A DNA stretch of 64,000 nt, taken from contig NIVC01000149.1 of NCBI GenBank assembly GCA_002269645.1, forward strand, positions 124,001 to 188,000, in the 5' to 3' direction. The DNA comes from Macrostomum lignano (lineage: Eukaryota). Below, one piece after another: positions 1-64,000 of this stretch. Numbering within the stretch: position 1 is the first letter of the stretch; each line of letters opens with the position of its first letter. Below the pieces are notes generated by a model, which worked only from the letters and a program-made list of their open reading frames with translations, had not been told where the DNA came from and did not search any database. The position numbers and the translations under genes were made by a program.

Positions 1-244
1 GCAAGTAGATTGCAGAATCTCAGCAAGTAGATTGCAGAACCTCAGAAGTAGATGGCAGAATCTCAGAAGTAGATGGCAGAATCTCAGGGAGTAGATGGCA
101 GAATCTCAGGAAGTTAGATGGCAGAATCTCAGGGAGTAGATGGCAGAATCTCAGGGAGTAGATGGCAGAATCTCAGGGAGTAGATGGCAGAATCTCAGGG
201 AGTAGATGGCAGAATCTCAGGGAGTAGATGGCAGAATCTCAGCA
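1..244. repeat. Intronic minisatellite, ~22-bp unit (GAGTAGATGGCAGAATCTCAGG)
   Basis: Tandem copies visible directly, downstream of the minus-strand donor at 329; continues off the window start. Confidence 0.95.
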
Positions 245-329
245 AGTAGACAGCAAAAAAGTACAGTTTAAAAAGAGCAGAATGCACACAATTCCTACAG
301 TTTATCCTTGCCCCATCAAAGCAGCTCAC

Positions 330-566
330 CTGCGGACTCGCCCGGCCCAGCTTGAGCAGCGTCTCGGCCACGTGAGCGAAGGATCGCTGCACAGCCCGGT
401 GCAGAGCTGTAAACCCAGCGCAATCCCGCAGGCCGGTCTCGGCGCCGGCCTCCAGCAGCAGCTTCACCACGTCGTTGCTGCCAGTCTTGGCCGCTTCAAT
501 CAGCGGCGTTGCGCCATTGTCGCTGGACTTCTCGTTCAGCATTAGCGGGTCGCAGGCGCCGCCAGA
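330..566 (-). CDS. shark: Coding exon 3 of SH2-ankyrin protein (Shark/HTK16-like); two ankyrin repeats
   Basis: Translates to SGGACDPLMLNEKSSDNGATPLIEAAKTGSNDVVKLLLEAGAETGLRDCAGFTALHRAVQRSFAHVAETLLKLGRASPQ, with ankyrin GxTPLxxA / GFTALHxA motifs. Acceptor CCGCAG| at 567 (alternative AAG| at 585); donor CAG|GTGAGC at 329; 237 bp, phase 0/0. The symbol rests on the SH2-then-ankyrin architecture; the kinase domain is not in this window. Confidence 0.8.
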
Positions 567-589
567 CTGCGGAGCGGAGGATTCCTTGG

Positions 590-1012
590 TTACCTCTACC
601 TGTGCATGAGCTCGTCCCTAATCACCTCTACCTTTGTATGAGCTGGTCCTTAATCACCACTACCTGTGCATGAGCTGGTCCTTAATCACCACTACCTGTG
701 CATGAGCTCGTCCCTAATCACCCCCACCTTTGTATGAGCTGGTCCTTAATCACCACTACCTGTGCATGAGCTGGTCCTTAATCACCACTACCTGTGCATG
801 AGCTCGTCCCTAATCACCCCCACCTTTGTATGAGCTGGTCCCTAATCACCCCCACCTTTGTATGAGCTGGTCCTTAATCACCACTACCTGTGCATGAGCT
901 GGTCCTTAATCACCACTACCTGTGCATGAGCTGGTCCTTAATCACCACTACCTGTGCATGAGCTGGTCCTTAATCACCACTACCTGTGCATGAGCTGGTC
1001 CTAAATCACCAC
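590..1012. repeat. Intronic minisatellite, 32-bp unit (CTACCTGTGCATGAGCTGGTCCTTAATCACCA)
   Basis: About 13 tandem copies seen between exons 2 and 3. Confidence 0.95.
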
Positions 1013-1059
1013 TATAGATATATCTACTACTGGTCCTTCATCTTTCCCTTGGAGCTCAC

Positions 1060-1272
1060 CTGCAGCTGCATGAGCACCCGGCGCACCTCCGCCATGTTGG
1101 CCCGCCTGGCTGCCAGGTGCAAAGCATTGGTTGAGCCGTATACGGTGATGGCGGGCGGAGGAGGCTGGGCTATGACAGGCCGACTCAGCTGGCACACAAT
1201 GGAATTGTCCGTTCGACGAAACTCCGACACCAACAAGTCGATCCCGAGGTATTTGGCAGAGGTGCCGTGAAC
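1060..1272 (-). CDS. shark: Coding exon 2 of SH2-ankyrin protein: SH2 C-terminal part and first ankyrin repeat
   Basis: VHGTSAKYLGIDLLVSEFRRTDNSIVCQLSRPV...STNALHLAARRANMAEVRRVLMQLQ. Acceptor CTCAG| at 1273 after a C10 tract; donor CAG|GTGAGC at 1059; 213 bp, phase 0/0. Confidence 0.8.
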
Positions 1273-1296
1273 CTGAGTTTGGGGGGGGGGAATTGA

Positions 1297-2025
1297 ACTT
1301 GAGGCCAAGGTCGGGGTTTGATGATGGGAGACTGGGGTCGGGGTTAGATAATGGGAGACTGAGGTCGGCGTTTGATAATGGGAGACTGATGTCAGGGTTT
1401 GATGATGGGAGACTGAGGTCGGCGTTTGATAATGGGAGACTGAGGTCGGGGTTTGATGATGGGAGGCTGAGGTCAGGGTTTGATAATGGGAGGCTGAGGT
1501 CAGGGTTTGATAATGGGAGACTGAGGTCGGGGTTTGATGATGGGAGGCTGTGGTCAGGGTTTGATAATGGGAGACTGGGGTTGGGGTTCGATAATGGGAG
1601 ATTGAGGTCGGGGTTTGATAATGGGGGACTGAGGTTGGAGTTTGATGATGGGAGGCTGAGGTCAGGGTTTGATGATGGGAGGCTGAGGTCAGGGTTTGAT
1701 AATGGGAGGCTGAGGTCAGGGTTTGATAATGGGAGACTGGGGTTGGGGTTAGATAATGGGATATTGAGGTCGGGGTTTGATAATGGGAGACTGAGGTTGG
1801 AGTTTGATTATGGGAGGCTGAGGTCAGTGTTTGATGATGGGAGATTGAGGTCGGGGTTTGATGATGGGAGGCTGAGGTCAGGGTTTGATAATGGGAGATT
1901 GAGGTCGGGGTTTGATGATGGGAGGCTGAGGTCAGGGTTTGATAATGGGAGATTGAGGTTGGGGTTTGATAATGGGAGACTGAGGTTGGTTTAATAATGG
2001 GAGACTGAGGTGGGGTTTGATAACG
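1297..2025. repeat. Intronic minisatellite, 27-bp unit (GGGTTTGATAATGGGAGACTGAGGTCG-like)
   Basis: Tandem 27-bp units; read as the 9-residue repeats SHYQTPTSI (minus) and FDNGRLRSG (plus). Confidence 0.95.
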
Positions 2026-2079
2026 GGAGAGAGCAGTGAACAGACGGTTAAACAGACGAGCATACGAGACACCAGTCAC

Positions 2080-2355
2080 CTGGTAGAAGCCATCCGGCAG
2101 CTCGTCAATCGGATAGTGATAGGACGCCGAGTCGCACAGCACGGATAGCACAAATTTATTAGTGGAATGGGAATACCGCACTAAAAATGTGCCTAAGCCG
2201 CCTTGAGCTTTAAGCCGGCGTTCCGTCTCTTCCCGACCAACTTCGCCGTGAAACCAGCGGGACAGATCGCCGCGTGACTGCTGCTGCTGCTGGTACTGCT
2301 GCTGGCCGCTGCCGCCGCCGCTGCCAGCACTGCCCCCAGAATGGTGCTGGTGCAT
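2080..2355 (-). CDS. shark: Coding exon 1 of SH2-ankyrin protein: Gly/Gln-rich N-terminus and most of an SH2 domain
   Basis: ATG at 2355 (the ORF-track start at 2364 is TTG), preceded in frame by TGA TAA. WFHGEVGREETERRLKAQGGLGTFLVRYSHSTNKFVLSVL...HYPI is a clear SH2 (WFHG, FLVR). Donor CAG|GTGACT at 2079. Confidence 0.85.
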
Positions 2356-3037
2356 GCCGCGCAATTATCAAGCCTGGCTTACTTTCGTGTCGCTTTTTCG
2401 TTTGTTTAAGTTCTAGCAATAATGAAACACGCAATAGAGTATTAATCTATTGAGACGGGCGAGACGCCCACTATGGACTTGTTATTTATGAAGATTGAAG
2501 CTGGCTTGATTTGTCTGTGTTGCAGCGAAGCAACCAATGCAGAAGTTGTCTGGGCAGCAATCTGCTTTAGCCAGATCTTGGCCAAATGAGAGCTTTGCAG
2601 GAGTCAGCAATTTATAGGTAGGCAATTAGTTTGGACTTATCATAATTGTGTTAAGGTGTTACTGTGCAAAAATTTAAATTTTAAATATTAATAATAAATT
2701 GGTTTGCTTTCTAATAAAGTTATGATGGGTCAATAAGCTTTCATTTATATGGAAATACCACAAAATAAAGGAGACCTCAAGGCCATTTTAAAAGGCCAAT
2801 CATATCCATGGCCAAGCAGAACATTGTGCCAGTGCAAGAGCTGATGGACTTGAATCCAAAAAATCACTGTCACTTTGAGTAGCTGGATGATTGGCATATT
2901 TAATGGAAATGTTTGCACTATATTGCATAAACGCTTTGCCCTTAACAAGTTCACTGCTACTGGTTGCATCACACTGACTCTAGATTAGATGCAGTAGGTT
3001 TGCTATAGTAAAAAATTACCAAAGAAGTACCAAGTGA

Positions 3038-3360
3038 CTTACTAATATATTGACAGGTGATAAGAAGTGGATCTATTACTTCCAAGTGCCTGACAAAAAC
3101 CAAAACAATGCTAGGATCTGGGCTGATAAAGACCATCCAACAGTTCTGTTGCCTTGGAATTCATTCATGAAAGCTGATATTTTTCTCCTTTGCCATCTAG
3201 AGACAGATGTCATGGTGCCAAATGGATAGAACATCGATGCCATATTTTATACCAGTGAGGTTCTACTAAAAGTTGTGGTCATAGTTATAGAGAAACAGAG
3301 AGCATGTTTCCTAAGTGGCAGAATCTACCTACAAAATTGCAATGCCTCCAGACATTGTAG
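3038..3360 (+). mobile_element. Degraded mariner-family transposase fragment (catalytic region)
   Basis: Translates LTNILTGDKKWIYYFQVPDKNQNNARIW (mariner TGDEKW motif), then VPNG*NIDAIFYTSEVL and GRIYLQNCNASRH (cf. LLHDNARPH); stops and frameshifts present. Confidence 0.75.
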
Positions 3361-5389
3361 AACTTAAGTAAATAGATCACAGTGAGCAACTTATTTAGTC
3401 TATCCTATTAGTCATTTAATTTTTCACAAAATGTTTTTCATTCTAAGATTTGATTTGGAACATATAATTTGGCAAGCCATAGTATGGTCTTGAGTATTTC
3501 ACAATAATTTTTTTGTATTTTAGAGTAAATTAATACATAGACTTAAAGATATAAAATAATATCTTAGTCCTAAATTCCTGCTCATTACGAGTATGCAGTT
3601 TCAGTCAATAGCCAATCTTATCAAACAAAGTTATTTAACAAGTTATCTAACTTATGCCATTATCATCATCTGATCAGTATCTTTTAAACTGGCATGTTAG
3701 ACAGCATGCGCTAGATCTTATAACAAGCACTGATTTGAACATTGCTAATGTATCCAATGTTGGCACTGATAGGCCCTTGCTATCAACCTATCTAGAAGTG
3801 AAATGATATCAAAGGAGGAGGAAGATCCTATTCACTTAGGGCCTTCTGATAATATGTTGGCCTCTAAGAAAGTACACTATGTCTGATTTGATGCTGTCTA
3901 AAGAGTTATTATTTTCATTCATGTTGCCATTTGACATCAGCACCTTTGACCATGGCACCTTCTAGTCTGCTTTGGTCTTGATGTTCCATTTTCTATAGCA
4001 ATTTTGAAGAAGCCATGCAGAAAGTCAAGTTTTACCTATTTTGTTATGCCTTTTGGTGACTTTTCCTACTATGGAATTATGAAAAATATCCTACAGTCTC
4101 TAATCTGGACTGCTTTATTTGAAGGAGACATATATATATTACAATTTATATCAATATTGATGGTGTACCATTGTTTTGCAGTTCTCATATGTGCCTTTGG
4201 CCAATTCTTTTAACTATTCACAATTTCAACATTTTATGGCCATTACTACCAAGCTTACCAATAGCCAAACTCTCATTCATTGCAGCTTGTTCTATCTTAA
4301 GCAGACTTTCTATAGTATGGTAAAGTCTTAGATCCTCAGCTACCTAGCAGTGCTACTGGAAAATTGTAGCAGATACTAATTTGATGTTAAATCTAGTGCA
4401 ACACCAAAGTTATAGCTAGCATTTTCTCCACATCATCATATAAGACATGCTAACCTAGCTAGGCTTCTACCCAACTCAACTAGTCTAATCATTTGGACAT
4501 GGAAAGGCATAGGATCTAGAGCTAACAAGCAGCATCAATGGTAGGGAGCCAAGTTTAGAGTTTCTAAGAATTTAAATTCTATATGCTACTAATAAACTTG
4601 CCTATTACAACCTAGCCATCCTACTGATCCTGCCCTACTGTGCAACCTCTAACACCCTGACTACCAAGGTGAAATACAGGGAAACATAACACTATAAGAC
4701 ACCAGTGCTGCCTACCTATTTCAAAGGGGAGCAGCCTTCAAATGCTAATTTGCCATAGTTGACTTAGAATTTGTGAAGTAGTGCTAATAATATTCTACTT
4801 GTTTCTTAGGAAGTTGAATTCATGCGCGACACCAAAATTAAGTTTCTTTTGTTATACTATATGAATAAACTGACAAAATACTTTTTTGTTTCAATGCATG
4901 AAAGAAATCTACTATATATAGGAGCGATTTTTGCAAAAAATAAAGCAACCCATTCATGAGACTAAAAGTCTCTAGTAGTTCAATACAAATACTCAGAGTT
5001 CGAAATGTTATTTATTTCAAATCCCAACTTGATAACAGTGTGTAAGAGTTATTAAGAGTGGGAATTGGAGAATTATTTAAAGGAATACTGAGAGTTATCA
5101 CCGTGACACTCTGATCTCAGTAATGCACAATTGGACATTATCTATACTATTACTAGACTGCCCAGGCCATCTAATACATAAGATGCTACCTAGAATGCTA
5201 TTATACATCAGATGCTACCAGACTATACATAAGATTGTATTAAATAACATTTGCAGATTGATTCTAAGAAATAGCTAATAGTGATAGTATAGCTTAGTGG
5301 CTCAATAGAGAGATTTTAATAGAGAAAACAGTCCTAGCACAACTTTGGTGACATAACAATGGGATTTATAGAGACAGAGAAAAATACCC

Positions 5390-5590
5390 TGTTGTGATAG
5401 GCCTGCAACTGCATTTACTCAGCAAAACATTAATGAGGCAAAATGGCTTATCTTGGAGGATCCTCAAATCACTTACCGCCAGCTCAAGACAAGCCTGGAG
5501 ATTGGATTGGAGGCACTTAATGAGATACTGCACCAACACCTTTGAGTGCAAAAGAGGTGTGTCTGGTGGATCCCCACTGCCTCACTGCCA
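5390..5590 (+). mobile_element. Degraded mariner-family transposase fragment (HTH to WVPH region)
   Basis: Frame from 5396: DRPATAFTQQNINEAKWLILEDPQITYRQLKTSLEIGLEALNEILHQHL*VQKRCVWWIP, matching the mariner GRP...EDRRITxR...LHxHL...CARWVPH pattern. Confidence 0.8.
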
Positions 5591-7011
5591 ACTAGAAGAC
5601 TTGGTGCTGATGTTTCAAATTTTTTGTTTATAGATTTAATAATTTCAGTGTACTCACAATAAAGTTATCAAACCATGCCCATGAAATGTTGTGTACCATC
5701 TTGTAGAAGTAATTATTGCAATGAAGATAAGGTAGCTATATTTAGCTTTCCTAAGGATGAGGCTAAGCATCGCCAATGGATTAATGCATTGCCATTATCT
5801 ATTAAGGTGAATAAAATGACCTTTTAATGAGTAGCTTTTTTCTTTAAAAGTAAATAATAGTGATTAATATTTTTTGAATAATTAAGAATTACATAAAAAT
5901 ATTCAACTTTTAAAGTAATATCTAAATTTCCAAATGGCTCTAAGTTCATGGGCATTTTTTAAAAGCATTGGGAAGATGATGCCCCCATGGTAAAAGTCAA
6001 GCAGTTTACAAGACCTAGGGACTACCTTCTATTTTTCAATTGGCTAAGAAAAGTGATGTGTGCCAAATATATCCAAGTAAATTATTACAATAAAATAATA
6101 TACTCAATCATACAGCATGTTAATTTAGCTATAGCTTAAGTTGGATTGCCTTTTATAATTGGTTGTTATTTGTACTTTAAGTTTTTCTAGAGAAATCAAG
6201 GTAGGCTACTAAAAGAGGCATTTCTTTGTCATAGCATGGTCAGCAACCAGATGAATTGCCTGCATTTAATAAAACAGATTGAATATATTTGTGGAATGCC
6301 TTCCAAGTTGCTGCTTTAGCTTTTCCCTTTTTAGTTGGCTGGCTAATACAAGTATTGGATTCAAATGTTTTGTTCTTGATGATATTTGAATGTGCTATTG
6401 AGTTCTATATCTGTATTAATTGTGACTTTACTGTTAGGTCTATTGACAAAAAAGTGTTGTCAGGGTAACTGACCTCCTAGGATTTCAATAGAAACTAGAA
6501 TACTTTAGTCAACTTGAAGCTATTGTAAATAGGGTCAAGCAAGCCCCATTGATAGTTAGTGATGAGATCAAGTCTAGTGTGATAACTTTTCAAAAGGTTC
6601 CATGTAGCTCTAAGCAACTATTTCTTTTTCATCAACTGGAATTGTCCTTAATATCAAATGGGCACTATTATAATTCAATAGACATTTTAACTGCTATGAA
6701 GATTTACCTATCTGGCATTAATGCCTATTGGTCAACAAGGAGCCTACCCTATGCTACAACTCTAAAGCTCTAAATGTGGTCTTAGTAACATTGGAATAGA
6801 CTTAGATTGTCAAACCATTGTGAGCACACATTTTGGCCATCATAGAAGTTGTGTATTATTATTTTTGACAAACAGACAAAGTATACTCAGTATATTCTAC
6901 TATTAGCTCATTTCTAAGGTGGACATAAAGTTGGCTATGCTGGGAATATAACAACATAATTGGCTTGTACTATCCTTGCCTTAATGATAAAGCCATTCAT
7001 AGGAGCCCAAT

Positions 7012-7200
7012 CAGGGGCATAGCGAGGAATTTCCTATGGGGAGATACACCAAGGTGAATTTTCTATGGGGGGATACACCAAGGTAAAAGTGCTATGGCAG
7101 AGTCACATGGTAGCATGTATAGCAACAAAGGGTAACAAAAAAGTTTTGGTCAAGCTCTTTGGGGGGATATACCCCCCTATCCCCCCTCCTTACACCCCTG
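7012..7200. mobile_element. 189-bp MITE with 8-bp target-site duplication (hAT-type)
   Basis: TSD AGCCCAAT at 7004-7011 and 7201-7208; imperfect TIRs CAGGGGCATAG / TTACACCCCTG. Confidence 0.85.
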
Positions 7201-8259
7201 AGCCCAATCATTTGTGGCTAGGCTAATTTCTATTTATAGTTTAAAACCAAACTTCTTATTCCAACAAATTGTGAAACTAATTAGGGTTATTAATCAATGC
7301 AATGGGTAGGTTGTAAGTCTTATTTGTGACAATCATTTAATTTATCATATTTGTGACCAAGTTTCAGTTTGACAACATGGATATACCTTGAAAGGTAATT
7401 AACCTAGTAGATCAAAGCCTACCTTTGTTTCTATTATATAACACAGTTCATCTTTTGAAAAACATATGCAATAATTGGTATACTTGTGGTGTCTCAGCAG
7501 ACTAACACAGGAAACACGAATACGTGGCAGGTAAGACTTTTTGCCAGAAAAAAAGTGCAAGCTCCACTTAGGGCAACCCGTGCTTATACTTGATATTTAA
7601 CAGTAAATTGTTACACATCAATAAATTCAACCGCCAAAATGTCAGGTGATTAAAAATACGTTTCACAATACAATATATGAATAATTTATTAACTGCACTA
7701 CTTAAAGTAGAGTAGTAGGAAAAAATAAGAAAAGGTTAGTTAGACGAATGGCCCTTTTATGGGCTCCTAGTCACAACACAACAATACTCAAGATACAAAG
7801 ATTATAGACTTTCAACTTTCAACAGAAAGGCCTATTTATAAGCTAATTGGAACGATACTAATGATACTGAGTAGAAATCATAGCTTTATATTTTTCAACC
7901 TACAACACAATCCACAATCATGCTATCCATCTCCACTGGAACATCAGAAGGTATCTTTTGTTCTTTAAGTTTTTAATGAAAAGACAATTACTGCTCTTTA
8001 ACTTCATGGGTTTCATGGTACAGCCACTTACCCACTTTTATATAGATTTTATCCTTAAGTTTTAGAAAGTAGTTAATGTAAAATCAACAATATCTCATAT
8101 ACAGCTGCATGATGATACCCGTAGTCGAATTTTCTTAGAAAAGTCAAGCAATCTTGAGTTACTAAATATTTTTGCTGAAGTATTAGAATGGATGCCTGGA
8201 GGTTGAGGACCTGGACATTTACAATTGCTTACTTCAGAAACTTGCAAGGCTGCTATATA

Positions 8260-8800
8260 CAGGGTACAGATGGTAAATTGGCAGTAGTTTTAACCATAGG
8301 CCACTTTGCTCCTATATAACCTACACACACCAAACTTTACACAGGTATACTTTATGAAACTAAAATTTATAGCTATTGAGTCAGATCTTATTACACTAGC
8401 AATGTCAAAGGAATATGACATGAGAGCTACTATCATATCAGGACTGCGCACCGGAAGGTCAGCTAGAAGGATTGCACAATTCCACAACATCCCTGAGTGC
8501 ACTGTGTATCAAATTGCAAAGCAGCTTCGAGAAGCAGAGGATGTTGAAGAAGCTCTAGCACCTCAGCACAAGGTGCATGCTCCCTGTTTGGACAAGACAA
8601 GGACACCAGCATTCATTGAAAGGCTATAAGGACTGATTGATCAAGATCCTTTGCAGTCCATGCAGCAGCTGGCCTGAATGCTGAAAGTGGATAAAAAGAC
8701 AGTTTAAAAGGCAGTGCTAGAAGACCTGCGCTACCATTCTTACTCGCTGAAGGTTAGCCAGCTCCTCACTTTGCAGCAGAAAGACAGGCAGTTTGAAGCT
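8260..8800 (+). mobile_element. Tc1/mariner-superfamily (maT/Tc1-like) 5' end with degraded transposase N-terminus
   Basis: TA|CAGGGT terminus at 8258-8265. ATG 8402 reads MSKEYDMRATIISGLRTGRSARRIAQFHNIPECTVYQIAKQLR (paired-type HTH), then GLIDQDPLQSMQQLA*MLKVDKKTV*KAVLEDLRYHSYSLKVSQLL through in-frame stops. Confidence 0.75.
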
Positions 8801-11800
8801 GTCTACTCTTGAGGCGTTGTACATTAAACAGCTAAAGCCTACCATGAACATCCATCTTGGTGGTAGAGGGGCAAGTGTCCATCTAAGGGTGTTCTGACCC
8901 CATGCGCTTGCCTCTTATTTAGGGCCATCTAACTTGGTTACCCATACTTACAATCTTTTTGGCCTACTAGACTTTAAAACATTTACCATCTCTCTGAAAC
9001 TATAGTATTGCCTTGCCTGAAGATGCCGATTGTTTGGCAAAACATGTTGCGCGAAGATTGATTAATACATTGTAATTTTGTAATTTTGCATTATTAAAGA
9101 TAAAATGCGAATTTTCACCTTTGCTTTTATTTTCCTGGCTTACTATTAGTTTTTAACTTTGTTTTCTTATTTCATAAGCATTTTTGTATGCAATTAGAGG
9201 TTCTTTATTGAAAGTGAACTTATATACAAATAAAGTTGTAATATAGCACAAGTTTTTATTTGACTCCTATTGTTCATTTGAATAGCAAAAAAGATTATGA
9301 ATGTTGGAGTTCTTGTTGGACTAGTGTGCCAAGATTTTAGAAATACTGTGCCTTACTGATTTTGATAATAACTGGTTTTTTGTTAGTGAAGTTAATATTG
9401 CCTTCTTTGTATCCTGATAAATCTGTATAGATTATATGCTTTATAACGCTTCCAAACTGCAGGATATGTTGCATGGTCTGCTATTTTATAGAGATTAGGA
9501 AGATATAGTTGAAATAACAGAAACTTTATTCATTTTTTAATGCAATGAAATATTGCATATTGCTGTTACTTTACTATATGCTTGCCACTCTTACATGTAG
9601 ATGTAGCACTAAGCTTTGCATCATATTAAAGAGAACAAAATTTTGAGCAACTTGGCAAAAAAGTAATCATTGTAAATGCAACCAGTCTACAGTTATAAGC
9701 ATTTAAAGTTTAGCTGCAATGCAAAAAAGTGGGCCTTCAAATAATTTTGCAATATTTGCCAATGTTGTATCTTGATACATTGGTAACTTCTAGTGGTCCT
9801 TGCAAATATCATAGAAAATGCCTACAACTATGCTGGCAGAATATTTCTTCTATAGCTAGCAAATAATAATAAATTGTCTTTTTTTATCTTCATAGTTTTG
9901 TGTTATCAATAATTATAAACACAATTTTAACTATTTTGGTCATAGACTACTAGTAGCTTTTTGTTATTAGATATTATAACAAACATATTAAGTTTTAAAA
10001 CAAAAAAGTGCTTATTTAGGCTTAAAGGTCCCTTATAAAGTTATTATTAAAATTATTGAAAAAAAGTTTATAGATTAATCTTTTAGAAACAAAAAATTTA
10101 ACAAAAAACTGACAATTGCTAGTATAGTAAGATTACTATATACTAGCTAAACTAAATGATTACTATGTACTAGCAAAATAAGCACTACTATAGTATAATA
10201 TATTAAAAAATGGTAAGGTCTAGTGCATCTAGAGAGCCTAATTTTTTAAGCATGTGCAACAAGTTAAAAAAGTGGTCTTTTTTAAATAGCTATAACTTTT
10301 TAAATGTACATACATGTAAATAAATTATAAAGGTAGGAAAAATGTACATTGAGAGGCTATATATTTCATAAATCAGTCACACATGGTTTTTAAAAAAATA
10401 GAATAGCTAGACTCATGATATGCTTTAAACTATATGCACATCTCACTAATCTATTATATAGATCAATAGTTGCTATATCTGATATAATTTAAGGCATGCT
10501 TAAACAAAAATATAAAGAAGAGATATGGAAAATAGATATAGTAGTAAGAAAAGATACACCTATTACTGTATTAATATATGTCATAGGTCTTGTACTAATG
10601 ATACAATGTTTGTTGAGGTAAAATTCATCAATTGTATATTATAGTAATAGGTTGTTTATCTTTAAAAGGCTTCTATTATTGGTACATATATATATTTCCA
10701 TAATTTTACTTCAAGTTAATAGATTCTATAGTTGATTCTACAATTAACCTTTTTATTACAAATTCTGAATTTTACTATATTATTCTATTCTAATTCCATT
10801 GCAGATTCTAAATTTTATTAGGTTAGGTACTAGGTAAAAATCCTATTTTTAAGACAAAAACCTAATAACTTTAGACTAGTTAATAGGTATTTATACCTTG
10901 CCACATTTTACTTATAAGCTATAGTTTGGAAGGCAACATGTCTACTAGGATTTCCTAGCATAAAACTAGGGTACTTGCTATTTTTCTGTGAGCATAACTA
11001 TATTGGCATACATCTCAATGTACATGACATAGGGGCCTAGTAGAAACATTGTGTCAATGATATATATTTTTAATCCTAGCATACAAACACAATTTGGTTA
11101 CTTTTTTCAATATAAGACCCAGCATATACTAATACATGATCCAAACAAGGCCACATGAATGGTTCTGGCTGAAGTCGTCATATTAGAGATTGTCATCTGC
11201 GGCTTATAAGGAAAACAACTAAATTATCTACATTGTCATCATTGCAATATTGGACAATGCTGCATTCACTAAATCGTCATATTGTGTTGCATTGGCTGCA
11301 CAAGGATCTTAGCTCATAGTGGCAGTGTGTTCTTGTTTGCTAACAAATTAAAATGATTTACAGTAGTCATGTGTAGCAGTGGGGTGCCACTTAATTGATA
11401 TTTAAACTAATAAACATTACTTTAATAACTTATTTAAAAGGAAAACTGCTACAAACTTTAATTTTTGTCTGCTCATTGTTCAATTTTTGTCACATTTCCA
11501 TTGACTGGAAGTTCCAGAAATTGTTCTGTTCTTCCTTTGGTTGGAAAAGTAGTTTCCTCCATTGGAATCTTGGTCAAAACTTTTGTTTTAATTTTGTCGA
11601 TTACATGTTATGTTTGTGAGCTATTCCATTGGTAGTTTCCACGCATGGGATTTTTGGTCCAGTAGTGTGTCCAGTGGGGCACCCCCACCCATTGATTGTA
11701 ACCTCTTTTTTTAATATTTATATTGCCTTGATGTGCCACCTAATTTTGAACCCCCTTTTCCTTTTTTTCTTGTCTTTTTCCTTTTGCGTTTGACAATTTA

Positions 11801-12174
11801 GTTCAATTTTTTTATTAGTTTTGCACACCAGCACCCGCAAACTTCATCCTTGTTTGAAAACTAAATCTAGTAATTAGTTTGGACTAGATTAGTACTCAAT
11901 TTGTTTCAATTACCAAGTTATTAAATTTTCTTTCTCCATCCTTCCTTATTTGCAGCAATCAGGGGTAAATTAGCATTAATTGACATCATACATGCGCAAC
12001 TGCTGGCCGACCTGGCCGATCCGGCCACCGTAAAACGTGGCTGACCAGGGGTAAGTCGCAAAATTGAGTCAACCAAAAACAGAAAAACACAAGAACCAAG
12101 AAAGGCAAGAGGAAAGCGAAAGAAAGAGCAGTTCAGGGAAAATCGTGAAGCAAAAGAAAAACAATTCGCAAAAG

Positions 12175-12510
12175 AAGCAAACTAAGTTGTAAAAATAATC
12201 AGGTACTGGTAAGTCGCAACAGGAATCAGGTAAGTCGCAAAAGAAGCAAACTATGTCGCAAAAAGGATCAGGTAAGTCGCAAAAGGGTTAGGTAAGTCGC
12301 AAAAAGGATTAGGTAAGTCCCAAAAAGGATTAGGTAAGTCGCAAAAAGAATCAGGTAAGTCGCAAAAAGAATCAGGTAAGTCGCAAAAGGATCAGCTAAG
12401 TCGCAAAAGGATTAGGTAACTCGCAAAAAGGATTAGGTAAGTTGCAAAAAGGATTTGGTAAGTCGCAAAAAGAAGCAACTAAGTCGCAATAAGAGGGAAG
12501 TAAGTCACAA
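12175..12510. repeat. Degenerate ~20-bp tandem repeat (AGGTAAGTCGCAAAAAGGATT)
   Basis: Direct inspection. Confidence 0.85.
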
Positions 12511-12739
12511 TCAGGCAATCAGGGGGTAGTAGGTGCAAGTGTGGCAGGAGAGCAAAAACAGAATAGAAGCCTTCAACAACAGACAAGATCTTTGAAATCA
12601 GAAGCCCGCGTCAACAGTTTCCCATTGATTTCTTAAACTCTGGAGCAGGGGTTGGCAAACTCCGGCTCGCGAAGCCCCTCTATCTGGCCCTCGCCCCTCG
12701 GGTTCTTTGAAACTTCCTAACTACGAGTAGCAAGGTTGG

Positions 12740-13345
12740 TGTCTCTTCAACTCTCATCTCTCTCTTCTTCTCTACCTTGCCTCCCCTCTTCTCTCTCTCC
12801 CCCTTTTCCCTCTTCTCTCTCCTCTCATTTTTACTCTCCTCTCTTCTCCCCCTTTCTCTCTACCCTTTCTCCTCAATGCCCTCTTCTCTCCTCTTATCTT
12901 CAGCAAAAATATGTGCATATTTTCTTACTTCAAAGTAGAGGGAATAGAAGATTAGAGATAAGCAAACAGAGGAGAGGCAAGCGATGCGATGGGAGAAAAG
13001 ATAGAAAAGGAGAGAAAAGCTGAGGGAGGAAAAAGAGATGAGAGAGAAGAGGAGATGAGAGGAAAGAGGAAAGAAAAGATGATGGATGAGATCAGAAGAG
13101 AGGAAAGAGGAAAGAGGAGAGAGTAGATGAGAGAAGAGAGGATAAAGAGGAGATGAGAGGAGAGTGAAGAGAGGAGAGATGAGAGAGTAGAAAAGAGAGG
13201 AGAGATAAGATGAGAGAGTAGAGTGGAATGGAGAGAGACGAGAGGAGAGATAAGAATGTAGAGAGGAGACAGAAGAGATAGGAGAGGAGAGGAAAGAGAG
13301 AAGGGATAAGGGATGAGAGAGAAAAGAAAAAGAGGATGAGAAGAT
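12740..13345. repeat. Pyrimidine-rich tract followed by purine-rich (GA) tract, low complexity
   Basis: CT-rich 12740-12900, GA-rich 12950-13345; ORFs here are compositional artefacts. Confidence 0.9.
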
Positions 13346-13977
13346 TGAGGAATGGAGAGAATTTGCAAAGGCCTCAAATCAAACATGCATTACTCCCATC
13401 TTTGCCTTTTTCCTAACTGTTAACAAGTTTTTGTTTGAGCATGACTTCAAATTTAGAATCTATGCAAAAATAGTTCCGGGAATTAGAATTCAGTGGTTTA
13501 AAAATCTGTGGGTTTTCACAGCTTGTATCTCTACTGGATTCGTATTCTGCATCTGATGAGCCATCTGAATCAGGGCTCTCATCTTCCATGCCAAATCGTC
13601 TAGCAAATCGTTCTTGAGCTATAGGTCACACTGTATTCACTTCACTTACTTCTGGACATTCATGAATCATGACTTTTGTAGTATGCTCACTACACTGTAC
13701 TGACAATTTACTAATTGCTTCATGCCGCCACTAGATGACACTGATTAGCTGTTATAAAAACGCAGAATCTGCACCCAGCACTAATTAGCTGGCGAGGCAT
13801 TTAGCTTTAAAAATATGGTCATAGTTACTCCTGCCGTTTACCTAAAGTTTTTGCTTGGCTCTTTCATAGGTAAGTCGCATTTTTTATCGAAAACTAAGTC
13901 GCACGGCCAGCGTAATTTCAGAAGTTGCGCATGTATGATTGACATAGTTAATATAAAAATTACAGGTGCATACAAGG

Positions 13978-14762
13978 GGCTCATTCCATATAAGCATGGT
14001 CGTAACATGACAGGTTATTTTTACTTATAAAATGAAATCTAATAATAGAATATACTAAACCAATATTTTAAATGAAAGATTATTTTGTCTAGAATATATT
14101 TATAGAGTTTCATATAGATATCATCATTAGTATAGATGCTATTAAACCTTAAATGACACTTATGGTCGTAACAACAGAATTTTTGACATATAGAAACTAA
14201 AAGGTAAAAGTCTTATAACATTTTTCATTTTTGATATTTTGCAATACATTTTTAAAATTTGACTAAGAACATCTTTAGAAATCATACTCTTTTATTAGAA
14301 TATATAAACTCAAAAGGCAACAAAGATACAAAAGAAAAGGCAGCCTTATGGTCATAACATTATGGTCGTAACATATTCTTTCTGTCAATTCAGTAACTTT
14401 GAGGTACTAATACATTAAAAATATAATAGATTATTTGGTCACCAATGCTTTTATCTGATGATGCAAGTACTATACTTTTATCTATAGTTTGTTTCAACCT
14501 TCAAAAGCTTTCTATTTGTTTTTAAAAGGTACAAAATCTTAATGATGTCTTTTGCTTCGAAAAATGTCCAAATTTTTACAAAAATGACTTTTTGCCAATT
14601 GATAACATACTAATCCAACATTTTACCATTCCTTTATTCTTAGATTGTATATATTGCACAATATAAACATTTGGTAAAAAAATAGGCTAATTAGGCAATA
14701 GCAAGCAAAAATATTGACTTTTTTCTATTTTCCAAATATGTCCATCTTATATGGAATGAGCC
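13978..14762 (+). mobile_element. 785-bp non-autonomous TIR element, copy 1, 4-bp TSD
   Basis: Perfect 17-bp TIR GGCTCATTCCATATAAG / CTTATATGGAATGAGCC; TSD AAGG at 13974-13977 and 14763-14766; a homologous copy lies at 21287-22074. Confidence 0.9.
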
Positions 14763-16166
14763 AAGGGATTTTAGCCTGAAGGTAGGAAAATCCTAAATTA
14801 ATACACCTTTGCCTTTGGTCAAATTTTTCATATTTAAAATGTTTAAGTCTTCTAGATTTGTTCAAGTCATCATCATTATAATTATATGACAATTTTGAAT
14901 GACAATTTTGGCTGCATCCACATGAACAAGTATTAATGGTTCCTTCATTTTTCAGGGGTTCAGCAACTTTCTCTACTGGGTGGCACACTATTTATTGTCT
15001 TATTGACTTGCTTGACTGACTTACTGACTTGCTTGCTTACTGTCTTATTATTGCTTGTTGCTAAATTGCTTGCTGCACCTGCACTTATAATGATCCCACT
15101 TATAACGCCTGCACTAAAAAATCGTAAATAGGTGGTTATGGGCATAGCCAGACGCCCAGATGTGTAGATATATCCTTTTATAGTTTAGGTCTATAGCTAA
15201 AATTATTTATGGTTATGAATATGATAATTAAAATTAAATAAAACATTAATGAAAATTGTTAACCGCACCACAACTGGAAATTAGGTGAGGAGCGAATTGG
15301 AGACCAAGGCCAAGAGCTAGACGCAAGGCAAGGGGGCGGTCTGACAGTCGGTGACAGTGACAGATCCCAAGATCCGGTCTTGTATTTAACTTGGGTAAAA
15401 GGTCACCGAACTTGAATTTTTTCCAGGTCTCCACTCTCTGCCAAACAAAAGATGTTGCTTCTTCTTGTACTGTTTCTTCAATGTTTTTTACTGTTCTGAA
15501 CATGGAGTGGAGGCGGAATGGATTGGAGAGTAGTGTCAGACAGCCATAAGATTTAAATTGTACGTTGTCACGTACGTAATTTTTCATATTACAAAAATTG
15601 CATTTGAATAAAAAAAGAAAGCACAATACGGCACATAGAACTCTAGTATAAGTAAAAGATTAAAGCTAATAATTTAATTTTTTAAGATTTCATAACTTTT
15701 ATCAAACTAAAAACTTTTCAGTGATTTACTCAGTGACCTATTTGATTTACTGACTGCATGCTTTGCTTCCTCTATTCTGAAATTTGAATTCAATTTCACT
15801 CGCCTTAGGCGTAGCTCAATTAGCCCAAGGATCGTTGAGTGAGTCACTTAGCAGCACCGGTGCCGGTCACATCGGCGAAAAGGCATTTCGACGAAAGCCA
15901 CTTCGGCAGTCAAAGGTCACGCCGTCACGCATAGTTCACTCACCATGGCGCACCTGCACCACAGCAGCTCCTGCTTCGGAGTAAGACCCTATACTAAACA
16001 TGCCAAATTTCAATGCTAAACACCTAACAGCGTAAGACTAAATGAGTGCTTCCTAGATTTAATAGTTTTGGAGAGTTAGTAGGTAGTTTACATGGTGTTT
16101 AGCAAATTATTAGTATATTGTGATTGATTGTTTCAAATTAATCATTTTAGTTTAATTAGACTTAGG

Positions 16167-17003
16167 CAGTGTTGGGCACTTCCGTTACCGAGTAACTTGC
16201 AAATGGTAACGCAAGTTACTTTTTCGTAAAGCGTTCCTTACACAAGTTACTTTTTTATTTTAGTAACAGAGTAACGGTAAGTTACTCAAATTTCGGAAGT
16301 CCGTTACAATTACTTTGCAACAATTGCAATATTTAAATTTAAAACTGAAATACTTAGCTAGTACGCCGGTTGTCACATGTTTTTGCATTTTTCATTCCTA
16401 AATTCAAAATTAAGTGAATAGTATCATATGGTATTGCGCTTAATTAATGAAGAAATACTTGAAACATGTTTTACTTTGTTAATTTCGGTTAAATATTTTT
16501 GCCTTCATTTTCGTTACTGAAATTTTTTAAGTTTGATTCAAACAAACAACCAAAGAAAGAAATTCATCTGTAGCCTCCACAAGTCCCTCCACTGGCACTG
16601 CAGTACACTACACCATTTTATACAGTTCTATTTATTTTACTCTATTGAATTATTGATATTCATTTAATTTATCATTTATAATTTTAATTATTGATTGCCA
16701 TTGCCCATTGGTCCTTCTACTTGCCTCATATCATGTCGCCAATTCCTGTCTCTGTCTGTTAATTGGTTAATCCCAATGCCCAATGGCAAATTTCAGTAAC
16801 AACAATGTGAAAAAATGTGCAATGTGAAAAAAGCAGAAATTTTTGTTAATAACATAGGTAACGGAAGTGAGTAACAGACAGTAACTTAAAAGTTACCAGG
16901 TTTTTGTCTAAAGTTACTAGGCTAACGTAAGTTACTTTTTAAAAATTGGTAACTTAAGTTACAGTAACGCAAGTTACTTTTTTGAGTAACTTGCCCAACA
17001 CTG
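16167..17003. mobile_element. 837-bp MITE with 8-bp TSD (hAT-type)
   Basis: TIR CAGTGTTGGGCA / TGCCCAACACTG; TSD GACTTAGG at 16159-16166 and 17004-17011; subterminal GTAAC/GTTAC motif repeats. Confidence 0.92.
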
Positions 17004-17634
17004 GACTTAGGCCACACGCCCACACTTCACCTTCGGATCATGTAGTATACATGCCCAAAAAATTTGGTCACATTCTATGCCAGCTATTCCAACATACCAC
17101 TTTTGGCATGCAATACCCAAATACACGCAAATGCATACCACAATTTTCAGGCCAAATCAAATGTATGCCATAATTTTCTGCTTCTGGCATGATGTATGAC
17201 TTCTAGAGTATAGGACAGTGACTGGACAGACATGGCCTCTGTGGGTTAGGAGGGTAAGGCCACACTCTTATCATATAATTAATTAGTATATGCCCAAAAA
17301 ATTGGGCATGCAATGATGTACATAATTGGCATGCATCACTCTTAAAAAATAGTATATATACACACCTGGCATAATCATGTAAAAAGTTATTGTGAAGTAG
17401 AAAGAAAAAAAGAAAGTTCATTTTTTGGGTATAAATTTCAAGCTTTGCAGTTTTTAGCACATAATAAAGTAGTTAAATAAATCTTTGTATAATTGATTTT
17501 CTACTATAAATAGTACTGCCTAAAAAGCATAAAAATCAATTAAATTATAAGCCAAAATTGGTTCAATATGCAATTTATAAAAAGGCTATTTATTGTCACA
17601 ATGGCATGCAATTTCACACAAGTATAACTTTGGC

Positions 17635-17900
17635 CATCAACTTTTCTGTTAACTAATCCGTCAACTATTCTGTCAACTTTTCATGTTAGTAGGATAAATA
17701 ACTTTATTTGTTAACTATTCTGTCAACTTTTCTGTTAACTTTTCCATCAAGTATTCCATGAACTTTTCTGTTAACTTTTCCATCAAGTATTCCATTAAAT
17801 TTTTCCATTAACTCTTCTGTCAACATAATCCATTTACTATTTCATTAACATTCCACCAAATATCTTATCACTTTTCTGTTAACTATTTCATCAACATTTA
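17635..17900. repeat. Degenerate short AT-rich repeat (AACTTTTCTGTT-like), with a related inverted tract near 19145-19230
   Basis: Direct inspection; the reverse-complement-like tract is GTTGACGGAAAATTTGACAGAATACTTGATGGAAAA. Confidence 0.55.
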
Positions 17901-18438
17901 TGCAAGTCCATAAAATATTCTATCAAGAATTTTGTGTTCTCTAAATGGAAAGTGATAATTTTTTGCATAAGTGCAGTTTCCTTTGCAATTTTTTATACAT
18001 GCTTTAAATTTGTTGAGTATACATATACATAGTGAAATCCAAAAATCGGGGGCAAGTTTTATGAAAATTCGTTTTTTGGCAATTTGAAAGCAATAAAGCT
18101 ATAAAATAAATTTATTCAAGTTTTTAAAAGGTAAAAAAGTCTATTAAAGCACAAATTATTTTCGTATAGCTTTATTTTTAATAAAATGATTTGTTGAAAC
18201 GGTAAGTTTAATTACGACCTAAAATGAGTCGAATGAAAATGCTAGAAAAGCTATAATAATATATTTTATTAACTTTAACTATCTTATAATGTTACACTCT
18301 ATAATTCTACAACATATTTAACATTATTTTCAAGGGTTTATTTGTTTATCACTTTTGTTACTCTTGACAACGAGTTCTTTTGTAGAGTTCGTTTGCAATA
18401 AATTGTATTCAACATAAGTTTATTATTTAAACATACAA

Positions 18439-18790
18439 ATTCCTGTAAGGATCGGAAAATTGCATTTTACTCAGCTTCTACTAAAGCGATTGGGAAAATT
18501 CTTTTTTTCCTGCATACACGCCGCAATGATACATGTTTTAGTATAATTTCATTGTTCTTCGTCGCTTAATGAGCATACAGTAAGCATCTGATTTGGAAGC
18601 TGGGTAACACATTGGAATTCCCATAAGGATTGGAAAATTGCATTTTACTCAGCTTCTACTAAAGCGATTTGGAAAATTCTTTTTTTCCTGCATACACGCC
18701 GCGATGATACATGTTTTAGTGTAATTTTATTGTTCTTCGTCGCTTAATGAGCATACAGTAAGCATCTGATTTGGATGCCGGGTTCACATT
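18439..18790. repeat. Tandem duplication of a 178-bp AT-rich unit (2 copies)
   Basis: TAAGGAT(C/T)GGAAAATTGCATTTTACTCAGC at 18446 and 18624. Unrelated in sequence to the 178-nt snoRNA repeat. Confidence 0.9.
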
Positions 18791-21286
18791 TTGTGGTACC
18801 ATTTTTTGCCCAAAATTTTGAAGTCTAAATATAGGCATATTACAAACATTAATACTATGCAAGTTGATATTTAAATGAAAGAAAACAACTTAAAGATTAT
18901 TTTGCAACAAGGAATTAGCGATATATTTACTTTTAGAGAAAGATGTTTGCTGGCAAACTTTGCACTTTATATTAGTATGAATTTTCGCGAGTTTATATGG
19001 TTTTAGAAAAAACTTGAAAATGGAAAAGATGCTCATTGTTACTAACGCAAGCTTGTTTTTTCATTGATATATAAGCATGCAAACACAATAAATGATCAAA
19101 GAGCTACTCACATGATGATCCTATTTGAGAAAGTCACATATGTTTTTTCAGAACAATAAATTGTTGACGGAAAATTTGACAGAATACTTGATGGAAAAAT
19201 TGATGGAATATTTGATGGAAAAGTTGAAGGCCAAAGTTATAATCGTCAATTTTACCAATTTTATTAATTTTACCAATACAAAATTCGTATTCACCTTTTT
19301 ATGTGCATTTGTAATTATTCAATTTCTATTTAAGCATATGAGGTCAAGGGGCTTTGGCGGTTAGGTCCCACATGGGTTCTGGTTAATTCATTTGTTTCAG
19401 CCATTCAAATTGGTGTGGTTTTGACAATTTAAACAAACTTAAGCAAAGATCTTGGCTTGCAGATAATGGGGAGCTCTGGCTGCTGAGTTCCTCAGGCTCA
19501 GGGAGGTAGCTATGGTCGTGGCTGAGCAGTCTAGTTTTGCCAACAATCAGAATGCCAAATGTAGAAATTCGTAGCCAATATGAAAAACTTCAAAATAAGC
19601 TAATTTGTCAGGAGTGTTACTCTGCTACTATAGTAGTAGTTCGCTGCCACCATTGCAGTTATATGCAGTAAAAGCTCTAAAGCTCAAAACTAGCTCAAGT
19701 TTGCTTTAAGACTTCTCTTGAGCCCACTAAGGGTCAAATAAAGCTTCCAAGGTCATGAAGGCTAAGACACCATTTCAACACAAGGTTAAATTTGCTGGCA
19801 TATTAAAGGGCTAAAAACTGAGTAAATATTATTATTGTACCAACACAAAGTTCGAGCACACGCAACTATAAGCAAGTTCACTATTGTCAAATTAGTAGCA
19901 ACTTAAATTGATGGGTTGGACAAAGAGCTGGTTGGGTTGGGATGCTAGGCTTATAAGTAGGGGCGACTTGTATTAGGCTAGAGATGTACTGGAGATGGAC
20001 AGTACTACAAGAGTCAGGTGGTTCCACACAAGAGTTGGGTAAAGCCACTTGAGAGTTGGGAAAAGCCACATAAGAGTTGGGTAAAGACACAAGAGTCTGG
20101 CTAGGAAAGGTGGGGTGCAGACTCTTAAATAGGCTCTCATGAGCCACTGGGAAAAAAGGGTTACCCTGAGTGAGACAAGAAAGACACATAGCAGCCTCGC
20201 CTACCACATATGCATCTAGCATGATTTGGACTATGTGGGTGAGATTAACAAGGGCATTTTTAGAGGTCATTGAATATCCTACTAGTGCCACTCTTATTTG
20301 AATGCCACTATATGTGCTAGAATCTATCAGTTGTAAGCAATTTTTGAGACTTGCAATATAAGGCAAAAATGTTAAGCAGATTTGTCAAATATGTTGACAT
20401 TATAGTTTTCTATTTAGGCCATGCAAGAATAATTTAGTTTCTGTAGTATTCCAAGAGAGCTATACCATAGATGCTGCTAAGGTTGCCAATGGAGCTAGGC
20501 CTAATATTTGGCAAATCCATGTCAAGAAAATGCTTGCTAAGCTGATACCTAATATTAAAAAAAAATAGGCCAAATATTATCTTTTAGACCTAACAAAAAG
20601 ATTTTATTTCATGATATTTTTTCTTCTTACTAACCTTATAGTACTAATAATAATAATATAGGCCTATATTTGCTTTTTATTCTATTCTATGACTATATAG
20701 GATAAATGCCTTGCATTTTTTATTTATCTGTAAGTAAAGAAACCTTTTTAATTTAACTAAGCTGATTTAAGCTGCTTTTACACCCTTTGGCAAGTCATAT
20801 AGGGTGTTGACAGTCTTCTTATTCTTATCATATTTGTTTTTCCTTATTTTGGACTTTGTCTCCTTATTCTCCTATTTTTTATTTATATTTTAAAAGCATT
20901 TTTATTAGTTAGTTGAAATAACAAGGTTATAATATCCTAATTATAAGTTATGCATATATTTTTATGTAGAAAATATCAACTATATCTTCTTTCCCCTTTG
21001 TACCCAAACCTTTACTTTTGCTATAATGAAGTTAAACTATCTGTTCATCTTGTTGGCCATTGAGGTGGTTAGGTTGTAGCAATAATAATGATATATTGGT
21101 AATAATAGGGTAGCATAGAAAAGTTTTCCAAGATAACTGCTAGTGTCTAAAAGTGGTTTTAAAGTCTCTTTATTTTCTCCTTTTTTTGACAGGCTAAAAA
21201 CCATAGTCTGGAAGATGGCCAGTGGCCTTAATGCCAAAAAATTCCATCTTACCAGTATTTTTGCCTCCCACTGACAATCTTGGTAT

Positions 21287-22074
21287 GGGCCATTCCATAT
21301 AATTATGGTCGTAACATGACAGACTATTTTTACTTATAAAATGAAATCTAATAATAGAATATACTAAACCAATATTTTGAATGAAATATTATTTTGTCAA
21401 GAATATATTTATAAAGTTTCATATAGATATCATCATTAGTATAGATGCTATTAACCCTTGAATGGCACTTATGGTCGTAACAACAGGATTTTTGACATAT
21501 AGAAACTAAAAGGTAAAAGTCTTATAACATTTTTCATTTTTGATATTTTGCAAAAATTTTTTTTAAATTTGACTAAGAACATCTTTAGAAGTCATACTCT
21601 TTTATTAGAATTATATAAACTCAAAAAGGCAAAAAAGATACAAAAGAAAAGGCAGCCTTATGGTCGTAACATTATGGTCGTAACATATTTTTTTCTGTCA
21701 ATTCAGTAACTTTGAAGTACTAATGTATTAAAAATATAATAGATTATATGGTTGCTAATGTTTTTACCTGATGATGCAAGTACTATAATTTTATAAATAG
21801 TTTGTTTTAACCTTCTAAAGCTTTCTATTTGTTTTTAAAAGGTACATAAACTTAATGATGTCTTTTGCTTAGAAAATGTCCAATTTTTTACAAAAATAAC
21901 TTTTTGCCAATTGATAACATACTAATCCAACATTTTATCATTTATTTTTTCTTAGATTGTATATATTACATACAAAAAAGATTTGGTAAAAAAATTGGCT
22001 GATAAGGCAATGACAAGCAAAAAGATTGACTTTTTTCTATTTTCTAAATATGTCCATCTTATATGGAATGGGCC
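21287..22074 (+). mobile_element. Non-autonomous TIR element, copy 2, 4-bp TSD
   Basis: Co-linear with 13978-14762; ends GGGCCATTCCATATAA / TTATATGGAATGGGCC; TSD GTAT at 21283-21286 and 22075-22078. Confidence 0.9.
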
Positions 22075-22419
22075 GTATATACTTGGCATATAGAATTTTT
22101 AGGTTCAACCTGAAGTGTACATAGTGTACATAGTTCAGGGCAAGGAGCTCAAACTAGGCTTCACTTGTTGCCTGACCTGACATAGTATGTCTAGGTTAGA
22201 TGCCTGCTGCAAAGGCAATGATATTATAATTGGCCTAGAGCCTAGTTGCTGGTGTTTTAAAGATTTTTGAGTTTGTTCTGACAAGGGTTTTGGCTAAAAA
22301 AAGCAATCAAGCTTTTGTTGTTTTGTGAGAAGTAGTTCTATAGTATCATTCCAGTTTGTACACCCAAATTCAAGTAGGGAAAGAAATTATATAGCAATAA
22401 AATATAAGATATGATAGCC

Positions 22420-23000
22420 TTAGCTTATGCAACATTTTAAAGACTAAATGTATATTGTATCCTTACATGTAGAAGATCTTGGGGAAATATATTAGCCAGT
22501 TGCCTGCTTCACCAGCTATTGAGTTGACTTGCCTAAGGATATTTGGCAGTCTAGTTTCAGCTCCATTAACTAGTCATAATCAAGCAGTGCAACATTGCTT
22601 CACTTGAACACTACTAGTATCAGTTGCCAATCTTGGCCATTTTGCTAGACTATGACCTCCATCTTACCAATTGGCTAGAAACTCTCACCAGTGTAGGTTT
22701 TAAGAATTGTGGAAGTTAGCTACAGGCAAAGTCTAGAGTCCAGGTCTGGCTTTTCCATTTCTAGAAGCTTGGCATAGTAAAAGTTGCTGCTGAAAGACTG
22801 AAGATAAGTTGATCCCTCAGCCTTATTTTTTATCAGCTATGTCAAATTTTTAGTGCTTGGATGCAGCCTTGAGACTAAAAATAAAGTCAGCAAAGATTTT
22901 CTCACCTGGTCTCTACATGCACTGTTAGAACCAAAATCTTGCTGAGAGTATAGAAGTCTTTGGGGCATAGTGCTATTTCAGAAGTTTTGCCAGATCTTTG
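22420..23000 (-). mobile_element. Degraded LTR-retrotransposon (Gypsy-like) gag/protease relic
   Basis: Minus-strand translations ARFWF*QCM*RPGEKIFADFIFSLKAASKH (gag RxQxxGE motif) and TGESF*PIGKMEVIV*QNGQDWQLILVVFK*SNVALLDYD*LMELKLD (protease C-terminal LLGRDWLxxLKLD-like); many stops. Confidence 0.6.
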
Positions 23001-23930
23001 TATGAATTTGAAGACATAGCATCTGGCTAGCACAGATTGGAAAGCACTTTATATGCCTCTTTTCTAATTTTAGTTACAAGTGTTGCAATCTTTGCTTCAT
23101 TTTTAATATCCTTTTCGAGGAATTGGTCAAACCTTTTCAGGTAGATGTCCATATCAGAGTTTGCTGTATGTAAGGATTCTACCAATGGATCCTAGATACT
23201 TATTGTCACTGTCAAGTTATGGCCAATAAGACATTTGTAGGCTGTTGCCCTCAAAATAAAAACCATAGATGGTGAACTAAACTTTAGATATTTAGTATCA
23301 ATAATAAATATTAAGTAGAAGTGGATTAGTGCATGCACACTAATATCTAATAGTAAAGGTCCTATGGTTTATTAATATGCTTGCAAAAAACAAATATTGA
23401 ATAAAAATAGCAGGTGTTGGTATTTTGTGGCCTAGCCCAAGGCTGCGGCGTTGTTACTTTAGTTTATTAACTTAATTTAAAAAATAGAGCATCAGAAGTT
23501 CATTAAATTGACAATCAATATTTTACAAAGTAGTAATTTCACAATTGACTCTGAAAATATGCTAGGCCATGAATTACCAATACTCAAAAATAGCTTTCTT
23601 TGGAAATGAATCAGAAAATAATTGTTAAATGTTTGAATATTGTTTTTATATTTTTAGAATCCAAAAATAGATATAGGTCAAGGGTCCATGGAATTGACAG
23701 CATTACATTTTGCTGTTTGTGGAAAAATGTTATTGAATGTGTTTCACTTGGGTGCTGACAACCCTCTTGCTTTAAAATAACTTCATTCTTATTGTGGCTA
23801 CTTAGCCTTTATTATTCTTTTATTAAGGCTAAAAGTAATAAACTATAATTTTAATAAGATTTATGAATTTTGACAGTTTATTGAAAATTTTACAACTGTT
23901 TATCCTAATTGCTATCTATGCTACAGCGCC

Positions 23931-24229
23931 ATGGGTTCCAAGTCGTCTAAGATTGCATTTGAGATCTGCTCAGTAACTTCAGATTACAAAGTAGCAGACC
24001 AGGGGCCAATGGTAACCCTGCACATGTACGACAAGGATGGCAACGTCTCGCCTGCATTCTCACTTAGTAATGCATTCTTTCAAGAGGAGGACGGCAGTGT
24101 GCGGGACAAGTTCACAATACCGCAAGCCAGCTGGTGCCGCAAAGGATTTGGCAAAGTGCACAAAATTGAATTCTGGCGAGATGCGTCTGGTGTGGAGTTT
24201 GACTGGTTTTGCGAGAAAGTTATTATCAG
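23931..24229 (+). CDS. Lipoxygenase-family gene exon 1 (PLAT/LH2 domain)
   Basis: GCC ATG GGT start; MGSKSSK...DKFTIP...GKVHKIEFWRD...DWFCEKVIIR is the PLAT pattern; donor AG|GTAAAG, phase 2. Confidence 0.85.
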
Positions 24230-24269
24230 GTAAAGCATTTCTTTATTCTATTTGTAAGAAATTATGGAA

Positions 24270-25185
24270 TTAACACTGCTAGCACTTGGTCCTTCTATGG
24301 GACACTGCTAGCACCTGTTCCTTCATTAGGACGCAACTAGCACCTGTCTTTCATTAGGACACAGCTAGCACCTGTCTTTCATTAGGACACAGCTAGCACC
24401 TGGTCCTTCATTATGACACTGCTAGCACCTGGTCCTTCATTAGGACACTGCTAGCACCTGGTCTTTCATTATGACACTGCTAGCACCTGGTCTTTCATTA
24501 AGACACTGCTAGCACCTGGTCTTTCATTAAGACACTGCTAGCACCTGGTCTTCATTAGACACTGCTAGCACCTGTCTTTCATTAAGACACTGCTAGCACC
24601 TGGTCTTTCATTAGGACACTGCTAGCACCTGGTCCTTCATTAGGACACTGCTAGCACCTGGTCTTTCATTAGGACACTGCTAGCACCTGGTCTTTCATTA
24701 GACACTGCTAGCACCTGGTCCTTCATTAAGACACTGCTAGCACCTGGTCCTTCATTAGACACTGCTAGCACCTGGTCTTTCATTAGGACACTGCTAGCAC
24801 CTGGTCCTTCATTAGGACACTGCTAGCACCTGGTCTTTCATTAGGACACTGCTAGCACCTGGTCTTTCATTAGGACACTGCTAGCACCTGTCTTTAATTA
24901 GGACACTGCTAGCACCTGGTCTTTCATTAGGACACTGCTAGCACCTGGTCCTTCATTAGGACACTGCTAGCTAGCACCTGGTCTTTCATTAGGACACTGC
25001 TAGCACCTGGTCTTTCATTAGGACACTGCTAGCACCTGGTCTTTCATTAGACACTGCTAGCACCTGGTCTTTCATTAAGACACTGCTAGCACCTGGTCTT
25101 TCATTAAGACACTGCTAGCACCTGGTCCTTCATTAAGACACTGCTAGCACCTGGTCCTTCATTAGGACACTGCTAGCACCTGGTC
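24270..25185. repeat. Intronic minisatellite, 29-bp unit (GGACACTGCTAGCACCTGGTCTTTCATTA)
   Basis: About 30 tandem copies in LOX intron 1. Confidence 0.97.
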
Positions 25186-25245
25186 GCATATCTCATACCA
25201 TCAAAACTATCTAACAGCCTATGGACAAATCACCCACCCCTGCAG

Positions 25246-25608
25246 AGACAGGCGCCAGGGCATCGGCGGCAAGTGGCTGTATTCCTACTTCCCTGTGCAC
25301 CGCTGGATCCACCCGGACAGGCACTATTTCTCCCACGACTGCGAGTCCTTCCTGCCGGCCGACGACCCCATGCCGGACGAGCGCATCGCCGAGCTCACCG
25401 AGCGCAGGAACAATTTCCAACTCTATCAGCGAGGTCCCGGCCTGCCCCTGGAGCTGCAGTGTGTACCAGCTGACGAGACATTCACGTTCGATAATCGATG
25501 GGCGATTGAAAAGACTAAGGATGAAATTATAATGAGCAAGGGCCTGGATGTGCACTATTCCAGTGTGGACCATTTTGCTAGCTTTGACGATATGGTTAAC
25601 TACTATAG
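25246..25608 (+). CDS. Lipoxygenase-family gene exon 2
   Basis: Acceptor CTGCAG|A; reads (R)DRRQGIGGKWLYSYFPVHRWIHPD...ERIAELTERRNNFQLYQRGPGLP..., i.e. the PLAT end (FPxxRW) and catalytic-domain start. Donor AG|GTAGGC. Confidence 0.85.
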
Positions 25609-25659
25609 GTAGGCTTTTTATTATTGCTTTGGGCAGGGTTAGTAACGATAACCTTGATA

Positions 25660-26040
25660 TTCCATAGAAAATCGCCTTCTAATCTCTTTGAAAATCGCCC
25701 TTCAACCCGAAGGAAAATCGTTTTCTAATCTCGTAAAAACGGCTTCTAATCCCACGATAAATCAACTTCTTATCCCATAGAAAAGCAGCTTCTAATCCCA
25801 TAGAAAATCGCCTTCTAATCCCATGGAAAATCGCCTTCTAATCCCAAATCCCATAGAAAATTGCCTTCTAATCCCATAGAAAATCACCTTTTAATCCCAT
25901 ACAAAGGCAGCTTCTAATCCCATAGAAAAGCAGCTTCTATTCCCATCGAAAATCACCTTTTAATCCCATAGAAAAGCAGCTTCTAATCCCATAGAAAAGC
26001 AGCGTCTAATCCCAAATCCCATAAAAAATCAGCGTCTAAT
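25660..26040. repeat. Intronic degenerate ~23-bp minisatellite (ATCCCATAGAAAATCGCCTTCTA)
   Basis: Direct inspection. Confidence 0.9.
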
Positions 26041-26085
26041 CTAACGGAAAATCCTATTTATTGACTTTAACGCCATCAACAATAG

Positions 26086-26128
26086 CCCTTCATCGCTGTC
26101 GAAACTCGCTGGTTTGAACCAATTCGCA
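26086..26128 (+). CDS. Probable short coding exon of the lipoxygenase-family gene (boundaries uncertain)
   Basis: AATAG| acceptor and GCA|GTGCGT donor. Needed because exon 2 (phase 2) does not join the 26177 acceptor in frame. Confidence 0.4.
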
Positions 26129-26176
26129 GTGCGTTTTATTTTATTAAAAATCCGAATGTCTGACAATACAATGCAG

Positions 26177-26978
26177 TATTGAAGAATCTCGTCCCCGCCT
26201 TATCCAGGACGTACAGTATCACGGAGCCGCTGTCGGTGCAGCGCTGGTCTCCAATGGCGCAGGAGCACGACATTGTGTTCGGCGCTCAGCGCCTCCGCGG
26301 CTGCAACCCGTTCGCTGTCCGAGTGTGCAAAGCAATCCCGGACAACTTCGGCGTGGCCGTCGAATGGCTCAAGCCGCACCTGGAGGGCTGGACGCTGCAG
26401 CACATTCTCGACGCCAGGCGATTGTTCATTGTTGACTACGCCATCATGGAGGGCGTGGAGTGCAAGAACGGCAGGCAGTTCTGCTCCCCAATGGCCCTGT
26501 TTTTTTGGACTGAGCGGCTACAGCTGGTGCCGCTGGCCATTCAGCTCAACCAGACCGTCGGCCCGGCCTCGCCAGTCATCATGCCGACTGACAGCCCTCA
26601 CGCCTGGCTGCAGGCCAAGCTGTGGTTCAATCTGGCTGATTCCTGCTATCACCTGGTTGTGCACCGCCTAATGCACCATCTGATCCTTGAAGGCGTGTAC
26701 GTTGCCATGCGGAAGAACCTGGCCCAATCGCATCCTATCTATCAGGCTTTGGCGCCGCATTTTCAACACCTGCTAGCGGTGAACTCGCGGCTGAAGGACT
26801 GGTTCTTCAACGACAGCGGCTGGATTGGCCAGAATATGCAGCTGTCCCGCAAGGGCATCCGGCAGCTGCTGAAGAAGGCTTATAAAGGCTGGCGATTCGA
26901 TCAGCACGTTAATATTTATCGGGAGCTGGAGTCGCGCGGAGTGTACGATTCAAGTGTGCTGCCCGGATACCCCTATCG
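26177..26978 (+). CDS. Lipoxygenase-family gene, large catalytic-domain exon
   Basis: FGAQRLRGCNP, LFIVDY, PLAIQL, WLQAKLWFNLAD, HRLMHHL (HxxxxH), HPIYQALAPHF and YPYR are all lipoxygenase motifs. Donor CG|GTAAGG; 5' boundary is 26177 or 26185. Confidence 0.9.
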
Positions 26979-27104
26979 GTAAGGTTTCACTAAGCCTCAT
27001 AGAATAGCCTCATTGTTTCTCGACAAGAGGGGTTTTATATCTCTGACACAGCCTCTTTCACAACTCCCGAAACGTTAAGTTAGGGTTAAGGTTAAGCTTG
27101 AAGA

Positions 27105-28275
27105 TATGAAGTTTTGTAGATATGAAATGTTGGGGATATGAAGTGTCGGGGATATACAGTGGCGGAGATATGAAGTGTCGGAGATATGAAATGTCAGGGA
27201 TATGAAATGTCAGGGATATGAAATGTTGGGGATATACAGTGTCGGAGATATGAAATGTCAGGGATATGAAGTGTCGGGGATATACAGTGGCGGAGTTATG
27301 AAGTGTCGGAGATATGAAATGTCAGGGATATGAAATGTCAGGGATATGAAATGTCAGGGATATGAAGTGTCGGGGATATACAGTGGCGGAGATATGAAGT
27401 GTCGGAGATATGAAATGTCAGGGATATGAAATGTCAGGGATATGAAATGTCAGGGATATGAAGTGTCGGGGATATACAGTGGCGGAGATATGAAGTGTCG
27501 GAGATATGAAATGTCAGGGATATGAAATGTCAGGGATATGAAATGTCAGGGATATGAAATGTCAGGGATATGAAATGTCAGGGATATGAAGTGTCGGGGA
27601 TATACAGTGGCGGAGATATGAAGTGTCGGCGATATGAAATGTCAGGGATATGAAATGTCAGGGATATGAAGTGTCGGCGATATGAAATGTCAGGGATATG
27701 AAATGTCAGGGATATGAAATGTCAGGGATATGAAGTGTCGGGGATATACAGTGGCGGAGATATGAAGTGTCGGAGATATGAAATGTCAGGGATATGAAAT
27801 GTCAGGGATATGAAATGTCAGGGATATGAAATGTCAGGGATATGAAATGTCAGGGATATGAAGTGTCGGGGATATACAGTGGCGGAGTTATGAAGTGTCG
27901 GAGATATGAAATGTCAGGGATATGAAATGTCAGGGATATGAAATGTCAGGGATATGAAATGTCAGGGATATGAAGTGTCGGGGATATACAGTGGCGGAGT
28001 TATGAAGTGTCGGAGATATGAAATGTCAGGGATATGAAATGTCAGGGATATGAAGTGTCGGGGATATACAGTGGCGGAGATATGAAGTGTCGGAGATATG
28101 AAATGTCAGGGATATGAAATGTCAGGGATATGAAATGTCAGGGATATGAAGTGTCGGGGATATACAGTGGCGGAGTTATGAAGTGTCGGAGATATGAAAT
28201 GTCAGGGATATGAAATGTCAGGGATATGAAATGTTGGGGATATGAAGTGTCGGGGATATACAGTGGCGGAGATAT
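27105..28275. repeat. Intronic 16-bp minisatellite with ordered variants (GATATGAAATGTCAGG)
   Basis: Units GATATGAAATGTCAGG, GATATGAAGTGTCGGG, GATATACAGTGGCGGA and GATATGAAGTGTCGGA recur in a fixed order. Confidence 0.97.
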
Positions 28276-28449
28276 GAGGAGGCGAAGATTTGAAGTTTCG
28301 CAGTTGTGAAAGAGTCTGTTGAACTGATCTGTCGAAATATGACACCTCCCCCGACATTAGAGAAAATGTGTCGGTGAACACTCATTCCAGCAGCTGCAGA
28401 TATGCACCAATTTCATGAAACCCATCCCAATCCTTGCCCGAAACGCCAG

Positions 28450-28801
28450 CGAAGACGCCATGCTGCTCCACAAAGTGATCAATGGCTACAGCGACCGCCT
28501 GTCCCGTCACTACTACGCCAACCCTATGGAGGCGATGAAGCGCCGACTAATGGAAGACATCGAACTGCAGGCCTGGTGGGTTGAAATGACCAACCCGTTA
28601 GAGAAGGGCGGCCTCGGACTCAAAGGTCTGCCCGGCAAAAATGGCATTCAACACGTAGACGAGTTGGTGTCGCTGATAACCAACTTCCTGTTTATGATCT
28701 GCGTGCAGGGCTCCGCCGCCTGGAATCCCCAGTTTGACGAGTACGGATTCGCGCCTAATTATCCCCTGGCCCTGCACGGCTGCCTGCCGCAGGATCCTGC
28801 C
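28450..28801 (+). CDS. Lipoxygenase-family gene exon
   Basis: Acceptor GCCAG|C gives YPYR-EDAMLLHKVI (cf. YPYRDDxLLLW); LQAWWVEM, LITNFLFMICVQGSAAWNPQFDEYGFAPNYP; donor GCC|GTGAGT. Confidence 0.9.
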
Positions 28802-28844
28802 GTGAGTTTCGCCTTGTTGCCTGTATTTAGAGCTGAGGCGGCAC

Positions 28845-29190
28845 TGTTTGGGTGGGTGTTGGTTGGGGGAGTGTTGGGGGTGGGGTTGGTTGGGGGATTG
28901 TTGGAGTGGGTGTTGGTTGGGGATTGTTGGAGTGGGTGTTGGTTGGGGATTGTTGGGATGGGTGTTGGTTGGGGGATTGTTGGGGGTGGGTGTTGGTTGG
29001 GGAATTGTTGGAGTGGGTGTTGATTGGGGATTGTTGGGATGGGTGTTGGTTGGGGGATTGTTGGAGTGGGTGTTGATTGGGGATTGTTGGGGTGGGTGTT
29101 GGTTGGGGGATTGTTGGAGTGGGTGTTGGTGGGGGATTGTTGGGATGGGTGTTGGTTGGGGATTGTTGGGATGGGTGTTGGTTGGGCAGG
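28845..29190. repeat. GT-rich degenerate intronic repeat (GGGTGTTGGTTGGGGGATTGTT)
   Basis: Direct inspection; the overlapping W/G/V-rich ORFs are artefacts. Confidence 0.9.
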
Positions 29191-29316
29191 ATTGCTATGG
29201 TTGTTGTCAGGTTTAGTAAGATGGGTTGTGTGTCAGTTTAGAAACGTAATTATTCCGGATTATTAAATGTATTAAATTATTATTGCTTCACCTGGATTCA
29301 CCCAAAAACATCGCAG

Positions 29317-29480
29317 GAGGACCTGGCTCTAGACGAGAGCCTCCAGACGCTGCCCTGCAAGCGGGAGTTCCTAGACACGCTGCTGTCCTTTCGCCTGTGC
29401 CAGCGCCAGCGAGGCAGCCGGCTTGGCGAGTACGAGCTGCAGCTGAACCACGATCCAGCGGCCGTCAGGATGCTGCAAGA
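29317..29480 (+). CDS. Lipoxygenase-family gene penultimate exon
   Basis: TCGCAG|GAG; EDLALDESLQTLPCKREFLDTLLSF...LGEYELQLNHDPAAVRMLQ; donor GA|GTGAGT, phase 2. Confidence 0.85.
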
Positions 29481-29613
29481 GTGAGTTTTTATTCTGCTGT
29501 TGTGTTTCTCAGACTGATAAATTACTCACATCAATTTACGCACTACGAAATAAGGATTCATTTTTCACCCGGTTAAAAGCATTCGACAATTCAGTATGGT
29601 TTCATAGGTTTAT

Positions 29614-29791
29614 TGACTCGCCAGTGTTGCTGGTCCGCTCTGTGCACAATTCCATTATTGTGCAACAGCATAGCAGTCTGGGGTCAACGCGAGTCTACAG
29701 AACGCGTGAGATTGGCCTTCTCCACGAGTCACTGCCGCTGTGCCTCCTTGCACCTTTTGGCTTGACGACTCACTAACGGCTGATTACAGTC
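29614..29791 (+). ncRNA. Box H/ACA snoRNA, copy 1 of 13 (predicted guide for 18S U1191 and U1290, yeast numbering)
   Basis: Hairpin 1 base GACTCGC/GCGAGTC; H box ACAGAA 29697-29702; hairpin 2 base GATYGGCC/GGCTGATT; ACA 29786-29788 plus 3 nt. Guides GTGTT+GTCAA and CTCCAC+ACTAA, each pocket 14 nt from its box. Confidence 0.85.
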
Positions 29792-30114
29792 TCTGAAATC
29801 TTTTTAGTAATCAGTATGACAAAAACCAAATAATGCTGTAACCTGCTGTAAAACAAAGACTCTAGTTAATATTTAAACAGTTCTTGACTCGCCTACAACT
29901 TAATAGGCCTTAATGCGTTCTTGGTTGGTGGTCTAATAATTATGCGAAAGTCACTTAAAATGGTTAAACTACGAGTAAGTTAAAATTAGGCTGCATAATG
30001 TCAGGTAAAGATATCCACGAACTTACAACGGGCAAAAGCACTCTTGTGATACAAGGCATGAAAAGTGCCTGAACAATACATTTTAGTGCTTTAGCAGACA
30101 GGCAGTTTGTTTGC

Positions 30115-30292
30115 TGACTCGCCAGTGTTGCCGGTCCGCTCTGTGCATAATTTCATTGATGTGCAACAGCATAGCAGTCTGGGGTCAACGCGAGTCTACA
30201 GAACGCGTGAGATCGGCCTTCTCCACGAGTCACTGCCGCTATGCCTCCTTGCACCTTTTGGCTTGACGACTCACTAATGGCTGATTACAGTC
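30115..30292 (+). ncRNA. Box H/ACA snoRNA, copy 2
   Basis: Same fold, boxes and guides; subtype CATAATTTCATTGATGTG. Confidence 0.85.
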
Positions 30293-30649
30293 TGATATTG
30301 TTTTAGCAATAATTTATGGCACGGACCAAACGAAGATTCGACTAGTCGTTAAACATTGACTCAAATTAATATGTAAGCGGTCCACGACTTGATTACCACC
30401 TTAAAATGATAAATAAGTTTGCAATTAGCTCATCTTTTGTCCAAATACATATCGTAAGCTTTGAATTCAAGCAAAACGTTTGATGTGACTTGTAGAGGCC
30501 TTTTTTGAACTTGACAAATCCGATTACAAATAAAGACACTCTCAAGATACTAAACAAGCCACATGTGTAGTGATCAAAGGCATGCAAAATGTACCTCAGC
30601 GAAACAGTGATGTAGCTATTGGACAGACGGGCTAGTCAATGATAGTCTC

Positions 30650-30827
30650 TGACTCGCCAGTGTTGCCGGTCCGCTCTGTGCACAAATCCATTATTGTGCA
30701 ACAGCATAGCAGTCTGGGGTCAACGCGAGTCTACAGAACGCGTGAGATCGGCCTTCTCCACGAGTCACTGCCGCTGTGCCTTCTTGCACCTTTTGGCTTG
30801 ACGACTCACTAACGGCTGATTACAGTC
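30650..30827 (+). ncRNA. Box H/ACA snoRNA, copy 3
   Basis: Same fold, boxes and guides; subtype CACAAATCCATTATTGTG. Confidence 0.85.
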
Positions 30828-31137
30828 AGATATCTTCTTAGTAATCAGTAAATCAAGGACCAAATAGGGTTTAACCAGTCGTGAAACAAAGACTCTAGTT
30901 GTGGGACGATGGAGCCAGTAAGTAGTATAGAAAAAAAGGCGAGCGAAGCGAGAATTTTTTTCTATGCTGCTTACTTTTGCGAAATCGTCCCTGATAAGAT
31001 GTGCAACAGATGTGACACACTAAAAATGACGTTTTTCAACTTTTAAACGCTGCCAATAAAAAACGGTACGACCGATTTGCAAAAAGTTTTTGCCAAAATG
31101 TGTCAAAGACTTAGGGCTACCAGAGCCGCAGTGTTTG

Positions 31138-31173
31138 GTTGCCATGGCAATGCGTTTTGGTTGCCATGGCAAC
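31138..31173. promoter_or_regulatory. Pair of RFX X-box palindromes (GTTGCCATGGCAAT, GTTGCCATGGCAAC); also at 38477-38512 and 44274-44309
   Basis: The second site is an exact match to the symmetric RFX consensus; function not shown. Confidence 0.45.
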
Positions 31174-33044
31174 CAAAAACTGCGTTTTTTCGACATTGTC
31201 AAAAAATTTGATCTCAATTACAGCGGCAGGAAATTATGGCAGCGCTTAGTGAGTGTGCTCAAAAGACGCGGGCATTAAAACGCTACAATGATCCGAAATG
31301 GATTTTTTGATTGTACTTTTACTTCACAGGTAAAAGTACAAAAAACGTGTTTTTTGAGGTCGAAAATTTGGCATTTTTTTCAACTTTGCCTCACCGCAGC
31401 GAAAAGGACGCGCGATAGCGCGGCCTTTGAGCTGCCTCATAGCGTCAATAACACCTGGGGCTGTTTGATGCGCTATAGTTTTTAGGGCTAAAATGTACTT
31501 TTCACATGGCTGCCTATCTGCTGTTTAAAAGTACAAATTTTTAGTGCACTTTTGTGAGGCCTATGGCGTCGAGATGGAAAACTTTATTTTTGCTGTTTTG
31601 CATACCAAATAACTCAAATAGATGTCTTTTAATCGGAAACATCGAGATTTGGCCGATTGGGCCATCAATAACCTGCCCAGGTGCCAAAGAGTGCCTAAAA
31701 ACGACATTTTCGAAAAATTGGGTCACGTTTTTAAAAAGTAGTCCCAAAAAATAAGAAAGTGTTTTATGCTACGGTGTTGAGACTTTAACACAACGTGTCA
31801 AACATATGGAAATTTGTTTTCCTGAATTTTCTAAGCATTTGGACCTACCTGTGCGGAGCAGTGACCCGGAAACCGGGGAAAAAAGAGGCCGGGGGCTCTG
31901 CAGAAAATCAGACGTTGTTAAGAAAAAATTTTTAAAATGGGGCGAATTTTTTCGAGTGTAGTGTCAAATTGTAGCCCATCGGATGCCCTTTTGAATGACA
32001 TAAGACACTCCTGAAAAAACCCCTGTTAACAGGTACTTTTTACCTGTTAAGTGAAAAACGGCCCATTTGGGGGTACAAACTTTGGAGTGGAAAAATAAGA
32101 AATTTTGCGCACCGATTTTTCTGCATTTTCAATATTGTTTAGTCGAATAGCTAAAGTTTCACCGGTCATACGCCAATATGGCTGGAAAATTCGTATTTTT
32201 GAGAAAATTGGCTCCGAATTTTGAGTAGGCCATTTTCGGGCAAATTTTGAGCATACTTTTGCTAATAACTCTGCATTGGCGAGACCTAGAGACTTAAGTT
32301 TGGTGTCTAAAAACAGCACTATGGATGCATTATGCAGCTAAATCAGTTTTGAAAACTGATTCTTAGGTTAACAGGTCTTAATACCTGTTTGATTACCTGT
32401 CAGAACAGGTGAAAATTAATATTTTGGCGCCTAGCAGCCGAAAAATTTGTTGACATAATTTGAAAATGCATTGGATGAATGCGCCTTGATGTTATCTCTG
32501 TAACGACATGCGACTCGTATTTTTAGGTAGAAGCGTTGCGATGCAACGAGCAGAAATGTATGAAAAAGCAGCAAAAATGGTAGAAATGGCTGCTATTAGC
32601 GATATTCGATATAAAATACGTGTACTATAGGCCAACTTAGTAAGCAATTTGTGGCTCAGTGGCAGAGTTAGTTTCCATATAATTGAGTGCTGCAGGGTTC
32701 GATTCCCAAGAGATCCGAAAAATTTTTAGTTTAAAGTTCTTTTAGAGCAAACAGATTTTTAGTATTTTTATTTCTCTAACTATTATGTTTTTTATACAAT
32801 TAAATTACATTTATTTAAATTTATTTTTCTTTTTATACGTATTTAAAGAGTAACAGAGAATCTTTTAGTGCGGCACGTATGATTGTTAGTGCAAAAAGTA
32901 TATTACGATACATGTCGGCAAGCAAGTATTTGATGTCTGGTCGTTTGAAGGCTAGAATATAGTTGTAACATATATACTACAAAGACGTGTTTAGATGTGG
33001 GAAAAGTTCTCGAGGGGTGGTGGAGCGGTGGGGGAGCCAGCCCC

Positions 33045-36000
33045 CCTTTACCACTAGACTAACTAATGCCAGGGGCGTGGGGGCGGCCAGCCCCCCACTA
33101 TACCACTTAGACTAACTAATGCCAGGGGCGTGGGGGGCGGCCAGCCCCCACTATACCACTAGACTAACTAATGCCAGGGGCGTGGGGGCGGCCAGCCCCC
33201 ACTATACCACTAGACTAACTAATGCCAGGGGCGTGGGGGCGGCTAGCCCCCACTATACCACTATACCACTAGACTAACTAATGCCAGGGGCGTGGGGGGC
33301 GGCCAGCCCCCACTATACCACTAGACTAACTAATGCCAGGGGCGTGGGGGCGGCCAGCCCCCACTATACCACTTAGACTAACTAATGCCAGGGGCGTGGG
33401 GGCGGCCAGCCCCCCACTATACCACTAGACTAACTAATTCCAGGGGCGTGGGGGGCGGCCAGCCCCCACTATACTACTAGACTAACTAATGCCAGGGGCG
33501 TGGGGGCGGCGAGCCCCCACTATACCACTAGACTAATAAATGCCAGGGGCGTGGGGGCGGCCAGCCCCCACTATACCACTAGAATAACTAATGCCAGGGG
33601 CGTGGGGGCGGCGAGCCCCCTACTATACCACTAGACTAACTAATGCCAGGGGCGTGGGGGCGGCCAGCCCCCACTATACCACTATACCACTAGACTAACT
33701 AATGCCAGGGGCGTGGGGGGCGGCCAGCCCCCACTATACCACTAGACTAACTAATGCCAGGGGCGTGGGGGGCGGCCAGCCCCCTACTATACCACTAGAC
33801 TAACTAATGCCAGGGGCGTGGGGGGCGGCTAGCCCCCACTATACCACTATACCACTAGACTAACTAATGCCAGGGGCGTGGGGGGCGGCCAGCCCCCCAC
33901 TATACCACTTAGACTAACTAATGCCAGGGGCGTGGGGGCGGCCAGCCCCCACTATACCACTATACCACTAGACTAACTAATGCCAGGGGCGTGGGGGCGG
34001 CCAGCCCCCCACTATACCACTAGACTAACTAATGCCAGGGGCGTGGGGGCGGCCAGCCCCCTACTATACCACTAGACTAACTAATGCCAGGGGCGTGGGG
34101 GCGGCTAGCCCCCCACTATACCACTATACCACTAGACTAACTAATGCCAGGGCGTGGGGGCGGCCAGCCCCCACTATACCACTTAGACTAACTAATGCCA
34201 GGGGCGTGGGGGCGGCCAGCCCCCACTATACCACTAGACTAACTAATGCCAGGGGCGTGGGGGGCGGCCAGCCCCCCACTATACCACTAGACTAACTAAT
34301 GCCAGGGGCGTGGGGGGCGGCTAGCCCCCCACTATACCACTATACCACTAGACTAACTAATGCCAGGGGCGTGGGGGCGGCCAGCCCCCCACTATACCAC
34401 TTAGACTAACTAATGCCAGGGGCATGGGGGCGGCCAGCCCCCACTATACCACTAGACTAACTAATGCCAGGGGCGTGGGGGCGGCCAGCCCCCACTATAC
34501 CACTAGACTAACTAATGCCAGGGGCGTGGGGGCGGCTAGCCCCCCACTATACCACTATACCACTAGACTAACTAATGCCAGGGGCGTGGGGGCGGCCAGC
34601 CCCCACTATACCACTTAGACTAACTAATGCCAGGGGCGTGGGGGGCGGCCAGCCCCCCACTATACCACTATACCACTAGACTAACTAATGCCAGGGGCGT
34701 GGGGGGCGGCTAGCCCCCCACTATACCACTATACCACTAGACTAACTAATGCCATGGGCGTGGGGGGCGGCCAGCCCCCCACTATACCACTAGACTAACT
34801 AATGCCAGGGGCGTGGGGGGCGGCCAGTCCCCCACTATACCACTAGACTAACTAATGCCAGGGGCGTGGGGGGCGGCCAGTCCCCCACTATACCACTAGA
34901 CTAACTAATGCCAGGGGCGTGGGGGGCGGCCAGTCCCCCACTATACCACTAGACTAACTAATGCCAGGGGCGTGGGGGGCGGCCAGCCCCCACTATACCA
35001 CTAGACTAACTAATTCCAGGGGCGTGGGGGCGGCCAGCCCCCACTATACTACTAGACTAACTAATGCCAGGGGCGTGGGGGCGGCGAGCCCCCACTATAC
35101 CACTAGAATAACTAATGCTAGGGGCGTGGGGGGCGGCCAGCCCCCACTATACCACTAGAATAACTAATGCTAGGGGCGTGGGGCGGCGAGCCCCCTACTA
35201 TACCACTAGACTAACTAATGCCAGGGGCGTGGGGGGCGGCCAGCCCCCACTATACCACTATACCACTAGACTAACTAATGCCAGGGGCGTGGGGGCGGCC
35301 AGCCCCCCACTATACCACTAGACTAACTAATGCCAGGGGCGTGGGGGGCGGCCAGCCCCCTACTATACCACTAGACTAACTAATGCCAGGGGCGTGGGGG
35401 GCGGCTAGCCCCCACTATACCACTATACCACTAGACTAACTAATGCAGGGGCGTGGGGGCGGCCAGCCCCCCACTATACCACTTAGACTAACTAATGCCA
35501 GGGGCGTGGGGGGCGGCCAGCCCCCACTATACCACTATACCACTAGACTAACTAATGCCAGGGGCGTGGGGGGCGGCCAGCCCCCCACTATACCACTAGA
35601 CTAACTAATGCCAGGGGCGTGGGGGCGGCCAGCCCCCTACTATACCACTAGACTAACTAATGCCAGGGGCGTGGGGGCGGCTAGCCCCCACTATACCACT
35701 ATACCACTAGACTAACTAATGCCAGGGGCGTGGGGGGCGGCCAGCCCCCACTATACCACTTAGACTAACTAATGCCAGGGGCGTGCGGGGCGGCCAGCCC
35801 CCCACTATACCACTAGACTAACTAATGCCAGGGGCGTGGGGGCGGCCAGCCCCCCACTATACCACTAGACTAACTAATGCCAGGGGCGTGGGGGGCGGCT
35901 AGCCCCCACTATACCACTATACCACTAGACTAACTAATGCCAGGGGCGTGGGGGGCGGCCAGCCCCCCACTATACCACTTAGACTAACTAATGCCAGGGG

Positions 36001-38128
36001 CATGGGGGGCGGCCAGCCCCCCACTATACCACTAGACTAACTAATGCCAGGGCGTGGGGGCGGCCAGCCCCCACTATACCACTAGACTAACTAATGCCAG
36101 GGGCGTGGGGGCGGCTAGCCCCCACTATACCACTATACCACTAGACTAACTAATGCCAGGGGCGTGGGGGGCGGCCAGCCCCCACTATACCACTTAGACT
36201 AACTAATGCCAGGGGCGTGGGGGCGGCCAGCCCCCCACTATACCACTATACCACTAGACTAACTAATGCCAGGGGCGTGGGGGCGGCTAGCCCCCACTAT
36301 ACCACTATACCACTAGACTAACTAATGCCATGGGCGTGGGGGGCGGCCAGCCCCCACTATACCACTAGACTAACTAATGCCAGGGGCGTGGGGGCGGCCA
36401 GTCCCCCACTATACCACTAGACTAACTAATGCCAGGGGCGTGGGGGGCGGCCAGTCCCCCACTATACCACTAGACTAACTAATGCCAGGGGCGTGGGGGC
36501 GGCCAGTCCCCCACTATACCACTAGACTAACTAATGCCAGGGGCGTGGGGGCGGCCAGCCCCCACTATACCACTAGACTAACTAATTCCAGGGGCGTGGG
36601 GGCGGCCAGCCCCCACTATACTACTAGACTAACTAATGCCAGGGGCGTGGGGTGCGGCGAGCCCCCCACTATACCACTAGAATAACTAATGCTAGGGGCG
36701 TGGGGGCGGCCAGCCCCCCACTATACCACTAGAATAACTAATGCTAGGGGCGTGGGGGCGGCGAGCCCCCTACTATACCACTAGACTAACTAATGCCAGG
36801 GGCGTGGGGGGCGGCCAGCCCCCCACTATACCACTATACCACTAGACTAACTAATGCCAGGGGCGTGGGGGCGGCCAGCCCCCCACTATACCACTAGACT
36901 AACTAATGCCAGGGGCGTGGGGGCGGCCAGCCCCCTACTATACCACTAGACTAACTAATGCCAGGGGCGTGGGGGGCGGCTAGCCCCCACTATACCACTA
37001 TACCACTAGACTAACTAATGTCAGGGGCGTGGGGGGCGGCCAGCCCCCACTATACCACTTAGACTAACTAATGCCAGGGGCGTGGGGGGCGGCCAGCCCC
37101 CACTATACCACTATACCACTAGACTAACTAATGCCAGGGGCGTGGGGGGCGGCCAGCCCCCACTATACCACTAGACTAACTAATGCCAGGGGCGTGGGGG
37201 CGGCCAGCCCCCTACTATACCACTAGACTAACTAATGCCAGGGGCGTGGGGGCGGCTAGCCCCCACTATACCACTATACCACTAGACTAACTAATGCCAG
37301 GGGCGTGGGGGCGGCCAGCCCCCCACTATACCACTTAGACTAACTAATGCCAGGGCGTGCGGGGCGGCCAGCCCCCACTATACCACTAGACTAACTAATG
37401 CCAGGGGCGTGGGGGGCGGCCAGCCCCCCACTATACCACTAGACTAACTAATGCCAGGGGCGTGGGGGCGGCTAGCCCCCCACTATACCACTATACCACT
37501 AGACTAACTAATGCCAGGGGCGTGGGGGGCGGCCAGCCCCCCACTATACCACTTAGACTAACTAATGCCAGGGGCATGGGGGCGGCCAGCCCCCCACTAT
37601 ACCACTAGACTAACTAATGCCAGGGGCGTGGGGGGCGGCCAGCCCCCCACTATACCACTAGACTAACTAATGCCAGGGGCGTGGGGGCGGCTAGCCCCCA
37701 CTATACCACTATACCACTAGACTAACTAATGCCAGGGGCGTGGGGGCGGCCAGCCCCCACTATACCACTTAGACTAACTAATGCCAGGGGCGTGGGGGCG
37801 GCCAGCCCCCACTATACCACTATACCACTAGACTAACTAATGCCAGGGGCGTGGGGGGCGGCTAGCCCCCACTATACCACTATACCACTAGACTAACTAA
37901 TGCCATGGGCGTGGGGGCGGCCAGCCCCCACTATACCACTAGACTAACTAATGCCAGGGGCGTGGGGGGCGGCCAGTCCCCCACTATACCACTAGACTAA
38001 CTAATGCCAGGGGCGTGGGGGCGGCCAGTCCCCCACTATACCACTAGACTAACTAATGCCAGGGCGTGGGGGGCGGCCAGCCCCCACTATACCACTAGAC
38101 TAACTAATGCCAGGGGCGTGGGGGGCTT
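33045..38128. repeat. GC-rich ~51-bp satellite array 1 (ACTAGACTAACTAATGCCAGGGGCGTGGGGGCGGCCAGCCCCCACTATACC)
   Basis: About 95-100 tandem units; higher-order period ~1.575 kb. Confidence 0.98.
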
Positions 38129-38239
38129 TTTAGCTCTCAATTTAGGTTAAATAAATAGATGTCATAGCCATAAACAATAATGGACACAATATATACCCAT
38201 CGTCCCACCTTTGAAGACGACAGCGTCTTCATTCACTAG

Positions 38240-41200
38240 TTGTGGGACGATGAGCCAGTAAGTAGTATAGAAAAAAAGGCGAGCGAAGCGAGAATTTTTT
38301 TCTATGCTGCTTACTTTTGCGAAATCGTCCCTGATAAGATGTAGCAACGGTGTCACATAGGAAAATGACGTTTTTCAACTTTTAAACGCTGCCAATAAAA
38401 AACGGTGCAACCGATTTACAAACAGTTTTTGCCAAAATGTGTCAAAGACCTAGCACTATCGGATGCACAATAGTTGGTTGCCATGGCAATGCGTTTTGGT
38501 TGCCATGGCAACCAAAAACTGCGTTTTTTCAACTTTTTCAAAAAATTTGATCTTAATTACAGCGGCAGGAAATTATGGCAGCGCTTAGTGAGTGTGCTCA
38601 ATAGACGCGGGCATTTGAACGCTACAATGATCTGAAATGGATTTTTTGATTGTACTTTCACTTTACAGGTAAAAGTACAAAAAACGTGTTTTTTGAGGTC
38701 GAAAAATTGGCATTTTTTCCAACTTTGCCTCACCGCAGCAAAAAGGACGCGCGATAGCGCGGCCTTTGAGCTGCCTCCTAGCGTTGACAACACTTGGGGC
38801 TGTCTGATGCGCTAGATTTTTTTTGGCTAAAATGTACTTTTCACATGGCTGCCTATCTGCTGTTTAAAAGTACAAATTTTTAGTGCACTTTTGTGAGGCT
38901 TATGGCGTCGAGATGGAAAACTTTATTTTTGCTGTTTTGTATACCAAATAACTCAAATGGATGTCTTTTAATCGGAAACATCGAGATTTGGCCGATTGGG
39001 CCATCAATAACCTGCCCAGGTGCCAAAGAGTGCCTAAAAACGACATTTTCGAAAAATTGGGTCACGTTTTTAAAAAGTAGTCCCAAAAAATAAGGAAGCG
39101 TTTTATGCTACGGTGTTGAGACTTTAACACAACGTGTCAAACATTTGGAAATTTGTTTTCCTGAATTTTCTAAGCATTTGGACCTACCTGTGCGGAGCAG
39201 TGACCCGGAAACCAGGGAAAAAAGGGCCGGGGCTCTGCAGAAAATCAAACGTTGTTAAGGAAATTTTTTTAAAATGGGGCGAATTTTTTCGAGTGTAGTG
39301 TCAAATTGTAGCCCATCGGATGCCCTTTTGAATGACATAAGACACTCTGGAAAAAACCCCTGTTAACAGGTACTTTTTACCGGTTAAGTGAAAAACGGCC
39401 CATTTGGGGGTACAAACTTTGAAGTCGAAAAATAAGAAATTTTGCGCACCGATTTTTCTGCATTTTCAATATTGTTTAGTCGAATAGCTAAAGTTTCACC
39501 GGTCATACGCCAATATGGCTGGAAAATTCGTATTTTTGAGCAAACTGCATCTGATTTTTAAAAATGCAATCTATACCACTATACCACTAGACTAACTAAT
39601 GCCAGGGGCGTGGGGGGCGGCCAGCCCCCCACTATACCACTAGACTAACTAATGCCAGGGGCGTGGGGGGCGGCCAGCCCCCACTATACCACTAGACTAA
39701 CTAATGCCAGGGGCGTGGGGGCGGCCAGCCCCCCACTATACCACTAGACTAACTAATGCCAGGGGCGTGGGGGCGGCCAGCCCCCCACTATACCACTAGA
39801 CTAATAAATGCCAGGGCGTGGGGGGCGGCCAGCCCCCCACTATACCACTAGACTAACTAATGCCAGGGGCGTGGGGGGCGGCCAGCCCCCACTATACCAC
39901 TATACCACTAGACTAACTAATGCCAGGGGCGTGGGGCGGCCAGCCCCCACTATACCACTAGACTAACTAATGCCAGGGGCGTGGGGGCGGCCAGCCCCCC
40001 ACTATACCACTAGACTAACTAATGCCAGGGGCGTGGGGGCGGCCAGCCCCCCACTATACCACTAGACTAACTAATGCCAGGGGCGTGGGGGCGGCCAGCC
40101 CCCACTATACCACTAGACTAATAAATGCCAGGGGCGTGGGGGCGGCCAGCCCCCCACTATACCACTAGACTAACTAATGCCAGGGGCGTGGGGGCGGCCA
40201 GCCCCCCACTATACCACTAGACTAACTAATGCCAGGGGCGTGGGGGGCCAGCCCCCCACTATACCACTAGACTAATAATGCCAGGGGCGTGGGGGCGGCC
40301 AGCCCCCCACTATACCACTAGACTAACTAATGCCAGGGGCGTGGGGGCGGCCAGCCCCCCACTATACCACTATACCACTAGACTAACTAATGCCAGGGGC
40401 GTGGGGGCGGCCAGCCCCCACTATACCACTAGACTAACTAATGCCAGGGGCGTGGGGGCGGCCAGCCCCCCACTATACCACTAGACTAACTAATGCCAGG
40501 GGCGTGGGGGCGGCCAGCCCCCCACTATACCACTAGACTAACTAATGCCAGGGGCGTGGGGGGCGGCCAGCCCCCACTATACCACTAGACTAACTAATGC
40601 CAGGGGCGTGGGGGCGGCCAGCCCCCCACTATACCACTAGACTAACTAATGCCAGGGGCGTGGGGGCGGCCAGCCCCCCACTATACCACTATACACTAGA
40701 CTAACTAATGCCAGGGGCGTGGGGGCGGCCAGCCCCCCACTATACCACTAGACTAACTAATGCCAGGGGCGTGGGGGCGGCCAGCCCCCACTAACCACTA
40801 GACTAACTAATGCCAGGGGCGTGGGGGGCGGCCAGCCCCCACTATACCACTAGACTAACTAATGCCAGGGGCGTGGGGGGCGGCCAGCCCCCACTAACCA
40901 CTAGACTAACTAATGCCAGGGGCGTGGGGGCGGCCAGCCCCCACTATACCACTAGACTAACTAATGCCAGGGGCGTGGGGGGCGGCCAGCCCCCCACTAT
41001 ACCACTAGACTAACTAATGCCAGGGGCGTGGGGGCGGCCAGCCCCCACTATACCACTATACCACTAGACTAACTAATGCCAGGGGCGTGGGGGCGGCCAG
41101 CCCCCCACTATACCACTAGACTAACTAATGCCAGGGGCGTGGGGGCGGCCAGCCCCCACTATACCACTAGACTAACTAATGCCAGGGGCGTGGGGGGCGG

Positions 41201-44036
41201 CCAGCCCCCCACTATACCACTTAGACTAACTAATGCCAGGGGCGTGGGGGCGGCCAGCCCCCCACTATACCACTAGACTAACTAATGCCAGGGGCGTGGG
41301 GGCGGCCAGCCCCCCACTATACCACTAGACTAACTAATGCCAGGGGCGTGGGGGCGGCCAGCCCCCACTATACCACTATACCACTAGACTAACTAATGCC
41401 AGGGGCGTGGGGGCGGCCAGCCCCCACTATACCACTAGACTAACTAATGCCAGGGGCGTGGGGGCGGCCAGCCCCCCTATACCACTATACCACTAGACTA
41501 ACTAATGCCAGGGGCGTGGGGGCGGCTAGCCCCCACTATACCACTAGACTAACTAATGCCAGGGGCGTGGGGGCGGCCAGCCCCCTACTATACCACTAGA
41601 CTAACTAATGCCAGGGGCGTGGGGGCGGCCAGCCCCCACTATACCACTATACCACTAGACTAACTAATGCCAGGGGCGTGGGGGGCGGCCAGCCCCCCAC
41701 TATACCACTTAGACTAACTAATGCCAGGGGCGTGGGGGCGGCCAGCCCCCCACTATACCACTAGACTAACTAATGCCAGGGGCGTGGGGGCGGCCAGCCC
41801 CCACTATACCACTAGACTAACTAATGCCAGGGGCGTGGGGGCGGCCAGCCCCCACTATACCACTATACTAGACTAACTAATGCCAGGGGCGTGGGGGCGG
41901 CCAGCCCCCACTATACCACTAGACTAACTAATGCCAGGGGCGTGGGGGCGGCCAGCCCCCCACTATACCACTAGACTAACTAATGCCAGGGGCGTGGGGG
42001 GCGGCCAGCCCCCCACTATACCACTAGACTAACTAATGCCAGGGGCGTGGGGGGCGGCCAGCCCCCCACTATACCACTATACCACTAGACTAACTAATGC
42101 CAGGGGCGTGGGGGCGGCCAGCCCCCCACTATACCACTTAGACTAACTAATGCCAGGGGCGTGGGGGCGGCCAGCCCCCACTATACCACTATACCACTAG
42201 ACTAACTAATGCCAGGGGCGTGGGGGGCGGCCAGCCCCCACTATACCACTAGACTAACTAATGCCAGGGCGTGGGGGGCGGCCAGCCCCCACTATACCAC
42301 TAGACTAACTAATGCCAGGGGCGTGGGGGGCGGCCAGTCCCCCACTATACCACTAGACTAACTAATGCCAGGGGCGTGGGGGGCGGCCAGCCCCCACTAT
42401 ACCACTAGACTAACTAATGCCAGGGGCGTGGGGGCGGCCAGCCCCCACTATACCACTAGACTAACTAATGCCAGGGGCGTGGGGGGCGGCCAGCCCCCAC
42501 TATACCACTAGACTAACTAATGCCAGGGGCGTGGGGGCGGCCAGCCCCCACTATACCACTAGACTAACTAATGCCAGGGGCGTGGGGGCGGCGAGCCCCC
42601 ACTATACCACTAGAATAACTAATGCTAGGGGCGTGGGGGCGGCCAGCCCCCACTATACCACTAGACTAACTAATGCCAGGGGCGTGGGGGCGGCCAGCCC
42701 CCTACTATACCACTAGACTAACTAATGCCAGGGGCGTGGGGGGCGGCCAGCCCCCACTATACCACTATACCACTAGACTAACTAATGCCAGGGGCGTGGG
42801 GGGCGGCCAGCCCCCACTATACCACTAGACTAACTAATGCCAGGGGCGTGGGGGCGGCCAGCCCCCTACTATACCACTAGACTAACTAATGCCAGGGGCG
42901 TGGGGGCGGCCAGCCCCCACTATACCACTATACCACTAGACTAACTAATGCCAGGGGCGTGGGGGCGGCCAGCCCCCACTATACCACTAGACTAACTAAT
43001 GCCAGGGGCGTGGGGGGCGGCCAGCCCCCACTATACCTATACTAGACTAACTAATGCCAGGGGCGTGGGGGGCGGCCAGCCCCCACTATACCACTAGACT
43101 AACTAATGCCAGGGGCGTGGGGGGCGGCCAGCCCCCACTATACCACTATACCACTAGACTAACTAATGCCAGGGGCGTGGGGGGCGGCCAGCCCCCCACT
43201 ATACCACTAGACTAACTAATGCCAGGGGCGTGGGGGGCGGCCAGCCCCCACTATACCACTAGACTAACTAATGCCAGGGGCGTGGGGGCGGCCAGCCCCC
43301 ACTATACCACTAGACTAACTAATGCCAGGGGCGTGGGGGGCGGCCAGCCCCCACTATACCACTATACTAACTAATGCCAGGGGCGTGGGGGGCGGCCAGC
43401 CCCCACTATACCACTAGACTAACTAATGCCAGGGGCGTGGGGGGCGGCCAGCCCCCCACTATACCACTAGACTAACTAATGCCAGGGGCGTGGGGGGCGG
43501 CCAGCCCCCACTATACCACTAGACTAACTAATGCCAGGGGCGTGGGGGCGGCCAGCCCCCACTATACCACTAGACTAACTAATGCCAGGGGCGTGGGGGG
43601 CGGCAGCCCCCACTATACCACTAGACTAACTAATGCCAGGGGCGTGGGGGGCGGCCAGCCCCCACTATACCACTATACCACTAGACTAACTAATGCCAGG
43701 GGCGTGGGGGCGGCCAGCCCCCACTATACCACTATACCTACTAACTAACTAATGGGGGCGTGGGGGCGGCCAGCCCCCACTATACCACTAGACTAACTAA
43801 TGCCAGGGGCGTGGGGGCGGCCAGTCCCCCACTATACCACTAGACTAACTAATGCCAGGGGCGTGGGGGGCGGCCAGCCCCCACTATACCACTAGACTAA
43901 CTAATGCCAGGGGCGTGGGGGGCTTTTTAGCTCTCAATTTAGGTTAAATAAATAGATGTCATAGCCATAAACAATAATGGACACAATATATACCCATCGT
44001 CCCACCTTTGAAGACGACAGCGTCTTCATTCACTAG
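38240..44036 (+). mobile_element. Non-autonomous Helentron-like element, unit 2 (head-to-tail)
   Basis: Junction CACTAG|TTGTGGGACGATG at 38239/38240 and again at 44036/44037; left arm shorter than in unit 1. Confidence 0.8.
39572..43925. repeat. GC-rich ~51-bp satellite array 2
   Basis: Same monomer as array 1. Confidence 0.98.
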
Positions 44037-47000
44037 TTGTGGGACGATGAGCCAGTAAGTAGTATAGAAAAAAAGGCGAGCGAAGCGAGAATTTTTTTCT
44101 ATGCTGCTTACTTTTGCGAAATCGTCCCTGATAAGATGTAGCAACGGTGTCACATAGGAAAATGACGTTTTTCAACTTTTAAACGCTGCCAATAAAAAAC
44201 GGTGCAACCGATTTACAAACAGTTTTTGCCAAAATGTGTCAAAGACCTAGCACTATCGGATGCACAATAGTTGGTTGCCATGGCAATGCGTTTTGGTTGC
44301 CATGGCAACCAAAAACTGCGTTTTTTCAACTTTTTCAAAAAATTTGATCTTAATTACAGCGGCAGGAAATTATGGCAGCGCTTAGTGAGTGTGCTCAATA
44401 GACGCGGGCATTTGAACGCTACAATGATCTGAAATGGATTTTTTGATTGTACTTTCACTTTACAGGTAAAAGTACAAAAAACGTGTTTTTTGAGGTCGAA
44501 AAATTGGCATTTTTTCCAACTTTGCCTCACCGCAGCAAAAAGGACGCGCGATAGCGCGGCCTTTGAGCTGCCTCCTAGCGTTGACAACACTTGGGGCTGT
44601 CTGATGCGCTAGATTTTTTTTGGCTAAAATGTACTTTTCACATGGCTGCCTATCTGCTGTTTAAAAGTACAAATTTTTAGTGCACTTTTGTGAGGCTTAT
44701 GGCGTCGAGATGGAAAACTTTATTTTTGCTGTTTTGTATACCAAATAACTCAAATGGATGTCTTTTAATCGGAAACATCGAGATTTGGCCGATTGGGCCA
44801 TCAATAACCTGCCCAGGTGCCAAAGAGTGCCTAAAAACGACATTTTCGAAAAATTGGGTCACGTTTTTAAAAAGTAGTCCCAAAAAATAAGGAAGCGTTT
44901 TATGCTACGGTGTTGAGACTTTAACACAACGTGTCAAACATTTGGAAATTTGTTTTCCTGAATTTTCTAAGCATTTGGACCTACCTGTGCGGAGCAGTGA
45001 CCCGGAAACCAGGGAAAAAAGGGCCCGGGGCTCTGCAGAAAATCAAACGTTGTTAAGGAAATTTTTTTAAAATGGGGCGAATTTTTTCGAGTGTAGTGTC
45101 AAATTGTAGCCCATCGGATGCCCTTTTGAATGACATAAGACACTCTGGAAAAAACCCCTGTTAACAGGTACTTTTTACCGGTTAAGTGAAAAACGGCCCA
45201 TTTGGGGTACAAACTTTGAAGTCGAAAAATAAGAAATTTTGCGCACCGATTTTTCTGCATTTTCAATATTGTTTAGTCGAATAGCTAAAGTTTCACCGGT
45301 CATACGCCAATATGGCTGGAAAATTCGTATTTTTGAGCAAACTGCATCTGATTTTTAAAAATGCAATCTATACCACTATACCACTAGACTAACTAATGCC
45401 AGGGGCGTGGGGGCGGCCAGCCCCCACTATACCACTAGACTAACTAATGCCAGGGGCGTGGGGGCGGCCAGCCCCCCACTATACCACTAGACTAACTAAT
45501 GCCAGGGGCGTGGGGGCGGCCAGCCCCCCACTATACCACTAGACTAACTAATGCCAGGGGCGTGGGGGGCGGCCAGCCCCCCACTATACCACTAGACTAA
45601 TAAATGCCAGGGGCGTGGGGGCGGCCAGCCCCCACTATACCACTAGACTAACTAATGCCAGGGGCGTGGGGGGCGGCCAGCCCCCCACTATACCACTATA
45701 CCACTAGACTAACTAATGCCAGGGGCGTGGGGGCGGCCAGCCCCCCACTATACCACTAGACTAACTAATGCCAGGGGCGTGGGGGGCGGCCAGCCCCCCA
45801 CTATACCACTAGACTAACTAATGCCAGGGGCGTGGGGCGGCCAGCCCCCCACTATACCACTAGACTAACTAATGCCAGGGGCGTGGGGGGCGGCCAGCCC
45901 CCCACTATACCACTAGACTAATAAATGCCAGGGGCGTGGGGGGGGGCCCGCCCCCCACTATACCACTAGACTAACTAATGCCAGGGGCGTGGGGGCGGCC
46001 AGCCCCCCACTATACCACTAGACTAACTAATGCCAGGGGCGTGGGGGGCGGCCAGCCCCCCACTATACCACTAGACTAATAAATGCCAGGGGCGTGGGGG
46101 GCGGCCAGCCCCCCACTATACCACTAGACTAACTAATGCCAGGGGCGTGGGGGGCGGCCAGCCCCCACTATACCACTATACCACTAGACTAACTAATGCC
46201 AGGGGCGTGGGGGCGGCCAGCCCCCCACTATACCACTAGACTAACTAATGCCAGGGGCGTGGGGGCGGCCAGCCCCCCAGTAAACCACTAGACTAACTAA
46301 TGCCAGGGGCGTGGGGGGCGGCTAGCCCCCCACTATACCACTAGACTAACTAATGCCAGGGGCGTGGGGGCGGCCAGCCCCCCACTAAACCACTAGACTA
46401 ACTAATGCCAGGGGCGTGGGGGGCGGCCAGTCCCCCACTATACCACTAGACTAACTAATGCCAGGGGCGTGGGGGGCGGCCAGCCCCCCACTATACCACT
46501 AGACTAACTAATGCCAGGGGCGTGGGGGGCGGCCAGCCCCCCACTATACCACTATACCACTAGACTAACTAATGCCAGGGGCGTGGGGGCCGGCCAGCCC
46601 CCCACTATACCACTAGACTAATAAATGCCAGGGGCGTTGGGGGGCGGCCAGCCCCTACTATACCACTAGACTAACTAATGCCAGGGGCGTGGGGGCGGCC
46701 AGCCCCCACTATACCACTTAGACTAACTAATGCCAGGGGCGTGGGGGGCGGCCAGCCCCCCACTATTCCACTAGACTAACTAATGCCAGGGGCGTGGGGG
46801 GCGGCCAGCCCCCCACTATACCACTAGACTAACTAATGCCAGGGGCGTGGGGGGCGGCTAGCCCCCACTATACCACTATACCACTAGACTAACTAATGCC
46901 AGGGGCGTAGGGGGCGGCCAGCCCCCCACTATACCACTTAGAATAACTAATGCCAGGGGCGTGGGGGGCGGCCAGCCCCCCCCCTATACCACTATACCAC

Positions 47001-47873
47001 TAGACTAACTAATGCCAGGGGCGTGGGGGGCGGCTAGCCCCCCACTATACCACTAGACTAACTAATGCCAGGGGCGTGGGGGCCGGCCAGCCCCCCACTA
47101 TACCACTAGACTAATAAATGCCAGGGGCGTTGGGGGGGCGGCCAGCCCCCTACTATACCACTAGACTAACTAATGCCAGGGGCGTGGGGGGCGGCCAGCC
47201 CCCCACTATACCACTTAGACTAACTAATGCCAGGGGCGTGGGGGCGGCCAGCCCCCCACTATTCCACTAGACTAACTAATGCCAGGGGCGTGGGGGGCGG
47301 CCAGCCCCCCACTATACCACTAGACTAACTAATGCCAGGGGCGTGGGGGGCGGCTAGCCCCCCACTATACCACTATACCACTAGACTAACTAATGCCAGG
47401 GGCGTAGGGGGCGGCCAGCCCCCCACTATACCACTTAGAATAACTAATGCCAGGGGCGTGGGGGGCGGCCAGCCCCCCCCCCCCCTATACCACTATACCA
47501 CTGGACTAACTAATGCCAGGGGCGTGGGGGCGGCTAGCCCCCCACTATACCACTATACCACTAGACTAACTAATGCCAGGGGCGTGGGGGGCGGCTAGCC
47601 CCCCACTATACCACTATACCACTAGACTAACTAATGCCAGGGGCGTGGGGGGCGGCCAGCCCCCCACTATACCACTAGATTAACTAATGCCAGGGGCGTG
47701 GGGGGCGGCCAGTCCCCCACTATACCACTAGACTAACTAATGCCAGGGGCGTGGGGGGGCTTTTTAGCTCTCAATTTAGGTTAAATAAATAGATGTCATA
47801 GCCATAAACAATAATGGACACAATATAAACCATCGTCCCACCTTTGAAGACGACAGCGTCTTCATTTTACTAG
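44037..47873 (+). mobile_element. Non-autonomous Helentron-like element, unit 3
   Basis: Left arm near-identical to unit 2; ends CCATCGTCCCAC...GAAGACGACAGCGTCTTC-ATTTTACTAG|TT, followed by the resumed snoRNA spacer. Confidence 0.8.
45368..47762. repeat. GC-rich ~51-bp satellite array 3
   Basis: Same monomer as array 1. Confidence 0.98.
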
Positions 47874-48124
47874 TTATATTTAAACAGTTCTTGGCTCGAC
47901 TACAACTTAATAGACCTTAATGCATTCTTGGTAATAACTATGCGAAAGTCACTTTAAAATGATTAACTACGAGTAAGTTACTAGTGTAAAATTAAGCAAC
48001 ATAATGTCAGGTAAAGATATTTACAAAATTATAAAATCACTTTTGTACAGTAGTGATCCAGTGCATTAAGAATGCCTGAGAAGTGCAACATCTCTGGTGC
48101 TTTAGCAACAGGCAGTTTGTTTGC

Positions 48125-48302
48125 TGACTCGCCAGTGTTGCCGGTCCGCTCTGTGCACAATTTCATTATTGTGCAACAGCATAGCAGTCTGGGGTCAACG
48201 CGAGTCTACAGAACGCGTGAGATCGGCCTTCTCCACGAGTCGCTGCCGCTGTGCCTTCTTGCACCTTTTGGCTTGACGTCTCACTAACGGCTGATTACAG
48301 TC
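48125..48302 (+). ncRNA. Box H/ACA snoRNA, copy 4
   Basis: Same boxes and guides; one mismatch in the hairpin-2 upper stem (GTCTC). Confidence 0.8.
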
Positions 48303-48650
48303 TGATCTATATTGTTGGTAATAAATAGTACGGCAGGACCAAACAGATTTTTCTAGTCGGTACACTGTGACTCAGATTAATATCCAAACAGTCTGACTAG
48401 ATTACAACTTCAAAAGGACAAACAACTTTTGAATTGGCATCGCTTTTGTCTAAATACGAGCGCATATATCAGTAAGCTTCGAATTGACTTAGGACCTTTG
48501 ATGTAACTTGAACGTCTCTGCACTTTCAAATAAAAGCAGTTCTATTGAATGTATATGGAAATTGGAAGTTAACCTGTATGATGACAAATAGAGATATCTG
48601 TACAATGATGGAGTAGATTTTCAGCAGAAAGGTTAATTAATGTTAGTCTC

Positions 48651-48828
48651 TGACTCGCCAGTGTTGCCGGTCCGCTCTGTGCACAAATCCATTATTGTGC
48701 AACAGCATAGCAGTCTGGGGTCAACGCGAGTCTACAAAACGCGTGAGATCGGCCTTCTCCACGAGTCACTGCCGCCGTGCCTTCTTGCACCTTTTGGCAT
48801 GACGACTCACTAACGGCTGATTACAGTC
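48651..48828 (+). ncRNA. Box H/ACA snoRNA, copy 5
   Basis: H box variant ACAAAA still fits ANANNA; guides intact. Confidence 0.82.
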
Positions 48829-49122
48829 TCTGATATTGTTTTAGCAATATTCTTACGGCGAGGACCAACCGAATATTTAACCAGTCATTAAACAATGACT
48901 TGGATCATTTTCTAAACAGTCCATCACTTGATGCAAGTTAGCAGTTAGATCCCTAATACTCGTAGATAAGCAAGAATCACTCTTAATTGAATTAACTAAA
49001 TGAAAATTAACCCGCATAATGCCAGATAAAGATATATACAAGCTTAAATAGACAAAAGCACTTTTGTAGTGATCCTGTGCATTAAGAATTCCTGAGAAGT
49101 GCGCAACAGGCAGTTTGTTTGC

Positions 49123-49300
49123 TGACTCGCCAGTGTTGCCGGTCCGCTCTGTGCACAATTTCATTATTGCGCAACAGCATAGCAGTCTGGGGTCAACGCG
49201 AGTCTACAGAACGCGTGAGATCGGCCTTCTCCACGAGTCACTGCCGCTGTGCCTCCTTGCACCTTTTGGCTTGACGACTCACTAACGGCTGATTACAGTC
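49123..49300 (+). ncRNA. Box H/ACA snoRNA, copy 6
   Basis: Same fold, boxes and guides. Confidence 0.85.
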
Positions 49301-49626
49301 TCTGAAATCTTTTTAGTAATCAGTATGACAAAAACCAAATAATGCTGTAACCTGCTGTAAAACAAAGACTCTAGTTAATATTTAAACAGTTCTTGACTCG
49401 CCTACAACTTAATAGGCCTTAATGCGTTCTTGGTTGGTGGTCTAATAATTATGCGAAAGTCACTTAAAATGGTTAAACTACGAGTAAGTTAAAATTAGGC
49501 TGCATAATGTCAGGTAAAGATATCCACGAACTTACAACGGGCAAAAGCACTCTTGTCGTGATACAAGGCATGAAAAGTGCCTGAACAATACATTTTAGTG
49601 CTTTAGCAGACAGGCAGTTTGTTTGC

Positions 49627-49804
49627 TGACTCGCCAGTGTTGCCGGTCCGCTCTGTGCATAATTTCATTGATGTGCAACAGCATAGCAGTCTGGGGTCAA
49701 CGCGAGTCTACAGAACGCGTGAGATCGGCCTTCTCCACGAGTCACTGCCGCTATGCCTCCTTGCACCTTTTGGCTTGACGACTCACTAATGGCTGATTAC
49801 AGTC
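49627..49804 (+). ncRNA. Box H/ACA snoRNA, copy 7
   Basis: Same fold, boxes and guides. Confidence 0.85.
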
Positions 49805-50161
49805 TGATATTGTTTTAGCAATAATTTATGGCACGGACCAAACGAAGATTCGACTAGTCGTTAAACATTGACTCAAATTAATATGTAAGCGGTCCACGAC
49901 TTGATTACCACCTTAAAATGATAAATAAGTTTGCAATTAGCTCATCTTTTGTCCAAATACATATCGTAAGCTTTGAATTCAATCAAAACGTTTGATGTGA
50001 CTTGTAGAGGCCTTTTTTGAACTTGACAAATCCGATTACAAATAAAGACACTCTCAAGATACCAAACAAGCCACATGTGTAGTGATCAAAGGCATGCAAA
50101 ATGTACCTCAGCGAAACAGTGATGTAGCTATTGGACAGACGGGCTAGTCAATGATAGTCTC

Positions 50162-50339
50162 TGACTCGCCAGTGTTGCCGGTCCGCTCTGTGCACAAATC
50201 CATTATTGTGCAACAGCATAGCAGTCTGGGGTCAACGCGAGTCTACAGAACGCGTGAGATCGGCCTTCTCCACGAGTCACTGCCGCTGTGCCTTCTTGCA
50301 CCTTTTGGCTTGTCGACTCACTAACGGCTGATTACAATC
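50162..50339 (+). ncRNA. Box H/ACA snoRNA, copy 8
   Basis: Same fold; ends ACA-ATC. Confidence 0.85.
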
Positions 50340-50998
50340 TGTTGTTTTTGAGAATGGTTAATTGCCATTTTCATATTATATTTCTTTGGTGATTAGGTTG
50401 AAAGAATTGAAAAACGAATAGTAATTTCTCGAAACTGCATTAGACTTTAAGGCTGGTAATTAGGTACGATGCGGAGTTGCTCAGCGGTAAACGCGTCTTA
50501 CTCTCTTGCCAAACTCCTAGTTCGACTCCATGCGCGACCGCATTCATTTGTTGCTTTTACACAGAAAATTTCCCGTAGCTATCTTACGATTCACCCATGA
50601 GAGCCAACCCAAGACACAGAGTGTAGATGTTTGAGGATTAGAAGGTCGGAGTCGATGTACAGTGTACACCTTGTATGAGCATGCTTTCTGAAGACCACAG
50701 GATGGACAGAATTGCCTCAGCGCTGGTTGTGAGACGATGTCGCCGATACCGTTGCACCAGAGTGTCCACAACCTTCCAGATATTGTTGTTAGGGCTGTTA
50801 AGTGATAAATGTTCTACTGGTAATAAAGAAGCAAAGATAATTACAGATAAATCATTGTATGCCATGTAGTGTCTAAAGAAAGGTGTCTTGCGGAGCAATG
50901 GATCATTTTAATAGTGACAAAACGCCCATTATGCAATAAGATTACCAGGCAGTCATCCGCGTAGCATTGGCTTATACACCATTGGTTACTTAGGCTGC

Positions 50999-51176
50999 TG
51001 ACTCGCCAGTGTTGCCGGTCCGCTCTGTGCATAATTTCATTGATGTGCAACAGCATAGCAGTCTGAGGTCAACGCGAGTCTACAGAACGCGTGAGATCGG
51101 CCTTCTCCACGAGTCACTGCCGCTATGCCTCCCTGCACCTTTTGGCTTGACGACTCACTAATGGCTGATTACAGTT
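50999..51176 (+). ncRNA. Box H/ACA snoRNA, copy 9
   Basis: Same fold; ends ACA-GTT. Confidence 0.85.
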
Positions 51177-51533
51177 TGATATTGTTTTAGCAATAATTTA
51201 TGGCACGGACCAAACGAAGATTCGACTAGTCGTTAAACATTGACTCAAATTAATATGTAAGCGGTCCACGACTTGATTACCACCTTAAAATGATAAATAA
51301 GTTTGCAATTAGCTCATCTTTTGTCCAAATACATATCGTAAGCTTTGAATTCAAGCAAAACGTTTGATGTGACTTGTAGAGGCCTTTTTTGAACTTGACA
51401 AATCCGATTACAAATAAAGACACTCTCAAGATACTAAACAAGCCACATGTGTAGTGATCAAAGGCATGCAAAATGTACCTCAGCGAAACAGTGATGTAGC
51501 TATTGGACAGACGGGCTAGTCAATGATAGTCTC

Positions 51534-51710
51534 TGACTCGCCAGTGTTGCCGGTCCGCTCTGTGCACAAATCCATTATTGTGCAACAGCATAGCAGTCTG
51601 GGTCAACGCGAGTCTACAGAACGCGTGAGATCGGCCTTCTCCACGAGTCACTGCCGCTGTGCCTTCTTGCACCTTTTGGCTTGTCGACTCACTAACGGCT
51701 GATTACAATC
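51534..51710 (+). ncRNA. Box H/ACA snoRNA, copy 10
   Basis: Same fold; one G fewer in the G-run outside the guide. Confidence 0.83.
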
Positions 51711-52369
51711 TGTTGTTTTTGAGAATGGTTAATTGCCATTTTCATATTATATTTCTTTGGTGATTAGGTTGAAAGAATTGAAAAACGAATAGTAATTTCT
51801 CGAAACTGCATTAGACTTTAAGGCTGGTAATTAGGTACGATGCGGAGTTGCTCAGCGGTAAACGCGTCTTACTCTCTTGCCAAACTCCTAGTTCGACTCC
51901 ATGCGCGACCGCATTCATTTGTTGCTTTTACACAGAAAATTTCCCGTAGCTATCTTACGATTCACCCATGAGAGCCAACCCAAGACACAGAGTGTAGATG
52001 TTTGAGGATTAGAAGGTCGGAGTCGATGTACAGTGTACACCTTGTATGAGCATGCTTTCTGAAGACCACAGGATGGACAGAATTGCCTCAGCGCTGGTTG
52101 TGAGACGATGTCGCCGATACCGTTGCACCAGAGTGTCCACAACCTTCCAGATATTGTTGTTAGGGCTGTTAAGTGATAAATGTTCTACTGGTAATAAAGA
52201 AGCAAAGATAATTACAGATAAATCATTGTATGCCATGTAGTGTCTAAAGAAAGGTGTCTTGCGGAGCAATGGATCATTTTAATAGTGACAAAACGCCCAT
52301 TATGCAATAAGATTACCAGGCAGTCATCCGCGTAGCATTGGCTTATACACCATTGGTTACTTAGGCTGC

Positions 52370-52547
52370 TGACTCGCCAGTGTTGCCGGTCCGCTCTGTG
52401 CATAATTTCATTGATGTGCAACAGCATAGCAGTCTGAGGTCAACGCGAGTCTACAGAACGCGTGAGATCGGCCTTCTCCACGAGTCACTGCCGCTATGCC
52501 TCCCTGCACCTTTTGGCTTGACGACTCACTAATGGCTGATTACAGTC
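52370..52547 (+). ncRNA. Box H/ACA snoRNA, copy 11
   Basis: Same fold, boxes and guides. Confidence 0.85.
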
Positions 52548-52904
52548 TGATATTGTTTTAGCAATAATTTATGGCACGGACCAAACGAAGATTCGACTAG
52601 TCGTTAAACATTGACTCAAATTAATATGTAAGCGGTCCACGACTTGATTACCACCTTAAAATGATAAATAAGTTTGCAATTAGCTCATCTTTTGTCCAAA
52701 TACATATCGTAAGCTTTGAATTCAAGCAAAACGTTTGATGTGACTTGTAGAGGCCTTTTTTGAACTTGACAAATCCGATTACAAATAAAGACACTCTCAA
52801 GATACTAAACAAGCCACATGTGTAGTGATCAAAGGCATGCAAAATGTACCTCAGCGAAACAGTGATGTAGCTATTGGACAGACGGGCTAGTCAATGATAG
52901 TCTC

Positions 52905-53082
52905 TGACTCGCCAGTGTTGCCGGTCCGCTCTGTGCACAAATCCATTATTGTGCAACAGCATAGCAGTCTGGGGTCAACGCGAGTCTACAGAACGCGTGA
53001 GATCGGCCTTCTCCACGAGTCACTGCCGCTGTGCCTTCTTGCACCTTTTGGCTTGACGACTCACTAACGGCTGATTACAGTC
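52905..53082 (+). ncRNA. Box H/ACA snoRNA, copy 12
   Basis: Same fold, boxes and guides. Confidence 0.85.
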
Positions 53083-53409
53083 TGATATCTTTTTAGTAAT
53101 CAGTATATCAAGGACCAAATAGGGTTTAACCAGTCGTTAAACAAAGACTCTAGTTAATATTTAAACAGTTCTTGGCTCGCCTACAACTTAATAGACTTTA
53201 GTGCGTTCTTGGTTTGTGCCTTTAATAACTATGGGAAGTCACTTTAAAATGATTAAACTACGAGTTAGTTAAAATTAGGCTGCATAATGTCAGGTGAAGA
53301 TATTTACCAAATTACAACTTACAAAAGCACTTTTTTAGTGATCAAGTGCATTAAAAATGCCTGACAAATGCAAAGTATCTAGTGCTTTAGCAACAGGCAG
53401 TTTGTTTGC

Positions 53410-53587
53410 TGACTCGCCAGTGTTGCCGGTCCGCTCTGTGTATAATTCCAATATTGTGCAACAGCATAGCAGTCTGGGGTCAGCGCGAGTCTACAGAACG
53501 CGTGAGATCGGCCTTCTCCACGAGTCACTGCCGCTGTGCCTTCTTGCACCTTTTGGCTTGACGACTCACTAACGGCTGATTACATTA
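53410..53587 (+). ncRNA. Box H/ACA snoRNA, copy 13
   Basis: Guide variant GTCAG keeps pairing via G-U; ends ACA-TTA, ~80 nt before the 3' splice site. Confidence 0.82.
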
Positions 53588-53668
53588 CTTACTTTACATG
53601 GTAGAGCAAAGATTAGGAGCGAAGACAGTCAAGAAAAAAATGGAACCCGCCACCGCTAATATTCCCAG

Positions 53669-53789
53669 GTTCAAGGAGGAATTGGCGGCCGCCAGCGCCA
53701 GCATCAAATCGCGCAACAGCAACCGCGACCCGGTGTACCTGTACACTGCACTGGATCCTGAGCGCATGCTGAATCACCTGGTTGTGTGA
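53669..53789 (+). CDS. Lipoxygenase-family gene terminal exon
   Basis: Acceptor TTCCCAG|G completes a phase-2 codon with exon 29317-29480. FKEELAAASASIKSRNSNRDPVYLYTALDPERMLNHLVV* matches the LOX C-terminus (FxxxLxxIxxxIxxRN...YxxLDPxxIxNSxxI). Confidence 0.88.
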
Positions 53790-55169
53790 TTAGCAACCCA
53801 ACTGAAGCTTTTAGCTAAAGACTTGATGTGTAGCGTCACCTTTTTGTATCTTTTTTGTGCGTCTTTCCCAGTGTTTAGCAGTTTAGTTGCAACTGAAATG
53901 GCAAGCATTGAATAAGTACAAGCATAGGAAAGTTGCTTCGTCACTTTTCGATGCTCTAGTCAATTCTTACTGCCTTGCCGGGGCTTTTTGAAGTACTTGC
54001 AGAAATTTTTATACTACTGAGTTGGCAGTAGTTTAATAGCATATGCGTCGGATAAGTCAGTTCTAGTGTCTCAATGTATATATGTACTAATAATCTGAGT
54101 TTGTTACCTGTTATTGTCCAAACAGTACACTATAGATATATTACTGATTAAGTAGCGTTTTATGTGAGCTGTTGTGCAATTTTTGTCAGATTTTTCCCTA
54201 GTTTTACGTAAACCAATTGCAATACGATCTCCGTTTTATACAACACTTTTTATCCCGCTTAGATGGCTGTGCCTCCCGCGTTTATTTATGTTGGATGGCA
54301 CTACTTACCTACTGTCGGGGTGAGTAGTGTACTGTGGACACGTGTTTTTATAATCTCAAACTGCTTATTAATCAATTCTATGTTAGTCAAACTATCCCTG
54401 CATTCCAGTCACTTTTTCTCTGACTCCTGCAATTTTTTCTCTTTTTGTGTGAATCTTCGTTTTTTGCTTCATAGAAAACTGCACATATGGTTTTAAAGGT
54501 TTTATTATGTGTGTCAGGTTTTTTACTATTGTTGACAAAATGCTGAATCGATTGTGTCCGCTCTTATACTACTGACAGACAATGCTTTGAGTAGCATAGT
54601 TAGGACATTAGTTGTCAAATAAATTTACTATTTAAAGCGCTCTAATGTGCTAAGCGTCCTCTTGCTTGCGTTAATTCTAGAAATTGCCTCATAAAATTTC
54701 ATTTATTAAAATTGTGTTTTAATAACTTGTCTGCCAATTTAAAACTCGTTTAACCACGTCATTTATGGACAAAAATATAACTGCATAGTCGCACATTCCT
54801 TTTATTATATTATATCAATTGAACAATATATAAAGTCTCTCTCTGTGGCACAATAAATTATCTTTATATGCTTTACTCTGCTGGCTTATTCATTTCTATT
54901 CAGTCACAGTCGTAAAGATAATTTAGCGGTTGGCTGTATGACTCGAGGCCTATATATATAATTATACCTACCGATAAGGCTGTTATCCGTATTTATTGCA
55001 GCATGGCTTCGTTTTTATAATTTGCGGTTTGGTAATTTTTTAATTAGGTGCGTGCCCAACTGCTGTAGTTTCTATTTTCTGTTCTTCCTGCATTCCAGTG
55101 GTAATGCAGTGCTTGACAGACCAATTGACAAGACACTCCTGAGACTATCTGTATCTGAAATATGCCATT

Positions 55170-56225
55170 TGAAACTGATGGATATCTATATCCTGCTCTG
55201 ATGGATTTCTATATCCTACTCTGGATGTCTATATCCTGCTCTGATGGATTTCTATATCCTACTCTGGATGTCTATACCCTGCTCTGATGGATGTCTATAT
55301 CCTACTCTGGATGTCTATACCCTGCTCTGATGGATTTCTATATCCTACTCTGGATGTCTATATCCTGCTCTGGATGTCTATACCCTGCTCTGATGGATGT
55401 CTATATCCTGCTCTGGATGTCTATATCCTGCTCTGATGGATGTCTATATCCTGCTCTAATCGATGTTTATATCCTCCTCTGATGGATGTCTATGTCCTGC
55501 TCTGATGGATGTCTATATCCTGCTCTGGATGTCTATATCCTGCTCTGATCGATATCTATATCCTGCTCTAATGGTGTCTATATCCTGCTCTAATGAATGT
55601 CTATATCCTGCTCTAATCGATGTTTATATCCTCCTCTGATGGATGTCTATGTCCTACTCTGATGGATGTCTATATCCTGCTCTGGATGTCTATATCCTGC
55701 TCTGATCGATATCTATATCCTGCTCTAATGGTGTCTATATCCTGCTCTAATGAATGTCTATATCCTGCTCTAATCGATGTTTATATCCTCCTCTGATGGA
55801 TGTCTATATCCTACTCTGATGGATGTCAATATCCTGTTCTGATAGATGTTTATATCCTCCTGATGGATGTCTATATCCTCTTATGGATGTCTATATCCTG
55901 CTCTGATGGATGTCTATATCCTCCTCTGATGGATGTCTATATCCTCTTGTGGATGTCTATATCCTGCTCTGATCGATGTTTATATTCTCCTCTGATGGAT
56001 GTCTATATCCTCTGATGGATGTCTATATCCTCTGATGGATGTCTATATCCTGCTCTGACGGATGTCTATATCCTGCTCTAATCGATGTTTATATCCTGCT
56101 CTGATGGATGTCTATATCCTGCTCTGATGAATGTCTATATCCTGCTCTAATGAATGTCTATGTCCTGCTCTGATGGATGTCTATATCCTGCTCTGATGAA
56201 TGTCTATATCCTGCTGTGATGGATG
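55170..56225. repeat. Minisatellite of 19-23-bp units (GATGGATGTCTATATCCTGCTCT)
   Basis: Direct inspection. Confidence 0.95.
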
Positions 56226-56399
56226 CACGAGCGTATATTTCCGAGACTGATAGATGCCTATATGAGATTGACGGATGACTATATTCGAGACTGATAGATC
56301 CGACAACAGAGCGATCAAACACTGACTGCTTTAGTCAAGCACTGCAAGTTTGGTGTTGAGTCAAGCCGCTTGTTGAGCAGCTCTGACAGGCAGACACGC

Positions 56400-57100
56400 A
56401 AGTCAGATCACCGCCAGAAGGAGCAACTCCCTGAATTCGTCTCTTAGCGCCACTCCTCTACTTCGCAGAAAGTTTGAGTGTCTTTAGCCGCGGGGAAGTC
56501 GGCTGGCTGGGAAGAGGGGCGGCGGGAGGCCGAGACCCCCAACGGCTTGAAGAGGTCCCGCTGATGCTAGCAATTAGTGGCCGCAGAAAGAGAGACAGAC
56601 GGACAGACAGACAGGCTGCAGATAGGCAGCCAGTCGCACAATAAGACGCTCTTCTCGCCTGCTCTCCCCGCTGCCTCGGCATCGCCTCTCGAGGCGCAGT
56701 TTTAACAGTGTAGCACACAGACACGGTTTTTGACTGACAGCTGCCAGTCAGTATCTTGGACGGTGTCAGGGGGAAGGCTGCCGGCCTAAGCAAGCTCAAG
56801 GAGGACCGGGAGTGATTGTTGAGGGCGCCTGATTGGCAGCGGGGCCTCCCGTCGATGGAGGGTGTCGGGAGGGAGCGGGGGCGGCCTGTCCATGATGATG
56901 CTACTCTGGGGCCGGGCAGGCGGCCAGATTGACAGCTGGATATGCCGAGGGGACAGTGAAAGCTGCGACTGGCCTTTCCCGGGATTTCTGCGGCAACGGT
57001 TGCAGCAACTGGCGGAGCAGGAATTGGAAGCTGCGCTGATCCGTTCTCCCGCTGCGGTGGAGCAACAAACAAATGGATATAATTGCGGGAGTTACATTTA
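56400..57100 (-). other. GC-rich unique segment, possible terminal exon of a gene lying beyond the window
   Basis: Exon-like GC content between two satellites; minus-strand acceptor-like TTGCTCCACCGCAG near 57055-57068; no recognisable domain. Confidence 0.3.
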
Positions 57101-57174
57101 TTGAGGGGTTAGAAGAAACTGACCAAAATTACTCGTCAGTTCTGATCGAAATATAAAAAAAACTATTGCGATAA

Positions 57175-60100
57175 CTGAGAAAGCAGGAATAGATACTTGG
57201 ATAGACATCATGAAGGCAGGAATTGATACTTGGATAGACATCATGAAGGCAGGAATAGATACTTGGATAGAGATCATGAAGGCAGGAATAGATACTTGGA
57301 TAGAGATCATGACGGCAGGAATAGATACTTGGATAGACATCATGAAGGCAGGAATAGATACTTGGATAGAGATCATGAAGGCAGGAATAGATACTTGGAT
57401 AGAGATCATGAAGGCAGGAATAGATACTTGGATAGAGATCATGAAGGCAGGAATAGATATTTGGATAGACATCATGAAGGCAGGAATAGATACTTGGATA
57501 GACATCATGAAGGCAGGAATTGATACTTGGATAGAGATCATGAAGGCAGGAATAGATACTTGGATAGAGATCATGAAGGCAGGAATAGATACTTGGATAG
57601 AGATCATGAAGGCAGGAATAGATACTTGGATAGAGATCGTGAAGGCAGGAATAGATACTTGGATAGAGATCATGAAGGCAGGAATAGATACTTGGATAGA
57701 GATCATGAAGGCAGGAATAGATACTTGGATAGAGATCATGAAGGCAGGAATAGATACTTGGATAGAGATCGTGAAGGCAGGAATTGATACTTGGATAGAG
57801 ATCATGAAGGCAGGAATTGATACTTGGATAGAGATCGTGAAGGCAGGAATAGATACTTATATAGACATCATGAAGGCAGGAATAGATACTTGGATAGAGA
57901 TCATGAAGGCAGGAATTGATACTTGGATAGAGATCATGAAGGCAGGAATAGATACTTGGATAGACATCATGAAGGCAGGAATAGATACTTGGATAGAGAT
58001 CATGAAGGCAGGAATAGATATTTGGATAGACATCATGAAGGCAGAAATAGATACTTGGATAGAGATGATGAAGGCAGGAATTGATACTTGGATAGAGATG
58101 ATGAAGGCAGGAATAGATACTTGGATAGAGATCATGAAGGCAGGAATAGATATTTGGATAGACATCATGAAGGCAGGAATTGATACTTGGATAGAGATCA
58201 TGAAGGCAGGAATAGATACTTGGATAGAGATCATGAAGGCAGGAATAGATACTTGGATAGAGATCGTGAAGGCAGGAATAGATACTTGGATAGAGATCAT
58301 GAAGGCAGGAATAGATACTTGGATAGAGATCATGAAGGCAGGAATAGATATTTGGATAGAGATCGTGAAGGCAGGAATAGATACTTGGATAGAGATCGTG
58401 AAGGCAGGAATAGATACTTGGATAGAGATCATGAAGGCAGGAATAGATATTTGGATAGAGATCGTGAAGGCAGGAATTGATACTTGGATAGAGATCGTGA
58501 AGGCAGGAATAGATACTTGGATAGAGATCGTGAAGGCAGGAATAGATACTTGGATAGAGATCATGAAGGCAGGAATTGATACTTGGATAGAGATCGTGAA
58601 GGCAGGAATAGATACTTGGATAGAGATCATGAAGGCAGGAATAGATACTTGGATAGAGATCATGAAGGCAGGAATAGATACTTGGATATAGATCATGAAG
58701 GCAGGAATAAAAACTTGGATAGAGATCGCGAAGGCAGGAATTGATACTTGGATAGAGATCGTGAAGGCAGGAATAGATACTTGGATAGAGATCGTGAAGG
58801 CAGGAATAGATACTTGGATAGAGATCGTGAAGGCAGGAATAGATACTTGGATAGAGATCATAAAGGCAGGAATTGATACTTGGATAGAGATCATGAAGGC
58901 AGGAATAGATACTTGGATAGAGATCATGAAGGCAGGAATAGATACTTGGATAGAGATCATGAAGGCAGAATAGATACTTGGATAGAGATCGTGAAGGCAG
59001 GAATTGATACTTGGATAGAGATCATGAAGGCAGGAATTGATACTTGGATAGAGATCGTGAAGGCAGGAATTGATACTTGGATAGAGATCATGAAGGCAGG
59101 AATAGATACTTGGATAGAGATCGTGAAGGCAGGAATAGATACTTGGATAGAGATCATGAAGGCAGGAATAAAAACTTGGATAGAGATCGTGAAGGCAGGA
59201 ATAGATACTTGGATAGAGATCGTGAAGGCAGGAATTAAAACTTGGATAGAGATCATGAAGGCAGGAATAGATACTTGGATAGAGATCATGAAGGCAGGAA
59301 TAGATACTTGGATAGAGATCGTGAAGGCAGGAATAGATACTTGGATAGAGATCGTGAAGGCAGGAATAGATACTTGGATAGAGATCATGAAGGCAGGAAT
59401 AGATACTTGGATAGAGATCGTGAAGGCAGGAATAGATACTTGGATAGAGATCGTGAAGGCAGGAATAGATACTTGGATAGAGATCATGAAGGCAGGAATA
59501 GATACTTGGATAGAGATCATGAAGGCAGGAATAGATACTTGGATAGAGATCATGAAGGCAGGAATAGATACTTGGATAGAGATCGTGAAGGCAGGAATAG
59601 ATACTTGGATAGAGATCATGAAGGCAGGAATAGATACTTGGATAGAGATCATGAAGGCAGGAATAGATACTTGGATAGAGATCGTGAAGGCAGGAATAGA
59701 TACTTGGATAGAGATCGTGAAGGCAGGAATAGATACTTGGATAGAGATCATGAAGGCAGGAATAGATACTTGGATAGAGATCATGAAGGCAGGAATAGAT
59801 ACTTGGATAGAGATCATGAAGGCAGGAATAGATACTTGGATAGAGATCGTGAAGGCAGGAATAGATACTTGGATAGAGATCATGAAGGCAGGAATAGATA
59901 CTTGGATAGAGATCATGAAGGCAGGAATAATACTTGGATAGAGATCGTGAAGGCAGGAATAGATACTTGGATAGAGATCATGAAGGCAGGAATAGATACT
60001 TGGATAGAGATCGTGAAGGCAGGAATAGATACTTGGATAGAGATCGTGAAGGCAGGAATAGATACTTGGATAGAGATCGTGAAGGCAGGAATAGATACTT

Positions 60101-63100
60101 GGATAGAGATCGTGAAGGCAGGAATAGATACTTGGATAGAGATCATGAAGGCAGGAATAGATACTTGGATAGAGATCATGAAGGCAGGAATAGATACTTG
60201 GATAGAGATCATGAAGGCAGGAATAGATACTTGGATAGAGATGATGAAGGCAGGAATAGATACTTGGATAGAGATCATGAAGGCAGGAATAGATACTTGG
60301 ATAGAGATCATGAAGGCAGGAATAGATACTTGGATAGAGATCGTGAAGGCAGGAATAGATACTTGGATAGAGATCGAAGGCAGGAATAGATACTTGGATA
60401 GAGATCATGAAGGCAGGAATAGATACTTGGATAGAGATCGTGAAGGCAGGAATAGATACTTGGATAGAGATCGTGAAGGCAGGAATAGATACTTGGATAG
60501 AGATCATGAAGGCAGGAATAGATACTTGGATAGAGATCATGAAGGCAGGAATAGATACTTGGATAGAGATCATGAAGGCAGGAATAGATACTTGGATAGA
60601 GATCATGAAGGCAGGAATAGATACTTGGATAGAGATCGAAGGCAGGAATAGATACTTGGATAGAGATCATGAAGGCAGGAATAATACTTGGATAGAGATC
60701 GTGAAGGCAGGAATAGATACTTGGATAGAGATCATGAAGGCAGGAATAATACTTGGATAGAGATCATGAAGGCAGGAATAGATACTTGGATAGAGATCAT
60801 GAAGGCAGGAATAATACTTGGATAGAGATCATGAAGGCAGGAATAATACTTGGATAGAGATCATGAAGGCAGGAATAGATACTTGGATAGAGATCATGAA
60901 GGCAGGAATAATACTTGGATAGAGATCGTGAAGGCAGGAATAATACTTGGATAGAGATCGTGAAGGCAGGAATAGATACTTGGATAGAGATCGTGAAGGC
61001 AGGAATAAAAACTTGGATAGAGATCATGAAGGCAGGAATAAAAACTTGGATAGAGATCGTGAAGGCAGGAATAGATACTTGGATAGAGATCGTGAAGGCA
61101 GGAATAGATACTTGGATAGAGATCGTGAAGGCAGGAATAGATACTTGGATAGAGATCATGAAGGCAGGAATAGATACTTGGATAGAGATCATGAAGGCAG
61201 GAATAGATACTTGGATAGAGATCATGAAGGCAGGAATAGATACTTGGATAGAGATCATGAAGGCAGGAATAGATACTTGGATAGAGATCATGAAGGCAGG
61301 AATAGATACTTGGATAGAGATCATGAAGGCAGGAATAGATACTTGGATAGAGATCGTGAAGGCAGGAATAGATACTTGGATAGAGATCATGAAGGCAGGA
61401 ATAGATACTTGGATAGAGATCGTGAAGGCAGGAATAGATACTTGGATAGAGATCGTGAAGGCAGGAATAGATACTTGGATAGAGATCATGAAGGCAGGAA
61501 TAGATACTTGGATAGAGATCATGAAGGCAGGAATAGATACTTGGATAGAGATCATGAAGGCAGGAATAGATACTTGGATAGAGATCATGAAGGCAGGAAT
61601 AGATACTTGGATAGAGATCGAAGGCAGGAATAGATACTTGGATAGAGATCGTGAAGGCAGGAATAGATACTTGGATAGAGATCGTGAAGGCAGGAATAGA
61701 TACTTGGATAGAGATCATGAAGGCAGGAATAGATACTTGGATAGAGATCATGAAGGCAGGAATAGATACTTGGATAGAGATCATGAAGGCAGGAATAGAT
61801 ACTTGGATAGAGATCATGAAGGCAGGAATAGATACTTGGATAGAGATCATGAAGGCAGGAATAGATACTTGGATAGAGATCATGAAGGCAGGAATAGATA
61901 CTTGGATAGAGATCATGAAGGCAGGAATAGATACTTGGATAGAGATCATGAAGGCAGGAATAGATACTTGGATAGAGATCATGAAGGCAGGAATAGATAC
62001 TTGGATAGAGATCGTGAAGGCAGGAATAGATACTTGGATAGAGATCGTGAAGGCAGGAATAGATACTTGGATAGAGATCATGAAGGCAGGAATAATACTT
62101 GGATAGAGATCATGAAGGCAGGAATAGATACTTGGATAGAGATCATGAAGGCAGGAATAGATACTTGGATAGAGATCATGAAGGCAGGAATAATACTTGG
62201 ATAGAGATCATGAAGGCAGGAATAGATACTTGGATAGAGATCGTGAAGGCAGGAATAGATACTTGGATAGAGATCGTGAAGGCAGGAATAGATACTTGGA
62301 TAGAGATCGTGAAGGCAGGAATAGATACTTGGATAGAGATCGTGAAGGCAGGAATAGATACTTGGATAGAGATCATGAAGGCAGGAATAGATACTTGGAT
62401 AGAGATCGTGAAGGCAGGAATAGATACTTGGATAGAGATCGTGAAGGCAGGAATAGATACTTGGATAGAGATCGTGAAGGCAGGAATAGATACTTGGATA
62501 GAGATCATGAAGGCAGGAATAGATACTTGGATAGAGATCATGAAGGCAGGAATAGATACTTGGATAGAGATCATGAAGGCAGGAATAGATACTTGGATAG
62601 AGATCATGAAGGCAGGAATAGATACTTGGATAGAGATCATGAAGGCAGGAATAGATACTTGGATAGAGATCATGAAGGCAGGAATAGATACTTGGATAGA
62701 GATCATGAAGGCAGGAATAGATACTTGGATAGAGATCATGAAGGCAGGAATAGATACTTGGATAGAGATCATGAAGGCAGGAATAGATACTTGGATAGAG
62801 ATCGTGAAGGCAGGAATAGATACTTGGATAGAGATCGTGAAGGCAGGAATAGATACTTGGATAGAGATCATGAAGGCAGGAATAGATACTTGGATAGAGA
62901 TCATGAAGGCAGGAATAGATACTTGGATAGAGATCATGAAGGCAGGAATAGATACTTGGATAGAGATCATGAAGGCAGGAATAGATACTTGGATAGAGAT
63001 CATGAAGGCAGGAATAGATACTTGGATAGAGATCGTGAAGGCAGGAATAGATACTTGGATAGAGATCGTGAAGGCAGGAATAGATACTTGGATAGAGATC

Positions 63101-64000
63101 ATGAAGGCAGGAATAGATACTTGGATAGAGATCATGAAGGCAGGAATAGATACTTGGATAGAGATCATGAAGGCAGGAATAGATACTTGGATAGAGATCA
63201 TGAAGGCAGGAATAGATACTTGGATAGAGATCATGAAGGCAGGAATAGATACTTGGATAGAGATCATGAAGGCAGGAATAGATACTTGGATAGAGATCGT
63301 GAAGGCAGGAATAGATACTTGGATAGAGATCATGAAGGCAGGAATAGATACTTGGATAGAGATCGTGAAGGCAGGAATAGATACTTGGATAGAGATCATG
63401 AAGGCAGGAATAGATACTTGGATAGAGATCGTGAAGGCAGGAATAGATACTTGGATAGAGATCGTGAAGGCAGGAATAATACTTGGATAGAGATCATGAA
63501 GGCAGGAATAGATACTTGGATAGAGATCGTGAAGGCAGGAATAGATACTTGGATAGAGATCATGAAGGCAGGAATAGATACTTGGATAGAGATCGTGAAG
63601 GCAGGAATAGATACTTGGATAGAGATCGTGAAGGCAGGAATAGATACTTGGATAGAGATCATGAAGGCAGGAATAGATACTTGGATAGAGATCGTGAAGG
63701 CAGGAATAGATACTTGGATAGAGATCATGAAGGCAGGAATAGATACTTGGATAGAGATCATGAAGGCAGGAATAGATACTTGGATAGAGATCATGAAGGC
63801 AGGAATAGATACTTGGATAGAGATCATGAAGGCAGGAATAGATACTTGGATAGAGATCGTGAAGGCAGGAATAGATACTTGGATAGAGATCATGAAGGCA
63901 GGAATAGATACTTGGATAGAGATCGTGAAGGCAGGAATAGATACTTGGATAGAGATCGTGAAGGCAGGAATAGATACTTGGATAGAGATCATGAAGGCAG
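57175..64000. repeat. 33-bp satellite (GAAGGCAGGAATAGATACTTGGATAGAGATCAT), over 200 copies, runs off the window
   Basis: Highly homogeneous tandem array with CAT/CGT variants; the long ORFs on both strands arise from a stop-free monomer. Confidence 0.99.

Follow-up and report, generated by a model that had tools for sequence, protein, structure and literature searches.

What is the 178-nt sequence that recurs within one intron of a lipoxygenase-like gene in Macrostomum lignano, and how would so many copies be released from a single transcript? We analyzed a window of 64,000 nt (contig NIVC01000149.1, positions 124,001 to 188,000, forward strand), for which a preliminary description had proposed an intronic array of small nucleolar RNAs (snoRNAs). 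Our preferred reading, to which we assign a probability of about 0.72, is a tandemly amplified box H/ACA gene that lies in sense orientation in the last intron of a lipoxygenase (LOX)-like gene, would act as a dual guide for 18S rRNA, and would be released from the intron by the route proposed below.

Host gene

The predicted host carries a 689-aa open reading frame (ORF) that is intact over 6 exons, with GT-AG at every junction:

23931..24229, + strand: exon 1, within the 689-aa ORF, with the start codon and the PLAT/LH2 domain (Pfam PF01477, E = 9e-6); GT donor
25246..25608, + strand: exon 2; AG/GT sites, in frame
26208..26978, + strand: exon 3, lipoxygenase core with HRLMHH (Pfam PF00305, E = 3.8e-26; aligned to coral 8R-LOX 3fg1)
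28450..28801, + strand: exon 4, with QGSAAWNPQ replacing the iron-ligand motif QHAAVNFSQ (coral 8R-LOX alignment, ORF assembly)
29317..29480, + strand: exon 5, penultimate; aligned with the C-terminal part of coral 8R-LOX
29481..53668, + strand: last intron, 24,188 nt, GT...AG, phase 2; holds the array (predicted gene model)
53669..53789, + strand: last exon (...PERMLNHLVV, stop); aligns to the LOX C terminus ...PERIPNS; the ORF closes at 53789

The last intron starts with GTGAGT at 29481, its acceptor AG ends at 53668, and the junction is in frame (GA/G for Glu, then FKEEL...). The best homologues of the host protein come from Echinostoma caproni (58%) and Dibothriocephalus latus (51%), and matches to coral 8R-LOX and human ALOX15B have E values of 1e-46 to 1e-49. 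The iron ligands of active lipoxygenases are His, His, His, Asn/His, and a C-terminal Ile. Three of these five are lost in the host protein, which keeps the first two His (HRLMHH); in the coral 8R-LOX alignment, the third ligand His aligns with Gly/Ser, the Asn ligand aligns with Trp, and Val stands at the C terminus. In the E. caproni homologue, the iron-ligand motif is altered too (AGSALRLPMF). The host is an intact, probably iron-less lipoxygenase-like gene with PLAT and lipoxygenase domains. It had been described as an apparently noncatalytic LOX, and the alignment does show that the protein is lipoxygenase-like and that its iron site is disrupted.

Thirteen copies in two blocks

Searching the full 64-kb window by regex and with an nhmmer profile gave the same result: exactly 13 full-length copies of the 178-nt element, all on the + strand, and no partial relics. 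Each of the following was found by both methods:

29614..29791, + strand: snoRNA copy c01; 133 nt after the donor
30115..30292, + strand: snoRNA copy c02; core identical to c07
30650..30827, + strand: snoRNA copy c03; core identical to c12
48125..48302, + strand: snoRNA copy c04
48651..48828, + strand: snoRNA copy c05; H box ACAAAA
49123..49300, + strand: snoRNA copy c06
49627..49804, + strand: snoRNA copy c07; core identical to c02
50162..50339, + strand: snoRNA copy c08
50999..51176, + strand: snoRNA copy c09
51534..51710, + strand: snoRNA copy c10; 177 nt, one G missing from a GGGG run
52370..52547, + strand: snoRNA copy c11
52905..53082, + strand: snoRNA copy c12, used as reference anatomy; core identical to c03
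53410..53587, + strand: snoRNA copy c13; 81 nt before the acceptor; guide A74->G, wobble compatible

The 13-copy array is real and unannotated. All copies (13/13) lie inside one GT-AG, frame-preserving intron, 29481-53668, and the core is 178 nt long in 12 of them (177 nt in c10). The c01 core starts 133 nt past the intron donor and the c13 core ends 81 nt short of the acceptor, close to the ~130 and ~80 nt given in the preliminary description, whose count of 13 sense copies in one intron is likewise confirmed by both searches and the host gene model.

The copies form two blocks, c01-c03 and c04-c13, with an inserted 16.9-kb element between them:

30901..47841, no strand assigned: insertion splitting the array; 3 tandem copies of an element, each with a 52-bp satellite

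The element is bounded by 12-bp inverted repeats (GTGGGACGATGG; 6 matches versus 0.12 expected), the satellite spans 33028-47758, and spacer homology is broken off exactly at 30901-47841. The array had been characterized as lying in a 24-kb intron; the intron does measure 24,188 nt, but this inverted-repeat-bounded insertion, previously missed, makes up ~70% of it, and the array proper occupies only ~7 kb.

A CRISPR array was considered and rejected. The repeats are 178 nt rather than about 23 to 47 nt, the spacers (294 to 659 nt) are mutually homologous, and the setting is a spliced eukaryotic gene, not a prokaryote with unique spacers of similar size. The earlier remark that the locus looks CRISPR-like but is no CRISPR was correct.

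Architecture of the repeated unit

The 178-nt unit has the layout of a box H/ACA snoRNA: hairpin, H box (ACAGAA), hairpin, ACA. Both the minimum-free-energy fold and the centroid place the two hairpins at nt 2-82 and nt 97-172; in the former, the lower stems are GACUCGC/GCGAGUC (hairpin 1) and GAUCGGCC/GGCUGAUU (hairpin 2). Standard pairs occupy 98% of the 505 pair cells across copies, as opposed to 31 to 39% when partners are slid. The H box (ANANNA) falls at nt 84-89, in the hinge and 1 nt past hairpin 1; it reads ACAGAA (ACAAAA in c05), with its 3 A positions invariant across copies. The ACA at nt 173-175, directly 3' of hairpin 2, is invariant as well, and conservation collapses right after it. 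Thus delimited, the conserved stretch begins 1 to 2 nt ahead of hairpin 1 and ends exactly at ACA, the next 3 nt being variable. In c12, the parts are as follows:

52906-52986, + strand: hairpin 1
52913-52920 and 52973-52979, + strand: 5' pocket strands
52988-52993, + strand: H box ACAGAA
53001-53076, + strand: hairpin 2
53009-53016 and 53063-53068, + strand: 3' pocket strands
53077-53079, + strand: ACA box

The fold z-score of the unit is only -1.7. There are no compensatory double changes between copies (n = 0), because the copies are too alike for covariation to inform. Architecture, boxes, and pocket geometry together support the identification of the repeat as a box H/ACA-type snoRNA gene, the identity originally suggested for it.

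No Rfam snoRNA family matched at the gathering score in the whole window, at E <= 1 over 27 kb (28-55 kb of the window), or at E <= 10 with a single copy. Two other Rfam matches (Leu leader and psRNA14) were dismissed as chance, and a tRNA scan was negative. In Schistosoma, U3 is the only known snoRNA for which an unambiguous homologue could be identified (PMC2770079); the lack of an Rfam match is therefore expected, as homology search generally misses the snoRNAs of flatworms (PMC2770079). The array supplies a well-supported candidate H/ACA snoRNA for a phylum whose snoRNAs have largely escaped homology-based annotation.

Relatives elsewhere were sought at several levels. The open frame through the core had no match in a collection of 5.8 billion proteins, and exact core 22-mers and 30-mers were absent from viral and metagenome contigs. 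A degenerate dual-guide pattern gave 18 matches in metagenomes, all lacking the third element and attributed to chance. Profile and regex searches of the LOX loci of E. caproni (L001), Logan (L002), D. latus (L123), and Mytilus (L124) returned chance matches only, the E. caproni sequence being uninformative for the orthologous last intron, since it ends ~600 nt into it.

Predicted rRNA targets

Both pockets were scored against the 1405 uridines of a complete, Rfam-annotated eukaryotic rDNA unit (L003). The top site for the 5' pocket was SSU U1187, with 11 Watson-Crick pairs (runner-up, 10.0, with G-U pairs), and that for the 3' pocket was SSU U1286, also with 11 Watson-Crick pairs (runner-up, 7). 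The distance between the two, 99 nt, is identical to the spacing of yeast positions 1191 and 1290. In both pockets the target lies 14 nt from the box (5' to the H box, 3' to ACA), which is canonical. In H/ACA pockets generally, 14 to 16 nt separate the target U from the H or ACA box downstream of it.

In yeast 18S rRNA, position 1191 is m1acp3-Psi (snR35) and position 1290 is Psi (snR83) (PMC5699541). The 5' pocket matches the helix-31 uridine (UUGAC-U-C-AACAC), the m1acp3-Psi site at position 1191 in yeast and 1248 in human, and the 3' pocket matches the helix-34 uridine equivalent to yeast Psi1290 (UUAGU-U-G-GUGGAG). Target equivalence rests here on universally conserved rRNA segments, as the rDNA unit scanned is not this organism's own 18S. 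Shuffled pockets reached 11 pairs anywhere in rRNA in 5.9% (5') and 2.2% (3') of trials, with every uridine counted as a site, known Psi or not. Among the rRNA-pairing guide positions, 20 of 21 are invariant across copies, and the lone change (A->G in c13) keeps a G-U pair.

We therefore predict from complementarity that the unit is a dual guide for two conserved 18S pseudouridines. The m1acp3-Psi precursor had been named as the target in the preliminary description, and the complementarity of the 5' pocket to the helix-31 uridine agrees with this (PMC5699541; bioRxiv 10.1101/840132); that single-target account holds for the helix-31 site, but it overlooked the second (3') pocket for the yeast Psi1290 equivalent. 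Both predicted targets are universally conserved 18S pseudouridines near the decoding center, one being the m1acp3-Psi precursor.

Conservation and growth of the array

Cores are 92 to 100% identical between copies, compared with an average of 61 to 62% in the flanking 150 nt, which excludes a chance repeat. Among 5 old unit lineages, divergence is 3.8% in cores and 40% in spacers. Box positions are all invariant across copies; variable columns make up 1/27 of the functionally critical positions versus 24/151 of the others, a marginal deficit (one-sided p = 0.07).

Much of the array is young. Positions 29608-30824 match 49117-50336 at 99.0% as a segmental duplicate, and a 1371-bp unit recurs over 49624-53084 with 99.5% identity. 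Because several copies are such very recent segmental duplicates, the number of old independent unit lineages is about 6 to 7, not 13. Thus, the 13 copies reported previously are all intact, but many are 99% identical recent duplicates, which had gone unremarked.

These near-identical blocks of 1.2 to 2.1 kb (99.0 to 99.5% identity) and the long satellites are difficult for an assembler, and an assembly could have over-expanded or misjoined them, the real array being shorter. We judge this highly improbable: the duplicated blocks differ by 8 to 9 substitutions and 1 to 2 indels each and have distinct junctions, and at least 6 clearly different unit lineages lie beyond removal by any collapse.

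The units are mosaic, with breakpoints at the cores. The upstream flank of c09 is unique, while its downstream flank is identical to that of c02, and the 99% duplication tract over c01-c03 begins 6 nt ahead of the c01 core. The array in this way illustrates concerted evolution of a small-RNA gene. Gene conversion confined to cores, rather than selection on every copy, may be partly responsible for the high core identity. We infer that one ancestral intronic copy gave rise to the array by unequal crossing-over, with the cores as homology anchors.

Concerted evolution could also be entirely neutral, with crossing-over and gene conversion inflating and homogenizing the array and copy number having no dosage meaning; one or few copies would then suffice, and some may be poorly processed or silent. 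The mosaic units such as c09 fit this explanation, as do the ~7/13 copies that lie in 99 to 99.5% identical segmental duplicates and the entry of a large repeat element into the array without apparent harm. Against it, box, stem, and guide are retained in every copy, degenerate relics are absent, and old lineages keep 96% core identity versus 60% in spacers. On balance, we consider full neutrality a real possibility, though not the probable one.

Proposed transcription and release of the copies

The presence of several snoRNAs in one intron makes simple release of one snoRNA from one lariat impossible. In our preferred reading, the array would be transcribed as part of the host pre-mRNA, and H/ACA proteins, in stable box H/ACA RNPs dyskerin/Cbf5, Nop10, Nhp2, and Gar1, would join each unit cotranscriptionally. 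Cleavage of the spacers in the excised intron, with exonucleolytic trimming up to the protected RNPs, would then free the units, the route that has been put forward for clusters of intronic snoRNAs in rice and Drosophila. The internal loop of the 5' hairpin would pair with both sides of the helix-31 U and direct its pseudouridylation, the first step to m1acp3-Psi; the internal loop of the 3' hairpin would pair around the helix-34 U, equivalent to yeast Psi1290 (snR83).

The preliminary description took endonucleolytic cuts to be implied by polycistronic release. This was overstated, as about half of the units have donor- and acceptor-like motifs that would permit mini-introns. The units could have splice sites of their own, with the "24-kb intron" removed stepwise or alternatively, such that each snoRNA would sit in a ~300-nt intron between short noncoding pseudo-exons and be released by debranching and trimming without an endonuclease. 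SNORD115/116 and UHG-type hosts have this layout. Donor-like CAG/GTAAAG or CAG/GTGAAG occurs 110 to 116 nt upstream of c02, c04, c07, and c13, near the 133 nt that separate the true donor from c01, and scores 7/9, equal to the host's real donors; a pyrimidine-rich ...TTTTAG or ...TTTTTGAG follows most cores by 13 to 20 nt. One gene per intron is, moreover, the usual animal rule (PMC1821038). Yet c03, c05, c06, c08, c10, and c12 lack an upstream donor-like motif, those of c09 and c11 are weak, such motifs arise easily in AT-rich spacers, and inclusion of pseudo-exons would destroy the host reading frame. Release from mini-introns is, in our estimation, unlikely.

It is very unlikely that the copies are independently transcribed genes that merely reside in the intron, each with its own upstream promoter (snRNA type or in the style of nematode or plant snoRNAs). 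A partly conserved GTAGTGATC ... CCTGA does occur ~55 to 85 nt upstream of most cores, in several diverged lineages. Its distance to the core varies, however; it is missing at c01 and a poor match at c05 and c09, and its similarity is no higher than the residual spacer homology (40% divergence). Every copy is also on the host's strand, and the terminal copies are near splice sites. The same GTAGTGATC...CCTGA motif was considered as part of a second, box C/D-like RNA and rejected, having noncanonical boxes, a variable position, and no Rfam match.

That the dosage of rRNA modification is tied to host expression is speculation. We consider it quite unlikely that the locus departs further from precedent, either by stepwise removal of mini-introns with one snoRNA per splicing event or by retention of the iron-less LOX gene largely as a platform for the sole guide of m1acp3-Psi and the helix-34 Psi, with copy number setting stoichiometry. 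Current understanding is not overturned by the array, and ideas on dosage and host coupling are speculative.

Comparison with known snoRNA genes and clusters

Mammalian SNORD115/SNORD116 and SNORD113/114 comprise dozens of tandem copies in one long host transcript, amplified by unit duplication. The present array shares the tandem amplification of one snoRNA by duplication of a unit. Those arrays, however, are box C/D, mostly orphan, and imprinted, with one snoRNA per intron of a repeated noncoding exon-intron unit, whereas the copies described here are H/ACA, have clear predicted rRNA targets, and share one predicted intron of a coding gene.

In yeast, polycistronic snoRNA clusters are processed by RNase III/Rnt1 together with Rat1 (Qu et al. 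1999, cited in PMC2780460); the spacers of the array showed no Rnt1-type signal. Like the array, yeast and plant clusters have several snoRNAs per precursor and need endonucleolytic entry in the spacers. Unlike the array, they are independent transcription units of mostly different snoRNAs.

An intronic cluster comprises at least two snoRNA genes, in sense orientation, in one intron; here, 13 copies are so arranged in a homology-supported predicted gene model. The Drosophila melanogaster clusters of Huang et al. are reportedly smaller than this array. Intronic clusters are known from rice (PMC2780460) and, for H/ACA genes, from Drosophila (Huang et al. 2004, cited in PMC5932544), and these clusters have, as here, several snoRNAs, often isoforms of one H/ACA, on the host strand of a single intron. 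The array differs in its flatworm phylum, its 13 near-identical dual-guide copies, and its division by a 16.9-kb repeat element. The arrangement of several snoRNAs in one intron is thus already known in kind, and the array adds a lophotrochozoan example to a layout documented so far for rice and Drosophila. Its 13 near-identical units with distinguishable SNPs would be a natural substrate for studying the release of copies that lie inside an intron.

Yeast snR35 and human SNORA13 (ACA13), which guide 18S Psi1191 and Psi1248 as the first step of m1acp3-Psi, resemble the array unit in being box H/ACA with a pocket for the helix-31 loop uridine at canonical distance (PMC5699541; bioRxiv 10.1101/840132). 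They share no detectable sequence or covariance-model similarity with it (no match to either model; no Rfam hit at E <= 10 with one copy), and the unit would be a functional analogue by target. Each is a single gene, whereas here there are 13 tandem copies of 178 nt in which the second hairpin is also a good rRNA guide. Human SNORA13 is located in the lncRNA EPB41L4A-AS1 (PMC12975130), as opposed to a protein-coding LOX-like gene here. The nonribosomal host, called unexpected in the preliminary description, is unsurprising in light of that location.

Yeast snR83 (18S Psi1290 and Psi1415) shares the U1290-equivalent target with the 3' pocket. Its partner pocket is directed at 1415 rather than the 1191 equivalent, and there is no sequence similarity between the two RNAs. 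Reassortment of guide elements between snoRNAs is known (PMC2780460).

Thirteen copies of an H/ACA-like element in one intron

Repeat finding, a regular-expression search, and an nhmmer profile gave the same result and confirm the preliminary observation: one element occurs exactly 13 times at full length, each time on the + strand, in the last intron (29481-53668) of a six-exon lipoxygenase-like gene. The same three methods found no partial or degenerate relics elsewhere in the window. The preliminary description had placed this intron exactly, with the donor GTGAGT beginning at 29481 and the acceptor AG ending at 53668. A 133-nt stretch of intron precedes the first core, and 81 nt follow the last one up to the acceptor.

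Core starts of the snoRNA copies (c01 to c13)
29614, +, c01
30115, +, c02
30650, +, c03
48125, +, c04
48651, +, c05
49123, +, c06
49627, +, c07
50162, +, c08
50999, +, c09
51534, +, c10
52370, +, c11
52905, +, c12
53410, +, c13

The conserved core spans 178 nt. Conservation sets in 1-2 nt ahead of the first stem and stops exactly at the ACA triplet; the next three bases are already variable. Cores are 92-100% identical to one another, while the flanking 150 nt on each side average 61-62%. When five old unit lineages were aligned with gaps, divergence was 3.8% for cores versus 40% for spacers. The predicted architecture is that of a textbook box H/ACA RNA.

Predicted elements of the core
Core nt 2-82, hairpin 1, lower stem GACUCGC/GCGAGUC
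Core nt 84-89, H box ACAGAA (ANANNA)
Core nt 97-172, hairpin 2, lower stem GAUCGGCC/GGCUGAUU
Core nt 173-175, ACA box

In the set of 11 distinct copies, pair cells were standard in 98% of cases, compared with 31-39% when the 3' partners were slid. All one-sided stem changes were C to U, giving G-U pairs. Covariation is silent because no compensatory double changes occur in the stems of these copies, and the fold z-score of the core is modest (-1.7). Box positions are invariant in 13/13 copies, as are 20 of the 21 guide positions that pair with rRNA; the lone exception, A74 to G in c13, preserves a G-U pair. Twenty-five columns vary among the copies; such columns were fewer at critical positions, a marginal difference taken alone (p = 0.07). 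No Rfam family matched the repeat at any threshold tried, as expected for the phylum, since U3 alone gave an unambiguous homologue of a known snoRNA in a Schistosoma survey (PMC2770079). Sequence features give good support for reading the repeat set as an array of H/ACA snoRNAs.

Predicted rRNA targets

A pattern uniting both suspected target sequences was used to retrieve eukaryotic rDNA, and the two sequences were found 84 nt apart in >120 contaminant contigs of prokaryotic assemblies. In one of these, L003 (filed as a "Nitrosomonadales MAG"), Rfam recognises the whole of a eukaryotic SSU-5.8S-LSU unit, and this unit served as the target reference. Bipartite pairing to the putative guide loop of each hairpin was scored at all 1405 uridines of this unit. 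The top site for the 5' pocket (CAGUGUUG / GGUCAAC) was SSU U1187, in UUGAC-U-CAACAC, and that for the 3' pocket (UUCUCCAC / ACUAAC) was SSU U1286, in UUAGU-U-G-GUGGAG. Each top site forms 11 Watson-Crick pairs; the runner-up scores were 7 for the 3' pocket and 10.0, G-U pairs included, for the 5' pocket.

The 99-nt spacing of U1187 and U1286 equals that of yeast 18S positions 1191 and 1290, which are m1acp3-Psi (snR35, then Emg1 and Tsr3) and Psi (snR83), respectively (PMC5699541). The human counterpart of yeast 1191 is Psi1248, guided by SNORA13 (bioRxiv 10.1101/840132). In both hairpins, 14 nt would separate the target uridine from the H or ACA box, the canonical distance. When the pockets were shuffled, 5.9% and 2.2% of trials gave a site with 11 pairs somewhere in the rRNA, and of all rRNA uridines only a few per cent are known Psi sites; it is therefore very unlikely that both pockets hit known Psi sites with correct geometry by chance. 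The helix-31 guide assignment made in the preliminary description holds for the 5' pocket (U1187), but the dual-guide nature of the RNA, with U1286 as the predicted target of the 3' pocket, had been missed. By target, the M. lignano RNA would be a functional counterpart of snR35 and SNORA13, but as a dual guide; its other pocket matches the Psi1290 pocket of snR83 in target.

The >120 contigs bearing both target sequences (L003-L122) are filed as bacterial or archaeal genomes or MAGs, so their eukaryotic 18S rDNA constitutes contamination.

Searches with core 22- and 30-mers retrieved no orthologue from viral and metagenome contigs, nor did a degenerate dual-guide pattern from metagenomes, a protein-space search with the open frame through the core, or profile and regular-expression searches of four other lipoxygenase loci. 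The 18 metagenome matches to the degenerate pattern were chance hits. For Echinostoma caproni, the contig covers only the first 600 nt or so of the orthologous intron, which bounds the search there.

Array history

Units are about 470-535 bp long, except for two of 836-837 bp, and their spacers are mutually homologous yet strongly diverged. The c01-c03 block (29608-30824) is 99.0% identical to the c06-c08 block (49117-50336), and a two-copy 1371-bp unit is repeated at 99.5% over 49624-53084; a large share of the copy number is recent. Neutral amplification, that is, concerted evolution without dosage meaning, fits these recent duplications. An assembly artefact is unlikely: several substitutions and indels separate the duplicated blocks, and six or more lineages are distinct. 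Flank comparisons showed that units are mosaics whose exchange points fall at the cores, the hallmark of unequal crossing-over and gene conversion. Old unit lineages number about 6-7. Homogenisation limited to the cores may account in part for how alike they are, so core identity need not mean that each copy functions.

A 16.9-kb insertion (30901-47841) divides the array. In it, a non-coding element with perfect 12-bp inverted repeat ends (GTGGGACGATGG; six matches found versus 0.12 expected) occurs three times in tandem, with gaps of about 33 bp between copies.

Inverted-repeat pairs of the insertion
30901 (+) and 38208 (-), GTGGGACGATGG
38242 (+) and 44005 (-), GTGGGACGATGG
44039 (+) and 47841 (-), GTGGGACGATGG

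Each element copy holds a 52-bp GC-rich satellite of differing length (roughly 270 units in total, 33028-47758). The insertion looks like a non-autonomous DNA transposon, itself tandemly duplicated inside the snoRNA array; removing it would leave an intron of about 7.2 kb, almost wholly array.

Two spacers, those after c08 and c10, are longer by about 300 bases, which include a tRNA-like stretch with A-box/B-box-like motifs (GGAGTTGCTCAGCGGTAAA...GTTCGACTCC; 50473-50529 and 51844-51900). ARAGORN called no tRNA in these stretches, which are possibly a tRNA-derived SINE fragment.

Host gene

The host exons join at GT-AG junctions throughout into an unbroken 689-aa reading frame (coding GC, 57%) with PLAT and lipoxygenase domains (Pfam).

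Host exons
23931-24229, +
25246-25608, +
26208-26978, +
28450-28801, +
29317-29480, +
53669-53789, +

Coral 8R-lipoxygenase and human ALOX15B, both with solved structures, match the host through its last exon (E values of about 1e-46 to 1e-49); thus, the exon beyond the 24-kb intron is the true C-terminus. In alignment to solved lipoxygenases, the first two iron-ligand histidines are retained (HRLMHH). The QHAAVNFSQ motif has become QGSAAWNPQ, with loss of the third His and the Asn, and the C-terminal residue is Val, not Ile. Given these three replacements, calling the host apparently non-catalytic, as had been done from sequence, is fair. The best homologues are lipoxygenase-domain proteins from the trematode Echinostoma caproni (58%), a Logan assembly (61%), and the cestode Dibothriocephalus latus (51%); the equivalent of QHAAVNFSQ is disrupted in the E. 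caproni protein too. Judged by these matches, the DNA is probably of flatworm origin.

Every intron of the gene contains an unrelated minisatellite, and two further arrays lie downstream.

Tandem arrays in and downstream of the host
24273-25185, 29 bp x32
25662-26014, 23 bp x15
27102-28300, 16 bp x75
28845-29186, 26 bp x13
55175-56225, downstream, 23 bp x47
57179-64000, downstream, 33 bp, >207 copies at 97% identity, continuing past the window edge

Expression and release

All 13 copies are sense to an intact host and retain intact snoRNA features, and the terminal copies lie near both splice sites. The array would be transcribed within the host pre-mRNA, with H/ACA proteins assembling on each unit. 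Because exonucleases entering the ends of the debranched intron free only the outermost units, internal units would need cleavage in the spacers.

The units could instead be separate mini-introns, since donor-like CAG|GTRAAG motifs (30005, 48011, 49514, and 53294) lie 110-116 nt upstream of four cores, versus 133 nt from the real donor to c01, and pyrimidine-rich acceptor-like AG motifs such as TTTTAG follow most cores by 13-20 nt (e.g., 50352, 51723, and 53096). Such splice motifs are, however, missing from about half of the units. Because they recur at fixed positions around about half of the copies, the long intron might be spliced internally or recursively. Alternatively, each unit could have a promoter of its own. 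An element conserved in part, GTAGTGATC...(about 25 nt)...CCTGA, precedes most cores by about 55-85 nt (e.g., 49068-49110, 48040-48085, and 53335-53375). It has complementary ends (GCACUU/AAGUGC) in some units and resembles a promoter element or degenerate box C/D motifs, and could also be a decayed box C/D-like RNA. Against either role, its position is variable, it is conserved no better than the remaining spacer, it is absent before c01, and it has no Rfam match.

Several snoRNAs in one intron is an arrangement that is already known; in Drosophila, it was H/ACA snoRNAs in particular for which intronic gene clusters were described (Huang et al. 2004, cited in PMC5932544). The array is a new, unannotated member of this kind; its copy number is unusually high for one intron, and its phylum is poorly charted.

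Upstream of the host, minus-strand open frames at 198-617 (-) and 1030-2364 (-) encode ankyrin-repeat-like and SH2-domain-like peptides, and the latter frame contains a 27-bp coding-frame tandem repeat (1308-2030).
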